NCBI GenBank assembly: GCA_964545715.1
Contig: CAZJHX010000029.1
Location: 6,215 to 70,214 of the forward strand
Reading direction: 5' to 3'
Length of the DNA: 64,000 nucleotides
DNA from: an uncultured Myxococcales bacterium
GTDB lineage: Bacteria; Myxococcota_A; UBA9042; GCA-2863065
Part shown: piece after piece, positions 1 to 64,000 of the stretch
How positions within the stretch are numbered: the stretch's first letter is position 1
How the letters are laid out: every line of letters begins with the position of its first letter
The notes under the pieces: model-generated
What the model was told of the DNA's origin: nothing
Databases searched by the model: none
What the model saw: the letters and a program-made list of their open reading frames with translations, nothing else
Translations under genes and position numbers: made by a program

Positions 1-696
1 GCCGTACTGGTCCTGGCCGCACGTCTCGGTGACGCAGGTGGCCGGAGTCGCCGGGCAGGTGCCGGTCTTGACGGCGGTGGACAGCACTTTGCCGTCGATG
101 CCCAGGCCGTCCAGGTACATGTCGACCGAGCTGCCGTTGGCCGTGAAGCGAGCGTGACCGATGATGGCCAGCGCGCCGTCCGTGCACGACGAGTCCGCGT
201 CGCCGTCGGCTGTGGGGGCGACCAGCAGCGCGCCTGTCGAGGACGCCGCATCCAGCTCAAAGTCGCCCAGGGACTCGGCCGGCCAGTACTCGCCGCATTT
301 GTCGTCGGCTTTGAGCGAGCCCTCGGCCAGCGTCCACGCGCCGTCCTCAGCCTGCAGCACCAGCTGAAGCTGGCAGCCGTCGTCGATCGAGAACGTCGCG
401 GACAGTCGCGTGAGGCAGCCGTCACCGGCCAGATGCTCCGCGACCGCGCTCAGCTGGCGACCGTGATAGATCAAGTCGACCGCGTCGGTCCGGACAGAGC
501 CGGACGGCGTGGCCGAACAATCGAGGACGACCGGATCGTCGACCGGGTCGTCTACGGGATCATCCACGCCCGTGGCGGGCGCATTATCGTCTTTGGGTGC
601 GGTCGGCTCTGTGGAATCGCCCGCTTCGGCGCACCCGCAGATCAGCGCCACCGCAGCCGCTGCTACTACAACTACCTGTCTCAATTTTTTCTCCAA
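1..696 (-). CDS. Cys-rich secreted lipoprotein, 3'-truncated by window edge (about 232 N-terminal codons visible)
   Basis: Minus-strand frame open from window edge up to TTG at 696..694 (second in-frame TTG at 684..682). Translated N-terminus (M/L)EKKLRQVVVVAAAAVALICGC shows a basic n-region, hydrophobic core and Cys: signal peptide with lipobox-like LICGC. At least 8 further Cys downstream (DCSATPS..., DDGCQLQL..., DDKCGEYW..., TCPATPATCVTETCGQDQYG at edge). High GC3. Absent from the ORF track because no stop lies inside the window. Confidence 0.45.
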   Translation of the reverse strand, partial: MEKKLRQVVVVAAAAVALICGCAEAGDSTEPTAPKDDNAPATGVDDPVDDPVDDPVVLDCSATPSGSVRTDAVDLIYHGRQLSAVAEHLAGDGCLTRLSATFSIDDGCQLQLVLQAEDGAWTLAEGSLKADDKCGEYWPAESLGDFELDAASSTGALLVAPTADGDADSSCTDGALAIIGHARFTANGSSVDMYLDGLGIDGKVLSTAVKTGTCPATPATCVTETCGQDQYG

Positions 697-760
697 ACAG
701 TATCCGGGCGAGACCTTAACACACCGCTGTGTACGGCCACGAGCACTATATGGATCGAAA

Positions 761-2128
761 TCAGGCGTGAAGGCCCGTCCGCGTCCAGCTGCCGCTGGTG
801 TACTCACGGTGTCCCAGTGCCGCCTTGAAGATGAACGCGACCGGAAACGCGGCCCACACGCCGGCGACACCGAAGCCCAGCGGATAGCCAAAGACCCAGC
901 TGAGCGGGATCTGCAGCCAGATGGTCGTCATGAAGTTGATGCGCAGCGAGCGCATCGTCGCGCCGGCGCCGCCGAGCATGCCGGCGTACGCGATCCAGAT
1001 TCCGACAGGGGCCATGCCGACGCCGAGAATGCGCACCCAGTCGACCGCGTATGCCTCCAGCGCGGAGCCGGGCGCCACGTCGAAGATGTGCACGATGGGG
1101 TACGCCAGCGCGACGAACACGATAGCCAGCACGGTCATCACCAGCGTGCACAGGCGGCGGGCGGCGCGGACGACACGCCGGGCCTCCTCGACGTCGCCGC
1201 GACCCAGCGCGTTGCCGATCATGGCGCCGGCGCACTGCGAGATGCTCATGCCGGGCACAAACGCCAGCGACTGCACCCGGATGCCGACCCCGTGCGCCGC
1301 GACCGCGACCTCATCGATGCGACCGATAAAGGCCACGATGGAGATGAGCCCGGCGTTCAAGATGACGATGTCCCCGGCCGCAGGCCAGCCCACATCCCAC
1401 AGCTCGCGGATCAGCGGGCGGTCCATCTTGCAGATCCGCAGCGGCACCGTGATCCCGGGCACGGCTCCTCGGCGCAGCAACAAGACCATGAGCACGATCG
1501 AAAAGGCGTAAGAGATCACGGTCCCGTACGCAGCGCCCTGGACTCCCAGCGCCGGAAATCCCCAACCACCCAGGATGAAGCCGTAGTTGAGGACGATGTT
1601 GACCACGTTGGACGCGATAGCCACGGCAAACGGCAGACGCGTGTTCCCCACGCCCCGCAAAACGGCGGCGTAGAGGATGTTCATGTAAAAGAAGATGCTG
1701 CCCGTCAGCAGCGGACGCAGGTAGGCCAACCCCACGACGAGCGGCTCACCCGTCGCGCCCAGCAGCCGCAGCATCCACGGCGCCAACAGGTTGCCGACCG
1801 TTGCGACAAACAGCGCGACCAGCCCCGTGAGCTGCGTGCTCTGCATGAGTACGTGAGTGACCCGCCCCGCTTCACCCGCCCCGTGAGCGCGCGCGACCAG
1901 GGCCACGGTGCCGACGGTCAGTCCGATCATCGCGACCATCAGCAGAAACACGATCTGTGTGGAGAAGCCGAGCGCGGTGAGCGCTACTTCGGAGTCGGGC
2001 AGACGACCGCACATGGCGGTGTCGACGGCAAGTGTGATGACGGCAAGGACATTGAGACCGATGACAGGAGCAGCAAGCTCCCACAATCGCCGGGTGACCG
2101 TCCCCCGGGGGGGTGAGCCCTCGATCAA
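761..2128 (-). CDS. MATE-family multidrug/toxin efflux transporter (NorM/DinF-like), 455 aa
   Basis: 455-aa polytopic membrane protein with about 12 hydrophobic segments, typical MATE length. N-term ...RRLWELAAPVIGLNVL and central GNALGRGDVEEARRVV... resemble MATE signature regions. TTG start at 2128..2126 forms a TTGA overlap with the stop of the upstream spike gene. TGA stop at 761..763. Confidence 0.8.
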   Translation of the reverse strand: MIEGSPPRGTVTRRLWELAAPVIGLNVLAVITLAVDTAMCGRLPDSEVALTALGFSTQIVFLLMVAMIGLTVGTVALVARAHGAGEAGRVTHVLMQSTQLTGLVALFVATVGNLLAPWMLRLLGATGEPLVVGLAYLRPLLTGSIFFYMNILYAAVLRGVGNTRLPFAVAIASNVVNIVLNYGFILGGWGFPALGVQGAAYGTVISYAFSIVLMVLLLRRGAVPGITVPLRICKMDRPLIRELWDVGWPAAGDIVILNAGLISIVAFIGRIDEVAVAAHGVGIRVQSLAFVPGMSISQCAGAMIGNALGRGDVEEARRVVRAARRLCTLVMTVLAIVFVALAYPIVHIFDVAPGSALEAYAVDWVRILGVGMAPVGIWIAYAGMLGGAGATMRSLRINFMTTIWLQIPLSWVFGYPLGFGVAGVWAAFPVAFIFKAALGHREYTSGSWTRTGLHA

Positions 2129-3060
2129 CAGTTCATGTTGATCTTGCTGCCTTCCTCGTTGATCTCAGCATCGGACTTGATGTTCATCGTCGACTTGGCC
2201 TTCTGGTCCCACGTCGACTCGGTCTCCATGGCGATCTCTTTGCCCGCCTGGACGATGAACTGCTCCTCGGCCTTGATGACGATGTTCTTCTTGGCGTGCA
2301 GGACGATGTCCTTCTCCGAGTAGAGGATCATCCGCTGGTCGACACTGTCGAACTTGATGATGAGCTCACCCTTCTTGTCGGAGATCAGGATGTGCTCTTT
2401 GCCGTCCGTCATGTCGATATTGATGACGTGTGTGCCCTTCTCGCCATCGGGCACGTCGACTTTGTGCGTGTCGCCGCAGCCGATACCGCAGGCCTTGGCC
2501 TCGACCACGTCCTTGCACTCACCCAGCGCCGGCTGGTCGTATACGTTGTCGTCGCAGACCAGCGTCTGCATCACGATCTTCTCGGCCTTGTCCTTGCCGT
2601 CGTCCACAAACGCGACCATGTGGCCCGATCGCGAGCGCCAACCGCGCAGGTTGTTCTTCTTGGCTATCTGGACGCCCTTGTCCTCTTTGTTCTGCCAGAA
2701 CGGCTGATCCTTGCCGTTGTAGAGATTGGCGATGATCACCGGCTCGCGGAAGGACCCGAACAGGAAGCACACAAGTACTTCGTCATCCACCTCGGGCAAA
2801 AAGAAGCTGCCGCGCAGCTCGTCGGTCAGGCCGCCCTCGTGGGCTACCGTACCGGCCATCGGAGACGCGATACGACACCAGGTGGACGGCATGTCCTCTT
2901 TGTCCTTCACGTCGACGTACTTCTGGTCGTTCTCCATCATCCAGGGGAACTTGACCTTGACCCGATACCGCTTCTCCGGATCGACATTGTCGATCACGAT
3001 TCCCGGATACATGCCGAAGTACTGGTTTACGGGCCGCGAGGGGGCGAGAAAGGCTTCCAT
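2125..3060 (-). CDS. Phage baseplate / contractile-injection-system central spike protein (gpV / gp5-like: N-terminal OB-fold plus C-terminal triple beta-helix), 311 aa
   Basis: ATG at 3060 preceded by AGGAG (SD) 8-12 nt upstream. N-terminal YPGIVIDNVDPEKRYRVKVKFPW...STWCRIASPMAG...FFLPEVDDEVLVCFLFGSFREPVIIANLYNGKDQP matches the Phage_base_V / gp5 OB-fold consensus (G.V..DP....RV.V.......S.W.R.....AG......P.VGDEV.V.F..G....P...G.L.N). The C-terminal third is K/D/E/I-rich short beta-strand repeats (HVINIDMTDGKEHILISDKKGELIIKFDSV...IVLHAKKNIVIKAEEQFIVQAGKEIAMETES...), typical of gp5-C beta-helix needles. GC3 is high, so the lower overall GC of the gene reflects amino-acid composition rather than foreign origin. 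Confidence 0.7.
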   Translation of the reverse strand: MEAFLAPSRPVNQYFGMYPGIVIDNVDPEKRYRVKVKFPWMMENDQKYVDVKDKEDMPSTWCRIASPMAGTVAHEGGLTDELRGSFFLPEVDDEVLVCFLFGSFREPVIIANLYNGKDQPFWQNKEDKGVQIAKKNNLRGWRSRSGHMVAFVDDGKDKAEKIVMQTLVCDDNVYDQPALGECKDVVEAKACGIGCGDTHKVDVPDGEKGTHVINIDMTDGKEHILISDKKGELIIKFDSVDQRMILYSEKDIVLHAKKNIVIKAEEQFIVQAGKEIAMETESTWDQKAKSTMNIKSDAEINEEGSKINMNC

Positions 3061-3162
3061 TCAGCTACTCCTGAAAACAACGCGAGAGGGGCCACACGAA
3101 CGCGCAGACCTTAGCATATAGGGCGTCATTTGTCCAGCCCTGATCGCGGCCCTGCAACGCGT

Positions 3163-4197
3163 TCAAGGACAGGCGAGGGCCACTGAGAAGCTGGCGGTAA
3201 AGCCCGCTTTAGTGTCGACGACAAGCTGGTAACTGCGACCCTCGACAGCGTCAAAGGTGACCGTTCCATCCTCGGCCGCGGCCACACATTTGGTCGGGTC
3301 GCAGCCGAAATCGGCGTCCAATACAAAGATGGCATCGTCGGCGCCGCCCACCGTCGCGCTGACGGCCCCCGTGACCGGCGACGTAAACAGGAACGCGCGC
3401 TCCGGGCCGGTGTATCCGCTCTGCCCGCAGCCGTAGTCGCTGACCTGCTGCGTCTGCCCCGGCGTGTCCAGCGCCACGAGCAGGTTGTCCCCGCACGAGA
3501 CGGACGCCTGCTCCTTGCACTGCGCGGCTTTGATCTCCAGATCGCCACAGTCCAGCGTCAGGTCGAACGTACCCTTCGCACCCAGATAGCCGTCCACGAT
3601 CAGGTAGGCCACATCACCGCTGGCGACCTCGAACTTGCCGCCCTCGGCCGGTCCCCACAGCAGACACTGGTCCAGGTCGCAGCCGTCCTCGGCCGCCGCC
3701 AGTACATGCAGGTCCAGCGTGTCGCCGCCGGTCTCCAGCAGGACCTTGGCTTTACCCTCGCCAGGCGCCGTGAATACGAACGCGATCTCGGGCCCCGGAT
3801 AGGAGAAGGTGCTGCACTGCGTCTGGTCGACCACCTGCCCCGTCGCCGACGCTTTGGTCCCCAGCGAAAACGACTCGCCGCACTCGATGGGTACGGCCTC
3901 CCCACAGGCGCCCGCCGCAACGGTCTCCAGCACGGGTGGCGGCGGCACATCCTCAAGCGGCGTCAGATCGGGTCCCGAATCGACGAAGACGTCCGGCGGC
4001 TCGACATCCGCGGGCCCGGCGTCCGGCGGCTCAACGTCCGGCGTCGGCGTGTCCTGAGGCTGCGCCGCATCCACGGTGTCGGCGGCGGACTCGGCGTCCT
4101 CCACCTCCATCCCGTCCACGGGCTCGACCACGTCGACCGGATCGGTCTGTTCGGACGTGCACGCCACCAACAGCAGGGCCACGAGCAGGCCCCTCAC
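3163..4197 (-). CDS. Secreted lipoprotein with two tandem Cys-containing beta-sandwich (pre-peptidase C-terminal/PPC-like) domains, 344 aa
   Basis: GTG start at 4197 overlapping moeA stop (GTGA). N-term MRGLLVALLLVACTSEQ is a lipoprotein signal (lipobox LLVAC). An acidic Pro-rich spacer (DVEPPDAGPADVEPPDVF) is followed by two homologous ~95-aa segments (CSTFSYPGPEIAFVFTAPGEGKAKVLLETGGDTLDLHVLAAAEDGCDLDQCLLWGP... and YGCGQSGYTGPERAFLFTSPVTGAVSATVGGADDAIFVLDADFGCDPTKCVAAAEDG...), each ending with LTLDC/VALAC. TGA stop at 3163..3165. Confidence 0.55.
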   Translation of the reverse strand: MRGLLVALLLVACTSEQTDPVDVVEPVDGMEVEDAESAADTVDAAQPQDTPTPDVEPPDAGPADVEPPDVFVDSGPDLTPLEDVPPPPVLETVAAGACGEAVPIECGESFSLGTKASATGQVVDQTQCSTFSYPGPEIAFVFTAPGEGKAKVLLETGGDTLDLHVLAAAEDGCDLDQCLLWGPAEGGKFEVASGDVAYLIVDGYLGAKGTFDLTLDCGDLEIKAAQCKEQASVSCGDNLLVALDTPGQTQQVSDYGCGQSGYTGPERAFLFTSPVTGAVSATVGGADDAIFVLDADFGCDPTKCVAAAEDGTVTFDAVEGRSYQLVVDTKAGFTASFSVALACP

Positions 4198-5399
4198 GTA
4201 CGCAGGGTCTCCTCGTCGATCAGCACATTCAGCGTCTCGCCCTCCTCAAAGCCGGCTCGATTTGGCGGCAGCAGCGCCAGCGCGTTGGCCACCGACTGCC
4301 CCTTCAGATCCCCGCTGCCATGGGTCTTGAGAAGCTGCACGCCCTCCCCCCAGATCACGCGCGCGGGCTGGTACGTCGGTCGCCCGCGCGTGCCGCCAAA
4401 GCCGGCCAGCAGCGGCAGCGGCACCACCGGGTCGTATATGGTGGTCCGTCCGCCGAGCCCACGCAGAAGCGGCGCCAGGAACAGGCGCGCCGTTACCAGG
4501 CTGGACACCGGATTGCCGGGCAGCCCGATCACGTGCACGGCGCCCTTGCGCCCGTACCAGACCGGCTTGCCGGGCTTCATCGCCACCTTGTGAAAGACCT
4601 GCTCCACGCCCTCGGCGATCAGGCACTGCGCCACGTAGTCGTACTCGCCGGCGCTGACCCCGCCGCTCAGCACCAGCACGTCAGCCGTCAGCGCCTGCGC
4701 GATGGCCTGCCGCGTGGCGTCGATGTCGTCACGCACGATCTCGCTGCGCACCACCACGCCGCCCGCGCGCGTGATGACCTGCCCGATCGTGCAGCGGTTG
4801 GAGTCGCGGATCTGCGTTGGCCCCGGCATCTCGTGCAGCTCGACCAGCTCGTCACCCGTCGTCAGCACCGCCACCCGGGGCCGCCGTACAACCGCGGGCT
4901 CGGCGGCGCCAAACGACCAGCACACGCCCAGACGCCCGCTGGTCAGCACCGCGCCCGCCGGGACGGCCACCGCGCCCGCCCGCACGTCCTGCCCTTGCTC
5001 CGCGATGTGCTGCCCTGCCCGGACCGCCTCGGTGATCGTGACCGTCTCGCCGGTGCAGCTGGTCTTCTCCACCATCTGCACCGCGTCCGCCCCGGCCGGA
5101 ACGGGCGCGCCCGTCATGATGCGAATCGCTTCTCCCGCGACCAGGGTGTGGTCCGACATCGCGCCCGCCTGCACCTCGCCCACGATCCGCAGCGTGCAGG
5201 GCGCCTGGTCCGCATCGGCGCTCCGAACCGCAAAGCCGTCCATCGCCGAGCGATTGAATGGTGGCTGGTCCCGGTCCGCGAGTACGTCCTCAGCGAGCAC
5301 GCGCCCTGCGGCCTCGGCCAGCGGGATGCGCTCGGCGGACAGAGCCTTCACGTCGCCGTGAACGGCAGCCAATGCGTCTGTGATGCTTATATGCGCCAT
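4194..5399 (-). CDS. moeA: Molybdopterin molybdenumtransferase MoeA (molybdenum cofactor biosynthesis), 401 aa
   Basis: ATG at 5399, TGA at 4194..4196. Classic MoeA blocks: FNRSAMDGFAV (N-domain), VAVLTTGDELVE, LVLSGGVSAGEYDYV and VIGLPGNPVSSLVT (MoCF/MPT-binding domain). Length typical for the family. Confidence 0.88.
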   Translation of the reverse strand: MAHISITDALAAVHGDVKALSAERIPLAEAAGRVLAEDVLADRDQPPFNRSAMDGFAVRSADADQAPCTLRIVGEVQAGAMSDHTLVAGEAIRIMTGAPVPAGADAVQMVEKTSCTGETVTITEAVRAGQHIAEQGQDVRAGAVAVPAGAVLTSGRLGVCWSFGAAEPAVVRRPRVAVLTTGDELVELHEMPGPTQIRDSNRCTIGQVITRAGGVVVRSEIVRDDIDATRQAIAQALTADVLVLSGGVSAGEYDYVAQCLIAEGVEQVFHKVAMKPGKPVWYGRKGAVHVIGLPGNPVSSLVTARLFLAPLLRGLGGRTTIYDPVVPLPLLAGFGGTRGRPTYQPARVIWGEGVQLLKTHGSGDLKGQSVANALALLPPNRAGFEEGETLNVLIDEETLRT

Positions 5400-5432
5400 A
5401 GCGCGGCATTTTACACGACCAGGCGACCCAAA

Positions 5433-6977
5433 CTACCAGGCGACCTCGAGGTTGGTCCGAATCTTAGCGATGGTCCCCAGGGACGCGCTGCCGTCCGGCG
5501 CCTCAAACGCACCGCCAGGTAGGAAGACGCCGGCCTGCACGCCCACCTTGACCGCCACCGCGCCGCGCACGTCGATCGTGTGGTGAATCGCCGCATCCAG
5601 CTCGGTGCCCAGGAAGCGGGAGTCCGACGCGTCGATGCCCAGATAGTTGAAGTTGTAGCCACCGTTCTGCGCGGCCACCCACGGGTCGGTGAAATCCGCA
5701 TCCGACCACGCGACCAACGCGCCCAGGTCGATACCCAGGCCAAAGTCGGCTTTCCAACGCAACACAGGGTTGACGTAGATCGCATTCGTGACTTTGCCGT
5801 CCGTAGCGACCAGCTCCACGCCCTTGGGCGGCGAGCCCGACACGCTCGGGTCGCGGATGCGATCAACCGAGTTCGCGGAGATGCGCGCAACGACCTCGCG
5901 GAAGAGGATCATCCCCACCTGATAGCCGGGGTCAAAGCTGAAGCTGCGCACGGTGTCGTCATTGCGATCGTTGTCACCGCTCGCGTAGCCGGCCTCCAGC
6001 CGCGCCTCCAGCCCCAGATCCTGCAGCTCCAGCCGGCTGCGAAATACCGCGCCCAGCCCCAGCACGTCCACGCCGTCAGGCGCCTGCTCCAGGGCAACCC
6101 GTGTCGTGTGCGCGCTGATCAGCGCCACCTCAGCGCCCAGCGTCAGCTTGGCGTGAATCGAATCAAACGCGGTCGACCACTTCACGAAGAAGTCGTAGGC
6201 CTGGGCGGTGAGCGTGTCGTCGTCGGCGTCCTCCTGGTCGCGGAAGGCCATGTAGACCCCGGCCGTCAGGTCGTCGGTGCGGTAGTTGATGGAGACGACG
6301 CCCTGCATCGCGAAGTCGCCGTCGATCAGGTTGGCGTTGTCGTCGCGAAACACCACGTCGAAGCCACCGGCCAGGATGAACGCGTCGCCAAAGGCGTTAT
6401 CCAGCGCCTTGAACGGCTTTGTCGCAAACAGCGCCCGCTCCACCAGGTCACCGGTGCGCGGGCTGTCAAAGACGCTGTGGTCCTCGTCGTCGCCGTTGTT
6501 GGCAACAAGCCCGTACCCGTATTGCGAGGTCTGCTGGCCGATGCGGATGAGCCCGATCGGCGACGTCCAGCTCATGTAGAGCGCACGCAGGTCCGTGGCA
6601 TTGGGCTGGGCAAACGCATCCAGGCGGTCGGTTCGCTCCAGCAGATAGTCCTGACCGCCCGCCCCCAGGTCACCGAACAGCTGCCCCGTCAACAAGTCGG
6701 CCTCGGCCTCGATGAAGAAGGTCTTGCCAAACGTGATCCGCGGCTTGATCCGCCACCGCTGCACACCGAGATCGATCACATCGTGCTCGTTGCCCTGGGC
6801 GTCCAGCGCAAAGTTGGTGTTGCGGATGTAGTGCAGCTCATAGCGACCGGGAATGCAGACCGTGACCGTGCAGCCCTTTGAGCGCTCGATGAGCGTCTCC
6901 TTCACGTCCTGCGCGCCGGCGGACGGCGCGACCACGCACGCGACCAGGCACACCGAAAACAGGCTCCAAAAGCGCAC
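5433..6977 (-). CDS. Putative outer-membrane beta-barrel protein of unknown function (Sec signal peptide; C-terminal aromatic residue), 514 aa
   Basis: GTG start at 6977 with SD GGAGGG at 6983..6988 (complement), 5-nt spacer. N-term MRFWSLFSVCLVACVVAPSAGAQD has a signal peptide with AGA-Q cleavage. Alternating amphipathic beta-strand-like stretches with Gly/Asp/Asn-rich turns. Terminal ...RTNLEVAW is an OMP-type C-terminal aromatic signature. TAG stop at 5433..5435. Confidence 0.5.
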   Translation of the reverse strand: MRFWSLFSVCLVACVVAPSAGAQDVKETLIERSKGCTVTVCIPGRYELHYIRNTNFALDAQGNEHDVIDLGVQRWRIKPRITFGKTFFIEAEADLLTGQLFGDLGAGGQDYLLERTDRLDAFAQPNATDLRALYMSWTSPIGLIRIGQQTSQYGYGLVANNGDDEDHSVFDSPRTGDLVERALFATKPFKALDNAFGDAFILAGGFDVVFRDDNANLIDGDFAMQGVVSINYRTDDLTAGVYMAFRDQEDADDDTLTAQAYDFFVKWSTAFDSIHAKLTLGAEVALISAHTTRVALEQAPDGVDVLGLGAVFRSRLELQDLGLEARLEAGYASGDNDRNDDTVRSFSFDPGYQVGMILFREVVARISANSVDRIRDPSVSGSPPKGVELVATDGKVTNAIYVNPVLRWKADFGLGIDLGALVAWSDADFTDPWVAAQNGGYNFNYLGIDASDSRFLGTELDAAIHHTIDVRGAVAVKVGVQAGVFLPGGAFEAPDGSASLGTIAKIRTNLEVAW

Positions 6978-7119
6978 GACGACCCTCCAACCATGGCTAA
7001 TCGGCGCGACCCTACCAAGTACCTGCGATCACCGCAATCCGGCCCCCTTGAAACGGCCCCCTCAGTGTGGTTCAGTACCGTGTTCCTCTATCGTGGGCGG
7101 GGAGATTTAACCAACTCGG
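6978..7119. promoter_or_regulatory. 142-bp divergent intergenic region between the minus-strand OMP gene and the giant plus-strand gene; must hold both promoters
   Basis: Only non-coding stretch adjacent to the giant ORF. SD for the minus gene at 6983..6988. Candidate sigma70-like -35 TTGAAA at 7048..7053 with a weak -10 (TTCAGT 7071..7076, 17-nt spacer). GGGGAG at 7099..7104 is the only purine-rich SD-like element upstream of ATG 7120. No experimental support; motifs are weak. Confidence 0.3.
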
Positions 7120-10100
7120 ATGACCCCTGAAGACCTGTCTTCAGCCATCGCGACTCTACAGGCGTTGGCAAAGAAGAAGGACGCCGCAGGCCTGATCGAA
7201 AAGGCTGCGAGCGGTCCCGGAGCACTGCGCCGCCGTGCGTTGGACGCGCTCGTCCAACTGGGTCCCAAAGCCTCAAAAACGCTGGCCGACAAGGCCGCCA
7301 AAGGGGAGCCGCCCGAGCGCGCAGCAGCCATTGCAGCCATCGGATTGGCCGCGGGCAAGAACGCGGTCAAGCTGCTGTCAAAAGCCCTGACCGACGACGA
7401 TGTGGGCGTGCGCCGCGAGGCCGCGCTGGGCCTGGGACGGGTCGGTGACGACAAGAGCGTCAAGGCGCTGAACACCGCGCTGGAGGACACCTCGCCCAGC
7501 GTCCGTGCGTCCGCAGCGTGGGCCCTCTCACAGGTCGGCGGCGGCAGCGCCAAGGGACTGCAGCGCCTCGCCGGCTCCCGGTACGTGACCCTGCGGGCCA
7601 GCTCGCTGGCCGCTCTAGCGCGCGCGGGCGTGGACGACGTCGACGATGAGGTGATCGACGGCAGCCTGGCCGACGGGTCACGCGTCGTACGCCGCAACGC
7701 CGTGGCTCTGGCGTCCCTGCAGAATGTGGGCGCCTCCGCCCGGCTGCATCACTCGCTCAGCGACCGCTGCCCACTGGTTCGCCGCGAGGCGGCCGGCGGG
7801 TTCAAGGCCCCGGACGACGCGATCGAGAACGCCCTGGTCAGCCTGCTGCACTCCGATCCGGACCCCGAGACGCGCCGCGCCGCCGTCCGCAGCCTCGGCA
7901 GCCGCACCAGCGAACGCGCCCGAGACATGCTGGCTCGCGCGCTGGTCGACGACGACGACGCCGTGCGCCGCGAGGCCTCCCGGGTCCTGGAGGGCGATGG
8001 GACCAAGGAAGAGCAGCTGGTCGCCCGTCACTGGGTGCAGCAAGAGCGCTGGGACCGATGCCTCGAGGCCGGTGAGACCGCCGTGCCGGCCCTGCTGGAG
8101 GCCGCCGCCGCCCCCTCCCGGACACGCCGGGACGTCAACAACCGCATTCACGCCATCGGCGTGATCGGCGCTCTTGGGGCCAAGGCCGCGGTGAAGACCC
8201 TGCTGGCGCAGCTCGGCGAGCAAGACGGCCGTGTCCGGGCTGCGTGCCTGCAGGCGCTGGCGCAGATCGGCGACAAGAAGGCTCACGACGCGGCCCAGAA
8301 GCTGACCGCGGACCACGACGCCGCTGTTCGAGGTGCGGCGGCGCTGTGCCTCGGCGCGCTGGGCACCGACAAATCCGCCCAGTGGATCGAGCCTCTGCTC
8401 GCCGATTCAGACCCGGGTGTGCGCCGTGACGCGGTCCGCGCGCTGGGCCGGCTCGGTGCGCTGGACGTGCTCAGCGAGCTGACCCGTGCGCCTGAGCCGG
8501 ACATCCGGGCCGAGGCGATGGGCTTCCTGGGCGCCACGGGCAGCCTGGACGCGCTGGAGCCCGTGCTGATGCGCCTGGGCGACCCGGACTCCGCCGTACG
8601 ACAGGCCGCAGAGGCGGCGCTGCGGTCGCTGAGCTGGCTGCCGGTCGGGCTGCCGTCGGGTGCGCCGGGTGCAGGCTTCAGCCGATGGATGTCACGCCGG
8701 GACTGGGTCGAGGACAAGGACAAGCGCGACGCCCTGACCGTGCTGCGCGATGGGCTGAAGCACAAATCGCCGGCGTATCGCCGCGCGGCGATCGAAGCGC
8801 TGGAGGCGGAGCGAGACCTGGACGCGCTGCCGGCGCTGCGCAAGAGCCTGGACGACCCGGACGCCGACGTCCGCCTGACCGCGGCGATCGCCTGCGTGGC
8901 GCTTGGGGAGGCGACCGGCAAGGGGCCGGCGTGGGCGGCGTATCACATTCACAAGGGGCGCTGGGACGGCGCGGCGGCGCTGGGCGCGGATGCGGTACAG
9001 GCGCTCAAGACCCCGCTGGCGGCGCAGCGACCGTCGCACCGGCGCGAGGCGGCGCTTGCGCTGGGCAAGACCGGCGAGCTGGCCGCCGTGGAGCCGCTGC
9101 TGGGCGCGCTGGAGGACCCTGAGGACCCGGTTCGGCTGGCCGCGGTGCAGGCGCTGGGAGTCCTGGCGCGGACCGCCAAGAAGGCGCCGGTGGCGGACAT
9201 CGCGACGGCACTGGCGCAGCGGCTGGACGACGCGGCACGCTCTGTGGGCGACGAGGCGATCGTGGTGCTGGTCGACATGGGCAAGCCCGCCATCGACCCG
9301 GCGCTGGCGGCGCTGACCCAGCTTCAGGGGGCGGGGCGCGCGGGCGCGGCGGCGGTGCTGGGCGGCCTGGCTCACAAGCCGGCGGCCGGTGCGTTGGCGT
9401 TGGCCCTGGCTGACGACGACTCGCCGGTAGCGCGCGGAGCCTGTGCCCGGGCGCTGGGCGCCATCGGGGATAAGAAGCAGGTGCCGGCGCTGATCGGGGC
9501 CCTGGCGGACCGCTTCTACGGCGTGCGAGAGGCGGCTGCCGAGGCGCTGGGCGCGTGCGGCTGGAAGTCCGATCCCGCCGTATTGGCCGTGGCCGACAAC
9601 CTGGCTAAGGAGCGCTGGGAGTCGCTGTGGGATGCGCCGCCCAAGAGCGTGGGCGTGCTGCTGGCGTGCCTGGCGGACCCGTCGCGCAATCCGCTGTCCA
9701 ACCGACGGCGAGCGCGCGTCGCCGAAGCGCTGGGCCGCATGGGCGCCAAGGACGCAGCCGGCGCGCTGCGAGGTGTTCTAGGCGACATGATCCAGGAGGT
9801 GCGCTGGGAGAGCGCCAAGGCGCTAGCCCGCTTGGCCGACGCCGACAGCGTGCCCGCCCTGACCGCCGCGCTGCAGCACGCAGATCCTGAGACCACGCGG
9901 CAGGCCACCATCGCGCTGGGCGCCATGGCCGGCCAGGCGGCGGACGATGGGCTGGCGCTGGCCCTGACCAACGCCTTCGGGCCGACGCGGATGCACGCCG
10001 CCGTTCTCCTCGGAGAGCGCGGCGTCGACAAGGCGGCCGCCGGCCTGGTGGAGCGCCTGGACGACACACACGCGCCGACCCATGAGGCAGCGGAGATCGC

Positions 10101-13100
10101 GCTGGCGGCGCTGGCGGACAAGGCGCTGGCCGCGCTCAGTGCGGCGACCACCGCGACCAGCACGCAGATTCGGCGCACCGTCGCGCGGCTGCTGCGCCCG
10201 TTGAAAGACGCGGGCCAAGCACTGACGACGATGCTGGCCGACGGGGACGCGCAGGTCCGGCGCACGGCGGCGCATGCGGTCGGTGAGCTGGGCTACGCGG
10301 ACGCCCTGGCCGGCCTCTTTGTGCTGGTGCGCGACGGCGATGCCGACGTCCGGGCGGCGGCCGTGCTGGCGACCGCTCAGCTGAAGGGGTCGCGGTATAC
10401 GGTTGGGCGCGCGATGGCCGATCCGGCCTCCGACGTGCGCGGCGTGTCGCGCAAAGCCCTGGAGGTCCTCGGCCAGCCCGCGACTGAAGACGAGCTGGCG
10501 ATCGCGGACGCCGTAGGCCGCGGGGACGTGGACGCCGCCGCCGAGGCCGGCGAGCTGGGCCACGCCATGCTGGCACACGCGCTGACCACCCGGCGCGCAT
10601 CGCCGGCGTACAAAGCCAAGGTCTGCGCGCGCCTGTTGGGCTCCGCGCTCCCCGACTCCCTGGATGCGCTGGCCCTGGCCCTGGAGACCGGCGAGCAGGA
10701 CGTGGCGGTCGCGGCGGCCGAGGCGCTGGCGGATCCGTGCGCCGCGCAGTACTGGGACCGCATCGCTGCGATGACGCCCTTTGGCCGCGGCCCGGTGCGC
10801 GCCGCGGCGCTTCACGCTCTGGGCGGCATCGACCCCAAAAAGGCCGCGAGCGCGCTTATCGAGGGCGCCGCCGACCTTGAGCCCATCGTGCGCGTGCGCT
10901 CCACACAGGCGCTGGCGACCGTGAAGGGCAAGCCGTCGCAGGCGGCCCTGCTGTCGGGGTTGACTGACAAGCTGGCGCCGGTCAGGCGGGCGGCGCTGGG
11001 TTCGCTGGCCGCGCACGGCGACGGTGCGGTGATCTCACCCGTGCTGGCGCGGTTGAGCGACACGGACGGCGCCGTGGTGGCGGCGGCCAGAGCCACGGTC
11101 ACTGCGCTGGCGCCGAAAGCCCTCGCGGCTCTCATGGACGCGGTCATCACCGAGACGACGGCCGCGCGCCGGATGGCGGCGCAGGTGCTGGCCATCGACA
11201 AGAAGGCGATCGACTCGCTGGCGAGCGCCCTCCACGACGCCGATCCCCCCGTGCGCCGTCACGCGGCTGATGCGCTGGCCACGATCGGCAAGCCGGTGCT
11301 CAAGAACGACCGCGCGGTCGCGGCGCTGACCCAGTGCATCTGGGATGAGAGCTCCATGGTCCGCGCCGCCGCGGTCCGGTGCATGGGCGTGATCGGCGCC
11401 AAGAGCGCTGCCGTGGTGGGCGCCCTGGCGGATCAGGACGACACGGCCCGCGAAGAGGCCGGCACGGCGGTTCGCGCGCTCAAGCTGAAGACCTCCGCGG
11501 AGCTGATCAACGCGGCGGAGACGCTGCCGGTGGGCCTGAAGCTCGCCCCGGCGCTGGACCTGCGGGCCGAGGGTGTGCCGCTGGTCGGCCATGCGGTTCG
11601 GACCTACCGCGGCCTGCAGGACGAGAAGCTGGCGGCCATGGCGGCCATGGGCGAGATGCACGCCGCCGAGGCCATCGAGGTGCTGGTGGTCGGCCTGCGG
11701 TTCGACCTGGCCGAGATGCGTGTGGAGGCCGGCAAGGCGCTGGACGGCCACCCGCACGTCAAAGCCGCGACCGAAGCGCTGGTCGAGGCGACGCAGGACA
11801 GCGATGCGAGAGTCCGCGCGCTGGCGCTGAGCGCGCTGTCCGGGGCGGACGCGAAGATCGCGATCCCGCTGCTCGAGGCCGCGCTGCACAGCCCCGAAAA
11901 CGGGGTCCGTGAGGCAGCCGCGCGCTCGTTGGGGCGGATCCCCAAGGCCAGCCCGGGCCCGCTGGTGGCCGTGCTCTCCGATCGGGTCCCCGAGGTCCGT
12001 CGCGCGGCCGCGCGATCCCTGGGCGCTCTGGAGAAGGGCAGCGACGCGGTCACCGAGCTGCTACAGCGCTTTGAGGACGACGACCAGCAAGTGCGGGAGG
12101 CGGCGGTCGCGTCGCTGGCCGACCTGATCGAGGGCGCGCGGCAGACTCTGATCGACGCGATCGGCACCGGCTCTCCCGAGCTGCGCCGCAACGCGGTCCG
12201 GGCGCTTAGTGGTGACAAGGCCGCGGCCGCGCAGCTGATCGAGTGTCTGCACGACGGCGACACCGCCATTCGCTTGAGCGCCGTGCGCGCCGTGGGCCGA
12301 CTGGGCATCGACGCGATCGAGCCGGTGGTCTCTCTGCTGCACGACGAGGACGCGGAGGTGCGCAGCGACGCGGCGGTTGCGCTGGGACGCCTGAAGGGCC
12401 CGGCGGCGGTGCTGATCGGGGCGCTGGCGGACCAGGATACCGGGGTCCGGATCGGCGCCGGCGGCGCGCTGCACGCCCTGGGCACGCAGCCCACGGCCGC
12501 CCAGCAGGACGCGGCGCGTGGACTGCGCGAGCGTCAGCTGTTCAAGGCGACCGACCTGGCCGACGATGGAACCGCGCTGATCGCACACGTGCTGTGGAAC
12601 GACCTGGCAGGCGGGCTGGTGTGGCGCCGCTCCCTGGCCACGGCGCTGTCGGGTCGCCAAGATCCGGTGGCGATGACCGCGCTGGCGGGCGCAACCACGG
12701 ACACCGACCCGGCCATGCGCGTGCTGGCGTGCCAGGGGCTCGGCCATCCCGCCGCCAAGCCATGGTCTCCGGCGCTGCTGGAGGCGTGTCGGGACCCGGC
12801 CGCCGAAGTCCGCCAGGCGGCGCTGTTGGCGGTGGCCGCATCCACGCCCGTCGACGGCGCCGGCGTCATGCTGGCTGGTCTGAGCGATCCCGACGGCGCG
12901 GTGCGGGCGACGGCCGCGACTGCGCTGGGCAACGCGCGCTGCATGGACGCGCTCAACCGGCTGGCGACAGCGGTTCAGGGCGCGGATCCGTTGCTTGCGG
13001 CCGCTGCGGCAGAGGCGATCGGCAGCATGGGCCCCGAGGCGCTGCCGACCCTGAGAGAGGCGCTGAAGACGGATCGGGTGGACGTGCGCCTGGCGGCCAT

Positions 13101-16100
13101 CCGCGGACTGGCGCTGCAACCGGACGCGGTGCCCGACCTGACCGCATGTCTGGACGATCCCGATGAGACCGTTCGCGCCACCGCGGCCGATGCGCTCACC
13201 GAGCCTGCCGACGCGACCCTGACGCGCCTTATCGCCTTGACGTCGACCGATCCGGACGCCGGTGTTCGGGCGGCGGCCGTGCGCGCCCTGGGTCGCAGCA
13301 AGGACGACGCCGTCCGGGCGCCGATTATGAGCGCGCTGGGTGACCGCGCCCCGCAGGTCCAGCGCGCGGCCGGTGAGTGTCTGCGCCCCGAGGACGCCGG
13401 CATCGCCCCGGTGCCGGCGTGGATCAACCACGTCTTCTGGGACCGCTTGATCGGTCTGGGCGAGCCGGTCATCGCCGCGCTCGTGCGCGTGGCGGCGCAG
13501 CCGGCGGAGGATGACGGCGGCAAGCGCGCGGGCGCCGTACGGGCGCTGGTCAGCGTGGCGACGGCGGGCGGTGATCAGAAGGTCAGCGCAGGCGCACGTG
13601 ATGAAGTCATCGACGCGCTGCGCGGCCATCTGGACGATAGGACGGTCGCGGTGCGGCACGCGGCCGCGCTGGGCCTGGGGGCGCTGCAGGACAAGGCGTC
13701 GATCGGGTCACTGGCCATGCGCTTTGGCCGAGCGGATGACGCCGACCGACGCGTGCTGGCACAGGCGCTGGCCATTTTGGAGGCGGCCGAGGCCCTGGCG
13801 GCGGCCGTGACCGACGAGGACTCCGAGGTCCGACTGGCGGCGGCGCGCGGCGTGACCGCCCCGAGCCACCTGAGCACGCTGCTGGCGGACGCGGTCGCCG
13901 ACGTGCGCGCGGCGGCGGCTGACCGCATGGCGGCGCTGGGCCTGTTGGACGAGCTGCAGCGGGCCGCGGGCGACCAACAGGCCATGGTGCGACAGGCGGC
14001 GGTGTGGGGTTTGGGCGGTGTCGGGGGCAAGGCGGAGAAGACGCTGCTGCCGATGCTGGCCGATGCGGACGCCCGGGTGCGCCTGGCCGCGGTCGACGCC
14101 TGTGCCCGTCTGGCGCTTGTGGGGTCCGCCGAGACGATCGCCGGGCTACTGACCACCGACACCGCCGACGGCGTCCGCATGGAGGCGGCGCGCGCGTTGG
14201 AGACGCTGGCTGCGGGACGCAAGCCCAAGAAAGGCGAGAGGGACCCGGCGGCGTGGGCGCTGGAGCTGGCGCTGGTCGATCAAGACGCCGATGTGGGTCG
14301 GGCGGCGACCGCGGTGATGCACGCGCTCGGCCTCTCGCCGGCGTCCACAACGGCCGCCATCGCCGACGCGGTGTTGTACGAGCGGTGGCGCAAGCTGCCC
14401 GAGATCGGGCTGGACATCGTGCCGTTCTGCGCGCGCATTCTGGCCGAGAAGAACCTGGATCCGCGCTCCGTAGGACGCCGGACCGGAGCGGCCGTCGCCC
14501 TGGGGGATCTGGAAGATGCCGCCGCATTTGACGCCCTGGCGCACGCGGCTGGTGATGGTGCGACCCGGGTGCGCGAGGCCGTCGCGTACGCTGTAGGCCG
14601 GCTTGGGGAGCCCCGCGCTGCCGAGGTGCTGGCCGATCTGATGACCGACCCCAACCCAGCGGTTCGCGAAGCGGTCTGCCGCGGTTGTCGACCGCAGGGT
14701 GGCGAGGCGGTCGTCGCGATCTTGTCCAGCCTGATGGAAGACGCCGAGCGGGCGGTCCGCATCGCTGCCTGTGTCGCGCTGGCCGGACCCAAGACCTTCG
14801 CGCTGGACAAGGTTGTGGAGATGCTCACCGACCGTGAGCCCGAGGTCCGAATCAAGGCTGCAGGGCTCATCGCGGAGATGGGCGACCCGGCGGGAATTCA
14901 GCCGCTGATCGACGCGCTGGGCGACGCGTACGCCCATGTTCGCTACCACGTGCGCAAGGCGCTGCTGGCGCTGGGTTGGACGCCGGTCGGGTACAAGCAC
15001 GACGCGGACGACAAGGGCTATGCGGTCTGGACCAGCCACGGCGAGTGGGACGGCCGCGCCGAGGGCCCGTCCGAGCGGCTGATGCTGGAGGCGGGGCTCA
15101 GCGATCCCAACCCGGTCGTGCGACGAACGGCGGCCGAGGGCCTGGCGGAGCTGGGCGACGTGAGCAGCGCGGAGGCGCTGACGGCCGTGCTGACCGACCC
15201 GGACCGAGACGTGCGGCGGGTTGCGGCGCGCGCGCTGGAGTCGCTGGCCGCGACTCCTCCGTCTCGCGAGCTGCTGGCGGTTCAGTTGGTGGAGATCGGA
15301 AAGATCGCGGAGGCGGTCAATCAGTGTGGCGACGCGGCCGTGGCGCCGCTCGTGCGCGCACTGGCCGAGACTGACGACGGACCGCGCGCAGCGGCCGCGT
15401 GGGGCATTGGGCTGCTCAGCCTGGCCGAGGCGGGCGACGCCGGGACCGACGCCCTGAGGGCCGCTCTTGTCGACGCCGGGCCGGGCGTGCGACAGCAGGC
15501 GACTGAGGCGTTGGGGCGGCTGGGCGCCCAGGTGGCGGCAGCCGATATCGCCGAACGCCTGGCGGACGATGACGCGTCTGTCAGAGGGGCGGCGACCACC
15601 GCGCTGCTGGCCCTGGGCACCGACGGCACGGAGCAGCTCTTCGGCGGTTTGAGCGCGGAGTCCTCGCTGGCCCGGGCAGCGGCGGCGGAAGGCGTCAGCG
15701 CGCTGAAGACCGGGGCCAAGACCGCCGAAGCGCGCCTGATCGAGCTGCTGAGCACTGACCCCGGACACGCGGTCCGGGCGGCGGCTGCAGCGGCGATCGC
15801 GGAGATCCCGACGGATCCGGCTGCCCAGGCGCTGGGCGCGGCGCTGGCGGCGGACGACTCCGAGGTCGTGCGCGCTCGCATCATCGCGGCGCTGGACGCC
15901 AACACGCAGGAGGGCGCGAGCGGCCTGAGCCCGGCTCACGACGCCGTTCAGCCGGCTCTCATCGGGGCTTTGAGCGACGAGTTCGGCTCGATTCGAGAGG
16001 CGGCCCTGAAGGTGCTGCAGGCCGTCGGCTGGACTCCCGAGGGCCCGGAGATCCAGGCAGCGATGCTGATCGCCAAGGGCGACTGGCGCGGTGTCGTCGC

Positions 16101-19100
16101 ATGCGGCGAGGCCGCAGCGCCGATGCTGGCTCGCGTGACGCAGGAGAGCGGCAACGAGAAGCTGAGCGTGCTGCGCCGAGCGGGGGCCCACTCGGCGCTG
16201 GGCAACATCGGCGGCGCGGTCGCAGCGGAGGCAGTGCTGGCCGGCCTCAGCGATGTCGGCGGACCGGCCCGTGCCGAAGCGGCGCGTGCGGCCGGCGCCA
16301 TGGGTCTGAAGCCGGCAGCCGACGTGCTTATCGCGCTGTTGGACGACCCGATCGACGACGTGCGGCGTACGGCGGCCTCCGCATTGGGCGCGCTGGGCCA
16401 CAAGCCCGCCGCGGTCCGCCTGGAGGAGCTGGCGCTGGGCGATCGCGATCCGGGCACCCAGGCCGCCGCAGCCACGGCGCTGGCGGCGATCGGCGTGACG
16501 TCGGTACTGATCAAGCGGCTGGCCGATCCGGACGTCTCGGTACGGCTGACCGCGGCACAGACGCTGGGGGACCTGGACGATCCCGCCGCGATCGACCCGC
16601 TGATCCAGGCGATGGGCGACTCGGTCGCGACAGTGCGGGCGGCGGCTGCGGCGGCGTTGGAGAAGCTGCACTGGGTGCCGATCGGCTTCCGGGCGCAGGC
16701 CGCGGACACCGGTTACTCGCGCTGGCTGACCCGCACGGAGATCGTCTCGCGGTACAAGCCGGATGCCCCCGCTGAGGCCATTCTGGCCGGGGAGCTCAAG
16801 AGCGAGGATGCCGCAGCCCGCCGCTGTGCGCTGGAAGCAGTCGCCCGCGCACGGATCACGGCGCACGTGCCGCCGGCGTTGGGGCTGTTGGACGACGCCG
16901 ACCGCTGGGTTCGGGCGGAAGCTGCCGAGACGCTGCGTATTCTGGACGCCACGCCGACCGAGGGCGTGCCGGCCGCGCTGGCACGCGTGGCGATGGGCGA
17001 CATGGACGATGCTGCGGCGTTGGGTGAGATCGCAATCGCCCCGCTGGCCCGCGCGCTGGCCGAGCATGCTCCGAACGATCGCCGGCGTGCTGCCACCGCG
17101 CTGGGCGGGCTGAGCGGCAAGGCCGTCGCGGCAGCGCTCTCAGCTGGGCTGAGCGATCCACAGGCAGAGGTGCGCGAGGCCGTTGCGGCGGCGATGGGTC
17201 GGGCAGGCGTCGGCGTGAAGACGCTGCCGGCAGCGCTGGGTGATGCCGAGGCGCGAGTCCGGCTGGCCGCGGCCGCAGCGCTGGCGACTCAAGGCAAGGA
17301 CGGTGTCGCGGCGCTCGCGAGCGCGTGCGGGGATGCGGTGGGCGACGTGCGCGCGGCCGCAGCAACCGGCCTGTCGGGAGTCGCGACGTCGGCACACCTG
17401 ACCGTGCTGAGCGGCCTGCTGGCTGACGACGCCGACTCCGCCGCACGGGCGGCCGCGGCGCGGGCGCTGGGCGGCCTGGGCAAGGACGCCGCCGAGGCGC
17501 TGTCGACGGCGCTCGCGGGCGACTGGGACGAGAGCGTGCGCGCCGACGCAGCCACCGCGCTGGGTCAAGCCGCGGGTGCGGACGGCAGAGACGCGCTGAT
17601 CGGCGCGCTGGGCGACCGGTTCGACGCCGTTCGCAGCGCCGCTCTGACCGCACTGGAGTCGACGGGCTGGCGCGCCGAGGGCGCGATCGCCCAGGCGCTG
17701 GTGGCGCTGGCGCATGAAGACTGGCGCACCATGGGCTCGGTCGGCGCGCCGGCGGTCCCGCTGCTTGTCAAGGTCGCCGCGGAGACGGGCGACGACCTCG
17801 GCAGCATAGAGCGGCGCGTGGGCGCGCTGGATGCGCTGGCCGAGATCGGCGGCGAGACGGCGGTCGCGACGCTGACGAGCGCGCTCGTCGACACGGCCGG
17901 GCCGGTGCTCAGGGCCGCATTGCGCGGCATCGGTCGACACGCCAACCTGGTGGATCGCGCAGTGCTGCCGACGGTCCGTTCGATGCTCGTGGACGACGGA
18001 CGGACGCAGGTCCGCGTGTCAGCCGCTATCGCCATGGGGCGGCTGGGCGACAAGGAGGCGGCGGCGCTGCTGACGACGGCCGCTGTCGACGACCCCGATC
18101 CCCACGTCCGCCTGGCCGCCGCCACCACGCTGGCCGATCCCAGCATCAAGGTCATCGGGCTGCTGGTCGCCCAGCTGTCCGACCCCGACCCGGCCGTCCG
18201 CTCCGGCGCCGCAGCCGGGCTGGGGCGCAGCGAGAACCTGGACGCGGTCGATCCGCTGATCACGACCCTGGGCGACGCCACGGTCAGCGTGCGCCAGACG
18301 GCCGCCGACGCGCTGATCAACCTGGGCTGGACCACGATCGGCGTACGCCAGGCGTCATCCGACGCGGGGGTGAGCCGCTGGCTGACCCGCACGGAGCTGA
18401 CGGAGCGATACGGCGCCGACGCCACAGTGACCCAGCTGCTGCTGGGCGAGCTGGCCCACGCGGACGACACCGCGCGACGCGGTGCGGTGGAGGCCATCGG
18501 TCGCGGTTATCACACCGACCTCAGCGAGCCGGTCACCGAGCGCCTCGACGACGTCGACCGCTACGTGCGCCGCGAGGCCGCGGAGACCCTGGCCCGCTTC
18601 GGCAAGCTGCCCACGCCGGATCAATGGCGCGTGCTGGGCACTCCCGACGCCGAAACGCCGACGCTGGGCCCGGCCGCATTGGCACTGGCCGCGGTGGCGA
18701 TGGGCAAGATGTCGCTGGCGGCGCGGCTCGGTGCTGACAGCGTCGCGCCGCTGGGCCGTGCGCTGATCGAGCACGACGGCCGCGAGCGACTGCACGCGGC
18801 GCAAGCGCTGGGCAGCATGGCCGCAACCCCGCCCGCGGACGCCAAGGCAGCAGCGGCGCTTGGCGCCGGTATCATCGGCGCGCTGCGTCCGGGACTGAAC
18901 GACGCCGAGGTCGGCGTCCGAGTGGCCGTCGCCGAGGCGCTCACCGCATCGGTGGCGTTTGGCGGTGGCGACAAGGCGCTGGCCGAGATCGCAAGCGGAC
19001 TTGGCGACGCGCTCCGCGACTCGGAGCTGCAGGTCCGGCAGGCGGCGGGTGGCGGGCTGGCCTCCGTGGCCAAAGCGGGTCTCGCCACGCTGGAGAGCGC

Positions 19101-22100
19101 CTGCGACGACGCGGATGAGCAGGTACGAGAGGCTGCGGCAAGTGGCCTGGGGTGGCTCGACACCCCGCCAATCAAGCGCCTGGGCGCCATGCTGACCGGC
19201 GACACGTCGGCAACCGTGCGCGCGGCCGCATCCGAGGCCCTGGCGCGCAGCGGAAAGCCGGCGGTGCCGCTGCTGATCAGCGCCCTGACCGACGAGGACG
19301 AGACCGTGCGCGCCTCCGCGGCCGCGGCCCTGGGCCAGGCGTCGGCCGGCAAAGCCGACAAGCCGGTGGTCAACGGACTGATCGGCGCGCTGGGCGATCG
19401 CTACTCCGAGGTCCGCGAAGCCGCTTTGGCCGCCCTGGCCGCGACCGGGTGGACACCCGAGGGTGTGCTCGCGCAAGCGCTCGTGGCGCTGGCCCGCGAG
19501 GACTGGACGCAGCTTGGACGCCTGGGCGCGGAGTCGGTGCCGCTGCTGGGCCGCGTTCTCAATGAGCGCGGCAAGGACGGCCCAAGCGTCGATCGGCGGG
19601 TCGGCGCGCTGGCGGCCCTCTCTGAGATCGGCACCGCGGACGCGATCGCAGCAGTGCAGAGCGCGCTGGACGACGTCGCCGGCCCCGTGGTGGGCGAGGC
19701 GGCACGCGCGATCGGACGACACGCGCAACACGCCTCGGCGGATGCGCTTCCGCGGCTTCGGTCGCTGCTGGCGGACGACCCGCGGTCCAAAGTGCGCGTG
19801 CAGGCGGCCACCGCGCTGGGCATGATGGGCGACCGGGAGGCCGTGAACCTGCTGCATGCGGCAGCCAAGGGCGATGCGGCCGACACCGTGCGCCTTGCGG
19901 CCGCAACCGCGCTGGCGAACCCGGCCATTCAGGTGATCGACTTCCTGATCGGACGCCTGACCGACCCCGATCCGGCCATTCGCGCCGCGGCGGCCGAGGC
20001 GTTGGGCAAGAGCGAGAGCGAGGAGGCGATCGACCCGCTGGTCGGCGCGCTCGGCGATGCGGTGTCGCTCGTCCGCACGACAGCGGCGGCCGGCCTCGAG
20101 ACGCTGGGCTGGATCCCGATCGGCGTTCGCGGCGACGTGGCCGAGACCGGCTACTCGCGCTGGCTGACCCGGGCGGAGCTCTCGGAGCGACACCCCAAGC
20201 TGGCGGACCAGCTGTCGATGCTGCGCGCCGAGCTGAGCGCGGCCGACGCGACAATGCGGCGCTGCTCGCTCGAGGCGATCGCGCGCGGCCGGGACGAGGG
20301 CTCACTATCCGGCGTAACGCCGCTGCTGGATGACGTCGATGTGCACGTCCGGCGGGAGGCGGCACAGACACTCGAGGTGCTGGACGCGCTGCCGAGCACA
20401 GGCACGCTGGGCGCGCTGGCGCTGACCGCGCTGGGTCGCATGGACGATGCGGCAGGGCTGGACGCCTCCGCGCTGCGGGGTTTGAGCCGGGCGATCGTTG
20501 AGCACACGTTGTCCGAACGCGAGGCGGCCGCCCGAGCGCTGGCGACGCTGTCGGTCGACGGTGTGGTCGCGGGGCTGATCCCGGGGACGAGCGACGCGGC
20601 CCCGTCCATGCGCGCCACGGCGGCCCGGGCCCTGGGCGACGTGATCGCACGCGGCAAAGCCGACGACGACGGCATCACCGCGTTGGTTTCGACGCTGGCG
20701 GACCGCGAGTCCGCGGTACGGCGGGAGGCGGCTCGGGCGCTGGCCCGCTGCCACGACGCCGGCGTCAACGCGCTGGCGGGTGCTTGCAAAGCGGAGGCGG
20801 CCATCGTCCGCGCCGCGGCCGCGGGTGGGCTGGGCGAGGCCGGCGACGAGGCGCATGCCGGCGCGTTGATCGCGCTTCTGATCGGCTCGGAGGAGCCCGA
20901 TGAGAGCGTTCGTCTGGCGGCCGCGCGAGCCTTGGGCCGGCTGTCGGCAGCAGTGGCGGACGCCCTGATCGAGGGCCTGGCGTCCGACACCGACGAGGGC
21001 GTGCGCGCCACCTGCGCCACCTCGTTGGCCGAGATCGGCGCCGCGGACCCCGCGATCAACCCGCTGATCGCGGCGCTCGGCGACCGCTACTCCGAGGTTC
21101 GCGAGGCGGCGATCGAGGCGCTGGAGATCCTCGGCTGGACGCCCGAGGATGCGGTCAGTGAGGCGCTGGTGGCGCTGGCGGCCGAAGACTGGTTTGCGCT
21201 CGGCGCGTTAGGTGAGGTCGCGGTGCCGATGCTGGCGCGCGTCGTCGCTGAGGCCGGCGCGGACCGGCCCAGCGTGGATCGCCGCGCCGGGGCCGTTGTG
21301 GCGCTGGACGAGATCGGCGGCACCGGGGCGGTCGCCGCCATCGAGCGTGGTCTGGGCGACGTCTCCGGATTGGTACTGCTGCTGGCGGCGCGGGCGATCG
21401 GGCGCCACACCGACCTGGCCAGCGCGGCCGTTCGACCGCGACTGCGCACATTGTTGGCGGACGATCCGCGACCAGAGGTCCGGGTTGAGGCGGCCATCGC
21501 GCTCGGCATGTTGGGCGACGAGGACGCGATCAACCTGCTGCATGACAAGGCGGTGGCGGACGACAACGCTCAGGTCCGGCTGGCTGCGGCCACCGCGCTG
21601 GCCAACCCGGCGATCAACAACATCGACTTCCTGATCGAGCAGCTCGCGTCGCCCAGCGCAGAGACCCGGGCAGCGGCGGCGGAGGCCCTGGGCGACAGCG
21701 AGAACACGAACGCGATCGACCCGCTGATCGGCGCCCAGGGCGACACGTCGTCACTTGTCCGGCTGCGCGCTGAGGCCGCCCTGCGCAACCTGGGGTGGAC
21801 CCCGGTTGGCGAGCGCGCAACCCCGGCCGACATCGGCTACTCGCGCTGGCTGACCCGCTCTGAGTTGATCGGGCGCCACGGGCCGGCGCAGTCCCAACTG
21901 GATCTGCTGGTCGAGGAGCTGAAGGGCCCCCTGGCGGCCGGTCGACGCTCGGCGCTGGAGGCGCTGGCTCGCGCGCGCGCCTTGGACGCCGAAGCCAATG
22001 TGCTGCCGCTGCTGGACGATCCCGATCGGTACGTTCGACGAGAGGCCGCGGAGACGCTGACGATTCTGGATGCGCTGCCGCAGGCGCCCGATGAGTTCAT

Positions 22101-25100
22101 CGGCATCTCCGCGCCCGTCGAGGAGAAGCCGGCTCCGGCGAAGGACAAGCCGTCCAAGAAAGCTGAGAAGCCCGAGGTCGAGTCGGAGGCGGCAGAGGCA
22201 GAGGCGGTCCCGGTGGCGGAGCCGGATCCAGGCCCGGACGCGGCGACCCGGGCGGCGCTGGCGATGGTCGCGCTGGGCCGCATGGATGATGCCGGCGCGA
22301 TCGGCGTGCCGTCGGTGGGTCCGCTGGTACGCGCCGTCGCGGAGCACGATGAGTTTGAGCGACAGCTGGCCGCGCAGGCGCTGGGCACGCTGGCGCATCG
22401 TCTGTTGGATGGTGTCGGCAACGATGTCGATACGGCCACGCCGGTCCTGACCGAGATCGCCGCGGGTCTGGCGGTGGGCGTGACCGACGCCGCCGCCGCA
22501 GTGCGCCTGGCCAGCGCTCTGGCTTTGGGCCGCCTCACGCACGCGCAGCACGCGACCGATGCCCTTGTGACCGGCCTCGGGGACGGCGATGCGCTGGTGC
22601 GGCAACAGGCCGCAACGTCGCTGACCCAGCTCGGAGCGTCCGGGGGCGACGCCCTGAACGGCTGCCTGGACAGCGACGCGGCCTGGGTGCGCGAGGCGGC
22701 GCTGGGCGGCCTGCATTTGATAGCAGAGGTCGCCGACGCGGAGGCGGTCGCCCGCCTGCTGCGAGCGGATCCGGTCACCGCTGTGCGCGCAGCCGCAGCG
22801 ACCACGCTGGGCGCCTGCGGAGCGGGCGGCGCAGAGCACCTGACCGCAGCATTGAGCGCCGATCACGACCCCATCGTTCGGGCCACCGCGGCGGTCGCGC
22901 TGGCTGACTGTGTCGCGGACGATACCGGCGCAACGGCAGCGGCGCAGAAGGCGCTGATCGGCGCGCTGGGCGACCGGTTCGGACGAGTCCGTACCGCCGT
23001 ACTCCAGTCACTGCACGCTATCGGCTGGGAGCCGGAGGGCCCGATGGCCGAGGCGCTCGTCGCCCTGGCGCAGCAGGACTGGCAGACCCTGGGTACGTTG
23101 GGCGATGCCGCCATCCCGATGCTGGCGCCGGTAGTCGCCGAGCGGGGCGCGGACATGCCGAGCATGGACCGGCGCATTGGCGCGCTTCGAGCGCTGGCGC
23201 AGATCGGCGGTGGCCAGACCGCGACGGCGCTGGAGCAGGGCTTGAGCGACGAGCAGGCGCTGGTCCGGGTGGCGGCGGCCAAAGCGATCGCCTGGCGCCA
23301 TACACACGCCGCCCCATCCGCGCGTCCAACGCTGCGTGAGCTGCTGGTCTCGGACCCGATCTCGCTGGTTCGGGTCGCGGCGGCGACCGCGCTCGGCGCG
23401 CTGGGCGACAACGACGCCGTGGGCATCCTGCGCGCGGCGGCAGAGGGCGACCGGGATGTCACCGTGCGCTTCGCGGCGGCCGAGGCGCTGGCGTCACCCG
23501 CTATCCGCGAGACGTCTTTCTTGTGCGAGCGATTGGGCGATCCGGAGGCGGCGGCCCGTGCGGCGGCTGCCGAGGCGCTGGGCAAGAGCGACGACCCGAC
23601 AGCGATCGACCCGCTGATCGGCGCCCTCGGGGACGCGGTTGCGGTCGTCCGCGATGCGGCGCAGCGCGCCCTTGAGACGCTGGGCTGGATGCCGCTCGGC
23701 GTTCGCGCGGATGTCGCACACGGCAGCTACTCCCGCTGGGCCCTGCGCGGCGAGCTGGAGCAGCGCACGGGCGTCGGCGACGATCAAAGAAAGGCGCTGG
23801 CGGTGGACATGCGCTCGGACGACGCGGCGATCCGGCGCTGCGCTGTCGAGGCGTTGGGCCGGTGGAAGGACCCCGCGCAGGCCAAGCTGCTGGTGCCGCT
23901 GCTGGACGACTCCAGCCGGTTCGTACGCGCGGAGGCCGCCGTCTCACTGGCGCTGATCAATGCGCTGCCCACTGAGGGCCGCGATGGGGCGCTGGCCTGT
24001 GTCGCCCAGGGCCGGATGAGCGACGCAGCCGCGCTAGGTAGTGTCGCCGGCAAGGCCTTGTCGCGCGCGGTCGTGGAGCACGCCCTCGATGAGCGGGTCG
24101 CAGCGGCCGGCGCGCTGGCCTCGCTGACGGCAAAAGACGGACAGGAGGCGCTGGCTTCAGCCCTGGGAGACGAGGTCGCAGTCGTTCGGTTGACCGCGGC
24201 GGACGCGCTGGGAGCGCTGAAGGCCGGCGTGGACGCGCTGAGCGCCGCGCTGGTAGATCCGGCAGCCAATGTCCGACGAGCTACCGGGGCCGCCCTGGCC
24301 GCCTGCGAAAAGGCCGGACTCAAGGCGCTGATCGCTGCGTGCGGACACGACGATCCCAACGCACGCCAAGCAGCGTGTCACGGTCTGGGCGCCACGACGG
24401 GCGGCGGGCAAGCGCTGGCGTCGGTACTGACGGGCGATACCGTGCCGCGGGTGCGCCTGGCAGCGGCCGTGGCGCTGGGCCGGGCCGTGGATGCCAAGAC
24501 CGGGGCGCCGGCGTTGGTGAGCGCGCTGAACAACGACAGCGCCAGCGCCGTTCGCGAGGCGGCTGCGCGAGCACTGGCGGCCTACGACCAGAAGGCGGCG
24601 CAGGACCCGCTGATCGCGTCGCTCGGCGACCCGTCCACAACGGTCAGGCAGACCGCGCTGGACGCGCTGGCGACACTGGGTTGGACCCCCGAGGACGACC
24701 TGGCCGCCGCCGTAGTTGCGCTCGCGCAGGAGAGCTGGCGCGCGCTGGGTGCGCTGGGCGAGATCGCGGTCCCGATGCTGGCGCGGGTCGTCGAAGAGAC
24801 CGGAACCGACATCGGCGGCGTCGACCGCCGGGTGGGCGCGCTCTCGGCGCTGGCGCGGATTGGGACGCCCGCGGCCGTCGCGGCGGCCGAGGCCGGACTA
24901 AAGGACATCGCGGGTCCGGCGCTGGGAGAGGCCGCCCGAGCGATGGGGCGATGCCGAGACCATGTCAGCACCGACGCGCTGCCGCGATTGCGCGCGCTGC
25001 TGAGCGACCCGCGAACCAACGTGCGGGTGGAAGCGGCCGTCGCGCTGGGGCAAATCGGCGACGCGGACGCCGTCGCGGCGCTCTCGACCTTGTGCGTGGA

Positions 25101-28100
25101 CGATCCCGAGGTGGATGTGCGCTTCGCCGCGTCGACCGCGCTTGCGAGCCCACGCCTGAAGCAGACGGGCTTCCTGGTCGACCAGCTGTCGTCGGCGGAC
25201 GACGCGGTGCGGGCAGCCGCGTGCCACGCGCTCGGGGCCAGCGAAGATCCCGAGGTGATCGACCCGCTGATCGGCGCGCTGGGCGACGCGGTCGCCGGCG
25301 TACGCGCCGCAGCAACACGCGCGGTCGAGCAGCTGGGATGGACGCCCATCGGCGTGCGACCGACGCCGGAGCACGTCGGGTACTCCCGCTGGCTGCTGCG
25401 GTCGGAGCTGCGGAGCAAGCACGGCGACAAGCCCCAGGTGGAGTTGCTGGCGCTGGAGCTGAACGACCCGGATCCCGCCGCAAGGCGGTCGGCCCTGGAG
25501 GCGCTCGGGCGGGCGGGAGCGCACGAAACAGAGGCGCTGATCCTGGCGCTGCTGGACGATCCGAACCGGTACGTGCGCACCCAGGCAGCGCATGCGCTGG
25601 CCAGCCTGGACCGCGCGCCGGCCGTCCCTGCCGACTTCCTCGGGGTGGCGCCGGCGGCCGATGAGCCGGACAAGAAGAAGAAGAAGAAGAAGAAGAAGGG
25701 CAAGAAGGACGAGCCACCGCCCGAGGTGGCGGGACCGCCGCAGGCAGCCATCGACGCCGCGCTGAGCCTTGTCGCGACAGGCCGAATGAGCGAAGCCGCG
25801 CGCCTGGGGATCGTGGCGATCGGGCCGCTGGCCAGAGCGCTGGCGGAGCACACGAGCGACCAGCGCCTGAATGCGGCCGTCGCGCTGGGTGAGCTGGCGC
25901 TGCGGATCCGGACAGACGCGGGAGCGGACGGGGCGGAGGCAGCCGCGCCGGTCCTGTCAGAGATCGCAACTGGACTGCAGGCTGGGCTCGCAGACGACCA
26001 GCTTGAGGTGCGGGTCGCCACCGCCGCGGCGCTCGGCCAGGCAGGCCCGACGCCGGCCGCCACAAAGGCGCTGACCGGCGGATTGGCCGACGGCGAGCAG
26101 GCGGTGCGAGCGGAGAGCGCGCGTGCCCTGGCCGGCCTCGGCGGCGCAGGCGCCGAGGCGCTCACCGCATGCCTGGATGATGCGAACGCCCGTGTACGTG
26201 AGGCGGCGGTCCACGGGCTGGATGCTCAGGGCGGCGAGCTGGACGGCGCTCGGCTCACACAGCTGCTGGCGTCGGACGACAGCGCGCTGGTCCGGGTGGC
26301 TGCAGCCCAGGCGTTGGCGGGCCTACCGTCCGCGGCCGAGCCGCTGATCACGGCGCTGGCCGGGGATCCCCATGAGCTGGTGCGTGCTGCCGCCGCCACA
26401 TCGCTTGCCGCGCACAAAGCGGGAGACGCCGGACAAAACGCGCTGCTGGGCGCCCTGGCCGACCGCTATTCTGAGGTCCGAGAGGCCGCCCTGGGCGGGT
26501 TGGAGGCGACCGGCTGGCGCGCCGAGGGTCCGATCGCCGAGGCGATGGTGGCGCTGGCCGCTGAGAGCTGGCGCGCGCTGGCGAGCCTGGGAGAGACGGC
26601 GCTGCCGATGCTGGCGCAGGTCGTGGGGGAGCGCGGAGCAGAGGCTCCCGATGTCGAGCGCCGCATCGGGGCGCTGCGCGCGCTGGCGGAGATCGACGGC
26701 GGCGCGGCGATGGCGATCGTCGAGCGCGGCCTGTCGGATGAGCACGCCCGAGGCCGAGCGGCGGCGGCCAAGGGCATTGCGTGGCGTCATGCGGCCACGC
26801 CGGCGTCGGCATGTGGCGTGCTTCGGGAGCTGCTCTCCTCCGACTCCAACGCGGGTGTGCGGATCGCCGCGGCGACCGCGCTGGGCGCCCTGGGCGACAA
26901 AGAGGCTGTCGGGCTGCTGAGAACAGCCGCGGAGCACGATCGCGACCCGACGGTCCGCTTCGCTGCGGCCGAGGCGCTGGCATCACCCGCTATCAAAGAG
27001 ACGTCCTTCCTCATCGGCAGACTCAGCGACGCCGACGGCGCCGTCCGTGCAGCGGCGGCCGAGGCGCTGGGCAAGTCGGATGACGTCGAGGCGATCGACC
27101 CGCTGATCGGCGCGCTGGGCGACGCGGTCGCGATCGTGCGCGACGCGGCGCAGCGGTCGCTACAACAGCTTGGCTGGGTGCCGTTGGGCGTCTTCGGAGA
27201 CCTGGCGGACACCGGCTTCGCGCGCTGGGCCACGCGCGCCGAGGTCGCGGCGCGGACGGGCGTCACCGGCGACCAGAAGAAGGCGCTGACCGCAGACTTG
27301 AAGGACTCGCAGGCGCTGATCCGGCGTGCCGCTATCCAGGCGATGGGCCGCTGGAAGGACCCTGCGCTTTACGCGGTCGTTCTACCGCTGCTGGACGACG
27401 CGGATCATCACGTCCGAGCGGAGGCCGCGGAGGCGCTCCCGCTGTTGGGCGAGCCGCCGGAGAGCGGACGGGACGGCGCGCTGCGGCTGGTGGCGCTGGG
27501 ACGCATGGCAGAGGCGGCAGCTCTGGGCGACATCTCAGCGCCGGGTCTGGCGCGCGCGCTGCAGGAGAACCTGGAGCCCGAGCGGGCGGCCGCCGCGGAG
27601 GCATTGGGTGGCCTCTCGGCCAAGACGTCGACGGCCCCCCTGAGCGCTGCGCTGGCCGACGCGTCGTCGGCCGTTCGGCTGGCGGCGGCCCAGGCGCTGG
27701 GACAGTTGAAGACGGGAGTCGACGCCCTGGCCGGTGCGCTGGGTGACACCGGCGCCGACGTCCGGACAGCCGCTGCTCTGGCCCTTGCACAGTGCGGCAA
27801 GGACGGCGCACAGGCGCTGGCGAAGGGGTGTGCCGCGACGGACGCCGCGCTCAGAGCAGCCGCATGCGTCGGGTTGGGCGCTACCGCGGACGCGAAGCAC
27901 GCCGGCACGCTGGCGACCCGGCTCGGCGACGATACCGACAAGGCGGTTCGAGAGGCTGCCGCCAACGCGCTGGCCGCGTGCGTCGACGCCAAGACCGGCG
28001 CCGCCGCGCTTGCGAAGGCGTTGGATGCAGATGAGAGCGCCACCGTACGCAATGCGGCCGCGCGAGCGCTGGGCGCGTACCCGGCCAAGGCGGCGCAGGA

Positions 28101-31100
28101 GCCCCTGATCGCCGCGCTCAGCGACGGGTCACGGGGCGTGCGTCAGACCGTATTGGCCGCGCTGTCCGGGCTTGGCTGGGCGCCCGAGTCGGACGTGGCG
28201 GCGGCCGTCGTGGCGTTGGCGCGCGAAGACTGGCCGGCGCTGGGGCGCCTGGGCGACGCGGCGACGCCAATCCTGGCGCGCGTCGTGCGCGAGACCGGCA
28301 CGGACATCGGCAGCGTGGATCGCCGTGTGGGCGCGATCCAGGCGCTGGCCGCGGTGGGCGACAAAGCGGCCGCCGCGGCGGTCGAGCCGGGGTTGAGCGA
28401 CATCGCGGGGCCGGTGCTGGCAGCGGCGTCACGGGCTACCGGACGCTGTGCCGCGCATGCACCCAAATCGGCGCGTCCGACGCTGCGAGCGCTGCTGGAG
28501 GACGCACGCGAGGCGGTCCGGGTAGAGGCGGCGGTCGCGCTGGGCCAGCTGGGCGACGTCGACGCGGTGCCCGCGCTGTCCGAGCTGGCGCTGAACGACG
28601 AGAACGACCAGGTGCGACTGGCCGCGTCGACCGCGCTGGCCAGCAAGACGCTGAAGCAGACGGGCTTCCTGGTGGGGCAGCTGGCGTCAGCTGACGAAGA
28701 CGGCCGGGCAGCCGCGTGTCATGTGCTGGGCGACAGCGAGGACCCGGAGGTCATCGATCCGCTGATCGGGGCGCTGGGCGACGCGGTGGCACGAGTGCGC
28801 GCCGCCGCGACAAGTGCGCTGGAGAAGCTGGGTTGGACGCCGATCGGCGTTCGCGCCGACGTAGAAGACGCCGGGTACTCGCGCTGGCTGCTGCGGGCGG
28901 AGCTGCAGACGCTGCACGGCAAGGGCAAGCCACAGATCGACCTGCTGCGGCCACAGTTGAAGGCGCCGGACGCGCCGGCGAGGCGCTGCGCCATCGAGAC
29001 GATCGCGCGCGCTGCGATGGCAGCGGCAGCGCCCGACGTGACAGTGCTCCTGGACGACGCCCATTGGGCGGTACGGCGCGAGGCGGCGCAGGCCCTGATC
29101 GCCCTGGGAGCGCTGCCGGACGCGGCGCCGCACTTCTTCCTGGCCGATGCGCCGCCGGCGGCAGAGACAAAGCCCAAGAAGAAGGGCAAGAAGGGCACGA
29201 AGTCCGAGAAGCCGGCGGCGGACCCGGCGATCGACGCGATCACGCGGGACACCGTCCTGGCCCTGGTGGCGCTGAACCGCATGGACGAGGCGGCCGGTTA
29301 CGGCGTGGCGGCGATCGATGCCTTGACCCGCGCCGTTCGAGAGCCGCCCGCCGAAGAGCGCGAGAGCGCTGCGGTCGCATTGGGCGGCCTGGGTGCGAGG
29401 GCGCGGCGCGAGGCGCCCGAGGCGAGTGCACAGGTACTGTCGCGCGTGTCAGCAGGGCTGGCGCACAGCGCAGCCGACCGCGTCGTAGACGTGCGATTGG
29501 CCAGCGTCGGCGCGCTGGCCGCGCTGGGCGACGCGGCGGGTGTCGCGGACACCCTGACGCGCACGGTGGCGGATCTCGATCCCGCCGTCCGCGCACAGAG
29601 CGCCACAGCCCTGGCCGCGATGGGGGACAGCGGCGCCACCGCCCTTGGCGGCTGCCTGGCCGACGAGCGAGCGGTCGTCCGGGCTGCGGCTGTGCGCGGA
29701 CTGGGCGCCCTGCCCGCCGAGAGTATCGACGCGGCTGCGGTAGCCGCCGTGCTCAATGCCGACGTCAGCCCGACCGTACGCGCGGCCGCCGCAGCCACGC
29801 TCGGGGGCGTGGGCGCCTCACAGCTACAGGCCTTGTACAGCGCGCTTCAGCAGGATGCGGACGAGGCCGTCCGGGCGGCTGCTGCCGACGCCGTGGGCGC
29901 GGCTGCGGGAGCCGATCCGGGCGCGGTCGGAGAGGCGCAGCGGGCGCTGATCGCGGCGCTGGGCGACCGATACGCCGCGGTCCGAGAGGCGGCGCTCACT
30001 GCGCTGCATGCGATTGGCTGGCGCGCAGAGGGCCCCCTGGCGGAGGCGCTCGTGGCGCTGGCGCAGCAAGACTGGAAGGGCCTGGCCGCGATCGGCGCCC
30101 CGGCGATCCCGCTCCTGGCTCAGGTCGCCGCAGAGCGTGGAGCAGACGCGCCCAGCGTCCAGCGCCGGATCGGCGCATTGGAGGCCTTGGCGGCCGTCGG
30201 TGGGCCGGACACAGCGCCGGCGCTGGAGCGCTGCCTCGCAGACGAGCATGCGCTCGTGCGGGCAGCCGCGGCGCGGGGGATCGCGTACCGTCACGCCGAT
30301 GCGGCCGAGTCCGTCCGCCCGGTACTGCGCACGCTGCTCGTAGAAGATCCGCTGGCCACCGTGCGGGTCGGCGCCGCGATCGCGCTGGGTGCGCTGGGCG
30401 ATAAGGACGCGGTGGGGCTCCTGCGGACGGCTGCAGCCGATGATCCCGAGCCCACCGTGCGATTCGCGGCCGCGGAAGCGCTGGCGTCGCCGGCGATCAA
30501 GGAGACCAGCTTCCTGATCGAGCGGCTGACGGACGCGCAGGCGGAGACGCGGATGGCCGCCGCCGACGCGCTCGGCCGCAGCGACGACACGCGGGCGATC
30601 GACCCGCTGATCGCGGCGATGGGCGACGCGGACGCGGGTGTGCGCGACGCCGCCACTCGTGCCCTGGAGCAGCTGGGCTGGATGCCGCTTGGCGTACGCG
30701 GCGCGGTCGGCGACGTGGGTTACTCGCGCTGGGCCACGCGCGGAGAGACCGAGACGCGCACGGGCACGACGGACCAGAAGGCGGCGCTGACGAAGGACCT
30801 GAGCGATCCGTCCGCAGGCGTGCGGCGCTGCGCCGTGGAGGCCCTCGGGCGGTGGAAGGACGAGGCCCTGTTCGCGACGGTGCTTCCGATGCTGCACGAC
30901 GCGGACCGGCACGTCCGGACGGAGGCGGCCATCGCGCTGGCGCTGCTCGGCCAGGCCCCGACCGACGGGCGAGACGGCGCGCTTACGGCCGTCGCGTTGG
31001 GCCGCATGAGCGAGGCGGCGGCGCTGGGCGATGCGGCCGGACCGGCGCTGTCGCGTGCCGCGCTGGAGCACGATGACGACGAGCGGGTCGATGCGGTGAC

Positions 31101-34100
31101 CGCGCTCGGCGCGCTGTCGACCGACGCGGCTGAGACGGCGTTGAGCGCGGCCCTGACGGACGCGGTAGATGCGGTCCGCCTGGCCGCCGCGCGCTCTCTC
31201 GGGCGCCTGGCCGCCGGAGTCCCAGCGCTGACCGCGACGCTGGCGGACGGGAACGCAGCCGTCCGAAACGCCGCGGCGAGCGCGCTGGCGGACTGCGGAG
31301 CGGCGGGCTGGAAGGCTCTGGAGGCGGGCTGCGACCGCGACGAGGACGCCGCGCGCGAGGCCGCGTGCGTTGGATTAGGCGCAACCGGCGACGCCAAGGC
31401 GGGAGCTCGGCTTGCGCAGCGCTTGAGCTCTGACTCGGCGGCCGCGGTGCGGCTGGCAGCGGCGCGCGCGCTGGGCCTGGCGGTCGACGCAAAAGCCGGT
31501 GCGGCGGCGTTGGTCAGCGCCCTGGCCGGCGATGACAGCAGCGATGTCCGGCTGGCGTCGGCGCTGGCCCTGGCACCGTACGGACCCAAGGTGGCCGAGA
31601 CGCCCCTGATCGACTCGCTGGCCGATGCGTCCCGCCGAGTGCGTGAGGGGGCCCTGCAAACCCTGGCGCAGCTGGGCTGGATGCCTCAAGACGAGATGGC
31701 GGAGGCCGTCGTGGCGTTGGCCAAAGAGGATTGGCCGGGCCTGGCGCGCGTTGGCGAGACGGCGATTCCGATTCTGAGTCGGGTCGTACGCGAGGCCGGC
31801 AAAGACGCGGGCAGCGTGGACCGGCGTGTCGGCGCGATCGTGGCGCTGTCATCCATGGGCAGCAAGAGCGCGCTCGCAGCCGTCGACGCGGCGCTGCTGG
31901 ATGTGGCCGGACCCGTGCTTGTGGCGGCCTCACGCGCGCTCGGGCGTCACAGCGCGCTCGCGAGCGCGGCCGCGCGACCAAAGCTGCGGTCGCTGCTGGA
32001 CGACCCGCGCAAGGCCGTTCGCATCGAAGCAGCCGTGGCGCTGGGCCAGATCGGCGACGGCGACGCAGTGCCGAAGCTGACCGAGCTGTGCACCGAGGAT
32101 CCCGAGGCAGAGGTTCAGCTGGCCGCCTCCACGGCTCTTGCCAGCCCGACGCTTAAGCAGACGGACTTCCTGGTCGGGCAGCTGTCGTCGCCCACCGTGG
32201 CGGTGCGGGTTGCGGCGTGCGCGGCGCTTGGCGCCAGCGAAAACCCCGAGGTGATCGATCCGCTGATCGGCGCCCTGGGGGACGCTGTCTCGACGGTGCG
32301 TGTCGTCGCCGCTGCGGCGCTGGAGAAGCTGGGCTGGACGCCGGTCGGTGTGCGCTCAGAGATCGGCGCCGCCGGATACGGGCGCTGGCTGCTGAAGTCC
32401 GAGGCGGAGAGCGAGTTTGGCGCGGAGCGGGATCAGCGCGCGCTGCTGGCCGCGCAGCTGGGCTCGGGCGACGCGATCGCCAGGCGCGCCGCGCTGGAGG
32501 CGCTCACCCGGATCGGTGACGCAGGCGGCGCGGAGCTGGTCTACGGCTTGCTGGACGACGCGCATTGGCTGGTCCGACGCGAGGCTGCGCAGACGCTGCT
32601 AGCGCTTGGCGCCATTTCGGACGTGACACCGACCTTCTCGGGCCCGGCTGCGCCTGCAAAGCCGGCCAAGGGCAAAAAGGGCAAGACCAAGACCAAGACC
32701 AAGACCAAGACCAAAGCAGACGCGGTCGAGCCGGCGGTGCCGGAGGCGGCTCGGCGCGCCATCGCGACGTACGCGGCGCTTGGCCGCATGGATGAGGCGG
32801 CGGCCTTCGGCGTCCCGGCCATCGACGCGCTGACGCGGGCCGCGGCAGAGCAGCCGTCCGACGAGCGCATCTCGGCCTGCCGGGCCCTGGGCGCGATGGC
32901 GGTCCGGCTGCGCGCGGACGCCGGGGAGACCACTGAGCCGCTGAAAGCCCCGCTGAGCCGGTCGATCGTCGGCATGTCCGCAGCGCTGAAGCACACCGAC
33001 GCTGAAGTGCGTATCGCCGCGGCCCAGGGCCTCAGTGATACGGGTGTGGCGGAAGCGTCCGCGCCACTGACCGCAGCACTGGCGGACCCCGACTCCGCGG
33101 TGCGTTCGGGGGCGGCGGCTGCGCTGGCGACGCTGGCTCCGGCCGGACACGCGGCGCTGATCGACAGCCTGGGCAGCGACCGCGACGAGGTCAGGGAGGC
33201 CGCCCTTTGGGGTCTGCAGCCCATCGTGGCCGACGTGGACGCCGGACCGATGCTGACCGTGCTTGCCGACGACCCCGAAGACAGCGTCCGGCTGGCGGCG
33301 GCGACCGCGCTGGCCGGCAGTGGAGAGACCAGTGGGCTGATCGCGGCGCTTCACACGGACGGCGACGAGCGGGTCCGAGCGGCGGCGGCCACATCGCTGG
33401 GAACCACGTCTGGCGACGCCGCTGTGCAGGATGCGCTTATCGCGGGGCTGGCCGACCGCTACTCAGAGGTCCGCGACGCGGTGTTGGAGTCGCTGCACGC
33501 GACAGGCTGGAGGGCGGTAGGCCCCATGGCGGAGGCGCTGATCGCCCTCGCCCGCCAGGACTGGACCGAGCTTGCCGCGCTGGGCGAAGCGGGCACGCCG
33601 ATGCTGGCGCGCGTGGCTGCCGAGCGCGGAACGGACATCCCAAGCGTGCAGAGGCGGGTCGGGGCCCTGGACGCGCTGGCGACGCTCGGTGGCCCGGCGA
33701 CGGCGAGCGCCTTGGCTGCCGGCCTCTCCGACGAGCACGCGCTGGTTCGCGCCGCAGCGGCGCGCGGGCTCTCGCGGCCCGACACGGGAGCCGGCGCCGA
33801 GGTGCTGCCCGCGCTGCGCACGCTCGTGGCTACGGACCCCGTCGCCAAGGTACGCACGGCCGCGGCGACCGCCCTTGGCGCGGCCGGTGACAAAGAGGCG
33901 GTGTCGATCCTGCGGTCCGTGGCCGAGAGCGATCGCGACGCGACAGTCCGCTTTGCCGCCGCGGAGGCGCTGGCGATGCCGGCGATCCGCGAGACCTCGT
34001 TCCTGGTAACGAGGCTGTCGGACGCCTCGGCTGAGATACGCGCGGCGGCGGCTGAGTCGCTCGGTGACTGCGAAGATCCGAAGGCGATCGAGCCACTGAT

Positions 34101-37100
34101 CGGGGCGATGGGCGACGCGGACGCGCTCGTCCGTGACGCCGCCCAAAGAGCGCTGGCGAAGCTGGGCTGGATGCCGCTGGGCGTCCGCGCCGACGTCTCC
34201 GAGGTCGGCTATTCGCGTTGGGCCGGCCAAGCCGAGCTCGAGACGCGCACAGGCGTGACCGGCGACCAGGTTGGGGCTCTGCTGGTCGACGTGAAGGACG
34301 ATGACGCGCGCATCCGGCGGTGTGCGGTCGAGGCGCTGGGGCGGTGGAAGGACGCCGAGCTGTTCGCTGCAGTGCGGCCGCTGCTGGACGACAAGAACCG
34401 CTTTGTGCGGACCGAGGCGGCCATCGCGCTGGGCCTGCTAGGTGGCGCGCCGACGGCGAGCGAAGACGGCGCCCTGTCGTATGTGGCGCTGGGTCGCATG
34501 CAACAGGCGGCCGCGCTGGGAGACGTCGCGGCGCCGGCGCTGGGACGTGCCGTGCGCGAGCACGCGCTGGACGACCGAGTCGCGGCGGCCGAGGCCCTGG
34601 GTGGACTGAGCGCCAAGGCCGCTGAAGCCGCGCTGTTGGCCGGTTTGACCGATGCGGTCGCGCTGGTGCGCGCCGAGGCTGCCGCCGCGCTGGGGCGGGT
34701 CGGCGCGGGTGTCGACGGTCTCGCAACGGCGCTGAGCGACGCCTCGAGCCCGGTGCGACTGACGGCGGCCGGCGCACTGGCTGCGTGCGGCAAAGCAGGC
34801 GCTGCTGCCCTTCTGAGTGCATGCGAGAGTGAGGACGCCGGAGCACGAGCGGCGGCATGTGCGGGTCTGGCGATCGGCAAAGACCCAGAGACGGCGCCCG
34901 CGCTGGTGACGCTGCTGAGCAGCGACGCGGAGGCCGTGGTGCGCGCGTCCGCCGCGACGGCGCTGGCCGATGTGGTGGAGCCCAAAGCGGGCGGCGCGGC
35001 CCTGGCGGCGGCGCTGGCAGACGACGACGCAAGCCAAGTGCGCATCGCCGCGGCGAGCGCCCTGCAGGCGTACGGGGCCAAGGTGGCTCAGCAGCCGCTT
35101 GTCGACGCGTTGGGCGACGCGTCTCGCGGCGTGCGACGGGCGGTGCTGTCCGCGCTGTCGGCGCTCGGGTGGGCGCCCAAGGACGACCTGGCCGCCGTGA
35201 TCGTGGCGCTCGCGCGTGAGGACTGGGCGTCGCTGGCGCGCCTGGGCGAGATCGCCGTACCGATTCTGGGGCGCGTCGTCGGGGAGAAGGGCGACGATCT
35301 CGGCAGCATTGACCGCCGCGTCGGCGCGATCGAGGCCCTGTCGAGCGTCGGTACAAAGGCGGCTATCGCCGCGATCACGCCCGCTGTACGGGATGTCGCC
35401 GGGCCGGTGCTGGTCGCCGCCAGCCGAGCCCTGGGACTGAATGCCTCGCTGGCCGATCCGGCTGTGCGGCCACACCTGCGCTACCTGCTGGCGGACCCGC
35501 GCAAGAAGGTCCGAGTCGACGCCGCGGTAGCGTTGGGCCAGCTGGGCGACGAAGACGCGATCTCGAAGCTCTCGACGATGTGCGTGGACGACCCGGATCC
35601 CGAGGTGCGGCTGGCGGCGTCTTCGGCGCTCGCAAGTCCGACTCTGAAGCAGACCGGCTTCCTTGTGCAGCAGCTGCTCTCTCCGGATGCCGAGGTCCGC
35701 GCCGCGGCGTGCACGGCCCTGGGCCGCAGCGAGGACCCGGAGGTCATCGACCCGCTGATCGGCGCCATGGGCGATGCGGTGGCGCGCGTTCGCGCGGCCG
35801 CGGCGGCCGCGCTGACCGAGCTGCATTGGACGCCGGTCGGCGTGCGCGGCGAGATCGGAGATGCCGGCTACGGCCGGTGGCTGCTCAAGTCGGAGCTGGA
35901 GGCGGACCACGGCGCCGCGGACCAGCAGGCGTCGCTGCTGGGCGCCCAGCTGAAGTCGGGTGATGCGCCGGCACGACGATCCGCGCTGGAGGCGCTGGCG
36001 CGTGCGGGAGCGGATGTTGCGACCGCGGCGGTCGTGCCGCTGCTGGACGACGAGCACTGGTCGGTGCGCCGCGAAGCCGCCGAGACGCTGGCGTCGCTGG
36101 GCGTGCTGCCGCCGGCGCCGGACGGATTCTTCGGCGTCCCGAGACTGATCGAAGCACCGCCCCCGCCGGAGCCGGAGACGCCCCCGGAGGAGGAGGCGAA
36201 AAAGCCGAAGAAGGGCAAGAAAGCCAAAAAGGCGAAGAAGGCCGAGCCGGCGCCCGCTGAGCCAACCGGGGACGAGGCCCCATCGGTGCCGATGATCGTG
36301 GACATCCCGCCGGTGCCGCCCCAGGCCGGTCGTGCGGCCCTGGCGCTGGTGGCCCTGGGCCGCATGTCCGAAGCGGCGCGGCTTGGCGTACCCGCGCTGA
36401 AACCGCTGGCCCGGGCGGTGGCCGAGCAGCCGATTTCAGAGCGCCATGCCGCGGCTGAGGCGCTGAGCTGGTTGGCGATCACGCTGCGCGCGGAGGCCGG
36501 CGAGGCCGCAACCGAGGCCGTGGAGCCCCTGTTGTCCGAGGTGAGCGCCGGCCTGGCGGTCGGACTCCAGGATGACGAGACCGTCGTTAGAGTCGCTTGC
36601 GCGACGGCGCTGGGCGCCGCCGGTCAGACAGCGGGGTCTGTCGCAGCGCTGGCGGGCTCTTTGCCTGACGAGGACGAGGGCGCACGTGCGGCGGCGGCCA
36701 ACGGGCTGGCGGCCCTGGGCGAGGCCGGCGCGACCGCGCTCAACCAGGCGCTTGCGCACAAACAGGCCGTAGCACGAGCAGCGGCCGCTACTGCGCTGGC
36801 CAACGTGCCGTCCGCGGCGGACCGCGACCAGCTCAGCGCGCTGCTGGCGGGCGACGCCGACGTGTCTGTCCGCGTGTGCGCAGCCAGCGCTCTTGCGGCG
36901 ACGGGTCACGGTCCTATCGGCGTGCTGGCCGCCGCGGTGGCCGGTGATGAGGACGAGCGGGTACGAACCGCGGCGGCCGTCGGACTGGGACAGGCAGCCA
37001 CGATCGAGCCCACGGACGCCGCTGCGGCGACGGCTGCCCAGGGTGCGCTGATCAGCGCGCTGGGCGACCGCTTCTCGGACGTACGAGAGGCGGCGCTGGC

Positions 37101-40100
37101 CTCGCTGGCGCAGATCGGATGGCGGCCGGAGGGCGTGATGGCCGAGGCCCTGGTGCTGCTCGCCCGGCAGGACTTCCGCGGGCTGGGTGGGCTGGGCAAA
37201 CCGGCAACGCCGCTGCTGGTCGGCGTGGTCCGCGAGAGAGGGTCGGACCCCGCGAGCCTGGAGCGGCGGACCGGGGCGATCGATGCGCTCAGCCGGATCA
37301 GCGGCCCGGACACGGTGGCGGCGATCGAGAGCGCGCTGGCCGACGAGCACGCGCTGGTGCGCGCGGCGGCGGCGAAAGCCATCGGCCGCAGACACGCCGA
37401 TGCCGCACCCTCGGCCCGACCGATTCTGAGGGCGCTGCTGGCCAATGATGGCGTTGCCGGGGTGCGTATCGCTGCCGCCCTCGCGCTGGGGCTGCTGGGC
37501 GACATGGACGCGGTGACCCTGCTGCGCAATGCCGCCGAGCAGGACCGTGACGTGACCGTGCGCTTCGCCGCAGCGGAGGCGCTGGCGTCGCCGGCCATCA
37601 AGGAGACCACGTACCTGATCGCCAGCCTGAGCGACCCGGTCGCCGGACGGCGGGCGGCGGCCGCAGAGGCGCTGGGCGACAGCACCGACACCAGCGCGAT
37701 CGACCCGCTGATCATCGCGCTGGGCGACGCGGATGCCGGCGTACGCGACGCGGCGCAGCGCGCGCTGGAGAAGCTTGGGTGGATGCCACTGGGTGTTCGG
37801 GCCGATGTGGCTGATACCGGATATGCGCAGTGGGCTTCGCGCGCCGCTATCGAGGCACGGACCGGGACGAGCAACGACCAGAAGAAGGCGCTGGCCCTGG
37901 AGGTCAAGAGCACGGACGCCGCGGCACGGCGCTGCGCGCTGGAGGCGCTGGGGCGCTGGAAGGACGCGGCGCTCTACGACGTGGTTGTGCCGCTGCTGGA
38001 CGACGCCAACCGCCATGTCCGCGCAGAGGCGGCCATCGCGCTGGGCCTGCTGGGCGGTGCGCCGACGACGGGCGCCAACGGCGCGCTGGCGCTGGTGGCG
38101 ATGGGACGGATGCGCGAGGCGGCCGCACTTGGCGACGTCGCCGGACCAGCCTTGTCACGCGCAACTCGCGAACATCGGCTGGCCGAGCGCACGGCGGCCG
38201 CTCAGGCGCTGGGCGTGCTGAGCGCAGCCGTCGCCGAGGCGGCGCTGTGTGAGGCCATCGCGGATGATGTCGCCGAGGTGCGGCTGACCGCGGCCAGCTC
38301 GCTGGCACGGATAGGCGCCGGCGTGCCTGCGCTGTCGACCGCGCTGACCGACAGCGTTCGGCAGGTCCGATGCGCTGCTGCGGCGGCGCTGGCGCGTTGC
38401 GGCAAGGATGGCGCGGTCGCTCTCATCGGTCTGTGTGGTGCACCGACGGCTGAGGCTCGTGAGGCGGCCTGCCTCGGCCTGAGCACGGTAGATGACGCAA
38501 AAGCGGCCGCTGCGCTGGCGGAGCGGCTGGACCGCGACGACACCGCGATGGTGCGTGTCGCCGCGGCTACCGCATTGGAATCGGCCGGACCGGCGACCCG
38601 GAAAGCTGGCGGCCCGGCGCTGGTGGCGGCCCTGGACTGCGACGAGCACAGCGTGGTCCGCGCGACGGTGGCACGCGCGTTGGTCGCATATGGGGCGGGC
38701 ACGGCGCAGGAGCCGCTGATCCGCGCGCTGGGAGACAGCTCGCGAACCGTGCGCCAGCAGGTGCTGGAAGCCCTGGCGGCGCTGGGCTGGGTGCCGGCGG
38801 ACGACATGGCGACCGCGGTGGTCGCGCTGGCGCGAGAGGACTGGCCGGCGCTGGCCCGCCTCGGTGAGACGGCACTGCCGATGCTGGCGCGAGTCGTGCG
38901 CGAGCGGGGCGGCGACGCCGGCAGCGTGGATCGCCGCGTCGGAGCTGTGAACGCGCTGGCCACCATCGACGAGGCCGCGGCTGTCAGCGCGATCGAGCCC
39001 GCGCTTCAGGACGTGGCGGGGCCGGTCCTGACCGCGGCCGCGCGGGCGATCGGCTTGCGCGCAGCCGCCGCCCCATCCACGGTCATGCCGCCCCTGCGCG
39101 AGCTGCTGGGTGACCCCAGACCCAAGGTGCGCATCGAGGCGGCCGTTGCGCTGGGCCAGCTGGGTGACAGCGACTCAGTGTCCCTGTTGACGGCGCTGGC
39201 CGAGTCCGATCCGTCCGCGGAGGTGCGCCTGGCCGCCGCCGCGGCGCTGGCCAGCCCGCAGCTGAAGCAGACGGGCTTCCTGGTACAGCAGCTGGGTGCG
39301 GCGCAGCCCGATGTTCGCGAGGCGGCCTGCCGCGCACTGGGCGACAGCGAGGATCCGGACGTCATCGACCCGCTGATCGGGGCGCTGGGCGACGCGGTGG
39401 CCGCGGTGCGCGCTGCGGCATCAGCCTCCCTGGAGAAGCTGGGCTGGACGCCGCTGGGCGAGCGCGGCGAGACCGCGGACAGCGGGTACTCCCGGTGGCT
39501 GCTCAAGTCGGAGTTGGAAGCGCTGCACGGCATCGCGGGTCAGCCGCAGATCACGCTGATCGAGGCGCAGCTCGGAGCGGGAGATGCCCAGGCGCGCCGG
39601 TCCGCACTGGAAGCCCTGGCCCGGGCGGGAGCCGTACAGGCCGAGGCGGTGGTGCTCAGACTGCTGGACGATGCGGACGCGCTGGTTCGCCGAGAGGCCG
39701 CGTTGACGCTGGCGGCGCTGGGCCTGTTGCCGCAGGCGCCCGACGGACTGTTCGGGATGCCGCAGCCCGCCGCAGCCGCGGTGGCGGCCCCCGAGCCCGA
39801 GGCGGAGAAACCGGCCAAGGGCAAGAAGGCCAAGGCCAAGAAGGGCAAGAAGGCGGAGCCGGAGCCGGAGCCCGCAGCAGCCGAGCCTGAGGCGCCGGCG
39901 ATCCCGCCGGCCGCCGTGCACGCGTCTCTGGCGCTGGTCGCGCTGGGCCGAATGGATGAGGCAGCCGCGCTTGGTGTACCGGCGCTGGCGCCCCTGGTGC
40001 GCGCCATCCGAGAGCAGGTCCCGGATGAGCGACGCGCCGCGGTAATCGCGCTGGGCTCGTTAGCGACAGCTGTGGTGGAGACAGCCGGCGCGGAAGCCGG

Positions 40101-43100
40101 CGCGGCGCTGTTGGGCCACTGTGCAGATGGGCTGGCTGCCGGCGTTCAGGACGACGACGTAGAGGTCCGTTTGGTGGCCGCTGGCGCCCTGGCGCGCGTG
40201 GGTGGGCTGGAGCAGTCCACGAGCGCACTGGTCGGCGCCCTCGGCGACACCAACGCAGCTGTTCGCGCCAGAGCTGCGGCGTCGTTGGCGACCGCCGGCG
40301 AGCTGGGCGCGGCAGCGCTGAATACGTGCCTGGCGGACGAGACCGCGACCGTCAGGGCGGCGGCTGTGGCGGCGCTGCGAGCCATTCCGGGGCTGGCCTC
40401 GGCGGACGTGGTCGGCGGACTGGTCGCGGGCGACCCCGACAAGTTTGTGCGGCGGACGGCTGCCGCGACGTTGGGCGCGATCGGCGCCGAAGGGACGGAT
40501 GCGTTGGCGCAGGCGCTGCGCCTGGATCCCGATGAAGCCGTGCGGGCCGCTGCAGCCACGGCGCTGGCATCAGCCGCCTCTGACGGCTCCCGGCGGGACG
40601 ACGCTCAGAAGGCGCTGATCAGCGCGCTGGGTGACCGCTTCAACGACGTACGTGACGCGGCGCTGGCGTCGTTGAAGGCCATCGACTGGCGGCCCGAGGG
40701 CGCCATGGCCGAGGCGCTGGTCGCGCTGGCACGCGAGGACTGGCCGGCGCTGGGCGAGCTTGGCGACGTCGGCTTGCCGCTGCTGGTTCGGGTCACGGGT
40801 GAGCAAGGTCTCGATCCGGCCAGCGTCAGCCGCCGCATCGGCGCCTTGAGCGCGCTGGGCGAGGTAGGCGGGGCCGAGGCGACCGCGGCGCTCGAGGCCG
40901 GGTTGAACGACGAGCATGCGATGGGTCGCGCGGCAGCGGCGCGGGGGATTCTGCGTAACCCGAAGACTGCGTCGGCAGACGTCCTGGTGCGCCTGCGCGA
41001 GCTGCTGCAGAGTGACCCCATCGCCAAGGTGCGGGTTGCCGTGGCGATCGCGCTGGGTGTGCTCGGCGACAAGAAAGCGGTTGGGCTGCTGCGGACTGCG
41101 GCCGAGAACGACCCGGATCTAACTGTGCAGTTTGCGGCGGCGGAGGCGCTTGCGTCGCCTGCGATCCGCGAGACCGACTTCCTGACGGAGCGCCTGACCG
41201 ATCCCGACGCGGAGGTGCGCGCGGCGGCCGCAGAGGCGTTGGGTCCCAGTGAGGACCCGAGCGCCGTCGACCCGCTTATCCGGGCGCTGGGCGACGCTGA
41301 CGCGCTGGTCCGAGACGCGGCGCAGCGGTCCCTGGCCATGCTGGGCTGGGTCCCGCTCGGGGTCCGCGCCGAGATCGCCGACGTGGGCTACTCCCGCTGG
41401 GCGACGCGCACCGAGCTGGAGGCCCGAACGGGCGTGGCGGGGGACCAGAAGAAGGCGCTGGCCGTCGACGCCACCAGCGACGACGCGGCCGTGCGCCGTT
41501 GCGCGGCGGAGGCGCTGGGTCGTTGGAAGGACACGGCGCTGTACGACGTCGTGCGGCCGCTTCTGGATGACCCGAACCGCTTCGTGCGGGCCGAGGCAGC
41601 CATCTCGCTGGGCCTGTTGGGCGGCGCACCGACGACAGGTGCGGAGGGCGCGCTGGCGTTTGTCGCTCAGGGCCGGATGGCGGCGGCGGCGGCGCTGGGC
41701 GCGGTGGCGGCGGCACCGCTGGCTCGCGCGGTTCGTGAGCACGCCTTTGATGAGCGGGCTGAGGCGGCCGAGGCGATGGCGGCGTTGGAGCCTAAGGCGG
41801 CCCAGGCCGCGCTGTCGGACGCGCTGGGCGACGACGTGGCGCTGGTGCGGCGTGCGGCGGCGCAGTCGCTGGGCCGGCTGCAGACCGGGATCGATGCGCT
41901 GGCGACCGCCCTTGCCGACAGCGTGTGGGATGTACGCACCTCGGCTGGACGCGCGCTGGCGGCGTGCGGCAAGGCCGGGTTGGCTGCGCTGACAAAAGCG
42001 TGTGAGCGCGACGAGTCCGAGGCCCGCGAGGCGGCGTGCATCGGACTCGGCCACAGCGCCGACGCCAAAGCAGTGGCCCCACTGGCTGCGCGTCTGGCAA
42101 GCGACAGCGTCACGATTGTCCGGCTGGAGGCCGCGATGGGCCTGGGGCAGGCGATCGATGCCAAGGTTGGGGCGGCCGCGCTGGTCAAGGCCCTCGACGC
42201 GGACGCGAGCAGCGCCGTCCGGGCGGCGGTCGCCCGATCGCTGTTGCCGTACGGCGCCAAGGCCGCAGAGACGGCGCTGGTTGGGGCACTGGGCGACCCG
42301 TCACGCACGGTTCGCCAGACCGTCCTCGAGACGCTGGCCGCGTTGGGCTGGACCCCCGCCGACGACATGGCAACCGCAGTGGTCGCGCTGGCGCGGGAAG
42401 ACTGGCCTGCATTGGCGTCGCTGGGCGCCATGGCCGTGCCCATGCTACGGCGCGTGCTGACGGAGACGGGTCGCGACGCCGGCAGCGTGGAGCGGCGCGT
42501 CGGCGCCGTGAGCGCGCTGACGTCGATCGGTGGCAAGGCCGCCGTGAAAGAGCTCACGGGGGCGTTGAACGACCTGGCCGGTCCGGTTCTGGCGCTGGCG
42601 GCGCGGGCCCTGGGCCGGCACGCGGACGACGTCGGAGAGGGCGGCCTGCCACGCCTGCGTGAGCTGCTCGAGGATGCGCGACCCAAGGTGCGGGTCGAAG
42701 CGGCCGTGGCGCTGGGCCAGCTGGGCGACGTCGACAGTGTGCATCGTCTGTCCGAGATCGCGACCGCGGACCCGGACGACGAGGTGCGGCTGGCGGCAGC
42801 CGCGGCGCTGGCCAGCAAGAAGCTGAAAAAGACCGACCTGCTCGTCGGCCAGCTGAGCGCGGCGACAGCGGAGGTGCGTGAAGCCGCGTGCGTGGCGCTC
42901 GGCGAAAGCGAAGACCCGGCCGTCATCGACCCCCTGATAGGCGCGCTGGGTGATGCCGTGGCAGGCGTCCGTGTAGCGGCGGCGGCGGCTCTGAGGGTGC
43001 TGGGTTGGACGCCGCTCGGCCTGCGCGCCGAGGTCGGCGACTCCGGCTACCAACGCTGGGTGCTGAAGTCCGAGCTGGAGACCACCCACGGCGCCGGCAA

Positions 43101-46100
43101 GCCGCAGAGCGCGCTGCTGGCCGGCGAGCTGACCGCGACCGATCCGGGCGCGCGACGGTCGGCGCTGGAGGCGCTGGCCCGCATCGCGGATCCGTCGCAG
43201 GCCCAGTTGATCGTGCCGCTGCTGGACGACCCACATCGCCTGGTTCGCCGTGAGGCTGCAGAGACATTGACGGCGCTCGGGGCGCTGCCCGCGGCATCGG
43301 CGAGCGCAGCGACGGCGCTGGGACACATGGCCGACGCCGCTGCGCTGGGCGCGGACGCGATCGGCGCGCTCGTCCGCGCTCTGTGCGAGCAGACCGTAGT
43401 CGAGCGCCTGGATGCCGCGATGGCGCTGGGCTCGCTGGCGGGTCGCCTGCTGGCGTCCATGCCGCCGATGCCGGTCGCAGCGCCACCGGAGGCGCCGGCA
43501 GAAGATGCGGCGGAGACCGAGCCGCCCAAGAAAAAGAAGAAAGCCAAGAAGAAGCCCAAGAAGAAGCCCAAGAAGAAGGACACGGAAGCGAAGGCCCCAG
43601 AGGCCCCGCCGGAGCCGGAAGATCCCCACGCGGAGCAGCGAGCCGAGATCACCGCCGCGTTGGACGCTATCGCCGCAGGGCTGGCGCGCGGTCTGGCGGA
43701 TAGCGCCCCGGCCGTGCGTGCCGCGAGCGCATCCGCGCTGGGCGCGGTCGGACCGACCGGCGGCGCCGTCGCTGCGCTGGCAGGCGCCCTGGCAGACGTC
43801 GAGCAGATGGTCGCTTTTGCGGCCGGTGCGGCTCTGGGACGGCTCGACGAGGACGGCCGCAGCGCGCTGCGCACAGGCCTGGGCCACACCACCGAGACGG
43901 TTCGCGAGGCCGCGCTGGTCGGGCTGGCGAAGTCGGCCGTCGCGGAGGATATCGACCGCATCGCGGGCCTGCTGGCGTCGGATGAGGACGTGGGCGCGCG
44001 CGCTGCGGCGGCCACGACGCTGGGTGCCCTTGGACCGGCCACAGTGGACGCCCTGGCCACCGCGTTGGGCGGTGACTCGCACGAGCGCGTTCGGACAGCA
44101 GCCGCTGTGGCGCTGAGCCAGGCTGCGGTCGCACCTCCCGCGATCGTCGAGGCGCCCGCCGAAGAGTCGAGCGACGATAAGAAGGACGCCGAGGGAGCGC
44201 CCGCGGACGATTCGGTCGGGACGGCGCGCGACGCCCTGATCTCCGCGCTGGGCGACCGCTTCAGCGAGGTTCGCGAGGCGGCGGTGGCAGCGCTGGAGGC
44301 CATCGGCTGGCGCGCTGAGGGTCCGATCGCCGAGGCGCTCGTCGCGCTGGCGCAGCAGGACTGGACGGCGCTGGGCCGGCTGGGCGAGGCCGCCGTTCCC
44401 TTGCTGGCGCGCGTGACCCACGAGAGCGGCATCGACATCCCGAGTGTACAGCGCCGCGTCGGCGCGCTGACGGCGCTGGCCGAGATCGGCGGCACGGACG
44501 CGGTGGCGGCGATCGAGCACGGTCTCAGCGACGAGCACGGACTGGCGCGGGCACGGGCGACGCGCGGTATCGCTCGACAGCATGAGCTTGCGGCGCCGTC
44601 GGTTCACGGGACGCTGCGCGAGCTGTTGAGTGCGGATCCCGTGGCCCGGGTCCGCATGGGCGCAGCTGTAGCGCTGGGGACGCTGGGCGGTGGCGATTCG
44701 GTCGGAGTGCTGCGGTCGGCGGCTGAGCATGACTCGGACCCGCTGGTGCGGTTCGCGGCCGCGGAGGCCCTGGCGTCGCCCGGCATCCAGGAGACGTCGT
44801 TCTTGATCGAGCGACTGACCGATCCGGACGGTCAGGTGCGCGCTGCGGCAGCGATTGCGCTGGGACCCACACGGGACGTGGACGCCATCGACCCGCTGAT
44901 CGCCGCCATGGGCGATGCGGACGCCATGGTCCGGGATGCGGCACAGCGGGCGCTGGCGGAGCTGGGCTGGATGCCGCTGGGGCAGCGCGCGCACGTCGCA
45001 GACATCGGCTACAGCCGGTGGACGACGCGCGAGGAGCTCTCGAGCCGGACCTCGCAAACCGACCAGAAGGCGGCGCTGTCCGTCGAGCTGACGTCCGAGA
45101 ATGCGGCCGTCCGCCGCTGCGCGCTGGAGACCCTGGGGCGGTGGCGGGATCCGGCCCTGGCTTCGGGGGTGCTCACCCTACTGGATGACCCCGACCGGCA
45201 CGTCCGCACAGAAGCGGCGCAGACGCTGGGCCTGATGGACGCGACGCCCGCCGATGGCGCGAATGGAGCGCTGGCCCTGGTGGCGCTGGGCCGTATGCAG
45301 GAGGCCGCCGCGCTGGGCGATGTCGCCGGACCTGCCCTGTCCCGAGCCGCGCGTGAGCACTCGCCGGCGCAGCGATCGGGCGCGGCCGACTCGTTGGGGG
45401 CCTTGAGCGCCAAAGTCGCTGCCGCCGCACTGAGCGATGCAGTCGCGGACGAAGACGCGGTCGTGCGACTCAGCGCCGCGAGAGCGCTTGGCCGGGTTGG
45501 AGCCGGCGTGGACGCGCTGGCGCGGACGCTGGCGGACGCCGAGCTGGCGGTGCGGTACGAGGCGGCGCGGTCGCTGGCGGCATGCGGCAAGCCCGGCATC
45601 GGCGCTTTGTCCGCTGCATGCGATCACGAGCAGGCGGCAGCACGACAGGCCGCGTGCCTGGGCCTGGGCACAACAGGCGATCCAAAGGTGGCGCCCAGCC
45701 TGGCCGCGCGAGTGACTGGAGACTCGAGCGCAGATGTCCGTTCGGCAGCCGCGGCGGCGCTCGCGGATGCGGTGCATCCCAAGTCGGGCGGACCGGCGCT
45801 GATCACCGCGCTGGACCACGACGATGACAGCGGCGTCCGCTCGGCCGCCGCGCGATCGCTTCTGGCATACGGCCCCACAGTGGCGCAAAAGCCGCTGATC
45901 GCCGCGCTGGGTGACTCGTCACGCGAGGTGCGCCAGACCGCGCTGGACACGCTGGCCGAGCTCGGGTGGACACCGAAAGACGAGCTGGCCACAGCGGTCG
46001 TCGCGCTGGCGCAGGAGAACTGGGCCGCCATGGGCCGTCTCGGCGCGACCGCGGTGCCGATGCTGGCGCGGGTTGTGCGGGAGACCGGCAAGGACGGCGG

Positions 46101-49100
46101 CAGCGTGGACCGGCGCCTGGGCGCGATCGCGGCGTTGATCGACGTCGGGTCGCGAGAGGCGATCGGCGCCATCGAGCCGGGGCTGCAGGACGTGACGGGA
46201 CCGGTGCTGGCTGCGGCAAGTCGAGCGATCGGTCTGCGCGCCGATCTGGCGACCGCCGCGGTGCGCCCCGTGCTGCGCGACCTGCTCGACGATCCACGGC
46301 CCAAGGTCCGCGTGGAGGCGGCAGTCGCGCTGGGGCAGCTGGGAGACGGCGACGCGGTCGGACGCCTGACGGCGCTGGCCGTGGACGATCCGGAGCCGGC
46401 CGTGCGCCTGGCGGCATCCACGGCGCTGGCGAGCCCCGAGCTGAAGCAGACCGGCTTCCTGGTGCAGCAGCTGGCGGCCGCCGAGGCCGACGTCCGCGCA
46501 GCGGCGTGCCGAGCGCTGGGCGAGAGCGAGGATCCCGACGTCATCGACCCGCTGATCGAGGCGCTGGGCGACGCGGTCTCAGAGGTCCGGGCAGCCGCGG
46601 CGAGCGCGCTGGAGCTGTTGGGCTGGACGCCGGTCGGCGTGCGCCTGGACGTCGCGGACGAGGGCTATTCGCGCTGGCTGCTCAAGTCCGAGCTGGAGAC
46701 GCTGCACGGGGCGGGACGGCCGCAGCATGAGCTGCTGCACGCCCAACTGGATGCAGAGGATGCCGGAGACCGGCGATCGGCATTGGAGGCCTTGATGCGA
46801 GCCGGCGATCCGGCGCAGGCGGGAGAGATCGCGCCCCTGCTGGACGACCCGGACCGCTGGGTGCGCCGTGAAGCCGCACAGGCGCTGATCGCGCTAGGCG
46901 GCCTGCCCGCCGCGACGGACACCGGCCTCAAGGCGGCACTGGCCTTTGTGGCGCTCGGGCGCATGACCGAGGCGGCCGGAATCGGCGCCGATGCGGTGCG
47001 GCCGCTCGCGCGGGCGGTCGACGAACATTGGGTGGGCGAGCGACGAGCGGCAGCAACCGCGCTTGGATCGCTGGCGGCGAGACTGGCAGACGACAAGAAA
47101 GCAGGTCCGGTCCGGGAGGCTATCGCTGCAGGGCTGGCCGCCGGACTGCGGGACTCCCAGGCGGACGTGCGGTCGGCATGTGCCCGGGCGATGGGCCAGG
47201 TCGGCGCGGCCGGAGTTGCGTCTGAGGCGCTGACGGGCTCGCTGGGCGACTCGGATGCCGGCGTGCGCTTGGAGGCCGCGGCCGCGATGACGCTGTTGGG
47301 ACCGGATGGCGCTACGGCCTTGAACGCCAGCTGCGGCGACAAACGGGCTGCGGTGCGACGCGCCGCCCTGGCCGGTCTGAGAAACGTGCCCAAGGCGGCG
47401 GATGCGGCCGTGATCGCAAAGCTGCTTGCGGCCGATAACAGCGACTGGGTCCGTACAGCGGCGGCGACCACGCTGGGTGCGATCGGCGCCGAGAGCGTGG
47501 CGGCACTTGCGACGGCGCTGGCCGACGACGATGAGGAGCTGGTCCGGGCCGCGGCGGCCACCGCTATCGGAGCGGCGCTGGACGGGGCGTCCGGCAAGGC
47601 GGCTAAAGCGGCGCTGGAAGCGGGACGTGCGGCGCTGATCGGGGCGCTCGGCGATCGCTTCTCCGAGGTGCGCGAGGCGGCGGTCGCGGCGTTGGAAGAT
47701 ACCGGGTGGACGCCTGACGACGGCACTGCCCGGGCGCTTATCGCGCTGGCGCGCCAGGACTGGACCGCCCTCGGCGCGTTGGGCGAGTCGACGGTGCCGA
47801 TGCTTGCGGGCGTCGTGGGCGAGACGGGCAGCGATATGCCGTCGATTCAGCGTCGGGTCGGGGCGCTGACCGCGCTGATGGAGATCGGCGGCGGCGACGC
47901 GGCCGCTCTGCTGGAGAAGGGCCTGACCGACGAGCACGGCCTGGTGCGCGCAGCGGCGGCCAACGGCGTCGTGCGGCGGCACAAGGACGCCGCCAAGTCG
48001 GTGCGCCCGCTGCTGAGAGAGATCGTAGGCGGCGACCCGAACGCGCGCGCCCGCCTGGCGGCCGCCATCGCGCTGGGGGTGCTGGGCGACAAGGACGCGG
48101 TCGGGGTACTGCGCGGGGCGGCGGAGAACGACCAGGACCTGACCGTGCAGTTCGCGGCCGCCGAGGCGCTGGCGTCGCCGGCGATTCGGGAGACGACCTT
48201 CCTGATCGAGCGGCTCACAGACACGGAAGCCGGCGTGCGGGCCGACGCGGCGGACGCACTTGGTTCCACAGGCGACGAGGAGGCGATCGATCCGCTCATC
48301 GCCGCCATGGGCGACTCGGATGCGCTGGTGCGTGACGCCGCGCAGCGCTCTCTAGCCGCGCTGAAGTGGATGCCTCTGGGTGTTCGGGCGGAGGTCGCGG
48401 ACGTCGGATACTCGCGCTGGGCGACCAGGGAGGAGGTAGCGGCGCGCGCAGGCACCACGGATCAGAAGAAGGCGCTGGCGTTCGACGTGAGCAAAGGCGA
48501 CGCGGCCGCGCGCCGATCCGCGGTCGAGGCCCTGGGACGCTGGAAGGACGCCGCGCTCTTCAAGGTCGTTCTGCCGCTGCTGGATGACCCGGATCGATAC
48601 GTGCGCACTGAAGCCGTGGAGGCGTTGGCGCTTTTGGGCGAGGTCCCGAACCGCGGACGCGACGGCGGCCTGGCGCTGGTGGCGCAGGGCAGGATGCACG
48701 ACGCGGCAGCGCTAGGGGTGGTTGCCGGTGAGGCGTTGTCGCGCGCAGTCCGCGAGCACAGCCTGCGCCAGCGGGCCGATGCGGCGGACGCGCTGGGGCT
48801 TCTGGATGCAAAATCCGCGGAGGCCGCGCTAAGTGACGCGCTGGCCGATGCCGAGGCGGCTGTTCGATTCAACGCCGCGCGTGCGCTGGGTCGGCTGGGC
48901 GCCGGCGTTAAAGCGCTGGCTGTGGCGCTGGCGGATCCGGCGCGATCGGTCAGAGCCGAGGCCGCGGTGGCCCTGGCGAACAACGGCAAGACGGGCGTGG
49001 CCGCACTGGCGGCGGCGTGCGATCAAGCGGATGCGGGTGCGCGGGAGGCGGCGTGCGTCGGGCTGGGCGCGGCCGGCGACACCAAGACCGCAGCCGCCCT

Positions 49101-52100
49101 GACGCAGCGGCTGAGCAAGGACACGGAGAGCCACGTGCGTGCGGCGGCAGCCACGGCGCTGGGCCAGGTGGTCGAGCCCAAAGCCGGTGGATCGGCGCTT
49201 GTCAGGGCGCTGGAGGGCGACGCGGAGAGCGGTGTACGAGCCGCGGCGGCGCGGGCGCTGGCGGCGTATGGACCAAAGCTGGCCCAACCGCCGCTGATCC
49301 ACGCGCTGGGCGACGCGGCGCGCAGCGTGCGGCAGACCGCGCTGGACGCGCTGGGTAGCCTGGGGTGGACGCCCCAGAGCGACGTTGCGGCGGCGATCGT
49401 GGCGCTGGCACAAGAGGACTGGAGCGGCCTGGCCCGGTTGGGTGAGGTCTCCATCGGCCTGCTGGCGCGCGTTGTTCGGGAGCAGGGTACAGACAGCGGC
49501 AGCGTCGATCGTCGTGCCGGGGCGGTGACGGCGTTGGCGGAGATCGGCGGGAAAGCCGCGGTCGCCGCGGTCGAGCCGGGACTGCAAGACGTCGCGGGGC
49601 CGGTGTTGATTCGGGCCGCTCGCACGATGGGCCTCCACGCGAGCGTGGCCGGCGCGGCTGTGCGGCCGCCGCTTCGCGCGCTGTTGGAGGACCCGCGTTG
49701 GCCGGTGGTGGTCGAGGCGTGCGTGGCGCTGGGCCAGCTGGGCGATACCGATGCGGTCGCGGCGCTGACCGAGCTGGCGGCGGATGACGAGTCGGCGCAG
49801 GTGCGGCTGGCGGCGGCCACAGCGCTGGCCAGTCCCAAGCTGAAGCAGACCGGCTTCCTGATCGAGCAGCTGGCGGCTGAGGATGCGGAGATCCGGGCGG
49901 CGGCGTGCCGAGCCCTGGGCCACAGCGAGGACCCGAACACCATCGATCCTTTGATCGGCGCTCTGGGCGACGCCGTTGCGGCGGTCCGCACCGAAGCCGA
50001 GACGGCGCTGACCGCGCTGGGGTGGACGCCGGTCGGGGTCCGAGCCGCGGTCGCGGATCAAGGGTACAGCCGCTGGATGCTGAAGGCGGAGCTGGAGGCC
50101 CTGTACGGCGCGGCGGAGACACAGACCGAGCTGCTGCAGGCAGCCTTGGCGGCCCCCGAGGCCACATCGCGACGATCCGCCCTGGAGGCCCTGGCGCGGT
50201 CGAGAGAGACCGGCGCGCAGCCCGCGATCACGGGGCTGCTCAACGATGGGGACGTCTGGGTCCGGCGGGAGGCCGCGCAGACACTGGCGCGACTGGCGCA
50301 GACGCCGAGCGCCGGAACCGGGCTGGCGCTGTGGCACGTCGCCATGGGTGACATGGCCGCGGCGGCCGCGATAGGCGTCGACGCGATCGCGGCGCTGGCG
50401 CGCGTGCTGGTGGAGCACGAGACCGAAGAGCGGCGGGCGGCGACGCCGGCGCTCGGGTCGTGTCCGGCGAAAGCCGAGGGCGACGTGGCGGCCATCGTCG
50501 CCGCGCTGGCCGGGGCGACTGGTGACGAGGATGCGGAGGTGCGCCTGGGCGCGGCGCGGTCGCTGGGTGAGGTCGGCGCGAGGCCCTCTGCGGCGAGCGC
50601 GGCACAGGCGATCGCGACAGCGTTGAGCGCCGGCCTGGCGGACGCTGAGCTGACAGTGAGGCTGGCGTGCAGCCAGGCGCTCGCGCGGGTACCGGCCGAG
50701 CCGGGCGGGGCGAAGCTGAACAAGGCGTTGGAGCATGCAGACGCGCGGGTCAGGTACGCGGCGCTTGTGGCGTTGCGCGGCGCGCCGGCGCTGGCGGATG
50801 CGGCCCGACTGCGCACGTTGGTTGCGGACGACTCGGACCCGAGCGTACGCACGGTCGCGACGGCCGCCCTGGGGGCGCAGGCGCAGGATGCGGCGAATAC
50901 GCTGGCGCTGACCACAGCCCTGACCGCCGACGGGTCCGAGATGGTGCGTGCGGAGGCCGCGACCGCCGTGGGCACAACCGGCGACACGGCCGGACAGACC
51001 GCCCTGATCGGCGCGCTGGGTGACCGCTATGCGGAGGTCAGAACCGCCGCCGTGAGCGCCCTGGCCACGCTGGGGTGGACCCCGGACGGGGCGACAGGTG
51101 CGGCCATGATCGCCCTGGCCGAGCAGGACTGGCAGACGCTGGGAACGCTGGGGGCAGCCGCGGTGCCCATGCTGGTCGGCGTTGTGGCTGAGTCAGGTGA
51201 TGATCTGCCGGATGCACAGCGACGGGTCGGCGCTCTGAGCGCGCTGGCCGAGATCGGCGGCAAAAACGCGGCGGCCGCGATGGTGCGGGGCCTGAACGAC
51301 AACAGCAGTATCGTCCGGGCGATGGCGGCGCGGTGCATTGCGCGACGACACGCCGACCTCGACGAGTCGGTTCTGCCGCGGCTGCGCACCCTGCTGGCGG
51401 ACGACCCGTTCTACAAAGTGCGCATCGGCGCGGCCGTGGCGCTGGGTGTGTTGGCCGATCAAAAGGCCGTGAAGCTGCTGCGCGCGGCAGCGGAGAGCGA
51501 CGCGGACATGACCGTGCGCTTTGCCGCCGCGGAGGCGCTGGCGGCTCCCGGGCTGAAGGAGACCTCCTTCTTGATCGAGCGGCTGTCAGATCCCGACGCC
51601 GATATCCGCCAGGCGGCGGCCGCCGGGCTGGGGCGCGCGGACGACCCGGACGCGATCGACCCCTTGATCGGCGCGCTGGGCGACGCCTTTACGCTGGTGC
51701 GCGACGCGGCGCAGAGCGCGCTATCGACGCTGGGCTGGATGCCGGTCGGCGTACGCGCGTCGGCCGGTGACATCGGGTACTCACGGTGGCTGACGCGACT
51801 GGAGCTGGAGGCTCGCACCGGGATCAAGCTGGACCAGCAGAAGGCGCTGGCAGCAGAGCTGGGCAACGATGACGCCGGGATTCGCCAGTGCGCGATCGAA
51901 GGTCTGGCGCGGTGGGCGAACCCGCAGCACGGTGCCGCGATCAAGCCGCTGTTAGACGACCCCAACCGCTTTGTCCGCACCGAGGCCGCACAGACCCTGG
52001 CCGCGCTGGGCGTGGCTCCGGACGCCGGGGCAGACGGGGCGCTGCAACACATCGCGCTGGGTGCGATGGCCGCGGCCGCGGCGCTCGGCGACGTGGCGGG

Positions 52101-55100
52101 CCCAGGGCTGGCGCGCGCGCTGGCGGAGCACCCGGCGGACGAGCGGGCGGCGGCGGCGGCGGCGCTGGGCGGGCTGTCGGCCAAGGTAGGCGCGGCAGCC
52201 TTGAGCGTGGCGCTGAGCGACGAAGACGAGATTGTGAGGACGACGGTGGCGGAGGCGATCGGCCGGATCGGCCAAGCGCCGGCGGGCAAGCCGACACCCA
52301 AGACGGCAGCGGACGCGGTAGCGGGCCTGGCCGCGACGCTGTGCGACCCGGTCTTCGGCGTGCGACGAGCGGCGGCGCTGGCGTTGGCGGGCTGCGGCGC
52401 GGACGGCGCCAAGACGCTGGTGCGCGGGCTCGATCACACCGAGCAGACAGGCCGTGAGGCGGCGTGCATCGGACTGGCGGCGACGGGCGAGGTCAAGGTG
52501 GCCAAGGCGGTGGCGGCTCAGCTTGCCAACGATACGGCAGTGCCGGTGCGCATCCAGGCCGCGGTGGCGCTGGGCCGGCTGGTGGACCCGAAGAGCGGCG
52601 CCCCGGCGCTGATCACCGCGCTGGATGCGGACCCGGGCTCGACCGTGCGAACGGCGGCGGCGCGTGCGCTGGGCGCGTACGGGGCAAAGACGGCTCAGCA
52701 GCCGCTGATCCAGGCGCTGGGCGACCGGTCGCGGTCGGTGCGGCAGATGGCGCTGGACATACTGGCCGAGCTGGGCTGGGTGCCCAAGGATGAGATGGCC
52801 GAGACCGTGGTCGCGCTGGCCCGCGAAGACTGGCCCGCGCTGGCGGCGCTGGGCGCGCATGCCGTGCCGCTGCTGGCGCGCGTGATGACGGAGACGGGCA
52901 CGGATGCGGGTAGCGTCGAGCGGCGGGTGGGCGCCGGGCGAGCCCTGATCGAGATCGGCAGCAAGGCCGCGATGAAGGCGGTGGAGCCGGGCCTGTTGGA
53001 CGTCGCGGGGCCGGTTCTGCGGGAAGTCGCCAGAGGCCTGGGCCGGCGTGCAGAGGATGCGCCGAGGACGGTGCTGCCGCATCTGCGCGCGTTGCTGGAC
53101 GATCCCCGCGAGCAGGTTCGGGTCGAAGCGGCGGTAGCGCTGGGCAAGCTGGGCGACGCGGACGCGGGACCGATGCTGGTCATTGCCGCGACCGACGACG
53201 AGGACGAGCAGGTGAGGCTGGCGGCCGCCACGGCGCTGGCGAATCCGAAGCTGCGTCAGGGCGGGTTCCTGGTCGACCAGCTGGGCTCGTCCGATCCCGA
53301 GATTCGTGCGGAGGCGGCGCGCGGGCTCGGCGACAGCGAGGATCCCGACGCGATCGATCCCCTGATCGGCGCGCTTGGAGACGCCACAGCGACAGTCCGC
53401 GGGGCCGCAGCGGACTCGCTGGCGATGCTGGGCTGGACGCCGGTGGGCGTGCGCGGAAACGTGTCGGACGCCGGCTACGGACGCTGGATGCTCAAGGCCG
53501 AGTTGGAGGAGCTTCACGGCGCGGGCAAGACGCAGCAGGCCATGCTGTTGCTGCAGCTTGCAGCCCCCGAGGACGTGGCGCGGCGGTCCGCGCTGGAAGC
53601 CCTGGCGCGCGCGGGGGCGGTTGATGCCGTGAGCGACGTCGTGCCGCTGTTGAACGACGTCGATCGCTGGGTGCGCGCGGAAGCGGCTGACACGCTGCGG
53701 GCTCTGAAGGCCCTGCCGGCGGACGGCGCAAACGCCGCGCTGGCGCTGGTTGGACTCGGCCGCATGGATGAGGCGGCGGCGCTGGGCGCTGTGGCGATCA
53801 CGCCGCTGGGCCGGGCGCTGGTAGAAAACGATGGGGACGCGCGCGAGGACGCGGCCGTCGCGCTGAGCACGCTGTCCTCCATGGCGGCGGTCGACGCGCT
53901 GGCGCCGGGTCTCAACGACACGCTGGACGCTGTCCGACAGGCCACTGCGGGCGCGCTGGGCAGCGTCGCGGCCGGGTCGGACAAGAAGGCGCACGCCGGC
54001 GCGGCGACAACGCTGACGCCGGCGATGGCGGACGTGACCGAGCCGGTCAGGCTGGCCGCGGCGGGCGCTATGACCCGGTGTGGCGTCCCGGGCGCGGAGG
54101 CGCTGGCCACAGCGTGCGAGGACGGACGCGCTGAGGTACGTACAGCTGCGGCCGTCGGTCTGGGGCTGCTGGGGGACGCCAAGAAGGTGCCGCTGCTGGA
54201 GCGGCTGGTGCTGAAGGATGCGGACCCGGTTGTGCGGGTCACGTCGGCGTTTGCTCTGGGCCGCCTCGGCAAGGCTGCGGCCAAGCCGCTGATCACCGCG
54301 CTGAGCAAAGACCCCGACGAGACGGTGCGCGCGATGGCCGCGGCCGCGCTGGGACGCACCGGCGCCAAAGAGGCGACCGAGCCGTTGGTCGGGGCGCTGG
54401 GCGACCGATTCCAAGAGGTGCGGGATGCCGCGCTGGGCGCGCTGGATGCCCTGAACTGGCGGCCGGATGGCGGTACGGCGGACGCGATCGTGGCCCTGGC
54501 GCGCCAGGACTGGAAGGCGCTGGCGCGCGTCGGGGCGGAGGCGGTGCCGCTGCTGGAGCGCGTGGTCACGGAGACCGGCGACGATCACGGCAGCGTGGCG
54601 CGACGCTCGGGCGCCGTGCGCGGTCTGTTGGTGCTGGCGGCGGACGAGGACATGGGCAAGGCAGCGCGCAAGGCGGCGGTCGCGGCCGTCGCATGCGGGC
54701 TCGATGACGAGCATCGCGGCGTGCGCGGACAGGCCGCGCGGGGGATCGCTGCGCATCACACGCTGGCGAGCCGGAAGGTGCTGCCGCGACTGAGGGCGCT
54801 GCTGACCGAGGACGCGTTCGCCCAGGTGCGCGTCGGAGCCGCGCTGGCGCTAGGGGTCATGTGCGACAAGGACGCGGTAGGTGCGCTGTACGGCGCTGCG
54901 GAGTCCGACCCGGACGTGCTGGTGCAGTTTGCCGCCGCCGAGGCCCTGGCGAACCCGGGCCTGAAGGAGACGCGGTACCTGATCGAGCGGCTGACCGACG
55001 CGCAAGCCGAGATACGCCAGGGCGCGGCTGAGGCGCTGGGACGATCGGAAGACGAGCGGGCGATCGACCCGTTGATCGGGCTGCTGGGGGACGCGGTCGC

Positions 55101-58100
55101 GCCGGTGCGTGATGCGGCAGCAGCGGCGCTGTGGCAGCTGGAGTGGATCCCGATCGGCGTGCGCACACACGTGTCGGACGAGGGCTTTGCCCGCTGGGTC
55201 ACCCGCGCCGAGCTGAGCGCGCGCACGGGCGTTGAGGGCGACCAGCAGGCGATGCTGATCGCGGAGCTGGGCAGCGCAGACCCGGGGGTACGGCGCACAG
55301 CCATCGAGATGCTGGCGCGCTGGAAAGACCGTGGGCACGCCGCCCAGATCGAGCCGCTGCTAGACGACGTCAGCCGACACGTACGACTGGGCGCTATCGA
55401 CGCGCTCGAGCGCCTGGACGCGGTACCCGTGAAGGGGCGTGAGGGCGCGTTGGCGCACGTCGCGCGCGGCCGCATGACCGAGGCCGCCGCGCTGGGCGAC
55501 GTCGCCGGCTCGGGCCTGTCGCGTGCGGTCAGCGAGCATCCTGAGGGAGAGCGGGCGGCCGCGGCCGTGGCGTTGCGCAACCTGTCGGCGGGCGAGGGCG
55601 CACGAGCGCTGGCGGATGCGCTGCGGGACAGCTCGGCGCGGGTTCGGCTGGCGGCCGCCGGGTCGCTGGGGTTCCTGAAGGCCGAGTCGGCCGCGCTCGG
55701 CCTGGCGCTGAGCGATGCGGACGTGTTTGTACGACAAGCAGCAGCGCAGGCGCTAGGCGGGATGGGCGACGAGGGCATCACGCACCTGCGGTCCGCGCTC
55801 ACGCACGAGGACACCGGCGCACGGCAGGCGGCGGCGACCGGGCTTGGAGCGGCAGGTGACGCCAAGAGTCTGGACGCGCTGCTCGAGCGGCTGAGCGTGG
55901 ACGGCGACAGCGAAGTGCGCACCGCGGCGGCGATCGGGCTTCTGGCGCTGCGGCAGGCGGTTGAGAAACCCAAGCCGGTCGACAAGGCCGCTGAGCCGGC
56001 GCTGATCACGGCCCTGACGGACCAGGACGAGACCGTGCGAGTGGGCGTGGCGAGCGCGCTGGCGGTCTACCCGGGCAAGACGGCTGAGGCCGCGTTGATC
56101 GACGCGCTGGGTGACAGCGCGGAGGCGGTGCGTCGAACCGCCCTGGCGTCCCTGGCAGAGCGCGGGTGGGTGCCGCAGGACGATGTGGCCGAGGCGATCG
56201 TTGCGCTGGCCGCCGAGGACTGGACGGCGCTGGGCGCGGCGGGCCAGGTGGCGGTGCCGTTTGTGGAGAAGGTGCTGGCCGAGACCGGCGACGATCCGGT
56301 GGCTGTGGCCAGGCGCGTGGGTGCAGCCAAGGCCCTGGGAGACATTGGCGGGGCGACGGCGACCGGCGTGCTGGAGCGCGCACTGACCGACTCGAGCGCG
56401 GCCGTGCGCGCAATGGTGACGCGCGGAATCGGACACAACGCCGCGGTCGCATCCGCGGCGGCGGCCCCGGTTTTGCGGGAGCTGCTGGCCAACGATCCGA
56501 TGGCGACGGTGCGCGTGGGGGCGGCCACGGCGCTGGGCATATTGGGCGACAAGGCGGCATCGCAGCTGCTGAGCGATGCGGCCGAGACCGACGACCATCC
56601 CGGGGTGCGTTTTGCCGCGGCGCGTGCGCTGGCCAGCCCTGAGATCGGGCAGGTGCAGCCGCTGATCAAGAAGCTGAGCTCGCCGGACGAGGAGATCCGC
56701 GCCGGTGCGGCGGAATCGCTGGGACACGCGGGCCGGCTCGAAGGCATCGACGCGCTGGTCGGCGCGCTGGGCGACGCGACCGCCGCTGTGCGGCAGAAGG
56801 CGACCGAGGCGCTGGGACGGCTGTCCTGGGTGCCCGTCGGCCTGCGCGGGGCGCCGGACGCCGAGGGCTACAGCCGGTGGCTGACCCGGACGGAGTTGGT
56901 GCAGCGGACGGGCATCGACGGCGATCAGGTCGACATGCTGGTGGCGATGCTGGGCGCTGACGACGCATCCGTGCGCAAGGCCGGGCTGGAGGCCTTGGGT
57001 CGCTCGCGGGCGGCAGACCAGGTGGCCGCCATCGAGCCGCTGCTGGAGGACACCAGCGAGCATGTCCGCCGGGAGGCCGCCGACACCCTGGTGGTGTTGC
57101 AGGCCGACGTGAGCGGCGCGTCGACGCGAGTGGCGCTGGGCGACTTCGCTGGTGCCGCCGCGGCGGGCGGTCGGGCCCCGCTGATCCGCGCCATGCTGGA
57201 GAACGTCTCAGACGCCGACCGGAGCGCGGCGGCGACAGCGCTGGCGGCGGTGGGCGGCGATGATGTAGCCACGGCGCTGGCCCGAGCGCTGGGAGACGAA
57301 TCAACAGCAGTACGCGTGGCGGCAGCCGTATCGCTTGGGAGGCTCGAGGCCACGCTGGCGGCGCCGGCGCTGCAGGCGTTGCTGGCCGATTATGAGGCGG
57401 ACGCTCGAGATGCCGCCGCGACAGCGCTCACCCGACTGGGCGAGGCCGGGCGGAAGGTACTGATCGGCGGACTGAGCAGCGCGGCAGCCGAGGCGCGGGC
57501 AGTCGCGGCGCGGGCGCTCGGGACGCTGGGACCGGTCGCCAACGCGGCGGACGGCCCGCTGGCCGAGGTGCTGTCGACGGACTTCAGCTACGCGGCGAGA
57601 CTGGAGGCGGCCAACGCGCTGGCCCACATCGAGGGTAAGACCAGCGGAGAGGCGCTGCTGGAGGCGGTGCAGGACGATCCGGAGCCGACGGTGCGAGCGG
57701 CGGCGGCGCGTGCGATCGGCTACCGCGACATCAAGGGCGCGGAGGACGTGCTGGTGCCGGCGCTCGGAGACGTGCTCAGCGACGTGCGCGCGGCGGCGAC
57801 GGCAGCGCTGTACGCCATCGGATGGCAGCCGAGTGACGCGGTGGGCGCCGGCTTGATCGCGCTGGCCCAGAGCGACTGGGACACGTTGGTGGAGATCGGC
57901 GTGCCGGCGATCCCGCTGGTGACGCGGGTGATCAGCGACCAGGACACCGACGCGGACAGCGTGAACCGGCGAGTAGAGATCGTCGGGGCGCTGGAGCGCA
58001 TGGGCGCGGTGGCCGGCGAAGCGGTGGCGCTGGGCCTGGACGATCTCTCGCACAAGGTGCGGGCCGTGGCGACGCGGACGGTCGGACGGCTGGGTCACAG

Positions 58101-59181: not shown

Positions 59182-62100
59182 GTGGCTGATCAGCCCCAAG
59201 CACTGCCCACCGAAGCCGCGGCGACGGCCCTCGCCGGCCGCCTGGCCGACGCGGATCCAGCCGTTCGCCGCGCTGCAGGGGACGCATTGGCCCTGTTTGG
59301 CGCCCACGGACTGGCGCGGCTGAAGGAGGGCCTGGCCCACGAGACGGCCGAGGCCCGCGAGGCCGCGGCCGGGGCGATCGGGCGCGGCGCGCTGAAGGAT
59401 GCGCTGGGCGACGTGGTGGCCGCGTTTACCGACGGTGCGGCGTCCGTGCGCCTGGCCGCTATCACGTCGGCGGCGCAGCTTTCGGGCGGTGGCGATGGCC
59501 TGAAGCAGGTCCTGGTCGATGACGACGACCCCGATGTGCGACGCGCCGCGGCTCACGCGCTCGCGACGGTGGCCCCCGACGGGACGGAGCCGGCGCTGAT
59601 CGCGGCGCTGGGCGATGAGGCGGTTCGTCAGACTGCGCTGGCTTCTCTGGATACGATCGGCTGGGTCCCCGACTCGGCGATTGGAGAGGCGATTCTGGCC
59701 ATGGCTCGGCGGGATTGGGCGGCGCTGGTGGCGCTGGGCGACACCTCGGTGCCGCTGCTTGAGCGGGCGCTGTCGGATCGCTCGCCGGACAAGGGCAGCG
59801 TGCTGCTGCGGGCATCGATGATCGAGGCGCTGGGCAAGATCGGCAGCGCGGACGCGACTCGCGCGGTCGAGGCCTGCCTGAACGACATCGGCGGACCGGC
59901 ACGGGCGCAGGCGACCCGGGAGATTGGCCGGCTGCACGCCCACGCGGCCAGGGGCACGGGTGCTGTGCTTCAGGCGTTGCTACGCGACGATCCGCAGGGG
60001 CGGGTGCGCGTCGGGGCCGCGACCGCGCTGGGCATGATGCGATACACGGCCGCCACCGACGACCTGCGCACGGCGGCAGAGGGCGACACCGAGCCGACGG
60101 TGCGACTGGCCGCCGCGGAGGCGCTAGCCGGCATCGGCGAGACCGGGCTGCTGGTTGACCAGCTGAAGAGCACGTCCCACGAGGTGCGACGCCGAGCGGC
60201 GGTCAAGCTGGGTGAGCTGGAAGCGGCCGAGGCGATCGACCCGCTGATCGGCGCTCTTGGCGACGCCTACGCGACGGTGCGAGCGGCTGCCTTTGAGGCG
60301 CTGCGGCGCATTGGCTGGACACCCGTGGGCGTGAAGCGCGACCCGGACGACCCACGCTATTCGCGTTGGATGACGCGGGCGGAGCAGGAGGCCCGAACCG
60401 GGATCACGGCGGCAGACCAGGGCAAGATGCTGGCCAGTGACCTGGCTGCCGACGATCCGCTGGTGCGGCAGGCGGCGCTGGAGGCGCTGGCGATGCGCCA
60501 CGATCCAAAGCTGGCGGCGCTGGCGACGCCGATGTTGGAGGATCCGGTTCTTCAGGTGCGGGAGGCAGCCGCCGAGACGCTCCAGACGCTGGACGCCGTC
60601 CCGACGGACGGGGCCGCCGGCGCAGCCTGGAAGATCGCCATGCGCGATATGCAGGGCGCGGCGATGATGGGCGAGGTGGCCAAGCCCGCGCTACTGCGTG
60701 TGCTGCGCGACAACGACTCTGACGACCGCGCAGAGGCGGTGCGGACGCTGGCGATGCTGGGCGGCGAGGACGCGGAGGATGCGCTGATCACCGCGTTGGT
60801 GGATCCCACGCCGTTCGTGCGGGTGAACGCGGCGCTGTCGCTGGGGATCGCAGGCGGGAAGCGCGCGGTGCCGGCCCTGGCGCCGCTGCTGGCCAACGAT
60901 CACTCCACGGTGCGCACCGCGGTGGGCCGCACGCTGTCGACGATGGGCAAGTCGGGACTCGAGGCGCTGGTCGCTGCGCTGTCACATGATGCGGACGTCG
61001 CTCGAGCGGCGGCGGCGCGCGCGCTGAAGACAGCAGGCGAGGACGCCAACGCAGCGGCGGGCAAGCTGATGGGCCTGTTGGCGGGCGATCTCAGCGAGAG
61101 CGTGAGGGTTGCCGCGGCGGAGGCGCTGGCCGGCATGCCGGGGCCGTACCCCACCCTGTCGGTGGCCGCGCTGCGGGACGACTCCTGGCGGGTGCGACAG
61201 AAAGCGGCGGCGGCGCTGGGCACGACGGCGCCGGAGGGAGCCGCCGAGGTGCTGGTGCGCTGTCTGGGCGACAGCTACTCAGGCGTGCGGACGGCGGCGC
61301 TCAAAGCGCTGGACCAGGTCGGCTGGAAGCCCGAGGGCGACGTCGGCGACGCGATGGTCCGACTGGCCCAGGAGGACTGGCGCGGGCTGGCGCGCGTCGG
61401 GCCGGCGGCGATCGACCTGCTCGGCCAGACCTTGATCGAGAAGGGGCCCGACAAGATCGCCGTGGAGCGGCGGGTGCGCGCTATCGAGACGGTCGAGGCG
61501 ATCGGATTGGAGCACTCGCCTCCCGGCCTGGCTGACGCGCTGCGACCGACGCTGGACGACGTCGCCGGGCCGGTGCGCGCCGTGGCTGCCCGTGCGTGCG
61601 GGCGGCTGGGCTTGACCGAGCTGGGGCCGCGGCTGCTGGAGATGGCGGCGGAGGATCCGCACGAATACGCCCAGGTCTGCGCGGCAGCGGGGCTGGGACG
61701 CGCCGGTAACGACACCATGGCCGAGAAGCTGCACGAGATCGCGACGACAGCGGTATCTCCCAATGTCCGCCTGGCAGCGTGTCGGGCGCTGGCAGGGCCC
61801 GCGGTCGGGGATATCGCGCTGCTGATCGTGGCGCTGCGCGCGCCCGAGCCGGAGGTGCGCCAGGCGGCCGCGAAGGACCTGGGAGAGATCGGCAACCAGC
61901 AGGCAATCGAGCCGCTGATCGACACGCTGGGGGACGCCGTGGCGTGGGTGCGGGCGGCGGCACGCACCTCCCTGGAGCAGCTCGGATGGCAGCCGGTTGG
62001 GATCAAGGCGGAAGGAGCGGCCGGCTATCGGCGGTGGCTCACACTGCGCGAGATTGGCGGAGACGGGGACAACGCGGTCGATCAGGGCGCGCTGTTGATC

Positions 62101-63918
62101 GAGGCGCTGACGCACGCGCTGCCGGAGGTGCGACGCGGGGCGCTGGAGGCGCTGGGGGACCGAGGAGAGGCCGCGTGCGCAAAGGCGATCCTACCGCTGT
62201 TGGACGACGTGGAGCAGATGGTGCGGCGCGAGGCCGGTCTGACGCTGCAGGCGTTGAAGGCGCTGCCGAAAAGTGGACACGCCAGTGCAGCCGCGTTGGT
62301 CGCCCTGGGACGGATGAGCGACGCGGTCGCGCTGGGTAAGGACGCTGTGCCCTCGCTGCTGCGCGCGCTGGCTGAGCACGGGCCGGAGGACAGGGAGGCC
62401 GTTGTCTCGGCGCTGGCCGGCACCGCGGACAAGGGCGCGATCACGGCGGTGGTGGGAGCGCTGGCGGATGACGTCGCGGCGGTCCGTGCGGCGGCGGTAG
62501 TGAGCTACGCGGACAGCGCAGGCGAGAAGGGCGTCGACAAGCTGGCCGCGCTGATCGCGGACTCGGACGACAGAGTGAGAGCGACCTGCGCAACGACGCT
62601 GGCCGGACTGGGCAAGAAGGGCGTGGAGGCGCTAAAGACCGCGCTGGCCGAGGGCGACGGGGATGTGCGCGTGGCCGTGATACGGGCCATCGGGGCGCTG
62701 GAGAAGCCGGGGCCAAAGCTGATCACCGCCATCGCCAAGCGCGTGCGGGCCGACACCGACGCCGACGTGCGGGTGGCCGCGATCGTCGTACTGACCGGCG
62801 CGATCGGCGTCAACGCGCTGGACGTACTGGCAGAGCGACTGCGTGAAGACGAGTCGTTCCTGGTGCGGGAGGCGGCGGCGACCGCGATCGGCGACGTCAA
62901 TCCCAAGGGCATCGCCGAGCTGCTGGTGCCCGCGCTGGGCGACGAATACAGCGAGGTGCGCGAAGCGGCGCTGACCGGGCTGGCGGCATCGGGCTGGGAG
63001 CCTCAGGACGGCGTTACAAGAGCGACGCTGGCCCTGGCGGCGCAGGACTTTGCGACGCTGGCCACGATCGGAGCGGACGCGGCGCCGCTGATCGTCCAGA
63101 TGCTGACGGAGAAGTCGAGCGCTCCCGACGCCCAGAAGAAGCGCGCCGAGGCGGTCCGGTGCCTGGGCAAGATAGGCGGCCCGGTCGCGGAGGGCGCGGT
63201 GCTGGAGGGGTTTGAAGACCCATCGGCGCGGGTGCGCGCGGCGGCGGCGGACGCGTCTGCGTGGCTTGGCCTGAAGGCGGCGGCGGATGCGCTGATCGCA
63301 GCGCTGGAGGGCGACAGCGACTACCGGGCGCGCGCTCGTGCGGCCAGCGCCATCGGGGTGCTGGGCCTCGTGGAGGCCGCGCCGGTGCTGTCCCTTGCGG
63401 CGAGCCAGGACGATGATCCGACGGTGCGCAGCGCCGCGGCGATCGCGCTTGCCGGACCGGGGATAGGTGACCTCGAGCGGCTGATCCATCAACTCGGTGA
63501 CAGCGACGCCAACGTGCGACAGGAGGCGGCCCTGGAGCTGGGCCGGCTGGGCAACCCACGCGCGCTCGACCCGCTGATCAGCGCGCTGTCCGACGCCTAC
63601 TCTCCCGTGCGCACCGCGGCCAAAGAGTCGCTGAGCAAGCTGGACTGGGTCCCGTTTGGCGCGCGACGCACGCCTCAGTCCAAGGGCTATGACCGGTGGG
63701 TCCTGCGCCAGGAGCTCCTGCCCAAGGACGAGACGACGCCTCAATTGGACGTACTGATCGGCGCCATCAACCTGCCGGACCCCACCTTGCGGCGGGCGGT
63801 GGCCGAGGCCTTCGGGTTGCGAGGCGACAAGTCCGCGGCCAAGCACCTCAAGCAGATGCTCAAGGACGCCGACCCCGCGGTCATCGAGGTCGCCAAGGCC
63901 GCACTCGACTCTCTATAG
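59182..63918 (+). CDS. HEAT-repeat protein, 1,578 aa, continuing the same repeat array (more diverged terminal units)
   Basis: GTG at 59182 directly abuts TAA of the giant ORF, in the same reading frame. A purine-rich stretch (aagggg aag aag aag) 4-18 nt upstream could act as SD. Translation is again D-P-x-x-x-V-R-x-A-A HEAT units. Contains the array signatures at unchanged spacing (…IDPLIGALGDAYATVRAAAFEALRRIGWTPVGVKRDPDDPRYSRWMTRAEQEARTG at about 60250-60400; …GYRRW at 62023; …GYDRW at 63685). TAG stop at 63916..63918. Confidence 0.7.
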   Translation: MADQPQALPTEAAATALAGRLADADPAVRRAAGDALALFGAHGLARLKEGLAHETAEAREAAAGAIGRGALKDALGDVVAAFTDGAASVRLAAITSAAQLSGGGDGLKQVLVDDDDPDVRRAAAHALATVAPDGTEPALIAALGDEAVRQTALASLDTIGWVPDSAIGEAILAMARRDWAALVALGDTSVPLLERALSDRSPDKGSVLLRASMIEALGKIGSADATRAVEACLNDIGGPARAQATREIGRLHAHAARGTGAVLQALLRDDPQGRVRVGAATALGMMRYTAATDDLRTAAEGDTEPTVRLAAAEALAGIGETGLLVDQLKSTSHEVRRRAAVKLGELEAAEAIDPLIGALGDAYATVRAAAFEALRRIGWTPVGVKRDPDDPRYSRWMTRAEQEARTGITAADQGKMLASDLAADDPLVRQAALEALAMRHDPKLAALATPMLEDPVLQVREAAAETLQTLDAVPTDGAAGAAWKIAMRDMQGAAMMGEVAKPALLRVLRDNDSDDRAEAVRTLAMLGGEDAEDALITALVDPTPFVRVNAALSLGIAGGKRAVPALAPLLANDHSTVRTAVGRTLSTMGKSGLEALVAALSHDADVARAAAARALKTAGEDANAAAGKLMGLLAGDLSESVRVAAAEALAGMPGPYPTLSVAALRDDSWRVRQKAAAALGTTAPEGAAEVLVRCLGDSYSGVRTAALKALDQVGWKPEGDVGDAMVRLAQEDWRGLARVGPAAIDLLGQTLIEKGPDKIAVERRVRAIETVEAIGLEHSPPGLADALRPTLDDVAGPVRAVAARACGRLGLTELGPRLLEMAAEDPHEYAQVCAAAGLGRAGNDTMAEKLHEIATTAVSPNVRLAACRALAGPAVGDIALLIVALRAPEPEVRQAAAKDLGEIGNQQAIEPLIDTLGDAVAWVRAAARTSLEQLGWQPVGIKAEGAAGYRRWLTLREIGGDGDNAVDQGALLIEALTHALPEVRRGALEALGDRGEAACAKAILPLLDDVEQMVRREAGLTLQALKALPKSGHASAAALVALGRMSDAVALGKDAVPSLLRALAEHGPEDREAVVSALAGTADKGAITAVVGALADDVAAVRAAAVVSYADSAGEKGVDKLAALIADSDDRVRATCATTLAGLGKKGVEALKTALAEGDGDVRVAVIRAIGALEKPGPKLITAIAKRVRADTDADVRVAAIVVLTGAIGVNALDVLAERLREDESFLVREAAATAIGDVNPKGIAELLVPALGDEYSEVREAALTGLAASGWEPQDGVTRATLALAAQDFATLATIGADAAPLIVQMLTEKSSAPDAQKKRAEAVRCLGKIGGPVAEGAVLEGFEDPSARVRAAAADASAWLGLKAAADALIAALEGDSDYRARARAASAIGVLGLVEAAPVLSLAASQDDDPTVRSAAAIALAGPGIGDLERLIHQLGDSDANVRQEAALELGRLGNPRALDPLISALSDAYSPVRTAAKESLSKLDWVPFGARRTPQSKGYDRWVLRQELLPKDETTPQLDVLIGAINLPDPTLRRAVAEAFGLRGDKSAAKHLKQMLKDADPAVIEVAKAALDSL

Positions 63919-63951
63919 GTTGCGCCATCGAAAACCGCTCCGCGGAAAAAC

Positions 63952-63972
63952 AAACCCTGGTCTTCTGGGTTT
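63952..63972 (+). terminator. Weak candidate hairpin downstream of the HEAT-gene pair (aaaccc-tggtcttct-gggttt)
   Basis: 6-bp perfect inverted repeat with 9-nt loop, 34 nt after the TAG, followed by ttcg (no real U-tract). Only 82 nt of downstream sequence is visible. Confidence 0.2.
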
Positions 63973-64000
63973 CGACGATAGTGATCGGCGGGTTCGTCCT

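What the first reader, a model, noticed from the sequence alone, without database searches (positions are those of the whole stretch)
2125..3060. Orphan contractile-injection-system/phage spike gene (gpV/gp5-like) translationally coupled to a MATE efflux transporter
The gene is a 311-aa OB-fold plus beta-helix spike with a strong AGGAG SD. Its TGA stop overlaps the TTG start of the MATE gene (tcaa at 2125-2128, TTGA on the coding strand). There is no sheath, tube, baseplate wedge, PAAR or T6SS gene anywhere in the 64-kb window.

GC3 is host-like, so this is a domesticated or long-resident gene, not a fresh prophage remnant. A lone spike coupled to an exporter is an unusual pairing. It could be a satellite spike for an eCIS or T6SS encoded elsewhere (alternative tip or cargo adaptor), or a spike fold co-opted for something else. 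The adjacent PPC-domain lipoprotein lies on the same strand, 100 bp upstream.
Basis: partly seen in the sequence, partly recalled or inferred. Interest (0 to 1): 0.55.

Follow-up and report, generated by a model that had tools for sequence, protein, structure and literature searches.

The report
Stand-alone injection-system spike gene
This is a real, long-resident gene for the needle-tip ("spike") protein of a phage-tail-like injection machine, belonging to a Myxococcota family that always sits apart from the rest of any such machine; its position next to a drug-efflux pump looks like a local accident.

Summary
The ORF at 2125-3060 (-) is a genuine 311-aa gp5/gpV-type spike. Pfam Phage_base_V scores E 3.6e-17. 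The AlphaFold model (pLDDT 86.6) best matches the spikes of AlgoCIS, Anabaena CIS and Bacteroides T6SS. It lacks the gp27/GPD hub domain, so it is not a canonical VgrG.

No sheath, tube, hub, baseplate, PAAR or DUF2169 gene occurs anywhere in the 64-kb window. GC3 is host-like (0.865).

The gene belongs to a monophyletic family of 257-313-aa spikes from uncultured Myxococcota. About 39 distinct loci all lack CIS core genes within 8-10 kb, whereas about 112 short homologues all sit in eCIS clusters next to a hub gene.

Fifteen orphan loci carry PAAR and/or the T6SS spike-tip chaperone DUF2169 directly downstream. The family therefore still looks like an injection spike serving a machine encoded elsewhere.

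The MATE pairing occurs only in this organism. In the close clade the conserved neighbours lie upstream (porin-like protein, MoeA, lipoprotein). The TTGA overlap is real, but the MATE start is ambiguous.

The last ~55 codons of this spike (its tip) are unusually divergent.

Verdict: observation confirmed, MATE coupling incidental, satellite-spike reading favoured but unproven. Interest is moderate.

The parts
2125..3060 (-). Spike gene: a 311-aa protein with a gp5/gpV-type OB-fold (residues ~18-165), a clade-specific insert (~166-210) and a C-terminal beta-helix (~205-311). It has no gp27/GPD hub domain.
   Evidence: Pfam PF04717 E 3.6e-17. AlphaFold pLDDT 86.6. Foldseek matches to CIS and T6SS spikes. 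NCBIfam VgrG models match only their C-terminal OB part, at 40-88 bits against cut-offs of 122-275.
2125..2290 (-). Divergent spike tip (last ~55 codons). It is 27-33% identical to orthologues, whereas residues 1-180 are 83-97% identical to the nearest orthologue (L008). The other clade members share a nearly invariant end, GGTMTCKGGPDIQLNP.
   Evidence: Identity in 30-residue blocks. Nucleotide identity to L008 falls from 0.70-0.88 to about 0.5 at about 2281.
3068..3072 (-). Shine-Dalgarno AGGAG, 7 nt upstream of the ATG.
   Evidence: Read directly from the sequence. Also present as AGGAG/GGAGG in L002, L003 and L005.
3108..3136 (-). Putative own promoter: TGGACA, 17 nt, TAAGGT. This is inferred and weak.
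   Evidence: The motif GG(C)TGGACAAA...GTGCTA(A/C)G(G/T)T is shared by the window, L003 and L008 in otherwise unalignable upstream DNA. The consensus scan did not call it.
761..2128 (-). MATE efflux transporter gene (455 aa from TTG 2128, or 441 aa from TTG 2086). It is a neighbour, not a conserved partner.
   Evidence: TIGR00797 scores 229.8 bits against a cut-off of 147.4. PF01554 E 2.4e-47. Adjacent to the spike only in the window and L001.
3163..4197 (-). Lipoprotein of 344 aa with two Cys-containing repeats. A variable 212-360-aa gene occupies the same position in clade relatives.
   Evidence: Signal peptide ...LLLVAC. No Pfam hit. Homologues lie upstream of the spike in L003, L007 and L008. 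Genes of similar size (360 and 359 aa), not tested for homology, occupy this position in L175 and L176.
4194..5399 (-). MoeA (molybdopterin molybdotransferase-like). It is a conserved upstream neighbour of the spike.
   Evidence: MoeA_N E 1.9e-44, MoCF_biosynth and MoeA_C. Upstream on the same strand in L003, L005, L008, L018, L021, L101, L171, L176 and L177.
5433..6977 (-). Secreted porin-like protein of 514 aa, the start of the conserved same-strand array.
   Evidence: Signal peptide and C-terminal ...EVAW. Homologues in L002, L003, L005, L018, L021 and L171; genes of similar size in the same position in L176 and L177. The L021 homologue has a weak Alginate_exp hit.

Best explanation
The gene encodes a stand-alone, hub-less membrane-piercing spike subunit. 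It would trimerise through its OB-fold and intertwined beta-helix and cap the tube or hub of a contractile injection machine (T6SS-like or eCIS-like) whose other genes lie elsewhere in the genome.

It belongs to one old, vertically inherited Myxococcota lineage of spikes. That lineage branched from eCIS-type gpV spikes, left the CIS gene cluster once, and in many members still carries its tip partners (PAAR and the DUF2169 spike-tip chaperone) immediately downstream. In the window's clade those partners are no longer adjacent. The gene is the last member of a conserved porin-like / MoeA / lipoprotein array.

The MATE gene behind it is a lineage-specific arrival. It may be co-transcribed or even translationally coupled, but it has no conserved functional link to the spike. 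The replaced C-terminal tip suggests that this particular spike pairs with a different tip or cargo protein from its relatives.

Shown: fold and domain, absence of CIS genes locally, the family-wide orphan state, PAAR/DUF2169 linkage in relatives, purifying selection, and non-conservation of the MATE neighbour.

Inferred: trimer formation, use by a distant CIS, and the meaning of the tip divergence.
For: Spike identity.

Orphan versus clustered homologues:
- About 112 distinct short homologues (and hub-spike fusions) from cyanobacteria, Chloroflexota, Acidobacteriota, haloarchaea and others lie in eCIS clusters. Where the contig reaches, the spike directly follows a Phage_GPD hub gene.
- All 37 long-form Myxococcota-type sequences lack sheath, tube, hub, gp25 and Baseplate_J within 8-10 kb.

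Single origin: the orphans form one clade in an NJ tree rooted on an eCIS spike (bootstrap 35/40), and the window clade is recovered in 40/40.

Tip partners in relatives:
- PAAR lies 3-19 nt downstream on the same strand in L018, L021, L101, L103, L110 and L140.
- DUF2169 (Pfam E 1e-50 to 1e-54) lies directly downstream in L018, L020-L023, L096, L098-L100, L101 and L107.
- DUF2169 is an experimentally characterised chaperone of T6SS VgrG spike-tip complexes (PMC11883445).
- Myxococcota VgrG/PAAR/DUF2169 islands have been reported (PMC13392464).
- L018, L021 and L101 combine MoeA upstream with PAAR and DUF2169 downstream, which links the window's synteny to the cargo-module form.

Selection and residence: dN/dS 0.13-0.53 with all orthologues intact; host-like GC3.

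MATE: adjacent only in the window and L001.
Against: - No CIS or T6SS has been shown in this organism. Only 64 kb is available, and the related MAGs could not be searched as whole genomes.
- The protein lacks the gp27/GPD hub domain. It therefore cannot replace a canonical T6SS VgrG on its own, and no separate hub gene lies near any orphan.
- In the window's own clade (9 loci) neither PAAR nor DUF2169 is nearby.
- In another subclade the gene sits between nuo and hflX (8 loci). That looks more like a housekeeping gene than a weapon island.
- The CIS profiles used were of eCIS type. T6SS-specific core proteins were checked only through Pfam annotations of called genes.
Confidence: 0.6

Rival explanations
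1. Co-opted spike fold. The family has lost its link to any contractile machine and now does something else in the cell, for example as a structural or regulatory trimer, and is inherited like a core gene.
For: None of about 39 orphan loci has CIS core genes nearby. Housekeeping synteny is stable: nuoA <- -> spike -> hflX in 8 loci and MoeA -> spike in at least 10 loci. There is no hub domain and no hub gene. The OB domain is strongly conserved, with 47 invariant columns in 32 sequences.
Against: Fifteen family members keep PAAR and/or DUF2169 immediately downstream. These genes have no known role outside CIS spikes. The fold is an unmodified spike that matches CIS spikes along its whole length. 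There is no signal peptide or added domain that would suggest a new function.
Confidence: 0.2
2. Relic. The window's copy is a decaying leftover of a former spike-PAAR-DUF2169 island, still intact but no longer used.
For: PAAR and DUF2169 are absent from the whole window. The C-terminal tip is much more diverged than the rest of the protein.
Against: The ORF is intact in every clade member. dN/dS against the nearest orthologue is 0.22. A good SD is present. Residues 1-180 are 83-97% identical to an orthologue whose flanks are unalignable. The tip still aligns as beta-helix and is modelled with pLDDT of about 87-91 over residues 261-300.
Confidence: 0.12
3. Functional spike-MATE unit. The two genes are translationally coupled because they work together.
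For: There is a 4-nt TTGA overlap if TTG 2128 is the start. No terminator-like site lies between the genes. MATE profile alignments reach upstream of the alternative start.
Against: The pairing is seen in one organism only, and in none of about 38 other family loci. JGI's gene call uses TTG 2086. Neither TTG has a well-placed SD. A 12-TM inner-membrane antiporter has no known or plausible interaction with a cytoplasmic spike trimer.
Confidence: 0.05

Closest known systems
Split eCIS spike (a Phage_base_V protein of about 215 aa encoded directly after a Phage_GPD hub, e.g. the Leptothermofonsia cluster L012; fused forms are Alg8/Cis8 7aef_q and All3320 7b5h_AJ)
   Same: These are the closest homologues in sequence (28-46% identity) and the best fold matches (E 1e-12, TMq 0.57-0.59). 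They share the OB-fold plus beta-helix architecture without a hub domain.
   Different: The eCIS spikes sit inside complete sheath/tube/baseplate clusters next to their hub gene. The window's gene and its whole clade do not. The orphans are 40-100 aa longer, with inserts in the OB domain and before the helix.
T6SS orphan vgrG islands (vgrG-PAAR/PIPY-DUF2169-effector, e.g. the P. aeruginosa vgrG1b cluster; Sachar et al. 2025, PMC11883445)
   Same: A spike gene located away from the main machine genes. Relatives carry PAAR and DUF2169 directly downstream. The variable C-terminal tip resembles the cargo-specifying ends of VgrG.
   Different: There is no gp27-like hub half: VgrG models match only at positions ~359-502, far below their cut-offs. 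The PAAR partner is canonical PAAR (PF05488), not DUF4150/PIPY. In the window itself there is no PAAR, DUF2169 or effector.
Phage P2 gpV / R2-pyocin spike (3qr8, 4s37)
   Same: A stand-alone spike protein without a hub domain, with an OB-fold plus trimeric helix. Foldseek E 2e-5 to 4e-3.
   Different: Similarity is much weaker (TMq about 0.27). No phage or tailocin genes surround the window's gene. No metal-binding apex domain was identified.
PAAR_H2-associated vgrG genes with no T6SS or eCIS nearby (Zhang et al. 2021, PMC8651086)
   Same: A published note describes vgrG-like genes next to PAAR with no injection-system genes in the neighbourhood.
   Different: I could not test whether that group includes this family.

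Membership tests
Phage_base_V / gp5 OB-fold spike superfamily (PF04717) | OB-fold domain scoring above the Pfam gathering threshold | tested here: met
   62.9 bits against 23.8, E 3.6e-17, residues 18-114, covering the full model 1-75.
Phage_base_V / gp5 OB-fold spike superfamily (PF04717) | C-terminal beta-helix that continues from the OB domain | tested here: met
   Foldseek aligns 290-306 columns of the 311-residue model to CIS and T6SS spikes. PDB sequence alignments of residues 219-300 match VgrG helix repeats. The DUF2345 hit is only 17.9 bits, below its cut-off of 30.7.
Phage_base_V / gp5 OB-fold spike superfamily (PF04717) | Homotrimer | not testable with these tools
   Only monomer prediction is available. 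Residues 249-311 are modelled confidently but without intrachain strand pairing, as expected for an intertwined helix. This is an inference.
T6SS VgrG / TssI (TIGR03361, TIGR01646) | N-terminal gp27-like hub half (Phage_GPD) | tested here: not met
   The protein has only 311 aa. The models match only at positions ~359-490, scoring 39.8 and 44.2 bits against cut-offs of 186 and 122. No Phage_GPD hit.
T6SS VgrG / TssI (TIGR03361, TIGR01646) | Genetic linkage to T6SS core, PAAR or adaptor genes | tested here: not met
   None in the window. PAAR and/or DUF2169 are present in 15 relatives, but not in the window clade.
eCIS spike (Afp8/Pvc8/Cis8 or split hub + spike) | Encoded inside a sheath-tube-baseplate cluster, next to or fused with the hub | tested here: not met
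   No hits to seven eCIS core profiles in the window or in about 39 orphan loci. The same profiles hit all ~112 short-form loci.
eCIS spike (Afp8/Pvc8/Cis8 or split hub + spike) | Spike fold most similar to Cis8-type proteins | tested here: met
   7aef_q E 1.1e-12 and 7b5h_AJ E 4.5e-12.
Phage P2 gpV-type spike | C-terminal apex with a buried metal site, in a phage or tailocin context | tested here: inconclusive
   Weak fold match to 3qr8 (E 3.5e-3, TMq 0.27). The protein ends right after the helix (…KINMNC). One weak hit in 50,697 phage records. The metal site was not examined.
MATE efflux transporter (neighbouring gene) | Full-length match above the curated cut-off | tested here: met
   TIGR00797 229.8 bits against 147.4, residues 21-425.

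The most novel reading that the evidence does not exclude
Uncultured Myxococcota carry a distinct class of hub-less 'mini-VgrG' spikes. They have eCIS ancestry but are paired with T6SS-type tip partners (PAAR, DUF2169), and they have become fixed as a vertically inherited, core-like single gene. They would either be fired by a machine of unusual composition, with the hub supplied by a separate protein not yet recognised, or act without any sheath-tube machine.
Probability: 0.15. Interest if true: 0.65.

Novelty: new variant of a known kind. Interest (0 to 1): 0.36.

Why it matters
Orphan vgrG islands are routine in T6SS biology, and spike genes inside eCIS clusters are routine too.

Less expected is a whole, monophyletic Myxococcota lineage of hub-less spikes of eCIS descent with three properties. 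They are never clustered with a machine. They are embedded in housekeeping synteny. In many members they are joined to PAAR and the T6SS chaperone DUF2169.

If a matching machine exists, the family would show how spike-tip modules move between eCIS-type and T6SS-type systems, and how they are maintained as separate loci. If no machine exists, it would be a case of a spike fold reused for another purpose.

For genome annotation, the practical lesson is that 'phage tail protein' labels on these genes do not indicate prophages. The MATE neighbour should not be read as a functional partner.

Tried and rejected
- **Rfam scan of 1-7200 at E<=1:** no RNA family, so there is no riboswitch in the conserved ~110-nt gap upstream of the spike.
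- **Consensus promoter/terminator scan:** no promoter call, and no terminator between the spike and MATE genes.
- **Metagenome scan with the single protein:** found nothing.
- **Pfam on neighbours:** the upstream lipoprotein, the 514-aa porin-like protein, the ~1090-aa protein, the genes downstream of MATE in L001, and the genes after DUF2169/PAAR in relatives gave no informative family and no recognisable effector. The one exception is an RF-1 domain in L103.
- **Prophage-remnant idea:** rejected on host-like GC3, synteny, purifying selection and the near absence of phage homologues.
- **Canonical VgrG membership:** rejected, because the hub half is absent.
- **CIS/T6SS elsewhere in the same genome:** I could not test this.
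Full report
**1. The observation**

The minus-strand ORF 2125-3060 encodes 311 aa. It starts at an ATG that is preceded by AGGAG (3072-3068) with a 7-nt spacer.

Sequence evidence that it is a spike:
- Pfam finds a full-length Phage_base_V OB-fold domain at residues 18-114 (62.9 bits, cut-off 23.8, E 3.6e-17). It also finds a sub-threshold DUF2345 beta-helix match at 248-290.
- PHROGs gives only baseplate and spike families.
- PDB sequence hits are the OB plus helix parts of Bacteroides T6SS VgrG (8gra, 9jg8), Streptomyces CIS, AlgoCIS, Anabaena CIS, Pvc8 and Afp8.

Structural evidence:
- An AlphaFold2 model built on a 57-sequence alignment has mean pLDDT 86.6 and pTM 0.77.
- Foldseek against the PDB returns spikes almost exclusively among its significant matches (E <= 0.001). 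These are AlgoCIS 7aef_q (E 1.1e-12, TMq 0.57), Anabaena CIS 7b5h_AJ, Bacteroides VgrG 9jg9/8gra, Streptomyces 9gtr, PVC, AFP, the R2-pyocin spike 4s37 and P2 gpV 3qr8.

NCBIfam VgrG models match only their C-terminal OB region (model positions ~359-502) and score far below their cut-offs. The protein is therefore the gp5/gpV half of a spike without the gp27/GPD hub half.

**2. The overlap with the MATE gene**

The MATE ORF (TIGR00797, 229.8 bits) can start at TTG 2128.

The start is not certain:
- JGI's call on an essentially identical contig (L001) starts at the next TTG, 2086. This gives a 441-aa protein and a 38-nt gap.
- Several MATE profile alignments begin at residues 9-15 of the long form. 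This mildly favours the long form.
- Neither TTG has a well-placed SD.
- No terminator-like hairpin separates the two genes, so co-transcription is plausible either way.

**3. Orphan status in the window**

I built profiles by jackhmmer from the eCIS cluster that surrounds a cyanobacterial homologue (L012), iterated over >100 clusters. These profiles cover sheath, tube, LysM-tube, GPD hub, gp25, Baseplate_J, Tail_P2_I, Pvc16, AAA ATPase, PAAR and DUF2169. They hit nothing in any frame of the 64 kb except the spike itself.

The real genes around the spike are:
- the MATE transporter;
- a lipoprotein with no Pfam hit, so 'PPC domain' is not confirmed;
- MoeA;
- a 514-aa secreted porin-like protein;
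- a 17,353-aa HEAT-repeat ORF followed by a second HEAT-repeat ORF.

GC3 of the spike is 0.865, against 0.84-0.88 for its neighbours. Its lower total GC (0.58) reflects a composition rich in K, D, I and N.

**4. The family**

The protein search found about 34 homologues of 293-312 aa at 48-73% identity. It also found a much larger set of 257-280 aa at 32-41%. Essentially all come from Myxococcota MAGs. Beyond these lie ~215-aa 'phage tail protein / baseplate assembly protein V' sequences from cyanobacteria and other phyla.

I collected 177 loci from gene look-ups, one genome-collection scan and one metagenome scan. I scanned their ORFs with the CIS profiles. The result is a clean split:
- About 112 distinct short-form or hub-fused homologues lie in eCIS clusters wherever the contig is long enough. 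The spike gene directly follows the Phage_GPD hub gene and usually precedes PAAR and gp25.
- All 37 distinct long-form sequences, plus three more loci looked up later, have no sheath, tube, hub, gp25, Baseplate_J or Tail_P2_I within 8-10 kb.

In a neighbour-joining tree rooted on an eCIS spike, the orphans form one clade (35/40 bootstraps). The window's clade is recovered in 40/40. Detachment from the CIS cluster therefore looks like a single old event followed by vertical inheritance.

**5. What sits next to the orphans**

(a) Window clade, nine distinct loci at 51-74% identity. The conserved genes lie upstream on the same strand: a ~510-aa porin-like protein, often a ~1,090-aa protein, MoeA, usually a 212-360-aa lipoprotein or methyltransferase, then a gap of about 80-190 nt (about 110 nt in most loci), then the spike. 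A giant gene lies divergently upstream in several loci. The downstream gene differs in almost every locus:
- MATE here;
- an AMP-binding enzyme in L002;
- convergent methyltransferases in L007/8 and L176, and a convergent gene with no Pfam hit in L003;
- unknown genes in L005, L175 and L177.

(b) A second subclade (L011, L016, L017, L019, L024, L025, L027, L097) has nuoA <- -> spike -> hflX.

(c) Fifteen loci carry spike-tip genes:
- PAAR (PF05488) lies 3-19 nt downstream in L018, L021, L101, L103, L110 and L140, and 1.2 kb away on the other strand in L013.
- DUF2169 (Pfam E 1e-50 to 1e-54) lies directly downstream, or just after PAAR, in L018, L020-L023, L096, L098-L100, L101 and L107.
- L018, L021 and L101 have MoeA upstream and PAAR plus DUF2169 downstream. 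The MoeA-spike junction of the window is therefore the same junction seen in spikes only 33-36% identical that still carry their tip module.
- DUF2169 was found in none of the eCIS loci.

**6. Literature**

- DUF2169 proteins co-occur with T6SS VgrG and PAAR-like DUF4150 (PIPY) domains. They act as chaperones that keep VgrG-tip complexes secretion-competent (Sachar et al. 2025, PMC11883445).
- VgrG/PAAR/DUF2169/OB-fold gene groups have been noted around COMMD-like genes in cultured Myxococcota (PMC13392464).
- A survey of PAAR genes reported one PAAR group that lies next to vgrG genes with no T6SS or eCIS genes nearby (PMC8651086).
- I found no description of this hub-less family itself.

**7. 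State of the window's copy**

- All clade orthologues are intact. Pairwise dN/dS is 0.13-0.53, and 0.22 against the nearest orthologue.
- Nucleotide identity to that orthologue (L008) is 0.70-0.88 across most of the CDS, whereas both flanks are at background level.
- There are two exceptions. One is a short insert that is unique in having an extra ACGIGC motif. The other is the last ~55 codons.
- In that tip region identity falls to 27-33% at the protein level, although the other clade members are nearly identical there (…GGTMTCKGGPDIQLNP).
- In VgrG-type spikes the C-terminal end is where PAAR, adaptors and cargo bind (established knowledge of T6SS). The divergent tip, together with the different downstream DNA, is what a 3'-end replacement would leave. 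This is an inference.
- A motif resembling a promoter (TGGACA, 17 nt, TAAGGT; 3136-3108) is shared with L003 and L008 in otherwise unalignable upstream DNA. The consensus scan does not call it.
- No Rfam family matches the region.

**8. Interpretation**

The most likely reading (about 0.6) is that this is a functional, stand-alone spike subunit used by a contractile injection machine encoded elsewhere. It belongs to a Myxococcota lineage of hub-less spikes that left the CIS cluster long ago.

The MATE neighbour is incidental. It is seen in one organism out of about 39 distinct loci.

The main rival (about 0.2) is that the family has been co-opted for a CIS-independent role. This would fit the housekeeping-like synteny and the lack of any hub. 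It is hard to reconcile with the recurrent PAAR and DUF2169 partners.

A relic (about 0.12) and a true spike-MATE functional unit (about 0.05) are less likely.

**9. Limits**

- Only 8-10 kb around each homologue could be read, and many contigs are short.
- ORFs in the loci were called naively.
- The CIS profiles are of eCIS type. T6SS core genes were excluded only through Pfam annotations of called genes.
- The tree is a distance tree.
- The key question, whether the same genome has a CIS or T6SS, could not be addressed with the tools and caps available.

**10. Verdict**

- Observation: confirmed.
- Interpretation: partly supported. It is a spike, it is orphan and it is domesticated. The satellite-spike reading is plausible. 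The MATE coupling is not meaningful.
- Novelty: a new variant of a known kind, namely a hub-less, always-detached spike lineage with T6SS-type tip partners.
- Interest: moderate (0.36).

Noticed in passing
window 7120-59181 (+) and 59182-63918 (+): A single uninterrupted ORF of 17,353 aa made of HEAT/PBS-lyase-like repeats. The repeats are arranged in long super-repeats with Lys-rich linkers. It is followed immediately by a second HEAT-repeat ORF of 1,578 aa. Giant genes occupy the same divergent position in relatives (L001, L005/6, L176). This is among the largest bacterial ORFs.
   Followed up: no
window 2125-2290 (-): The last ~55 codons of the spike (its tip) are only 27-33% identical to orthologues, whereas residues 1-180 are 83-97% identical to the nearest orthologue (L008). 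The other clade members share a nearly invariant tip. This suggests a 3'-end replacement together with the downstream DNA.
   Followed up: partly
window 2462-2521 (-), residues ~181-199: A Cys-rich stretch (ECKDVVEAKACGIGCGD) containing a 6-residue insertion that is found only in this protein and not in the other 56 aligned family members.
   Followed up: no
L018 11.2-13.3 kb, L021 11436-13577, L022 10907-13294: The DUF2169 proteins next to orphan spikes are 710-800 aa long. Their DUF2169 domain is split by a long Lys/Glu-rich (coiled-coil-like) insert, and they have a Lys-rich tail. In L020, L023, L096 and L098-L100 the protein is the usual ~380-400 aa.
   Followed up: no
L103 3995-6487 (+): An 830-aa protein directly after spike-PAAR carries a C-terminal RF-1 (peptidyl-tRNA hydrolase-type) domain, E 2.4e-15. 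It is a possible effector candidate.
   Followed up: no
window 3163-4197 (-): The upstream lipoprotein contains two ~130-aa Cys-containing repeats of the same pattern but has no Pfam hit even at E<=1.
   Followed up: partly
L011, L016, L017, L019, L024, L025, L027, L097: In a second subclade the orphan spike always lies between a divergent nuoA operon and a downstream hflX gene (19-169 nt, same strand). This is a strikingly housekeeping-like setting for a spike gene.
   Followed up: partly
window 2615 region compared with P0001/L001: The JGI contig Ga0105015_1002675 (18.7 kb) encodes the same protein with one difference (…GHMGAF… against …GHMVAF… in the window). The window therefore comes from a second, longer assembly of nearly the same organism.
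   Followed up: no

Follow-up and report, generated by a model that had tools for sequence, protein, structure and literature searches.

The window (the whole 64,000-nt stretch of DNA that was analysed) carries an intact and conserved pair of HEAT-like genes, a giant one and a much shorter partner directly behind it, and we regard the reality of this pair as practically certain. The two genes belong to a small conserved family of uncultured high-GC bacteria, here called the large + small modular HEAT pair, a membership that was missed in the initial annotation. The giant protein is probably neither an enzyme nor an array of sequence-specific docking sites. Our best overall explanation, a real conserved pair with a probable role as bulk structural or tethered scaffold, stands as a whole at about an even chance, and the structural or tethered-scaffold mechanism taken by itself is put forward only tentatively.

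Repeat units and super-modules of the giant protein

The giant protein has a periodicity at lag 31 with the unit consensus LGDPDAAVRAAAAEALGALGD, and its ~31-residue two-helix hairpins, stacked as an alpha-solenoid, are those of the HEAT_2/HEAT_PBS (alphaRep-type) superfamily. In Pfam, HEAT_2 (cutoff 27.7) reaches 413-561 bits in every chunk of 2,000 aa, the final chunk being 1,353 aa long; HEAT_PBS (cutoff 20.9) reaches 35-86 bits, and only HEAT/ARM-type families match along all 17,353 aa. The profile matches in PDB are led by alphaRep proteins (E 1e-98 to 1e-18), followed by deoxyhypusine hydroxylase, CpcE/F, PP2A-A and Rpn2, and the best matches among solved structures are alphaRep proteins, CpcE/F, YibA and deoxyhypusine hydroxylase. 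The initial annotation, which had proposed a PBS-lyase/HEAT-like repeat type, about 550 hairpins and ~1.8 MDa, agrees with these results and with the computed mass of 1.755 MDa, and the search that it suggested with the two Pfam families gave nothing beyond HEAT/ARM-type matches. Its wording of a "pure" and eukaryotic-style HEAT array does not hold, since the repeats are of the prokaryotic alphaRep/PBS kind rather than canonical eukaryotic HEAT, and beta-hairpin connectors and disordered K/P/E-rich inserts are present as well. The protein is strongly acidic (pI 5.0, net charge -522).

The ~550 hairpins are grouped as 25 full copies of a ~553-aa super-module of alternating types A and B, each copy having some 35 helices besides a beta-hairpin connector (GVRA..GYSRW), with successive copies joined via this conserved beta-hairpin motif. 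The landmarks of the super-module, found in the 25 full copies of the window, are the GYSRW beta-hairpin, GRM..AAALG and ALA.EDW..L..LG. The alternation starts at aa ~4332, with ~552 aa for type A and ~570-654 aa for type B; identities are ~60% for A-A, ~54% for B-B and ~45% for A-B comparisons, and the autocorrelation of the protein peaks at lags 553, 1163 and 2331-2393. A 552-aa unit had been named in passing before, which stands, while the two-module A/B super-repeat and the polybasic disordered loops had gone unnoticed. Structure prediction, also suggested earlier, gave a confident AF2 model of one module (aa 9018-9570, pLDDT 94.1, pTM 0.76) and a two-module model with lower scores (pLDDT 87.5, pTM 0.44). 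The low pTM of the latter may reflect merely the elongated shape and the shallow alignment of 12 paralogues.

Disordered Lys/Pro/Glu-rich loops sit in seven consecutive B modules (Table 1), and the sole residues with pLDDT <50 in the two-module model, 658-683 (aa 8512-8537), lie within the fourth of them. These internal K-rich loops were seen in the window organism only, in a comparison that covered the orthologues outside the corresponding middle parts. The protein ends in a basic tail whose DNA is a 24/12-nt tandem repeat, length-polymorphic between assemblies. Equivalent K-rich tails are present in the related loci L002, L006 and L044; L022, another relative, lacks a basic tail, and the tail of P0175 is acidic.

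Table 1. Features of the HEAT-like gene pair, in window coordinates
Feature	Coordinates	Strand	Residues (aa)	Details
Intergenic region 5' of giant gene	6978..7119	+		Divergent neighbour 5433..6977 on minus strand
Giant CDS, large subunit of HEAT-like solenoid pair	7120..59181	+	1-17353	17,353 codons + TAA, ATG start
N-terminal region	7120..13668	+	1-2183	HEAT-like throughout (HEAT_2); module HMM partial only, 19-108 bits, degenerate
Nearly complete module	13669..14979	+	2184-2620	Module positions 105-557; module HMM 186 bits
25 consecutive full super-modules, ~550-654 aa each	14980..58473	+	2621-17118	Module HMM positions 1-557 per copy, 409-749 bits
Central block, eight A-B (or B-A) module pairs	21799..50025	+	4894-14302	1,163-aa super-repeat; autocorrelation and identities
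K/P/E-rich insert 1	22084..22239	+	4989-5040	After module position 95
K-rich insert 2	25624..25743	+	6169-6208	Contains ...DKKKKKKKKKGKKDE...
K-rich insert 3	29122..29238	+	7335-7373	
K-rich insert 4	32623..32745	+	8502-8542	Predicted disordered, AF2 two-module model
K/P/E-rich insert 5	36115..36321	+	9666-9734	
K/P/E-rich insert 6	39736..39909	+	10873-10930	
K/P/E-rich insert 7	43453..43671	+	12112-12184	After module position 151 rather than 95
Last module, partial	58474..59010	+	17119-17297	Module positions 1-180; module HMM 143 bits
Basic low-complexity tail	59011..59178	+	17298-17353	(A/K)(K/P)-repeats, (AKPK)n
Single in-frame TAA between giant and partner ORFs	59179..59181	+		TAAGTG
Partner CDS, all HEAT-like	59182..63918	+		1,578 aa; 100% match to P0092

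Integrity of the giant gene and its separation from the partner

Translation of the whole frame shows that the terminal stop of the giant ORF is its only one, whereas the remaining two forward frames across it contain 450 and 216 stops, and a stop-free run of this length is expected by chance at ~e^-289, as computed from base composition. GC at codon positions 1/2/3 is 0.80/0.56/0.85, with GC3 staying within 0.83-0.90 in each 1.5-kb block. The start codon is supported by an N-terminus common to the giant protein and its orthologue L020 (50% identity over 890 aa). The absence of internal stops, the coding-type codon GC and the chance estimate bear out the earlier view that this is a real gene and not a chance frame.

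An artefact, whether from mis-assembly of a repeat, from GC-rich DNA that stays open by chance or from the decay of a gene into a pseudogene, deserves to be weighed because every source is a metagenome assembly and long spurious ORFs are common in high-GC DNA, with dozens of them on the antisense strand of the window itself. The antisense ORFs, however, are mirror-frame shadows. Mis-assembly is unlikely because the internal copies of the giant gene are divergent and its sequence was recovered in three further public assemblies. The copies share at most 78% identity over ~120 nt and ~66-68% over 3 kb, and the longest exact repeat is 41 nt, leaving no near-identical repeats able to mislead an assembler. 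The JGI contigs Ga0115650_1000723 (78.6 kb, with a called gene of 17,361 aa) and Ga0105016_1007534 are 99.7-99.8% identical to the window in the stretches read, where the differences amount to 3 SNPs and one 24-nt in-frame indel in the tail repeat, and ENA scaffold_2740 is 99.99% identical over window positions 1..15019. All 25 modules fit the module profile end to end without a frameshift, and the framework positions are under purifying selection (see below). We consider the chance of an artefact negligible.

The partner, overlooked in the initial annotation, lies in the same frame (59182-7120 = 3 x 17,354), begins directly past the single TAA and picks up the module array at the point where the giant leaves off (180|180), running through module positions 180-557, two full modules and then positions 1-90. 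These features could be read as one gene of 18,932 codons, either through readthrough of the TAA or with the TAA due to faulty sequencing or to a nonsense mutation of recent date, and the junction in L002, where the genes lie only 24 nt apart and a lone in-frame TAG intervenes, would fit such a reading. It is nevertheless highly improbable, given that the TAAGTG boundary is identical in the two JGI assemblies and that the genes overlap in different frames elsewhere, by 4 nt in L006, L042 and L044 and by ~85 nt in L022. The kind of junction thus differs among lineages (in-frame TAA or TAG, or a short or longer overlap in another frame), and a low-complexity tail or linker is found at every junction read; the variable frame together with the constant tail or linker indicates that the split is old and independent of frame.

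The same layout recurs in the relatives. The split between large and small protein at module position 179-186 is kept in L002, L006, L022, L042 and L044, and the last module of the large protein also ends there in L002, L022, L042 and L044. Five other protein clusters contain orthologues of the partner (1,583-1,683 aa, 53-59% identity), and in all four of them for which the locus was read a large HEAT gene lies directly 5' of the orthologue. The window fits the family pattern, in which the large gene ends at ~180 with a low-complexity tail and the next gene, of 1.1-1.7 kaa, spans ~180 to ~57-91. The ~553-aa super-module itself is also present in the five lineages L002, L006, L022, L042 and L044, full-length module matches come from ~12-15 clusters among 1.84 billion representatives, and the MAGs with homologues are labelled Myxococcota, Myxococcales or Deltaproteobacteria. 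Most public copies are split into fragments named "partial HEAT repeat protein". No published description or name of the pair was found in the literature searched.

Selection, array growth and possible roles

The overall dN/dS is 0.33-0.40 and separates by column class into 0.15 for framework, 0.74 for intermediate and 0.95 for variable columns, the last value possibly due in part to saturation or diversifying selection, as dS is ~1.1-1.4 and near saturation. The columns that vary among modules share 21% identity between orthologues. Purifying selection acts on the fold-forming framework but not on the positions of the variable surface. With dS ~0.9-1.05, the internal repeats are old, and each of the last four modules has its orthologue at the matching position in L002. 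Paralogue identity in the central block is 54-64%, versus 45-53% between matched modules of two organisms, and the large protein measures 4,363 aa in P0182 and 7,878 aa in L044 (a gene inside its contig), the two relatives with a complete large gene that were compared with the 17,353 aa of the window; the difference 17,353-7,878 = 9,475 aa is about 8 x 1,163. Judged from these identities and lengths, the central block is likely a lineage-specific expansion that would have grown by tandem duplication of the two-module A-B unit of 1,163 aa.

The initial annotation preferred a multivalent docking platform in which each module offers its own partner surface, in the manner of huntingtin, mTOR or PP2A-A. 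Protein binding is a classic function of the alphaRep/HEAT fold, the modules are all distinct (at most 64% identity) and the positional orthology with L002 mentioned above would suit such a platform. The near-neutral dN/dS and low orthologue identity of the variable columns nevertheless indicate that conservation does not extend to any module-specific surface, relatives differ several-fold in module number, and no conserved client genes lie nearby in the loci read. Specific docking is in our view unlikely, and the idea of a molecular "ruler", also raised earlier, is weakened by the same selection and length data. Selection confined to the framework, combined with variable length, points more towards a scaffold of a bulk structural or tethered kind than towards an array of specific docking sites.

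As to localisation, a Kyte-Doolittle scan found no membrane-like hydrophobic segment in the giant protein, and no signal peptide is evident by eye at the conserved N-terminus (MxxEDLxSA...KKKD), so the protein is probably cytoplasmic, although its sequence would be compatible with a C-terminal secretion signal. Pfam and NCBIfam show no enzyme or secretion domains in it, and Pfam finds no PKS/NRPS domains (KS, AT, ACP, C, A, T) along the 17,353 aa and no Ig-like, cadherin or RTX repeats. The initial annotation had reached the same view on membrane segments, signal peptide, catalytic motifs and PKS/NRPS, RTX or Ig domains. This bears on whether the giant is secreted or displayed on the surface for adhesion or predation, comparable with RTX adhesins or the HEAT giants of Omnitrophota. 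Myxococcota are predators, bacterial giants are extracellular as a rule, the regions of the Omnitrophota "archaeovorins" predicted to lie outside the cell contain HEAT_2 more often than any other domain, a VgrG-related gene lies 4 kb upstream (2125..3060, minus strand), and repeat proteins of the secreted type, for example TSP_3 and Dicty_CTDC, are among the neighbours in related loci. Against these points stand the localisation and domain results just given, the absence of adjacent T1SS or T2SS genes in any locus read, and the absence of the VgrG-like gene next to orthologue L020, and we think export quite unlikely.

The surroundings of the gene pair are of little help otherwise. The 5' neighbourhood of the giant gene is not kept in L020, the intergenic region in front of it shows no consensus of a sigma-70-like promoter or of a terminator, and no conserved partner operon is seen among the loci read, where gene context differs per lineage. 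As the neighbourhoods are not conserved, they lend no independent support to any role.

The structural or tethered-scaffold role could work as follows. The giant would be a bulk architectural element, a long, semi-rigid and negatively charged solenoid that acts as spacer or scaffold, and its flexible polybasic loops and tail may hold it to a polyanion (DNA/nucleoid or an acidic membrane), or may instead drive self-association with the acidic body of the giant itself. The small protein may be an end piece or adaptor. Polybasic K/A/P tails serve as DNA-binding modules in high-GC bacteria, for example in CarD, which in some myxobacteria reportedly has a histone H1-like C-terminal domain. A bolder version of the scaffold reading, which we regard as improbable, is an unrecognised intracellular mega-structure: an acidic alpha-solenoid of sub-micrometre length, working as filament or spring, that would be capped or extended by the small subunit, with the last partial module of the large protein (1-180) completed in trans by the first partial module of the partner (180-557), periodic polybasic loops anchoring it to the nucleoid or inner membrane, and its length set by module-pair duplication, as a prokaryotic counterpart of eukaryotic HEAT chromosome and cytoskeletal scaffolds.

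Comparison with known systems

The closest known relatives of the repeat are in the alphaRep/PBS-lyase family (PF13646, PF03130; MTH187, E. coli YibA, the CpcE/CpcF bilin lyases and NblB), which has the same 31-residue two-helix unit with the consensus ..DPD..VR..AA.ALG..G.. and whose HEAT-like consensus is the basis of the artificial alphaRep proteins. Known members are small binders, lyases and adaptors of 4 to ~20 repeats (100-600 aa), whereas the giant has ~550 repeats, a higher-order module of 553 aa, beta-hairpin connectors and polybasic loops. A phycobiliprotein lyase or NblB assignment was rejected, as the NCBIfam equivalogs NblB (55-96 bits, cutoff 300), CpcE (46-50 bits, cutoff 330), CpcF and CpeY all stay far below their cutoffs, and no phycobilisome or bilin-related genes occur in any locus read.

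Likeness to eukaryotic HEAT/ARM proteins (PP2A-A, importin-beta, the condensin HAWKs Cnd1/Cnd3, huntingtin, mTOR) is limited to the repeat level; those scaffolds have 0.6-3 kaa, irregular repeats and conserved partner interfaces, while the giant has regular prokaryotic repeats and surfaces that are not conserved. Titin-like giants offer an analogy only, with a megadalton chain of similar modules, super-repeats, P/E/K-rich disordered segments and a module number that varies by lineage; titin is built from Ig/Fn3 beta-domains without homology to the giant, and the analogy does not extend to elasticity or filament association.

Defence systems were considered as well, with the array as a fast-evolving sensor or decoy of a conflict component, similar to type XIII retron HEAT/ARM proteins or the repeat arms of STAND NTPases. 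The retron XIII HEAT-ARM profile of PADLOC (PDLC02919) gives partial matches with E 1e-39 to 1e-57, the variable surface positions evolve fast, and an XPB-type helicase and a DUF790/Bax1-like gene lie 3' of the related P0175. The PADLOC matches are fragmentary (5-10 stretches) and amount to repeat-to-repeat similarity, however, the internal repeats are not recently homogenised or hypervariable, and the gene context is different in each lineage. Membership in retron type XIII was rejected, no reverse transcriptase or WGR gene being present in the window, nor does any Rfam family match there, with the qualification that the library may not include a retron ncRNA model. A STAND/NLR-like system was likewise discarded, as no P-loop NTPase (NACHT/NB-ARC-type) or effector domain is found in the giant, the partner or the neighbours. 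A defence role is very unlikely in our estimate.

Described bacterial giants are mostly surface adhesins, secreted toxins, multi-enzyme assemblies and PKS/NRPS lines. A giant secreted adhesin (RTX/BAP/Ig-like) does not match, with no such repeats and no adjacent T1SS genes at the loci read, and we agree with the initial annotation that no characterised bacterial system fits the protein. Among metagenomic giant ORFs, those of Omnitrophota ("archaeovorins"; West-Roberts et al. 2023 preprint, doi 10.1101/2023.11.21.568195) have HEAT_2 as their most frequent domain, and together with the 6-8 kaa HEAT multidomain proteins P0176, P0216 and P0259 they give generic HEAT matches to the module profile. 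Giants of that type are membrane-anchored, low in Pfam density and mix HEAT with enzymes (glycosyl-transferase), AAA ATPases and TM segments; the giant described here is HEAT-like over its whole length, lacks TM segments and enzyme domains and comes from a different phylum, so that it was not placed among them.

A 1.75-MDa protein without membrane segment or evident signal, built solely from a repeat of protein-design grade (alphaRep type), would form a different category of bacterial giant, to which the dedicated partner, the clear duplication history and the selection on fold rather than surface likewise point. It raises the question of what use half a micrometre of solenoid is to a bacterium, and the array is a natural experiment on the limits of repeat-array extension. 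Should the pair turn out to organise the nucleoid or the inside of the cell, the cytoskeletal and chromatin toolkit of bacteria would gain a new class. Otherwise the giant still ranks with the largest recorded proteins of a single fold and serves as a useful test of assembly and annotation pipelines.

The giant reading frame and its assembly

One open reading frame of the window runs from an ATG over 17,353 codons without an internal stop and encodes a HEAT-like protein of 1.755 MDa, referred to here as the giant. From base composition a stop is expected per ~60 codons, so that a frame of this length would stay open by chance with a probability of ~e^-289; the two remaining forward frames across the gene contain 450 and 216 stops. 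GC content at codon positions 1, 2 and 3 is 0.80, 0.56 and 0.85, respectively, and GC3 lies between 0.83 and 0.90 in all 1.5-kb blocks. The initial annotation, which described a single uninterrupted gene of uniformly high GC3 rather than a chance open frame, is therefore confirmed on these points. An orthologue in a different organism (locus L020, GC 64%) supports the start codon: it is 50% identical to the giant across 890 aa and has a matching N-terminus (MNAEDLTSA..KKKD vs MTPEDLSSA..KKKD in the giant). The protein consists mainly of Ala (24%), Leu (12%), Gly (9%) and Arg, Asp and Val (7.5% each), with a pI of 5.0 and a net charge of -522. No membrane-like hydrophobic stretch was found in the full protein, as had been noted before, and a signal peptide is not evident by eye at the N-terminus; a surface protein was among the alternatives weighed, and the giant is probably cytoplasmic.

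Dozens of antisense ORFs of 150-970 aa are also seen within the giant. All of them are mirror-frame (antisense position 1 = sense position 3) with GC1 (~0.85) above GC3 (~0.80), and they are accordingly regarded as shadows and not as genes. Antisense frames of this kind are a usual feature of coding DNA with high GC content and could lead gene calling astray. Searches for Rfam families, tRNAs, sigma-70 promoters and intrinsic terminators were all negative.

An assembly artefact was weighed as an explanation of the long array and, like a chance ORF, rejected on the divergence of the internal copies, the probability of ~e^-289 and the further assemblies. High-identity repeats reported by Tandem Repeats Finder are confined to the last 130 nt of the gene, and self-BLASTN gives internal copies with no more than 78% identity across ~120 nt and 66-68% across 3 kb, the longest exact repeat being 41 nt; copies this divergent give an assembler no cause to collapse or expand the array. 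The sequence was recovered in three further public assemblies (one ENA, two JGI). ENA ERZ23498945 scaffold_2740 equals window positions 1..15019 at 99.987% identity and ends within the giant at aa 2633. On JGI 3300008954 contig Ga0115650_1000723 (78,635 bp) a gene of 17,361 aa has been called, with the 1,578-aa gene after it, and JGI 3300007512 contig Ga0105016_1007534 carries the last 930 aa of the giant and the partner gene. Compared over window positions 49206..64000 and 56406..64000, respectively, both contigs are 99.7-99.8% identical to the window with an identical TAAGTG junction, and the only differences are three SNPs and a 24-nt in-frame indel equal to two added KPKA units in the tail repeat. 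The (AKPK)n tail DNA is a 12/24-nt tandem repeat, of which one 24-nt unit differs from L039 and L040, the JGI contigs with a near-identical copy of the locus. This difference between assemblies of one population (17,353 aa in the window, 17,361 aa in the JGI contigs) could be a natural length polymorphism or assembly slippage, and it falls in the sole low-complexity part of the giant.

Coordinates of features in the window (nt unless marked aa) and in related loci
Feature	Locus	Coordinates	Strand	Remarks
MatE transporter	window	761..2128	-	
VgrG-related OB-fold protein	window	2125..3060	-	311 aa; Phage_base_V Pfam E 4e-17; NCBIfam VgrG_rel below cutoff
344-aa protein	window	3163..4197	-	no Pfam match
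MoeA	window	4194..5399	-	
514-aa protein	window	5433..6977	-	no Pfam match; TIGR04551 sub-threshold (71 bits vs cutoff 300); divergent neighbour of giant, not adjacent to L020 orthologue
Giant ORF	window	7120..59181	+	17,353 codons
Antisense ORFs	window	7107..59943	-	within giant
Degenerate module fragments	giant	aa 1-2183		
~80% module copy	giant	aa 2184-2620		
25 full-length modules	giant	aa 2621-17118		
Motif-bearing inserts	giant	aa 4989, 6169, 7335, 9666, 10873 (nt 22084, 25624, 29122, 36115, 39736)		start motifs APDEFIGI, VPADFLGV, APHFFLAD, APDGFFGV, APDGLFGM
Partial C-terminal module	giant	aa 17119-17297		profile positions 1-180
(AKPK)n tail DNA	window	59051..59172		
Partner ORF	window	59182..63918	+	1,578 aa
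Pentapeptide-repeat genes	L039; L002; L006	20346..21065; 14792..15574; 6355..7038	-	~240-260 aa; Pfam Pentapeptide E 1e-41 to 1e-60
P0175 and following genes	L041 (GCA_053991815.1)	4650..21375		
Linker on small protein	L022 (P0188 N-terminus)	9990..10400		
Linker on small protein	P0003	aa 25-91		

Repeat units, super-modules and disordered segments

Pfam HEAT_2 scores 413-561 bits in each 2,000-aa chunk of the giant (1,353 aa for the last one) against a cutoff of 27.7, and HEAT, HEAT_EZ, HEAT_PBS, Cnd1 and similar repeat families also match. The best PDB matches of a module-alignment profile are artificial alphaRep proteins (E 1e-98 to 1e-18), followed by deoxyhypusine hydroxylase, CpcE/CpcF, PP2A-A, Rpn2 and YibA, and the 31-residue unit has the consensus LGDPDAAVRAAAAEALGALGD. 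The PBS-lyase/HEAT-like repeat type assigned in the initial annotation is thus right, and a Pfam search, as had been proposed for HEAT_2 and HEAT_PBS, returned nothing beyond HEAT/ARM-type families. Hidden non-HEAT domains were considered and rejected, as Pfam gave HEAT/ARM-type families exclusively for the whole giant in nine chunks, PADLOC gave only HEAT/ARM-type matches for the first 1,200 aa, one A-B module pair and the partner, NCBIfam did so for one module and the first 627 aa, and all curated family models fell below cutoff. The earlier statement that the protein is neither a PKS/NRPS nor an adhesin agrees with this Pfam result.

Autocorrelation of the giant peaks at lags of 31, 553, 1163 and 2331-2393, and recurring landmarks (GYSRW(L)xRxELE, GRMxEAAALG and ALVALAxEDWxxLxxLGxxAVPxLxRV) define a super-module of ~553 aa. 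A profile built from 22 modules (alignment A1) identifies 25 consecutive full-length modules, each covering profile positions 1-557 with 409-749 bits. Two module types alternate from aa ~4332 onward, type A being ~552 aa long with 59-64% mutual identity and type B 570-654 aa with ~54%, and the identity between types is ~45%. Structure prediction of a single unit, which had been recommended earlier, gave for one A module (aa 9018-9570, AlphaFold2 with paralogues as alignment) a pLDDT of 94.1 and a pTM of 0.76, with 35 helices and a small N-terminal β-hairpin formed by the GVRA..GYSRW motif. The model of two modules (aa 7855-9017) has a pLDDT of 87.5 and a pTM of 0.44, and its sole disordered stretch is a Lys-rich insert. 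This fits modules that are well folded but not fixed in mutual orientation, although an elongated shape or a shallow alignment could also lower the pTM.

Seven consecutive B modules are interrupted by Lys-, Pro-, Glu- and Ala-rich inserts 39-73 residues long, for example DKKKKKKKKKGKKDE and EEEAKKPKKGKKAKKAKKAEPAP. Module position 95 precedes six of these inserts and position 151 the seventh, and minor inserts are found at positions 179 and 306. Most position-95 inserts open with the hydrophobic pattern PDxF(F/L)G; the one at aa 8502 shows only VTPTFSG. This opening pattern resembles a short linear motif from which each disordered loop extends. The giant ends with a 56-residue (A/K)(P/K) tail. 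Given the inserts and the tail, the description as pure HEAT is nearly but not fully correct: the protein is HEAT-like nearly throughout, but these K/P/E-rich and (A/K)(P/K) segments are not.

The partner protein and the conserved split

The partner ORF has a GTG start that abuts the TAA of the giant in the same frame. Its product matches Pfam HEAT_2 end to end and aligns with the module profile at positions 180-557, then over two full modules and finally at positions 1-90. It therefore resumes exactly at the point in the module where the giant stops, and at sequence level it is part of the giant's module array. Partner orthologues of 1,583-1,683 aa with 53-59% identity are present in five protein clusters beyond the window's own.

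Large protein, junction and partner in the window and related loci (positions in the module profile)
Locus	Large protein	Junction	Partner
window	17,353 aa; ends at 180; K-rich tail	in-frame TAA, then GTG	1,578 aa; 180 to 90
L002 (ERZ24794647 NODE_8842)	at least 7,799 aa, runs off contig end; ends at 179; K-rich tail	in-frame TAG, 24-nt gap	1,591 aa; from 180
L006 (GCA_964343445.1)	just AAKSAKS-rich tail within contig	4-nt overlap, other frame	1,597 aa; from 182
L022 (SXGT01820513.1)	ends at 179; without basic tail	overlapping ORF, other frame	1,116 aa; N-terminal PEAVTA-rich linker
L042 (P0182)	4,363 aa, complete; ends at 186; low-complexity tail	4-nt overlap	1,100 aa; from 181
L044 (ERZ24794648 NODE_5826)	7,878 aa, gene call taken as lying inside 40.6-kb contig; K/A/P tail	ATGA overlap	1,584 aa; 182 to 91; 59% identity to window's partner

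The junction differs by lineage, with an in-frame stop in two and a frame change in four, which argues that the split is old and real. As giant and partner share a frame in the window, the two could be read as one 18,932-aa read-through protein; this is unlikely, since the split is kept despite the frame change in four lineages. Partners end at module positions ~57-91, and P0175, a relative without partner, ends at position 92. Taken with the K-rich inserts at position 95, these ends suggest that the structural unit has natural boundaries, or tolerates loops, at positions ~90-95 and ~180. The idea that the partial module at the partner's C-terminus is completed by the N-terminus of the giant was dropped because position ~90-95 looks like a natural boundary; the module phase at the giant's N-terminus is weakly defined. 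In L022 and P0003 a low-complexity linker of acidic, proline-rich PEAVTA or PAEPAP repeats is carried by the small protein, whereas in the window a basic tail is carried by the large one. Place and charge of the linker are thus not conserved, while the split site is.

Evolution, neighbourhood and relation to known systems

The C-terminal ~3,200 aa of the giant are collinear with L002 (49-51% identity) and L044 (52%), and each of the last four modules of L002 has its positional counterpart in the giant as best match. The distal modules are therefore older than the lineage split, with no concerted evolution. The central A modules share 59-64% amino acid identity (dS 0.89-1.05), compared with 51-53% for orthologues (dS 1.06-1.2), and the giant is 9,475 aa longer than the complete L044 protein, which is nearly eight times the 1,163 aa of an A-B pair. 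We infer that the central block (aa ~4,894-14,302) arose in this lineage by tandem duplication of a two-module unit. Overall dN/dS is 0.33-0.40 for orthologues and paralogues alike. With orthologue codons classed by column conservation among 25 paralogues, dN/dS rises from 0.15 in framework columns (75% identity) through 0.74 in intermediate ones to 0.95 in variable ones (21% identity), figures that are rough as dS is near saturation. The contrast between framework and variable columns indicates selection on fold and module landmarks, with no module-specific surface conservation detectable. A platform with specific docking sites on individual modules, another alternative considered, appears unlikely.

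Neighbouring genes differ in each related locus, and the attempt to derive a function from them was abandoned for this reason. The 5′ neighbour in L020 is an acetyltransferase gene, and the window instead has the MoeA, VgrG-related and MatE genes, with no other T6SS or phage-tail gene in the window beside the VgrG-related one. On the 3′ side of the pair are genes for a BCCT transporter, a TSP_3-repeat protein, a Cys-rich protein and a pentapeptide-repeat protein in L039, a pentapeptide protein and Mo-oxidoreductase in L002, a sulfatase and ActD in L044, and a spermine-synthase-like protein in L042. In L041, a gene for an XPB/Rad25-type helicase begins 6 nt past P0175, and a DUF790 (Bax1-like) gene comes next; this locus also has a separate 517-aa HEAT protein on the opposite strand. 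The only conserved neighbour across the related loci is the pentapeptide-repeat gene, at most ~6 kb downstream of the pair in L039, L002 and L006 (60-71% identity), and it may be plain synteny. Qnr/MfpA-type pentapeptide-repeat proteins are DNA mimics.

What is conserved is a pair of proteins built from folded, acidic modules of the alphaRep type, with loops that are disordered and polybasic and a tail that is likewise polybasic, in which no enzyme domain was found; constraint acts on the framework rather than on the surface, and the length differs among lineages. The giant would act through bulk physics, that is, length, stiffness, charge and multivalency. Its polybasic segments are probably either tethers to a polyanion or a means of self-association through the giant's own acidic body. 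In other bacteria of high GC content, tails rich in K/A/P bind DNA, and the CarD protein of some myxobacteria, with its histone H1-like domain, is reportedly an example of a DNA-binding tail. The small protein, starting where the large one stops, is probably an end piece or adaptor. If the ~550 hairpins are stacked continuously at roughly 1 nm each (an estimate), the contour length would come to some tenths of a micrometre. A structural, tethered scaffold is put forward tentatively, with doubts outweighing confidence. A conflict system was weighed as well, and the giant did not qualify as a retron XIII or STAND system. A 1.755-MDa protein of a single fold without membrane segment or evident signal would come as a surprise to a specialist, and the HEAT pair is experimentally tractable one module at a time.

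A search of the module profile against 1.84 billion representative proteins gave 196,154 generic HEAT matches, and full-length module matches in about a dozen clusters only. These include the complete proteins P0175 (4,673 aa) and P0182 (4,363 aa); further clusters are fragments filling short contigs, labelled 'HEAT repeat domain-containing protein, partial [Myxococcota bacterium]', Myxococcales or Deltaproteobacteria. A probable placement of the organism in Myxococcota is drawn from the labels of homologue-bearing MAGs, and the weak TIGR04551 match of the 514-aa protein is the one further taxonomic lead. Among GTDB species representatives, two back-translated patterns derived from the module found no close relative and no giant ORF, only generic HEAT proteins of ~30% identity, although absence is weak evidence with patterns so narrow. 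The JGI metagenome scan added one relative, L022, the others being generic. Public databases already contain the giant, both as an unnamed gene call at JGI and in many pieces annotated as 'partial HEAT repeat', but neither an all-HEAT giant of the Myxococcota nor this pair of genes is described in the literature searched, which included preprints on giant genes.

Other very long HEAT-containing proteins among the profile matches, namely P0176 (6,021 aa), P0216 (7,137 aa) and P0259 (7,989 aa), are of a different kind, with membrane segments, AAA ATPases and other domains. When compared with characterized families, the giant did not match bilin lyases or NblB, adhesins, PKS/NRPS or Omnitrophota-type giants. 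Its Pfam scores and its fold place it in the HEAT_2/HEAT_PBS (alphaRep-type) repeat superfamily. The repeat itself is familiar. Its use on such a scale, its higher-order module, the partner gene and the pattern of evolution appear not to have been described before.

Follow-up and report, generated by a model that had tools for sequence, protein, structure and literature searches.

A two-gene HEAT locus from an uncultured Myxococcota bacterium encodes a giant alpha-solenoid of nested repeats and a short paralogue

Proteins exceeding 10,000 aa are known from Omnitrophota and other bacteria, in uncultured hosts and frequently with HEAT_2 repeats (10.1101/2023.11.21.568195; 10.64898/2026.06.07.730766). 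The Omnitrophota giants, termed 'Archaeovorins', are predicted to be membrane-anchored, with HEAT repeats only in predicted extracellular regions and with many enzymatic domains, and Myxococcota have been listed as one of the phyla in which very large genes abound (10.1101/2023.11.21.568195). The alphaRep/HEAT_PBS proteins (CpcE/CpcF, NblB), built from a 31-aa helical hairpin, measure 150-500 aa, or a few thousand at most, and large eukaryotic HEAT solenoids (CAND1, the karyopherin-beta family, mTOR and the PP2A A subunit) form elongated scaffolds from longer, irregular repeats. Here we describe a locus in a 64,000-nt stretch of DNA from an uncultured Myxococcales bacterium (the window) whose main product shares size and HEAT_2 content with the first of these groups, the 31-aa hairpin with the second and the elongated solenoid with the third. 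It is a pure HEAT solenoid, in which the enzymatic, adhesin and membrane modules of the described giants are absent, and it is not an 'Archaeovorin', having neither a TM-like segment nor a non-HEAT domain.

The two-gene locus, a giant all-HEAT alpha-solenoid followed by a short paralogue, is genuine and comprises:

7120..59181, + strand: giant ORF, 17,353 aa (ORF calling; JGI and ENA gene calls of 17,361 aa)
59182..63918, + strand: second ORF (P0002), a HEAT paralogue of 1,578 aa (ORF calling, domain scan, junction HMM)

The reading frame of the giant ORF is intact over ~52 kb, and its product has a mass of 1.755 MDa, a net charge of -522 and an Ala content of 24%. A Pfam scan detected HEAT repeats from end to end and matched HEAT families only; HEAT_2 scored 219-482 bits in every segment scanned, compared to a gathering cut-off of 27.7 bits, and the thresholds of PF13646, PF02985 or PF03130 were exceeded along the protein. 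The giant ORF ends in TAA, and the GTG start of the second ORF follows immediately. Read-through fusing the two was considered and rejected, as the intervening stop is present in 4/4 assemblies; in relatives, the same boundary is a 24-nt gap (L004) or consists of overlapping frames (L088). Genes upstream of the giant ORF are located on the opposite strand, downstream genes are not the same at the window and L004 loci, and, the paralogue apart, no conserved neighbour was seen at these loci. A Phage_base_V (gp5/VgrG-like) gene is found ~4 kb upstream.

Three nested levels build the giant protein, i.e. a 31-aa repeat of the alphaRep/HEAT_PBS type, a ~550-aa unit that begins with a predicted beta-hairpin junction (GWxPxG...G-Y-S-R-W) and comprises some 17-18 helical hairpins with two helical spacers among them, and an A+B pair of such units. 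Residue autocorrelation peaks at 31, 62, 92, ~553, 1133-1206 and 2331-2393 aa. The subtype of the first level is indicated by the ~31-residue helix-turn-helix period in the autocorrelation, by paired helices in an AF2 model and by the top PDB sequence matches, 31-aa alphaRep proteins, which are the closest solved sequences. The model, of one A+B pair (units 7-8), has a mean pLDDT of 88 and is formed by helical hairpins throughout, with beta strands at 3/3 junctions and a disordered linker at residues 106-132; its pTM is 0.45, leaving the long-range geometry uncertain. The unit junction is accordingly modelled as a two-stranded beta-hairpin.

Comparisons to available structures using Foldseek returned generic HEAT solenoids from the PDB at a TM of ~0.2 and no specific relative. 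The eukaryotic solenoids named above are the best fold matches (probability 1.0, >1,100 aligned columns), at TM-scores of only ~0.2 and 12-15% identity, but they are about 10-30 times smaller than the giant protein and without duplicated super-units. Likewise, the alphaRep/HEAT_PBS proteins are without the beta-hairpin junction, the ~550-aa quantum and the A/B super-repeat, whereas the helical 'GWxP...W...G..AV.PL' spacer is common in generic HEAT proteins too. Membership of the phycobilin lyase/NblB families was rejected, with single units reaching at best 52-56 bits versus NCBIfam cut-offs of 300-330 (CpcE, CpcF, CpeY, NblB), as was an NblB identity of the second ORF, which in its whole 1,578 aa scores 170 bits versus a cut-off of 300.

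A sequence-only reading of this DNA had placed 29 unit starts on a Trp anchor, and all of them were recovered in frame 0 (29/29), in the form G-[YFV]-x-[RQV]-W or a variant shifted by one residue (GSYSRW at 23722, PRYSRW at 60352). The strict pattern GGNTAYWSNMGNTGG occurs 16 times, compared to 0.01 expected by chance. A junction HMM trained on the 29 sites returns these and one further site (aa ~506-523), giving 27 junctions in the giant ORF and three in the second ORF, the latter spaced by 557 and 554 aa. The regions and representative elements are:

7120..15015, + strand: N-terminal 2,632 aa, HEAT repeats (domain scan, autocorrelation)
8635..8688, + strand: extra beta-hairpin-type junction SWLPVGLPSGAPGAGFSRW, absent from the earlier 29 (junction HMM)
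15016..21834, + strand: units 1-4 (565, 552, 594 and 562 aa), divergent and clearly in neither class (all-against-all comparison)
21835..56865, + strand: two-tier array of ten A+B pairs, units 5-24, with pair lengths of 1,131-1,206 aa
21835..46662, + strand: core of seven A+B pairs, units 5-18
28873..30717, + strand: example A unit, u9, 615 aa
30718..32373, + strand: example B unit, u10, 552 aa
30676..30732, + strand: example unit junction GWMPLGVRGAVGDVGYSRW
31675..31734, + strand: example helical mid-junction, GWxP...EDW

As had been claimed, HEAT units without a super-repeat precede 15000, since autocorrelation of 7120-15015 reveals the 31-aa period only, and nine intervals between anchors measure 1656-1665 nt (five exactly 1656) and the units in between 1713-1962 nt; the final interval, 1662 nt, is a tenth within the shorter range. 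The proposed two-tier alternation is likewise borne out, with two sequence classes alternating over units 5-24, of 552-555 aa (B) and 570-654 aa (A). In an all-against-all comparison, amino acid identity is 55-64% among even units 6-22, 45-60% among odd units 5-23 and 42-50% across classes. The suggested decay of the pattern towards the 3' end holds for length, the alternation of which blurs after ~50 kb, but not for sequence class, which alternates up to unit 24 at 56.8 kb. In each core pair, the A unit carries a Lys-rich linker and the B unit a C-x11-C-x11-C triad, the two features co-occurring in the same seven pairs, and the A-A and B-B identity matrices, with each A paired with the following B, are correlated (r = 0.64, permutation p = 0.015).

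Indels had been thought to be excluded from one module type. They are indeed rare in B, with 0.5 gap events for every 100 aa substitutions, whereas A has 2.65 and the flanking units have 3.0-3.4, so that a constraint on solenoid length can fairly be inferred; however, a fixed C-terminal block is present in both types. The GW-to-DW distance in the mid-junction is exactly 18 aa in 28/28 units, and the stretch from there to the next anchor spans 218 aa in 9/9 B units and 219 aa in 15 others. The C-terminal block is consequently 218-219 aa long in 24/28 units, with variation confined to the N-terminal block, and the length changes of A units map to three loop hot spots of the N-terminal sub-block only. 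The protein represents a natural experiment on indel tolerance in a solenoid: packed repeats hardly ever accept indels, whereas loops encoded by microsatellites accept them freely.

The architecture is common to a few uncultured Myxococcota. A GWxPxG...[YF]xxW junction about every 550 aa defines the family, with P0063, P0006, P0009, P0005, L004, L008, L009 and L088 as members, and the hairpin junction recurs at this spacing in the giant and second ORFs as well. Searching 1.84 billion representatives with the junction profile gave 22,332 matches at E<=1e-10, mostly generic HEAT proteins, and only few hairpin carriers (P0063, P0006, P0009, P0011, P0007); a metagenome scan yielded L088 as the true relative among the matches listed, and a genome scan two true relatives, L008 and L009. 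Junctions are 544-567 aa apart across the relatives, which are proteins of Myxococcota MAGs (550-559 aa in L004, 555-562 in L088, 551-555 in P0005, 548-550 in P0006), and L008 has seven consecutive units of 547-553 aa even though its best tblastn segment is only ~31% identical. Orthologues of the second ORF show spacings of 554-569 aa and 0.33 gap events per 100 substitutions, and the orthologue L004 includes one B-like and one A-like unit. At 17,353 aa, the giant protein far exceeds the other members seen, the next being fragments of at least 7,799 aa or less. A literature search found no description of this HEAT protein family, and the combination of three nested periodicities with the beta-hairpin junction and the conserved ~550-aa quantum constitutes a previously undescribed HEAT build.

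Judged from these sequences, constancy of unit length is a property of the whole family rather than special to B, because the second-ORF orthologues are equally poor in indels and the 544-567-aa spacing recurs in relatives. As the ~550-aa unit is found throughout the Myxococcota family, this length appears to be ancestral and retained by B. The A units are derived, and their disordered, slippage-prone linkers are what sets the variable module apart. We propose that A units gained Pro/Glu/Lys-rich disordered linkers in surface loops of the N-terminal sub-block, and that the A+B pair was multiplied in tandem about ten times. Purifying selection would purge indels from a solenoid packed without breaks, with the greatest stringency over the final ~237 aa of each unit, and replication slippage would alter the lengths of the microsatellite-like linkers.

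Alternatively, B may be a molecular ruler or lattice subunit, the residue count of which is selected for register with a periodic partner or with neighbouring units. Such selection would fit the 552-555 aa of B units despite ~60% identity, the C-terminal block of nearly always 218 or 219 aa, the unit length kept in distant relatives and the spacing of Lys linkers by ~1,170-1,240 aa. However, the length lock is common to A and B, the second-ORF orthologues are just as indel-poor, the terminal units u24/u25 are 561/548 aa in the window and 553/556 aa in their L004 counterparts, no periodic partner is known, and ordinary packing in a short-loop solenoid suffices to explain the data. Selection for register is in our view unlikely, and we favour an inherited unit length maintained by packing.

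The linkers and the tail are located as follows:

22111..22185, + strand: Lys/Pro-rich linker, unit 5
25630..25746, + strand: poly-Lys linker, unit 7, with (AAG)9 at 25672-25698
29134..29238, + strand: Lys-rich linker, unit 9
32632..32742, + strand: Lys/Thr-rich linker, unit 11, (CAAGAC)5.5
36163..36276, + strand: Pro/Glu/Lys-rich linker, unit 13
39781..39885, + strand: Lys-rich linker, unit 15
43489..43620, + strand: poly-Lys linker, unit 17, (AAGAAGAAGCCC)3.8
59029..59178, + strand: C-terminal KAKP tail, 24-nt tandem repeat x4.9

Tandem Repeats Finder reports the linkers as short tandem repeats at the DNA level and detects these microsatellites only; it is blind to the array itself because of a period >500 nt and an identity of ~65%. 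The unit 7 linker is disordered in the AF2 model (pLDDT <50), and that of unit 17 occupies a loop other than that of the remaining six. Polybasic tails also terminate L004 and L009, and internal Lys-rich linkers were seen in the window only, the relatives being known as partial sequences.

The giant protein is probably cytoplasmic, and it is very acidic. Seven polybasic tethers about 1,170-1,240 aa apart, together with the polybasic C-terminal tail, would most plausibly make it a multivalent scaffold that binds a polyanion, with DNA as the leading candidate, a proposal based on composition and on the analogy with histone-H1-like tails. Taken together, a two-gene HEAT locus with an ancestral ~550-aa unit, derived A units and a putative polyanion-tethering scaffold role is the best explanation, and one that we hold with good confidence. 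A more far-reaching version, which we consider quite unlikely, is an intracellular structural polymer, i.e. a quantised alpha-solenoid on the half-micron scale, in which ~550-aa spacers separate polybasic tethers, preceded by FG-like motifs, to the nucleoid or to neighbouring molecules. If true, it would be a prokaryotic counterpart of the HEAT scaffolds by which eukaryotes organise chromatin or FG-repeat networks.

It is highly unlikely that the protein is instead a secreted or cell-surface giant, such as an adhesin or predation factor, as most other giant proteins of bacteria are. The membrane anchoring and extracellular HEAT regions predicted for the Omnitrophota giants (10.1101/2023.11.21.568195) and the gp5/VgrG-like gene upstream would be compatible with such a role. 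However, neither a signal peptide nor a TM-like segment was found in the giant ORF product (maximum 19-residue hydropathy 1.95), a search of the locus proteins for secretion-associated, adhesin or enzymatic domains found none, and the surrounding genes lie on the opposite strand upstream and differ between the window and L004 loci downstream. RTX or type 1 secretion adhesins, with Ig-like, cadherin-like or RTX repeats, were rejected as a class, since only HEAT families are matched and the C-terminus is the KAKP tail.

An array arising as an assembly artefact, through a chimera or mis-counted repeat collapse or expansion in a short-read metagenome, is extremely improbable. One ENA assembly of the same organism does break at window nt 15019, at the start of the super-repeat, and another contig starts inside the array at nt 56406. 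However, the units are only 56-68% identical and share at most 39 identical consecutive nt, a divergence at which reads place uniquely, and the frame is open throughout 52 kb. The JGI contig Ga0115650_1000723 and an independent ENA assembly (76.6-kb scaffold) each encode a gene of 17,361 aa, i.e. the 17,353 aa of the window plus a single 8-aa tail repeat. Across four assemblies compared over 14.8 kb, the sole indel is this 24-nt unit (KAKPKAKP), by which the window tail is shorter than the three others, alongside 3-4 SNPs. Collapse was rejected on unit divergence, gene length in the independent assembly and the tail-only indel; divergent super-repeats do assemble from short reads, yet break some assemblies exactly at the array edge.

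The copies are old, as previously suggested: B copies are 56-64% identical in amino acids (about 60%) and 62-68% in nucleotides (A copies 56-64%), identity rises to 80-86% in the best 150-nt windows, close to the 80-85% first estimated, and synonymous sites are saturated (pS ~0.54), rendering dN/dS values of 0.36 (B) and 0.44 (A) unreliable. Window B copies resemble each other more than the B-like unit of L004 (51-54%), so that late amplification or concerted evolution is inseparable from an ancient array. That the conserved length is trivial, reflecting recent duplication or homogenisation by gene conversion, is hardly credible, as the slightly greater mutual similarity of B copies is set against these identities from the all-against-all comparison, on which recent duplication was rejected, against saturated synonymous sites and against the absence of long identical tracts, the longest string between any two units being 39 nt.

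Nebulin and titin are giant proteins with a short repeat within a higher-order super-repeat and represent the classical setting of a 'molecular ruler', the nebulin super-repeat matching the periodicity of a known partner filament. Their folds and organisms are unrelated to those of the giant HEAT protein, making the comparison an analogy only. Bacterial DNA-binding proteins such as AlgP, mycobacterial HupB and chlamydial Hc1 possess histone-H1-like Lys/Ala/Pro tails, similar in composition and repeat character to the KAKPKAKP tail and the Lys-rich linkers. In the giant protein, by comparison, short basic segments are inserted into a solenoid that is itself huge and acidic, and these segments are candidate DNA binders. 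Should the proposed scaffold role prove correct, such a polyanion-tethered scaffold would be a structural element of a new type within bacterial cells.

The comparisons made here demonstrate that the giant protein is a real, old and hierarchically duplicated HEAT solenoid, in which length change is confined to disordered, microsatellite-encoded loops. It is encoded next to a paralogue, ORF2, at the following locus.

7120-59181, + strand: giant ORF, uninterrupted, 17,353 aa, TAA stop
59182-63918, + strand: ORF2, 1,578 aa, GTG start directly after the TAA of the giant ORF
2125-3060, - strand: Phage_base_V (gp5/VgrG-type OB-fold) protein, 311 aa

G+C is about 73% across the giant gene, and the many long opposite-strand ORFs in the window are of the kind that high G+C commonly produces. 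Pfam scans of giant-protein segments returned HEAT-type families alone (HEAT_2 at 219-482 bits, threshold 27.7 bits), while NCBIfam gave nothing above threshold, with sub-threshold matches to NblB, CpcE and similar HEAT models. The protein has a mass of 1.755 MDa, 24% alanine and a net charge of -522; no signal-like sequence was found at its N-terminus, and no window of 19 residues exceeds a hydropathy of 2.0. At 59179-59184 the TAA adjoins the GTG of ORF2 with a purine-rich AAGGGGAAG just upstream, and relatives retain the gene pair, spaced by 24 nt at the orthologous locus L004 and with overlapping frames in the relative L088, which suggests translational coupling, not read-through. The upstream genes all lie on the opposite strand (-) and encode a product with a weak, far sub-threshold TIGR04551 match, MoeA, a putative lipoprotein, the Phage_base_V protein and a MatE transporter. 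G+C falls to 62% at 2001-4000, the Phage_base_V stretch, versus 67-74% around it; this gene may belong to a contractile-injection system or a prophage remnant, and no link between it and the giant gene was seen.

All 29 G-Y-S-R-W anchors proposed by the sequence-only reading are in frame at its coordinates (15016-63685), two of them shifted by one residue (GSYSRW at 23722, PRYSRW at 60352), and a strict degenerate DNA pattern of the anchor has 16 matches versus 0.01 expected. Its intervals are reproduced as well, nine at 1656-1665 nt and five of exactly 1656 nt, to which the final interval (1662 nt) adds a tenth in that range. All-against-all alignment of the 28 units delimited by the anchors separates two sequence classes.

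Sequence classes of the units, with amino acid identity
Class B, units 6, 8, ... 22: 552-555 aa (unit 22, 566 aa); 55-64% within class
Class A, units 5, 7, ... 23: 570-654 aa; 45-60% within class
A versus B: 42-50% across classes

Unit 24 is B-like, hence the class alternation, running from 21835 to 56865, reaches beyond the length pattern; the blurring claimed after about 50 kb applies to lengths, but not to the classes. Units 1-4 and 25-28 diverge more and cannot be assigned clearly to either class. Residue autocorrelation of the giant protein peaks at 31, about 553, 1133-1206 and 2331-2393 aa, and over its first 2,600 aa only the 31-aa period appears, in agreement with the reported lack of a super-repeat at the 5' end. 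An extra, more degenerate hairpin junction, SWLPVGLPSGAPGAGFSRW, at 8635-8688, precedes the first anchor by 2,114 aa. The copies are indeed old and not near-identical recent duplicates: the best 150-nt windows reach 80-86% nucleotide identity (80-85% had been given for the best blocks), and overall values are 62-68% among B and 56-64% among A copies.

In an AlphaFold2 model of units 7 and 8 (input alignment of 14 paralogous pairs; mean pLDDT 88, pTM 0.45), helices are paired throughout, about 36 in A and 34 in B. Each of the three anchors shows short beta strands, PxGVR pairing with YSRW, so that the 'Trp anchor' is predicted to be a beta-hairpin junction between solenoid segments; the poly-Lys linker (model residues 106-132) is disordered. 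A helical mid-junction, GWxP(E/D)...(E/Q)DW, is likewise present in every unit, with exactly 18 aa from GW to DW in 28 of 28. From this DW to the next anchor Trp there are 218 aa in each of the nine B units, 219 aa in 15 non-B units and 213-228 aa in the remaining four. The stretch from anchor to mid-junction holds all length variation (B, 315-319 aa, with 330 in unit 22; A, 324-417 aa), and gaps in the A alignment concentrate in three loops.

Columns 85-159: Pro/Glu/Lys-rich linker, units 5-15
Columns 213-287: site of unit 17's own poly-Lys linker
Columns 448-477: Ala/acidic loop

Indel rates, as gap events per 100 amino acid substitutions in pairwise global alignments
B units: 0.5; last 290 aa, 0.03
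A units: 2.65; last 290 aa, 1.25
Units 1-4 and units 24-28: 3.0-3.4
ORF2 orthologues: first unit, 0.33; second unit, 1.18

The earlier claim that indels were excluded from one module type stands in so far as B units are indel-poor, but the C-terminal half of A and a unit of the ORF2 orthologues are likewise so. As synonymous sites are saturated between copies (pS about 0.54), dN/dS (0.36 in B, 0.44 in A) indicates no more than that the sequences do not drift freely. Selection against indels would follow from the continuous packing of short-loop HEAT repeats. We consider it improbable that the protein is a molecular ruler or lattice subunit, as the sequence-only reading had proposed from the constant length of one module.

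The 29 window sites were made into a junction HMM, which gave the following when run on related sequences.

Junction spacings in relatives (aa)
L004, orthologous locus (ENA ERZ24794647; truncated giant gene of at least 7,799 aa, then a 1,591-aa ORF2 orthologue): 552, 559, 550, 553, 556
L088, relative at 43% identity: 562, 555, 559, 555, 555
L008, Myxococcota MAG BF4_123, ORF of at least 4,861 aa: 552, 547, 547, 551, 548, 547, 553
P0005, partial protein, Myxococcota MAG: 555, 551
P0006, related protein: 548, 550
P0063, protein of 4,673 aa: 544, 546, 565, 550 and two longer intervals
ORF2 orthologues: 554-569
L009, Myxococcales MAG_44, ORF of at least 5,200 aa: 587, 590

The L008 spacings show no length alternation of the linker type. 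The roughly 550-aa unit recurs even in relatives whose best tblastn segment reaches only about 31% identity, so the B length is ancestral and A the derived state. Among the matches listed, the hairpin junction occurs in these few relatives alone, the labelled carriers (P0005-P0009, P0011, L008, L009) being Myxococcota, Myxococcales or 'Deltaproteobacteria' MAGs; the helical mid-junction motif is common in generic HEAT proteins of many phyla.

Pairing each A with the following B gives correlated A-A and B-B identity matrices (r = 0.64, permutation p = 0.015); with the pairing reversed, the correlation is weaker (r = 0.39, p = 0.10). In addition, each of the seven A units with a Lys linker (units 5-17) precedes a B unit that has a C-x11-C-x11-C triad (B units 6-18), with Cys codons, for example, at these positions.

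31294, 31330, 31366, + strand: Cys triad of unit 10
24304, 24340, 24376 and 27793, 27829, 27865, + strand: Cys triads of further B units

Both observations point to growth of the array by tandem duplication of A+B pairs. The triad is absent elsewhere in the giant protein, from A units, ORF2 and all relatives examined, and may serve as a metal or redox site or just reflect core packing. Window units 24 and 25 have their one-to-one orthologues in the last two units of L004 (53-54% identity), and L004 has one B-like and one A-like unit farther upstream; the A/B split thus predates the divergence of the two organisms. Window B copies are 56-64% identical to one another versus 51-54% to the L004 B-like unit, so some of the amplification, or a degree of homogenisation, is lineage-specific.

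Three other assemblies match the window at 99.8% identity.

JGI contig Ga0115650_1000723: 78.6 kb, metagenome 3300008954
Second JGI contig: metagenome 3300007512
ENA ERZ23498677 scaffold_687: 76.6 kb, independent assembly

The gene call is 17,361 aa on both long contigs. Across 14.8 kb compared, there are 1-4 SNPs and a sole indel, one 24-nt AAGGCCAAGCCCAAGGCAAAACCA unit (KAKPKAKP) at 59068 in the C-terminal tail (59051-59172), of which the window has one fewer than the other three; either a length polymorphism in the population or a difference between assemblies accounts for this. As 17,361 minus 8 is 17,353, total gene length is consistent, leaving little room for a different unit count. The longest exact string common to any two units is 39 nt, hence short reads place uniquely. 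Nevertheless, the array fragments lower-coverage assemblies despite its divergent copies: L168, from the same organism, stops at 15019, the first super-repeat anchor, and L003, another assembly of it, starts at 56406, within the gene.

Outside the C-terminal KAKP tail and seven internal Lys-rich segments spaced at 1,166-1,236 aa, lysine is scarce in the giant protein (2.7% overall, versus 7.5% arginine). Most of these segments are encoded by short tandem repeats.

25672, + strand: (AAG)9, linker
32682, + strand: (CAAGAC)5.5, linker
43534, + strand: 12-nt unit x3.8, linker
59051, + strand: 24-nt unit x4.9, KAKP tail

The sole inter-assembly indel, one tail repeat unit, is direct evidence that length in the linkers changes by slippage. 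Polybasic C-terminal tails are also found in L004 and L009, and one ORF2 orthologue, P0001, has a Lys-rich stretch at its start and a Pro/Glu-rich segment after it; the boundary between giant gene and ORF2 thus appears to lie in what is effectively a linker. P0063 ends in a long acidic Glu/Ala/Pro-rich tail, so tail charge is not uniform in the wider family. Unit 17 lacks the linker in the usual loop and carries a poly-Lys linker about 130 aa farther downstream in another loop (43489-43620), which implies independent insertion or relocation. We note that P-x-x-F-[FLI]-G precedes the Lys-rich part in four of six usual-site linkers (units 5, 7, 13 and 15; PDGFFGVP at about 36.1 kb in unit 13, PDGLFGMP at about 39.7 kb in unit 15), with degenerate versions in units 9 (HFFLA) and 11 (TFSGP). 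The motif resembles the FG/GLFG motifs bound by the HEAT-repeat transport receptors of eukaryotes.

We are highly confident of this architectural and evolutionary account; function is more tentative. The giant protein is probably cytoplasmic, and its periodic polybasic tethers and tail may bind a polyanion, with DNA the leading candidate by analogy to the Lys/Ala/Pro tails of bacterial histone-like proteins. Alternatively, the tethers could target the protein's own acidic surface. Either would make it a multivalent scaffold, though we regard a polyanion scaffold as a rather speculative assignment.

A literature search found no description of a hairpin-junction HEAT family, and NCBI labels a family fragment 'HEAT repeat domain-containing protein'. 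Giant HEAT-containing proteins are known from Omnitrophota, but are described as predicted membrane-anchored proteins with many enzymatic domains (10.1101/2023.11.21.568195). The base repeat is of the alphaRep/HEAT_PBS type, and the fold is only generically like that of CAND1, karyopherins, mTOR and PP2A-A. The building block is ordinary; the size of the protein, the junction, the quantised unit and the A/B super-repeat are out of the ordinary.

What the first reader, a model, noticed from the sequence alone, without database searches (positions are those of the whole stretch)
22081..43640. Histone-H1-like Lys/Pro/Ala/Glu linkers punctuate seven consecutive central super-repeats and reappear as the C-terminal tail
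Linkers sit at equivalent positions of successive units at about 22.1, 25.7, 29.2, 32.7, 36.2, 39.8 and 43.5 kb (spacing 3.5-3.7 kb), plus the tail at 59005-59178. They have the form acidic/Pro-rich arm, K-rich core, Pro/Glu-rich arm, for example PEPETPPEEEAKKPKKGKKAKKAKKAEPAPAEP. The equivalent junctions in the N-terminal units (for example about 18.6 kb) and in later units (about 46.9, 50.3, 53.7, 57.1 kb) lack the basic insert.

KAKP/AKP-type tracts are the hallmark of histone H1 tails and bacterial H1-like proteins (AlgP/Hc1-type), which bind DNA or other polyanions. Seven evenly spaced polycationic patches on a rigid solenoid would make a multivalent polyanion-binding ruler, for DNA, polyphosphate or RNA. 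Alternatively they could be flexible hinges or protease-accessible processing sites that cut the megaprotein into modules.
Basis: partly seen in the sequence, partly recalled or inferred. Interest (0 to 1): 0.6.

Follow-up and report, generated by a model that had tools for sequence, protein, structure and literature searches.

The report
Lysine-rich loops in a giant HEAT protein
A 17,353-residue bacterial HEAT-repeat protein carries seven short, disordered, lysine-rich surface loops and a lysine-rich tail; they are real and probably act as electrostatic stickers, but only the tail recurs in related proteins.

Summary
One ORF (7120-59181, 17,353 aa, Pfam HEAT_2) contains eight Lys-rich low-complexity segments, against 0.3 expected by shuffling.

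Three corrections:
- Only linkers 1-6 sit at an equivalent site. They are homologous insertions in one loop of a 570-aa half-unit and were copied along with the ~1,170-aa super-repeat. Linker 7 lies about 60 aa downstream, and the tail sits at a third site.
- The internal linkers are charge-blocked polyampholytes with net charge -7 to +8, not polycations. Only the tail is strongly basic (+20).
- AlphaFold (pLDDT 93, pTM 0.85) shows a continuous solenoid across linker 5. At least that linker is therefore a surface loop, not a hinge.

The tail ends at a TAA that is followed at once, in frame, by a second HEAT gene. A basic or Pro/Glu-rich segment at the end of the giant gene recurs in four other Myxococcota-type loci, and three of them keep the downstream gene. 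No sampled relative has internal linkers.

Every Lys core is its own near-perfect microsatellite. One 24-nt repeat unit of the tail differs between two 99.8%-identical assemblies.

There is no homology to H1, Hc1, AlgP or TonB, only a compositional resemblance. The function is inferred: non-specific electrostatic tethering, most likely to a polyanion.

The parts
7120..59181 (+). Giant ORF of 17,353 aa. It is a cytoplasmic HEAT_2 alpha-solenoid with 24% Ala, net charge -522, no transmembrane segment and no signal peptide.
22081..22251 (+). Linker 1 (site A, aa 4988-5044). Weak core KDKPSKKAEK (+3); net charge -7.
25621..25755 (+). Linker 2 (site A, aa 6168-6212). Core K9GKK (+11), encoded by a perfect (AAG)9 at 25672-25698; net charge +3.
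29119..29250 (+). Linker 3 (site A, aa 7334-7377). Core KPKKKGKKGTKSEK (+7), with (AAGAAGGGC)2.7; net charge +2.
32620..32757 (+). Linker 4 (site A, aa 8501-8546). Core KPAKGKKGK(TK)5 (+10), with a perfect (CAAGAC)5.5; net charge +8.
36112..36333 (+). Linker 5 (site A, aa 9665-9738). Core KKPKKGKKAKKAKK (+10); net charge 0. AlphaFold models it as a low-confidence loop closed at its base by two short strands, RLIE and MIVD.
39733..39921 (+). Linker 6 (site A, aa 10872-10934). Core KPAKGKKAKAKKGKK (+9); net charge 0.
43456..43641 (+). Linker 7 (site B, about 60 aa downstream of site A in a different loop; aa 12113-12174). Core K5AK3PK3PK3 (+14), with (AAGAAGAAGCCC)3.8; net charge +4.
59011..59178 (+). 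C-terminal tail (site C, aa 17298-17353). A Pro/Ala arm is followed by a 39-aa KA/KP core (+21), encoded by a 24-nt unit x4.9. One unit is present or absent between two near-identical assemblies.
59179..59184 (+). TAA stop directly abutting an in-frame GTG start (TAAGTG). This is the gene split inside a linker-like segment.
59182..63918 (+). Second HEAT gene of 1,578 aa, with the same half-unit repeats and net charge -48. It exists as a separate gene in other lineages.
18613..18672 (+). Site A of an N-terminal unit. It has the same insert skeleton (TPDQWRVLGTPDAETPTLGP) but no Lys core.

Best explanation
The segments are intrinsically disordered, charge-blocked loop insertions (acidic/Pro arm, poly-Lys core, acidic/Pro arm) on the surface of a giant, very acidic, cytoplasmic HEAT solenoid.

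Origin (shown or strongly inferred):
- One insertion arose in a loop that recurs every ~570 aa. It lies between '..L.ALGALP' and 'ALALVALGRM'.
- That insertion was amplified six times together with the ~1,170-aa super-repeat.
- A seventh insertion arose independently in a neighbouring loop.
- The tail sits at the position where related giant HEAT genes also end.
- The Lys cores are continually remade by in-frame microsatellite slippage. Composition and presence persist, but sequence does not.

Function (inferred, not shown): the Lys cores, above all the +20 tail, act as non-specific electrostatic stickers. They would tether the solenoid multivalently to a polyanion. Nucleoid DNA is the most likely target by analogy with bacterial K/A/P tails; polyphosphate, RNA and anionic membrane remain possible. 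The flanking acidic arms would damp each single contact, so that only avidity over several loops gives stable binding.
For: Anatomy:
- Eight segments are observed against 0.3 expected.
- They are the only long low-complexity stretches in 17,353 aa, apart from two small non-basic inserts.
- AlphaFold with a paralogue alignment gives pLDDT 93.2 and pTM 0.85. The dip to pLDDT 55-62 falls exactly on the Lys core, and helices continue on both sides. The single-sequence run also places coil at aa 9660-9733.

Single origin of linkers 1-6:
- They occupy the same loop, share the preceding aPDxFfG motif and share a K-P-x-K-G-K-K core motif.
- The half-units that follow them form one clade in the neighbour-joining tree.

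Age and retention:
- Units are only 66-69% identical in DNA, with no recent conversion tracts, and 53-57% identical in protein.
- All six copies nevertheless keep 6-11 Lys in the insert. The R:K ratio switches from 3.5:1 outside the segments to 1:15 inside, in a 74% GC gene.

Slippage:
- Each core has a distinct repeat unit of 74-100% identity; four of the seven are 90-100%.
- A 24-nt (KAKPKAKP) in-frame indel in the tail is the only indel across 14.8 kb between assemblies that are 99.8% identical.

Recurrence of the tail in relatives:
- L007 ends ...PSEPEPAP..EPPPEPKKKKKK* at the same structural site.
- L004 ends in a Lys-rich tail of at least 71 aa.
- L056/P0025 ends ..PAEKAPPAKKARRKGG.. and is followed by the second HEAT gene.
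- In L003 the short basic patch, MAKKKGK plus a long Pro/Glu arm, sits just after the gene split.

Analogy: AlgP and PhaF have K/A/P repeat C-terminal domains that bind DNA and tether granules to the nucleoid (PMC9239181). Lys-rich PAKKA repeats of M. smegmatis Ku modulate DNA binding (PMC3553676, abstract).
Against: - No binding of any kind was tested.
- The internal linkers have net charge about 0 (-7 to +8), with cores of only 10-19 aa. AlgP has a 154-aa repeat region and net charge +55.
- The host protein is -522 overall and would repel polyanions.
- No sampled relative carries internal Lys linkers: P0007 (4,673 aa), P0025 (4,363 aa), L006 (at least 4,417 aa), L007 (at least 5,288 aa) and P0001 (2,002 aa). 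They are therefore dispensable for the family.
- One relative's tail is Pro/Glu/Thr-rich without a Lys run (P0007).
- Perfect microsatellites and a length polymorphism are also what neutral slippage would produce.
- There is no sequence homology to any known DNA- or polyphosphate-binding low-complexity family.
Confidence: 0.4

Rival explanations
1. The internal linkers are tolerated slippage products with no function of their own. An AAG-containing seed in a permissive surface loop expanded, was copied with the super-repeat, and keeps turning over by replication slippage. The acidic arms are compensatory changes that keep the local charge neutral. Only the C-terminal tail, if anything, is functional.
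For: - Every core is a distinct, near-perfect microsatellite.
- The tail shows a repeat-unit length polymorphism between assemblies that are 99.8% identical.
- Internal linkers are absent from all sampled relatives and from 5 of the 12 same-phase junctions of this very protein.
- Net charge is about 0.
- Linker 1 looks decayed (core +3, net -7), and the J3850 insert has the same skeleton with no Lys at all.
Against: - All six copies kept a Lys core through enough divergence to reach 66-69% DNA identity.
- A shared K-P-x-K-G-K-K motif survives in linkers 3-6.
- Lys is chosen over Arg 15:1 against strong GC pressure.
- Lys-rich inserts arose at three different sites.
- A basic or Pro/Glu-rich tail recurs across lineages.
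Confidence: 0.25
2. The Lys cores bind the protein's own acidic HEAT surfaces, or those of the co-encoded 1,578-aa HEAT partner, either within one molecule or between molecules. This electrostatic 'velcro' would fold, bundle or condense the half-micron-scale solenoid and dock the downstream protein onto the tail. It would resemble the way importin HEAT proteins cradle Lys-rich H1 tails.
For: - The giant protein has net charge -522 and the partner -48.
- A blocky (- + -) charge pattern favours self-association (the link to self-association rests on general polymer physics, which is my own knowledge).
- The tail sits exactly at the boundary with the tightly coupled partner gene in four lineages.
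- HEAT importins bind the highly charged histone H1 through fuzzy interactions (PMC6436938, abstract).
- Structural neighbours include karyopherin-beta2 and importin-beta.
Against: No interaction was modelled or measured. The acidic arms could already neutralise each core locally. Relatives of 4,400-5,300 aa manage without internal cores.
Confidence: 0.2
3. The linkers are flexible hinges or protease-accessible sites that let the megaprotein bend or be cut into ~125-kDa modules.
For: The segments are disordered, Pro-rich and exposed. Lys runs are good substrates for trypsin-like proteases (general knowledge).
Against: - The model is one rigid body across linker 5 (pTM 0.85).
- The insert lies between two helices of a conserved repeat element, not between domains.
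- Cutting a loop would nick the solenoid but not separate it.
- Five later same-phase junctions have no linker.
Confidence: 0.05
4. The effect is at the level of translation or mRNA. Poly-Lys and poly-Pro stretches would slow the ribosome after each super-repeat to aid co-translational folding. The purine-rich tail sequence (AAGGGGAAGAAGAAGTAAGTG) would provide an unstructured, Shine-Dalgarno-like run for re-initiation on the downstream gene.
For: - The cores are local GC troughs (39-58%) in a 74% GC gene.
- PPPP and PP motifs occur in the arms.
- The stop and start codons abut or overlap in four lineages.
- In L003 and P0015 the basic codons follow the start codon instead.
Against: - AAG:AAA usage is the same inside the linkers (76:16) as outside (307:62), so there is no special codon choice.
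- Later units fold without such pauses.
- There are no promoter-like sites at the linkers.
- A 39-aa repeat is far more than a ribosome-binding site needs.
Confidence: 0.05

Closest known systems
AlgP / PhaF KPAA-repeat C-terminal domains (Pseudomonas), described as 'histone H1-like'
   Same: Disordered Lys/Ala/Pro tandem repeats at a C-terminus, built from a short repeat unit and prone to mutation. They are known to bind DNA and to tether polyphosphate or PHA granules to the nucleoid (PMC9239181). The window's tail (KAKPKAKP x about 5, net +20) has the same composition.
   Different: AlgP has a 154-aa repeat region and net charge +55 on a small helical protein. Here the tail core is 39 aa and the internal cores are 10-19 aa, flanked by acidic arms, on a 17,353-aa acidic solenoid. 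There is no sequence-family match.
Eukaryotic linker histone H1 C-terminal domain; chlamydial Hc1/Hc2
   Same: Lys/Ala/Pro-rich disordered polycations. Hc2 varies in length through the copy number of Lys-rich pentamers (PMC2848022, abstract), which parallels the 24-nt unit polymorphism found here.
   Different: There is no winged-helix globular domain and no Hc1 or Linker_histone Pfam match. The segments are internal loops of a HEAT solenoid, not the bulk of a small nucleoid protein.
Lys-rich PAKKA-type tails of actinobacterial DNA proteins (for example M. smegmatis Ku)
   Same: Lys-rich low-complexity repeats appended to a folded protein in a high-GC organism. They modulate DNA binding (PMC3553676, abstract).
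   Different: Those hosts are bona fide DNA-binding proteins. Nothing else in this HEAT protein points to DNA.
Long charged loops inserted in HEAT repeats of karyopherins (for example the acidic H8 loop of karyopherin-beta2; from my own knowledge)
   Same: A disordered, highly charged loop of 45-75 aa emerges between helices of an otherwise continuous HEAT solenoid. Karyopherin-beta2 and importin-beta are among the structural neighbours.
   Different: The karyopherin loops are acidic, single and regulatory. Here the cores are basic, repeated seven times, and of slippage origin.
TonB proline-rich spacer, (Glu-Pro)n followed by (Lys-Pro)m (from my own knowledge)
   Same: An acidic-Pro block adjoins a basic-Pro block, suggesting an extended polyproline-like segment. 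The tail's PAPAPKPAPAPEEP...(KP/KA)n looks alike.
   Different: TonB is membrane-anchored and spans the periplasm. This protein has no transmembrane segment, signal peptide or TonB domain.

Membership tests
HEAT_2 / PBS-lyase-type HEAT repeat proteins (Pfam PF13646, PF03130) | Tandem ~30-aa helix-turn-helix repeats that match the Pfam HEAT_2 model above its gathering score | tested here: met
   HEAT_2 E=1.9e-89 with 14 stretches in one unit, and E=1.9e-111 in the N-terminal 1,000 aa. The AlphaFold model is an all-alpha solenoid. Foldseek hits are alphaRep, PP2A PR65 and importins.
Linker histone H1 | Winged-helix globular domain (Pfam Linker_histone) | tested here: not met
   No such match in the scans of a super-repeat unit, the N-terminal 1,000 aa, the linkers or the tail. 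The remainder of the giant ORF was not scanned.
Linker histone H1 | Long (~100 aa) Lys/Ala/Pro-rich, net strongly basic disordered tail | tested here: inconclusive
   The tail core is 39 aa, about half Lys with Ala and Pro, and net +20. Its composition fits but it is short. The internal linkers have 10-19 aa cores and net charge -7 to +8, which does not fit.
Chlamydial Hc1 (Pfam Hc1) | Match to the Hc1 family model | tested here: not met
   There is no Pfam hit at E<=10 for seven of the eight segments. Linker 7 has only chance-level hits to unrelated families.
AlgP/PhaF KPAA-repeat domain | Long tandem array of KPAA-type units at the C-terminus, with large net positive charge (+35 to +55) | tested here: inconclusive
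   The tail is a tandem array (24-nt unit x4.9) of KA/KP units with net +20. It is four times shorter than the AlgP array (PMC9239181). The internal linkers do not qualify.
AlgP/PhaF KPAA-repeat domain | Binds DNA and/or polyphosphate | not testable with these tools
   This needs EMSA or a polyphosphate pull-down.
TonB proline-rich spacer | N-terminal membrane anchor plus C-terminal TonB domain flanking the EP/KP spacer | tested here: not met
   The maximum 19-aa Kyte-Doolittle hydropathy is 2.1, so there is no transmembrane segment. No TonB domain appears in the Pfam scans.

The most novel reading that the evidence does not exclude
The protein is a cytoskeleton-scale molecular ruler. About 560 HEAT repeats would extend to roughly half a micron if about 1 nm per repeat is assumed; that figure is my own estimate from known HEAT structures. 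On this reading the basic loops, spaced about 1,170 aa (some 35 nm) apart, together with the basic tail, clamp it at regular intervals onto the nucleoid or onto polyphosphate. The co-translated 1,578-aa HEAT protein would cap the end. This would be a new kind of bacterial nucleoid- or granule-organising scaffold.
Probability: 0.1. Interest if true: 0.75.

Novelty: new variant of a known kind. Interest (0 to 1): 0.4.

Why it matters
Lys-rich low-complexity tails are a known way for bacterial proteins to attach to DNA or polyphosphate. Finding them as periodic loop insertions in one of the largest bacterial proteins on record would extend that principle from small nucleoid proteins to a giant scaffold.

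The locus also gives a clean natural example of how a disordered insert is born in a repeat loop, amplified by super-repeat duplication, and then maintained by slippage. It shows as well how a gene split can sit inside such a linker.

The practical value is modest until binding is tested. The family has no cultured or characterised member, and the internal linkers are so far unique to this one gene.

Tried and rejected
- **Pseudogene or readthrough reading of the in-frame TAA.** Rejected as the main reading. Orthologues of the 1,578-aa ORF are separate genes of 1,583-1,683 aa with matching N-termini, and their stop and start codons overlap in other frames (ATGGCTAA, TGATG).\n- **Assembly artefact from collapsed repeats.** Rejected. 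Units are only 66-69% identical in DNA, and two other assemblies agree with the window to within 1 mismatch in 7.2 kb and 4 in 14.8 kb.\n- **Secreted or membrane-spanning spacer (TonB-like).** Rejected. There is no signal peptide or hydrophobic segment.\n- **Internal promoters at the AT-richer cores.** None found.\n- **Homology of the linkers to any Pfam family.** None found.\n- **Searches that gave little.**\n - The 1,261-aa unit query returned only 6 relatives and did not return the source protein itself. The second gave one useful locus.\n - The profile search of 1.84 billion representatives returned mostly generic HEAT proteins from low-GC organisms, whose Lys richness lies within their helices rather than in linkers.\n- **Single-sequence AlphaFold.** Poor (pLDDT 49); only the paralogue-alignment run is used for structure.\n- **Strain comparison of the internal linkers.** I could not reach them in the other two assemblies, because of the 10-kb flank limit and the 5,000-aa look-up limit.

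Full report
**What is there**

The window is 62-75% GC over successive 2-kb windows and about 74% within the giant gene. It is dominated by one ORF, 7120-59181 (+), of 17,353 aa. The translation is 24% Ala and reads as HEAT/PBS-lyase-type repeats. One super-repeat unit matches Pfam HEAT_2 at E=1.9e-89 and the N-terminal 1,000 aa at 1.9e-111.

The protein has no signal peptide and no hydrophobic segment; the maximum 19-aa hydropathy is 2.1. Its net charge is -522.

The sequence comes from a metagenome. Two other assemblies of the same population exist: ENA SUTE22-1 SAMN10231911 scaffold_2740 and SAMN10231912 scaffold_687. They agree with the window to 1 mismatch in 7.2 kb and 4 mismatches in 14.8 kb. 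The nearest named relatives are Myxococcota MAG proteins.

Flanking genes appear unrelated. They are a MATE efflux pump, a gp5/VgrG-type OB-fold protein, MoeA, a putative outer-membrane protein, and downstream a BCCT transporter.

**Checking the observation**

Shuffled sequences give 0.3 on average and 3 at most. Inside these segments Lys is 20.2% (2.2% outside), Pro 18.5% (4.0%) and Arg 1.3% (7.7%).

These are also essentially the only low-complexity stretches in the protein. The exceptions are a 20-aa non-basic insert at 18613-18672 and a 30-aa acidic insert at 44134-44223. Core-to-core spacing is 1,163-1,240 aa.

**Repeat architecture and where the linkers sit**

BLASTP of one unit against the whole protein shows a ~1,135-1,170-aa super-repeat with 51-59% identity among central units. 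Each super-repeat is made of two ~570-aa half-units that are about 43% identical.

A profile of the motif ALVALGRMxEAAALG finds one copy per half-unit, 27 in a row from aa 3281 into the downstream ORF. Aligning all 27 junctions gives the following:
- **Linkers 1-6** are insertions in one and the same loop (site A). The loop lies between '...VRREAAxTLxALGALP' and 'ALALVALGRM', in six consecutive alternate half-units.
- **Linker 7** is not at site A. Its half-unit has the short, uninserted site-A loop, and the Lys-rich insert lies about 60 aa downstream in another loop (site B, '...ALGSLAGRLLAS | insert | AEITAALDAIAAGLARGLAD').
- **The tail** begins about 85 aa after its junction motif, right after a HEAT helix pair (site C, '...VREAACHALADMAKA | TPAPAP...').

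So 'equivalent positions' holds for six of seven. The slightly longer last spacing (3,720 nt) reflects the shift.

**Structure**

A single-sequence AlphaFold run was poor (pLDDT 49) but already placed coil at aa 9660-9733 in an otherwise helical chain.

With an alignment of the 26 paralogous half-unit regions plus four homologues, the model of aa 9435-9954 reaches pLDDT 93.2 and pTM 0.85. It is a continuous alpha-solenoid on both sides of linker 5. The linker dips to pLDDT 55-62 exactly over the Lys core and is closed at its base by two short strands, RLIE and MIVD. A second small beta-hairpin corresponds to the family-specific LGWxPxGV...GYSRW motif.

The high pTM across the insert means the flanks pack as one body. 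I infer that the linkers are surface loop excursions, not hinges between modules. Foldseek finds only generic HEAT solenoids: alphaRep, PP2A PR65, karyopherin-beta2, importin-beta, SF3B1 and CAND1.

**Charge anatomy**

Each insert has an acidic/Pro left arm, a Lys core and an acidic/Pro right arm.

| Segment | Core charge | Net charge of whole insert |
|---|---|---|
| Linker 1 | +3 | -7 |
| Linker 2 | +11 | +3 |
| Linker 3 | +7 | +2 |
| Linker 4 | +10 | +8 |
| Linker 5 | +10 | 0 |
| Linker 6 | +9 | 0 |
| Linker 7 | +14 | +4 |
| Tail | +21 | +20 |

The internal cores are 10-19 aa long. The internal linkers are therefore blocky polyampholytes, not polycations. Only the tail (39-aa KA/KP core) is strongly basic.

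**Origin and dynamics**

The six site-A inserts are collinear. They share LP-x-APDxFxG, a P/A/E arm, a core containing K-P-x-K-G-K-K, an E/P arm, and then ALALVALGRM. The half-units following them form one clade in a neighbour-joining tree, sister to the units at aa 12056 and 13268.

The simplest history is one insertion followed by six-fold duplication of the super-repeat. The unit at aa 3850 carries the same skeleton (LPTPDQWRVLGTPDAETPTLG) without any Lys core. Either the skeleton predates the core or the core was lost there.

The duplications are old. Units are 66-69% identical in DNA, and the best short tract is 78% over 121 nt.

The Lys cores look young by contrast. Each is its own near-perfect microsatellite:
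- linker 2: (AAG)9, 100% identity
- linker 3: (AAGAAGGGC)2.7, 93% identity
- linker 4: (CAAGAC)5.5, 100% identity
- linker 5: (AAGAAGGCC)4, 74% identity
- linker 6: a 15-mer x2.5, 90% identity
- linker 7: (AAGAAGAAGCCC)3.8, 93% identity
- tail: a 24-mer x4.9, 82% identity

Comparing the window with scaffold_687 from SAMN10231912 gives 99.81% identity over 14.8 kb, with four substitutions and a single indel. That indel is one 24-nt unit (AAGGCCAAGCCCAAGGCAAAACCA, encoding KAKPKAKP) inside the tail repeat. It explains why that assembly's gene is 17,361 rather than 17,353 aa. This is direct evidence of ongoing in-frame slippage in a Lys core.

Codon choice gives no hint of special selection: AAG:AAA is 76:16 inside the linkers and 307:62 outside.

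**The tail is a gene boundary**

The giant ORF ends AAG AAG AAG TAA and is followed immediately by GTG, in the same frame. That GTG opens a 1,578-aa ORF (59182-63918) made of the same half-units. This ORF is a real separate gene. P0002 (1,683 aa), P0003 (1,583 aa) and P0008 (1,597 aa) are full-length counterparts with matching N- and C-termini.

The layout of a giant HEAT gene followed by a tightly coupled second HEAT gene recurs in three other loci:
- **L003:** the upstream gene ends ...SPAPATVEPPTGTSNDG*. The genes overlap at ATGGCTAA. The downstream protein starts MAKKKGKDEG followed by a ~90-aa Pro/Glu/Ala arm.
- **L004:** the upstream gene ends in a Lys-rich tail of at least 71 aa, with overlap at TGATG.
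- **L056/P0025 (4,363 aa):** it ends ...PEGSAPPEGEAHADPAEKAPPAKKARRKGGDTP* and is followed by the second HEAT gene.

A more distant giant HEAT ORF of at least 5,288 aa (L007, Myxococcales MAG_44) ends '...AASALERVFARV|PSEPEPAPDPEAPPVELAPADVTPEAAPPADEPPPEPKKKKKK*'. That is the same structural position as the window's tail. P0007 (4,673 aa) ends in a Pro/Glu/Thr/Gly-rich tail without a Lys run.

A disordered Pro/Glu arm with a basic patch at this boundary thus recurs in most sampled relatives, while its sequence, length and even its side of the gene split vary.

**Internal linkers in relatives**

None was found in P0007, P0025, L006 (at least 4,417 aa), L007 or P0001 (2,002 aa). In the homologues where the site-A loop could be recognised, it is short. 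An example is P0001: 'LGRLPK|SGPSRSSALVALGRFDEA'.

Sampling is thin and the relatives are distant (at most about 40% identity). The word-indexed search did not even return the source protein, so absence of closer copies is weak evidence. On present data the internal linkers are specific to this gene.

**Interpretation**

What is shown:
- The segments are real, disordered, charge-blocked surface loops.
- Six share one origin and one site; two others are independent.
- The cores turn over by slippage.
- The tail marks a recurrent gene split.

What is inferred:
- *Constraint on the internal cores.* Retention of a Lys core in all six old paralogues argues for some constraint on composition. So do a surviving KPxKGKK motif, a 50-fold swing from Arg to Lys against GC pressure, independent gains at three sites, and a tail that recurs across lineages. 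Continual regeneration by slippage could mimic part of this.
- *Function by analogy.* Characterised bacterial K/A/P tails include AlgP/PhaF, which bind DNA and tether granules to the nucleoid (PMC9239181). Another case is Ku, whose PAKKA repeats modulate DNA binding (PMC3553676). On that basis the most likely role is non-specific electrostatic attachment to a polyanion. The tail would be the main sticker and the internal cores weak, avidity-dependent ones.

Confidence is about 0.4 because nothing was measured, the internal linkers are net neutral, and the host protein is extremely acidic.

Rivals:
- neutral slippage debris for the internal linkers (0.25)
- self or partner binding to acidic HEAT surfaces, as importins do with H1 (PMC6436938) (0.2)
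- hinge or proteolysis (0.05, disfavoured by the model)
- translational or mRNA-level effects (0.05)

**Comparison with known families**

The host is a member of the HEAT_2 family (tested, met). The segments are not members of H1, Hc1, AlgP/PhaF or TonB by any sequence test, and they lack those families' defining domains. The resemblance is compositional. It is good for the tail and poor for the internal linkers. Charged loops inside HEAT repeats have a precedent in karyopherins (my own knowledge), but those are acidic and single.

**Verdict**

The H1-like polyanion-ruler idea remains possible but is weakened for the internal linkers. The hinge and processing idea is unlikely.

I rate this a new variant of a known kind: Lys-rich low-complexity stickers, here as periodic loop inserts in a giant solenoid. 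Interest is 0.4.

Noticed in passing
window 59179-63918: The giant ORF's TAA stop is followed immediately, in the same frame, by a GTG that opens a 1,578-aa ORF of the same HEAT half-units. The two-gene layout, with abutting or overlapping stop and start codons, recurs in three other lineages (L003, L004, L056).
   Followed up: yes
window 59067/59068 versus L002 9863-9886: A 24-nt indel (one KAKPKAKP repeat unit) is the only indel between the window and the SAMN10231912 assembly, which is 99.8% identical. The window is therefore not identical to either public assembly found.
   Followed up: yes
window 7120-59181: At 17,353 aa (17,361 in the other assembly) this is among the largest bacterial proteins. 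It is pure HEAT repeat, cytoplasmic by prediction, 24% Ala and net charge -522. The half-unit (~570 aa) contains a non-HEAT beta-hairpin motif, LGWxPxGV...GYSRWxTRxEL, that marks this Myxococcota family.
   Followed up: partly
window 18613-18672: Site A of the unit at aa 3850 has the same insert skeleton as linkers 1-6 (PDxW..LG.PDAET) but no Lys core. It is either a precursor or a decayed copy.
   Followed up: partly
window 44134-44223: A 30-aa acidic Pro/Glu/Asp/Ser-rich insert (PPAIVEAPAEESSDDKKDAEGAPADDSVGT) lies about 170 aa after linker 7. It is the only other sizeable low-complexity insert in the protein.
   Followed up: no
window 2125-3060 (-): An orphan 311-aa gene has a Phage_base_V (gp5/VgrG OB-fold) domain (E=3.6e-17) and a weak DUF2345 match. 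It lies in a local GC dip (62% versus about 67-74%), between a MATE transporter and a predicted secreted protein. No other contractile-injection genes are visible in the window.
   Followed up: no
window 3163-4197 (-): A 344-aa protein has a lipoprotein-like N-terminus, a Pro/Asp/Glu-rich linker (PDVEPPDAGPADVEPPDVF) and two similar Cys-containing halves. It has no Pfam match.
   Followed up: no
window 36133-36150 and 36283-36294: AlphaFold pairs RLIE (aa 9675-9678) with MIVD (aa 9725-9728) as a two-stranded ladder that closes the base of linker 5. These extra residues are specific to linker 5.
   Followed up: no

Follow-up and report, generated by a model that had tools for sequence, protein, structure and literature searches.

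In-frame tandem repeats in the lysine-rich segments of a giant HEAT-repeat gene are likely by-products of replication slippage

Analysis of the window, i.e. the whole 64,000-nucleotide stretch of DNA under study, revealed perfect in-frame tandem repeats within the lysine-rich (K-rich) segments of one giant HEAT-repeat gene. We consider it likely that these repeats are by-products of slippage in low-complexity linkers that tolerate indels, and that they represent tolerated variation and no dedicated tuning mechanism. The gene and its neighbour are arranged as follows.

7120–59181, plus strand: giant open reading frame of 17,353 aa, all-HEAT; the same gene is called in two other assemblies
59182–63918, plus strand: downstream HEAT gene of 1,578 aa, whose GTG start immediately follows the TAA

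The giant open reading frame is built of ~570-aa half-modules and ~1,140-aa modules with HEAT repeats throughout, and a Pfam profile search matched one module to HEAT_2 (PF13646) at E=2.8e-102, above the gathering threshold (11 stretches). An AF2 model gave a helical solenoid, the net charge of the protein amounts to −522, and no HU/H1 domain was found using Pfam and NCBIfam. As a hydropathy scan detected neither a TM-like segment nor an N-terminal hydrophobic stretch, the protein appears to be cytoplasmic. Two other readings of the locus were rejected, namely an assembly chimera, as the gene was called with 17,361 aa in two assemblies by two pipelines, and a recent nonsense mutation at 59179 (the TAA) that split one longer gene. 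The latter was discarded because the pair of a giant and a ~1,580-aa gene is conserved at 53–59% identity with different junctions; this two-gene layout is kept in relatives, whose versions of the giant protein reach less than half of 17,353 aa. In our view, a HEAT-only protein of 17,353 aa is very unusual and a more interesting object than its repeats.

K-rich linkers are located at the module junctions of the giant protein and serve as markers of the module boundaries, while a further K-rich segment forms the C-terminus.

22117–22185, plus strand: K-rich linker 1, aa 5000–5022, without notable DNA repeat
25642–25734, plus strand: K-rich linker 2, aa 6175–6205, acidic/proline flanks and core KKKKKKKKKGKK, predicted to be disordered
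29146–29226, plus strand: K-rich linker 3, aa 7343–7369, weak (AAGAAGGGC)2.7 repeat
32641–32733, plus strand: K-rich linker 4, aa 8508–8538
36175–36264, plus strand: K-rich linker 5, aa 9686–9715, degenerate (AAGAAGGCC)4 repeat
39790–39876, plus strand: K-rich linker 6, aa 10891–10919, 15-nt x2.5 and (CGGAGC)3.2 repeats
43498–43608, plus strand: K-rich linker 7, aa 12127–12163
59044–59178, plus strand: K/A/P-rich C-terminal tail, aa 17309–17353, (KAKP)n-like

AlphaFold pLDDT values drop below 50 over aa 6176–6204 of linker 2, with confident helical flanks on both sides, and the tail (AKAKAKPKAKPKAKPKAKPKAKPKAKAKPKAKAKPKGKKK) consists of tandem lysine/alanine/proline oligopeptide repeats. Most linkers carry degenerate repeats only. 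Paralogous linkers could not be aligned, have no common motif and range from 0 to ~60 aa in length; their flanks exhibit 47–55% identity to the first sequence and 63% mean column identity. Both the predicted disorder and this hypervariability of the paralogous linkers are results of the analysis itself. The tails of two relatives are also K-rich and unrelated in sequence, and the relative at 59% identity carries its own perfect 18-nt duplication, AAA included, in its own K-rich linker, which indicates turnover with conserved composition. No K-rich linkers were found in 18 more distant HEAT homologues (29–44% identity), and the linkers are therefore specific to a narrow clade. The recurrence of a K-rich composition in seven linkers and in the tails of three lineages would suggest that these segments do something and that their length could matter, an observation that counts against a neutral reading.

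Four perfect tandem tracts, of which the initial annotation had listed all except the one at 43544–43578, lie in these segments.

25672–25698, plus strand: (AAG)9, perfect, encoding K9 in frame 0, flanked by GAC and GGC
32682–32714, plus strand: perfect 33-nt period-6 tract, (CAAGAC)5.5 in TRF, including (AAGACC)5 at 32683–32712, which encodes (KT)5
43544–43578, plus strand: 12-nt unit CCAAGAAGAAGC x2.9, perfect 35-nt tract encoding KKKP units
59068–59132, plus strand: two copies of the 24-nt unit AAGGCCAAGCCCAAGGCAAAACCA followed by an incomplete one (x2.7 in TRF), perfect 65-nt tract

With lengths of 65, 35, 33 and 27 nt, these are the longest four perfect tandem tracts of the 64 kb, and all fall within K-rich segments, which together account for 1.2% of the window; in dinucleotide shuffles of the window, the number of matches to the repeats expected by chance was 0. 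The two full copies of the 24-nt unit span 59068–59091 and 59092–59115, and the third copy matches at 21 of 24 bases. Location and frame were read directly from the DNA and confirmed the coordinates given earlier for the three listed repeats, all of which start in frame 0 of the open reading frame 7120–59181. Placement in linkers held for two of them, while the 59068 site belongs to the C-terminal tail and not to an inter-module linker. The repeats consist of head-to-tail DNA copies in non-globular segments and in this respect have the layout of in-frame coding tandem repeats (SSR/VNTR). Likewise, the expectation that units in multiples of 3 within disordered K-rich linkers render slippage frame-neutral proved correct, as every unit is a multiple of 3 inside the open reading frame and a frameshift by slippage is impossible.

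To separate a DNA-level signal from the encoded peptide plus codon bias, the amino-acid sequence was fixed and codons were redrawn from the gene's own usage. This resampling yielded P values of 0.22 for (AAG)9, 0.022 for (AAGACC)5, 0.05 for the 12-nt repeat and 0.002 for the 24-nt repeat. As AAG accounts for 83% of the lysine codons in the giant gene, the (AAG)9 signal is fully explained by the K9 run and this usage, with nothing beyond at the DNA level, a result that does not support the interpretation given in the initial annotation. Point substitutions under selection for lysine could also have produced this run, which speaks against slippage at (AAG)9. The (AAGACC)5 repeat is mildly non-random, with ACC at each of the five threonine positions even though ACG occurs just as often. 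At the 24-nt unit, the rare codons GCA (8%), AAA (17%) and CCA (5%) were copied exactly, and the probability of a codon-identical second copy, calculated from the gene's codon frequencies, is ~3e-5. This duplication is clearly a recent DNA-level event, in agreement with the recent duplication proposed for 59068 in the initial annotation. Thus, DNA-level duplication is needed for the longer-unit repeats only.

These codon statistics, which are direct observations, also bear on a reading without any slippage, in which protein selection for periodic K, KT and KAKP motifs written in preferred codons would make the DNA periodicity merely apparent. It would account for (AAG)9 and is consistent with a codon usage in the linkers that equals the whole-gene usage; we nevertheless regard it as very unlikely, since the exact repetition of rare codons refutes it at the 24-nt site, and the fivefold ACC, the AAA contained in the 18-nt duplication of the relative and the lack of a motif common to the paralogous linkers all argue against it.

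A further reading assigns the AAG-rich runs a role at the RNA level as purine-rich Shine-Dalgarno-like elements, which would couple translation of the downstream gene to the tail or permit internal initiation at the linkers, with repetitiveness being secondary. Indeed, the tail ends in lysine codons that make up an AAGAAG/AAGGA(G) run shortly 5' of the downstream start, and this holds for all three lineages. This is, however, a sequence resemblance only, no obvious start is present at Shine-Dalgarno distance after the internal linkers, and the 24-nt repeat, located 50–110 nt upstream of the start, would go unexplained, which makes this reading highly improbable.

We thus return to slippage, which we infer as the cause, together with neutrality of its products. 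Slipped-strand mispairing at replication would have generated the repeats in low-complexity DNA encoding disordered lysine-rich spacers and a tail of the strongly acidic giant protein of an uncultured bacterium, probably of the Myxococcota; these are segments whose composition (a basic core with acidic/proline flanks) would be maintained and whose exact sequence and length would be under hardly any constraint. Because the 52-kb open reading frame survives in-frame events only, short in-frame indels would arise and persist in the K-rich segments only. The strong codon bias (AAG 83%) would in addition make any lysine run resemble a microsatellite. On this reading, the tracts are mutable.

Comparison with other assemblies showed two full copies of the 24-nt unit in the window vs three in three assemblies of the same population (L001, L002 and L003). 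The difference constitutes the only indel in ~30 kb compared, over which the DNA is 99.97–99.99% identical, and the assemblies that differ at this site are separated by only 1–4 SNPs. Two other assemblies have a giant gene of 17,361 aa, compared with 17,353 aa in the window; as the extra 24 nt make up the entire difference of +8 aa, (AAG)9 and (AAGACC)5 show no net change in length, and the gene length outside the 24-nt repeat, judged from total length, is unchanged across the three assemblies. Length differences between assemblies, as anticipated earlier for all three listed repeats, were accordingly found at the 24-nt site (2 vs 3 copies), with none in net terms at the other two. The 24-nt repeat is probably polymorphic in copy number in the population. 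Two further assemblies are broken within the tract (one scaffold with a 100-N gap and one Logan contig ending there), and because of these breaks the 2-vs-3 difference may represent an assembly artefact caused by de Bruijn collapse. Given that short-read assemblies break and may collapse at this tract, published copy numbers, the window's included, should not be relied upon without spanning reads; the tract itself offers a concrete locus at which strain-level variation of the population can be tested.

When metagenomes were scanned with 2,500 aa across linkers 2–4, no relatives were returned. An exact 24-nt DNA pattern flanking (AAG)9 gave 0 matches in metagenome_contigs, and the module flanked by linkers 2 and 3 retrieved only a spurious Clostridia match from genome_contigs, so that these scans brought up no second copy of the (AAG)9 region. 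Protein searches with linker-spanning and C-terminal queries detected no near-identical fragments, the giant protein and contig-cut fragments evidently not being indexed, and an exact search for the partial product of L003 likewise gave no entry.

The assembly comparison also bears on the proposal that the repeats are adaptive in-frame contingency loci, at which frequent reversible slippage would vary linker length or charge and thereby diversify scaffold geometry or binding. The concentration of repeats in linkers, the one site at which near-identical assemblies differ by a single whole unit, the independent perfect duplication in a relative's linker and the in-frame indels of triplet SSRs that affect phenotype in Mycobacterium tuberculosis (PMC13596474) are consistent with this view. 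Against it stand (AAG)9, (AAGACC)5 and the other sites without net length change in two further assemblies, zero indels in two relatives (3–4 samples each) and the possibly artefactual nature of the 24-nt polymorphism. Moreover, in contrast to contingency tracts that are maintained, most linkers hold degenerate repeats only. The tracts are also short (2–3 copies of long units, 5–9 of short ones), and the protein, judged by hydropathy only, is apparently cytoplasmic and not a surface-exposed target typical of contingency loci. We consider this explanation unlikely, and the "rapid, reversible tuning" put forward as a built-in mechanism in the initial annotation is an adaptive claim that finds no support here. 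That spacers and tail harbour an in-frame VNTR set whose copy number truly varies within natural populations of this uncultured marine Myxococcota-like bacterium appears quite unlikely. If true, it would imply cell-to-cell variation of spacer length and charge in a cytoplasmic scaffold of >17,000 residues, and a protein-geometry "rheostat" in a free-living non-pathogen, unlike on/off phase variation.

Regarding known systems, giant HEAT-containing proteins have been described as "Archaeovorins" in Omnitrophota, and Myxococcota have been noted for their many very large genes (bioRxiv 10.1101/2023.11.21.568195). The protein studied here resembles Archaeovorins in exceeding 10,000 aa, in its many HEAT_2 domains and in its metagenomic origin. 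Archaeovorins are multi-domain and partly extracellular proteins with TM segments, whereas the present protein is HEAT-only, lacks a TM-like segment and follows a modular build of ~1,140 aa with K-rich spacers.

Phase-variable SSRs are known from the contingency loci of Haemophilus, Neisseria, Helicobacter and Campylobacter (PMC2651432, PMC4081817), which likewise lie within coding sequence and rely on slipped-strand mispairing, the mechanism proposed here. These loci, however, mostly consist of long tracts of frame-shifting 1-, 2-, 4- or 5-nt on/off units, which is not the case here, and they reside in surface or host-interaction genes with proven within-clone heterogeneity, whereas the HEAT protein is apparently cytoplasmic and the one length difference at its repeats is seen between assemblies. 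In-frame triplet SSRs occur in ponA1 (proline run) and ppe53 (alanine run) of M. tuberculosis, where thousands of isolates document the SSR variation together with its homoplasy and its phenotypes (PMC13596474). Common to both cases are a trinucleotide repeat encoding a homopeptide and a GC-rich genome, and slippage at (AAG)9 would likewise proceed by whole codons with the frame kept; in contrast to M. tuberculosis, (AAG)9 showed no net length variation, and the host is a giant HEAT scaffold instead of a cell-wall or secreted protein.

The Xr region of Staphylococcus aureus protein A, a 24-bp in-frame VNTR, forms the basis of spa typing. The present tail repeat shares with it the 24-nt unit and the non-globular spacer region, and its copy number would likewise change by slippage without loss of frame, but while Xr comprises 2–15 or more copies in a surface protein with well-documented strain variation, we observed 2–3 copies, differing between assemblies only. 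Lysine-rich repeat tails are also found in bacterial histone-H1-like proteins, such as Bordetella BpH1, in Pseudomonas AlgP with its KPAA repeats and in mycobacterial HupB with its PAKK tails. Like these proteins and Hc2, the giant HEAT protein contains K/A/P-rich oligopeptide tandem repeats encoded by in-frame DNA repeats. For Hc2 (hctB) of Chlamydia trachomatis, size variation among strains by duplication and deletion of units has been reported (PMC2848022). Hc2-type proteins are small DNA-binding nucleoid proteins in which the repeat itself is the functional domain, whereas the repeats here appear, from the predicted protein, as a 45-aa tail and ~30-aa spacers on an acidic HEAT protein of 17,353 aa. 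Low-complexity protein regions are known to undergo in-frame SSR/VNTR variation (PMC13596474, PMC2848022). Repeats produced by in-frame slippage are a textbook trait of the disordered, compositionally biased linkers of bacterial repeat proteins, and such a finding carries little weight alone. On this comparison, the slippage-prone low-complexity linkers of the giant HEAT protein would best be read as a known kind of feature, comparable to spa Xr, Hc2 and the triplet SSRs of M. tuberculosis.

Gene callers placed the start of the giant gene at window position 7120 (as seen in L012, another assembly of the same population), opening one ORF of 17,353 codons at 7120-59181 (+ strand) in a window of 72.5% G+C. 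An exhaustive scan revealed that the four longest perfect tandem tracts of the window (65, 35, 33 and 27 nt) all lie within lysine-rich segments totalling 759 nt (1.2% of the window), and that the fifth-longest, at 21 nt, lies outside them. Three of the repeats had been reported in the initial annotation and were recovered exactly as placed, while the second-longest tract, at 43544-43578, was absent from that list. Dinucleotide shuffles of the window yielded no matches like those three.

25672-25698, + strand: (AAG)9, perfect, frame 0 of the giant ORF (linker 2)
32683-32712, + strand: (AAGACC)5, frame 0, within a perfect period-6 tract at 32682-32714 (linker 4)
43544-43578, + strand: 12-nt repeat, CCAAGAAGAAGC x2.9, KKKP units, a 35-nt perfect in-frame tract (linker 7)
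59068-59091 and 59092-59115, + strand: two copies of the 24-nt unit AAGGCCAAGCCCAAGGCAAAACCA, frame 0, then a third copy matching 21/24; perfect period-24 tract at 59068-59132

HEAT-repeat profiles matched the giant protein along its entire length (one module alone gave E=2.8e-102 against HEAT_2), and the profile search matched no other family anywhere in it. Self-comparison resolved half-modules of ~570 aa in two alternating types, which make up modules of ~1,140 aa, same-phase modules being mutually 52-57% identical. The protein is rich in alanine (24%) and very acidic (net charge -522), and no TM-like segment was found in it. Every half-module also carries a conserved non-HEAT insert, 'GWTPVGVR...GYSRWLLRSEL' (e.g. 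aa 6072-6096, nt ~25333-25407), which recurs in the 1,578-aa protein encoded at 59182-63918 and was modelled by AlphaFold, at low confidence, as a small beta-hairpin. The lysine-rich segments contain 90 of the protein's 461 lysines and are located as follows.

aa 5000, 6175, 7343, 8508, 9686, 10891 and 12127: K-rich segments at seven consecutive module junctions
aa 17309-17353: K-rich C-terminal tail

Each internal segment comprises a basic core flanked by acidic/proline stretches, e.g. AADEPD-KKKKKKKKKGKK-DEPPPE. Only the seven junctions from aa 4994 to 12181 have such spacers; the final four (aa 13263, 14404, 15533 and 16660; nt ~46906-57100) lack a K-rich spacer and hold 0-19 non-basic residues. 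Alignment of six junctions showed these paralogous linkers to be hypervariable: the flanks matched the first sequence at 47-55% identity (mean column identity, 63%), and the cores were gap-ridden and unalignable. An AlphaFold model based on this alignment reached a mean pLDDT of 81, and aa 6176-6204 fell below 50, devoid of secondary structure, with confident helical repeats on both sides. Given the junction position, the unalignable core and the low pLDDT between helical repeats, the term 'linkers' used in the initial annotation is fair for the internal sites, but the repeat at 59068 belongs to the C-terminal tail. Candidate roles for the basic cores are binding to polyanions or to the protein's own acidic HEAT surfaces.

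DNA periodicity in such segments could follow from the amino-acid sequence and codon bias alone, as expected if selection acted purely on the peptide. In the giant ORF, AAG accounts for 83% of Lys codons, ACC and ACG for 43% and 44% of Thr, GCA for 8% of Ala and CCA for 5% of Pro. With the amino acids of each linker held fixed, codons were redrawn 20,000 times from the gene's own usage, P denoting the probability of a perfect tandem tract that equals or exceeds the observed length. P was 0.22 for (AAG)9, 0.022 for (AAGACC)5, 0.05 for the 12-nt repeat and 0.002 for the 24-nt repeat, and lay between 0.2 and 0.98 for the other linkers. Based on this P value and the preference for AAG, (AAG)9 is the expected appearance of K9 in this genome. 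Slippage may have lengthened it, but its DNA shows no independent sign of this. Peptide selection is thus a possible account of (AAG)9 only, and is refuted at the 24-nt site, where the rare codons GCA, AAA and CCA were copied exactly and the chance of a codon-identical second KAKPKAKP is ~3e-5 by arithmetic from the ORF codon frequencies. The recent DNA duplication claimed for this site is hence borne out.

Exact look-ups of flanking proteins led to five further assemblies of the same population, none of them (0/5) identical to the window.

L001 (ENA, SAMN10231912, 76.6-kb scaffold): 4 substitutions in 14.8 kb and one 24-nt gap
L002 (JGI 3300008954, 78.6 kb): 3 substitutions in 14.8 kb and one 24-nt gap
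L003 (JGI 3300007512, 14 kb): 1 substitution in 7.6 kb and one 24-nt gap
L012 (SAMN10231911): covers window 1-15019; 2 substitutions, no indel

The gap corresponds to one more unit, with three perfect copies in L001, L002 and L003 versus two in the window, and is the sole indel across ~30 kb of comparable sequence. As the giant gene encodes 17,361 aa in both L001 and L002 versus 17,353 aa in the window, and the extra unit fully explains the 8-aa excess, the net change summed over all other repeats, including (AAG)9 and (AAGACC)5, is zero in two independent assemblies. This test is low-powered, since no more than 2-3 substitutions per 10 kb separate the populations and minority alleles are hidden in consensus assemblies. 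Scans of sequence collections recovered no second copy of the (AAG)9 region, and two relatives showed no indels over 10-18 kb (3-4 samples each, 0-2 substitutions) in stretches without long perfect repeats. The gene-length comparison lends no support to the rapid variation that had been proposed.

At the 24-nt site itself, short-read assemblers evidently fail to cross the tract reliably, since L013 (SAMN10231911 scaffold_1791) has a 100-N scaffold gap inside it (L013 9692-9791) and L014 (Logan assembly of SRR8062322), which matches the window at 100% identity for 4.9 kb, begins within it. By our reasoning, all k-mers (k <= 66) of the two-copy allele are also present in three-copy reads, so that shortest-path traversal could yield the window's two copies from a three-copy population. 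The expected length difference between genomes was seen between assemblies at this site alone, where it is consistent with, and no proof of, a real polymorphism, collapse being possible; in practice, no copy number of the tract should be quoted before spanning reads are available. In L013, where the N-gap interrupts the giant ORF, antisense ORFs of 519, 436, 340 and 934 aa were called at 2028-9429 (window ~51460-58860, - strand); such calls are artefacts that arise from antisense reading of GC-rich DNA and could contaminate protein databases.

The downstream HEAT gene (59182-63918, + strand, 1,578 aa) starts with GTG directly after the TAA (59179-59184), in the same frame as the giant ORF. In two relatives (59% and 53% identity) a giant gene is likewise paired with a ~1,580-aa gene, at a different junction in each: one has an ATGA overlap, the other TAG plus 24 nt (L004 ~10001; L007 9974-10001). 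The TAA is therefore a genuine stop. Shortly before the start of the downstream gene, the tail's final AAG codons make up a purine run that resembles a Shine-Dalgarno sequence; this holds in each of the three lineages and suggests that translation of the two genes is coupled.

In the 59% identity relative, the complete orthologous giant gene encodes only 7,878 aa versus 17,353 aa in the window (L004 and L015; ENA NODE_5826, 40.6 kb), in the same neighbourhood (downstream gene 59% identical, a 514-aa gene and MoeA also adjacent), so module number changes more than two-fold between relatives. The one internal K-rich spacer within its available sequence bears a separate perfect 18-nt duplication (GACAAGACGGCCAAGAAA x2 and a further partial copy), which again includes AAA, the rarer Lys codon. 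Both relatives have a K-rich C-terminal tail of unrelated sequence, and more distant HEAT homologues (29-44% identity) showed no K-rich segments. A narrow clade thus keeps the K-rich composition, with turnover of sequence, length and the repeats over longer timescales.

Several neighbouring genes were also noted. The ~514-aa gene, divergent from the giant gene and without a Pfam match (window 5433-6977, - strand; L012 8043-9587; L015 5127-6668; L016, from a relative, 406-1950), adjoins the giant gene or MoeA in every relative seen, and may be a functional partner. A further ORF upstream of the giant gene (2125-3060, - strand) encodes a Phage_base_V / VgrG-type OB domain (E=3.6e-17); it lies between a MatE transporter gene and a Pfam-less ORF that precedes MoeA, and is likewise found near MoeA in L016. 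The nearest named homologue of the flanking MoeA is from a Myxococcota MAG (65% identity).

Taken together, the K-rich segments are probably disordered, indel-tolerant spacers in which slippage makes and removes short in-frame duplications. Slipped-strand mispairing during replication would repeatedly generate and erase such duplications, selection on the 52-kb ORF would purge frameshifting events, and codon bias would contribute further apparent microsatellites; we infer slippage as the cause, with no selection on length. The initial annotation, partly supported through the recent 24-nt duplication, had instead proposed that slippage repeats serve to adjust linker length or charge. Such adaptive tuning, whose defining evidence would be within-population heterogeneity, homoplasy or a phenotype, seems improbable and is hard to square with the other linkers, where most repeats are degenerate.

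In-frame slippage repeats of this type are already documented in several systems. Staphylococcus aureus protein A carries 24-bp Xr repeats, which the 24-nt repeat of the window resembles. Similarly, in-frame triplet SSRs occur in ponA1 and ppe53 of Mycobacterium tuberculosis (PMC13596474), and Hc2, a histone-like protein of Chlamydia, varies in its lysine-rich repeats (PMC2848022), both akin to the repeats described here. Unlike those of a classical contingency locus, the window's repeats cannot frameshift, their tracts are short and their heterogeneity is putative, and the giant HEAT protein does not look surface-exposed from its sequence. It belongs with the giant proteins that have lately been noted in bacteria, and Myxococcota is among the phyla listed as rich in them (bioRxiv 10.1101/2023.11.21.568195).
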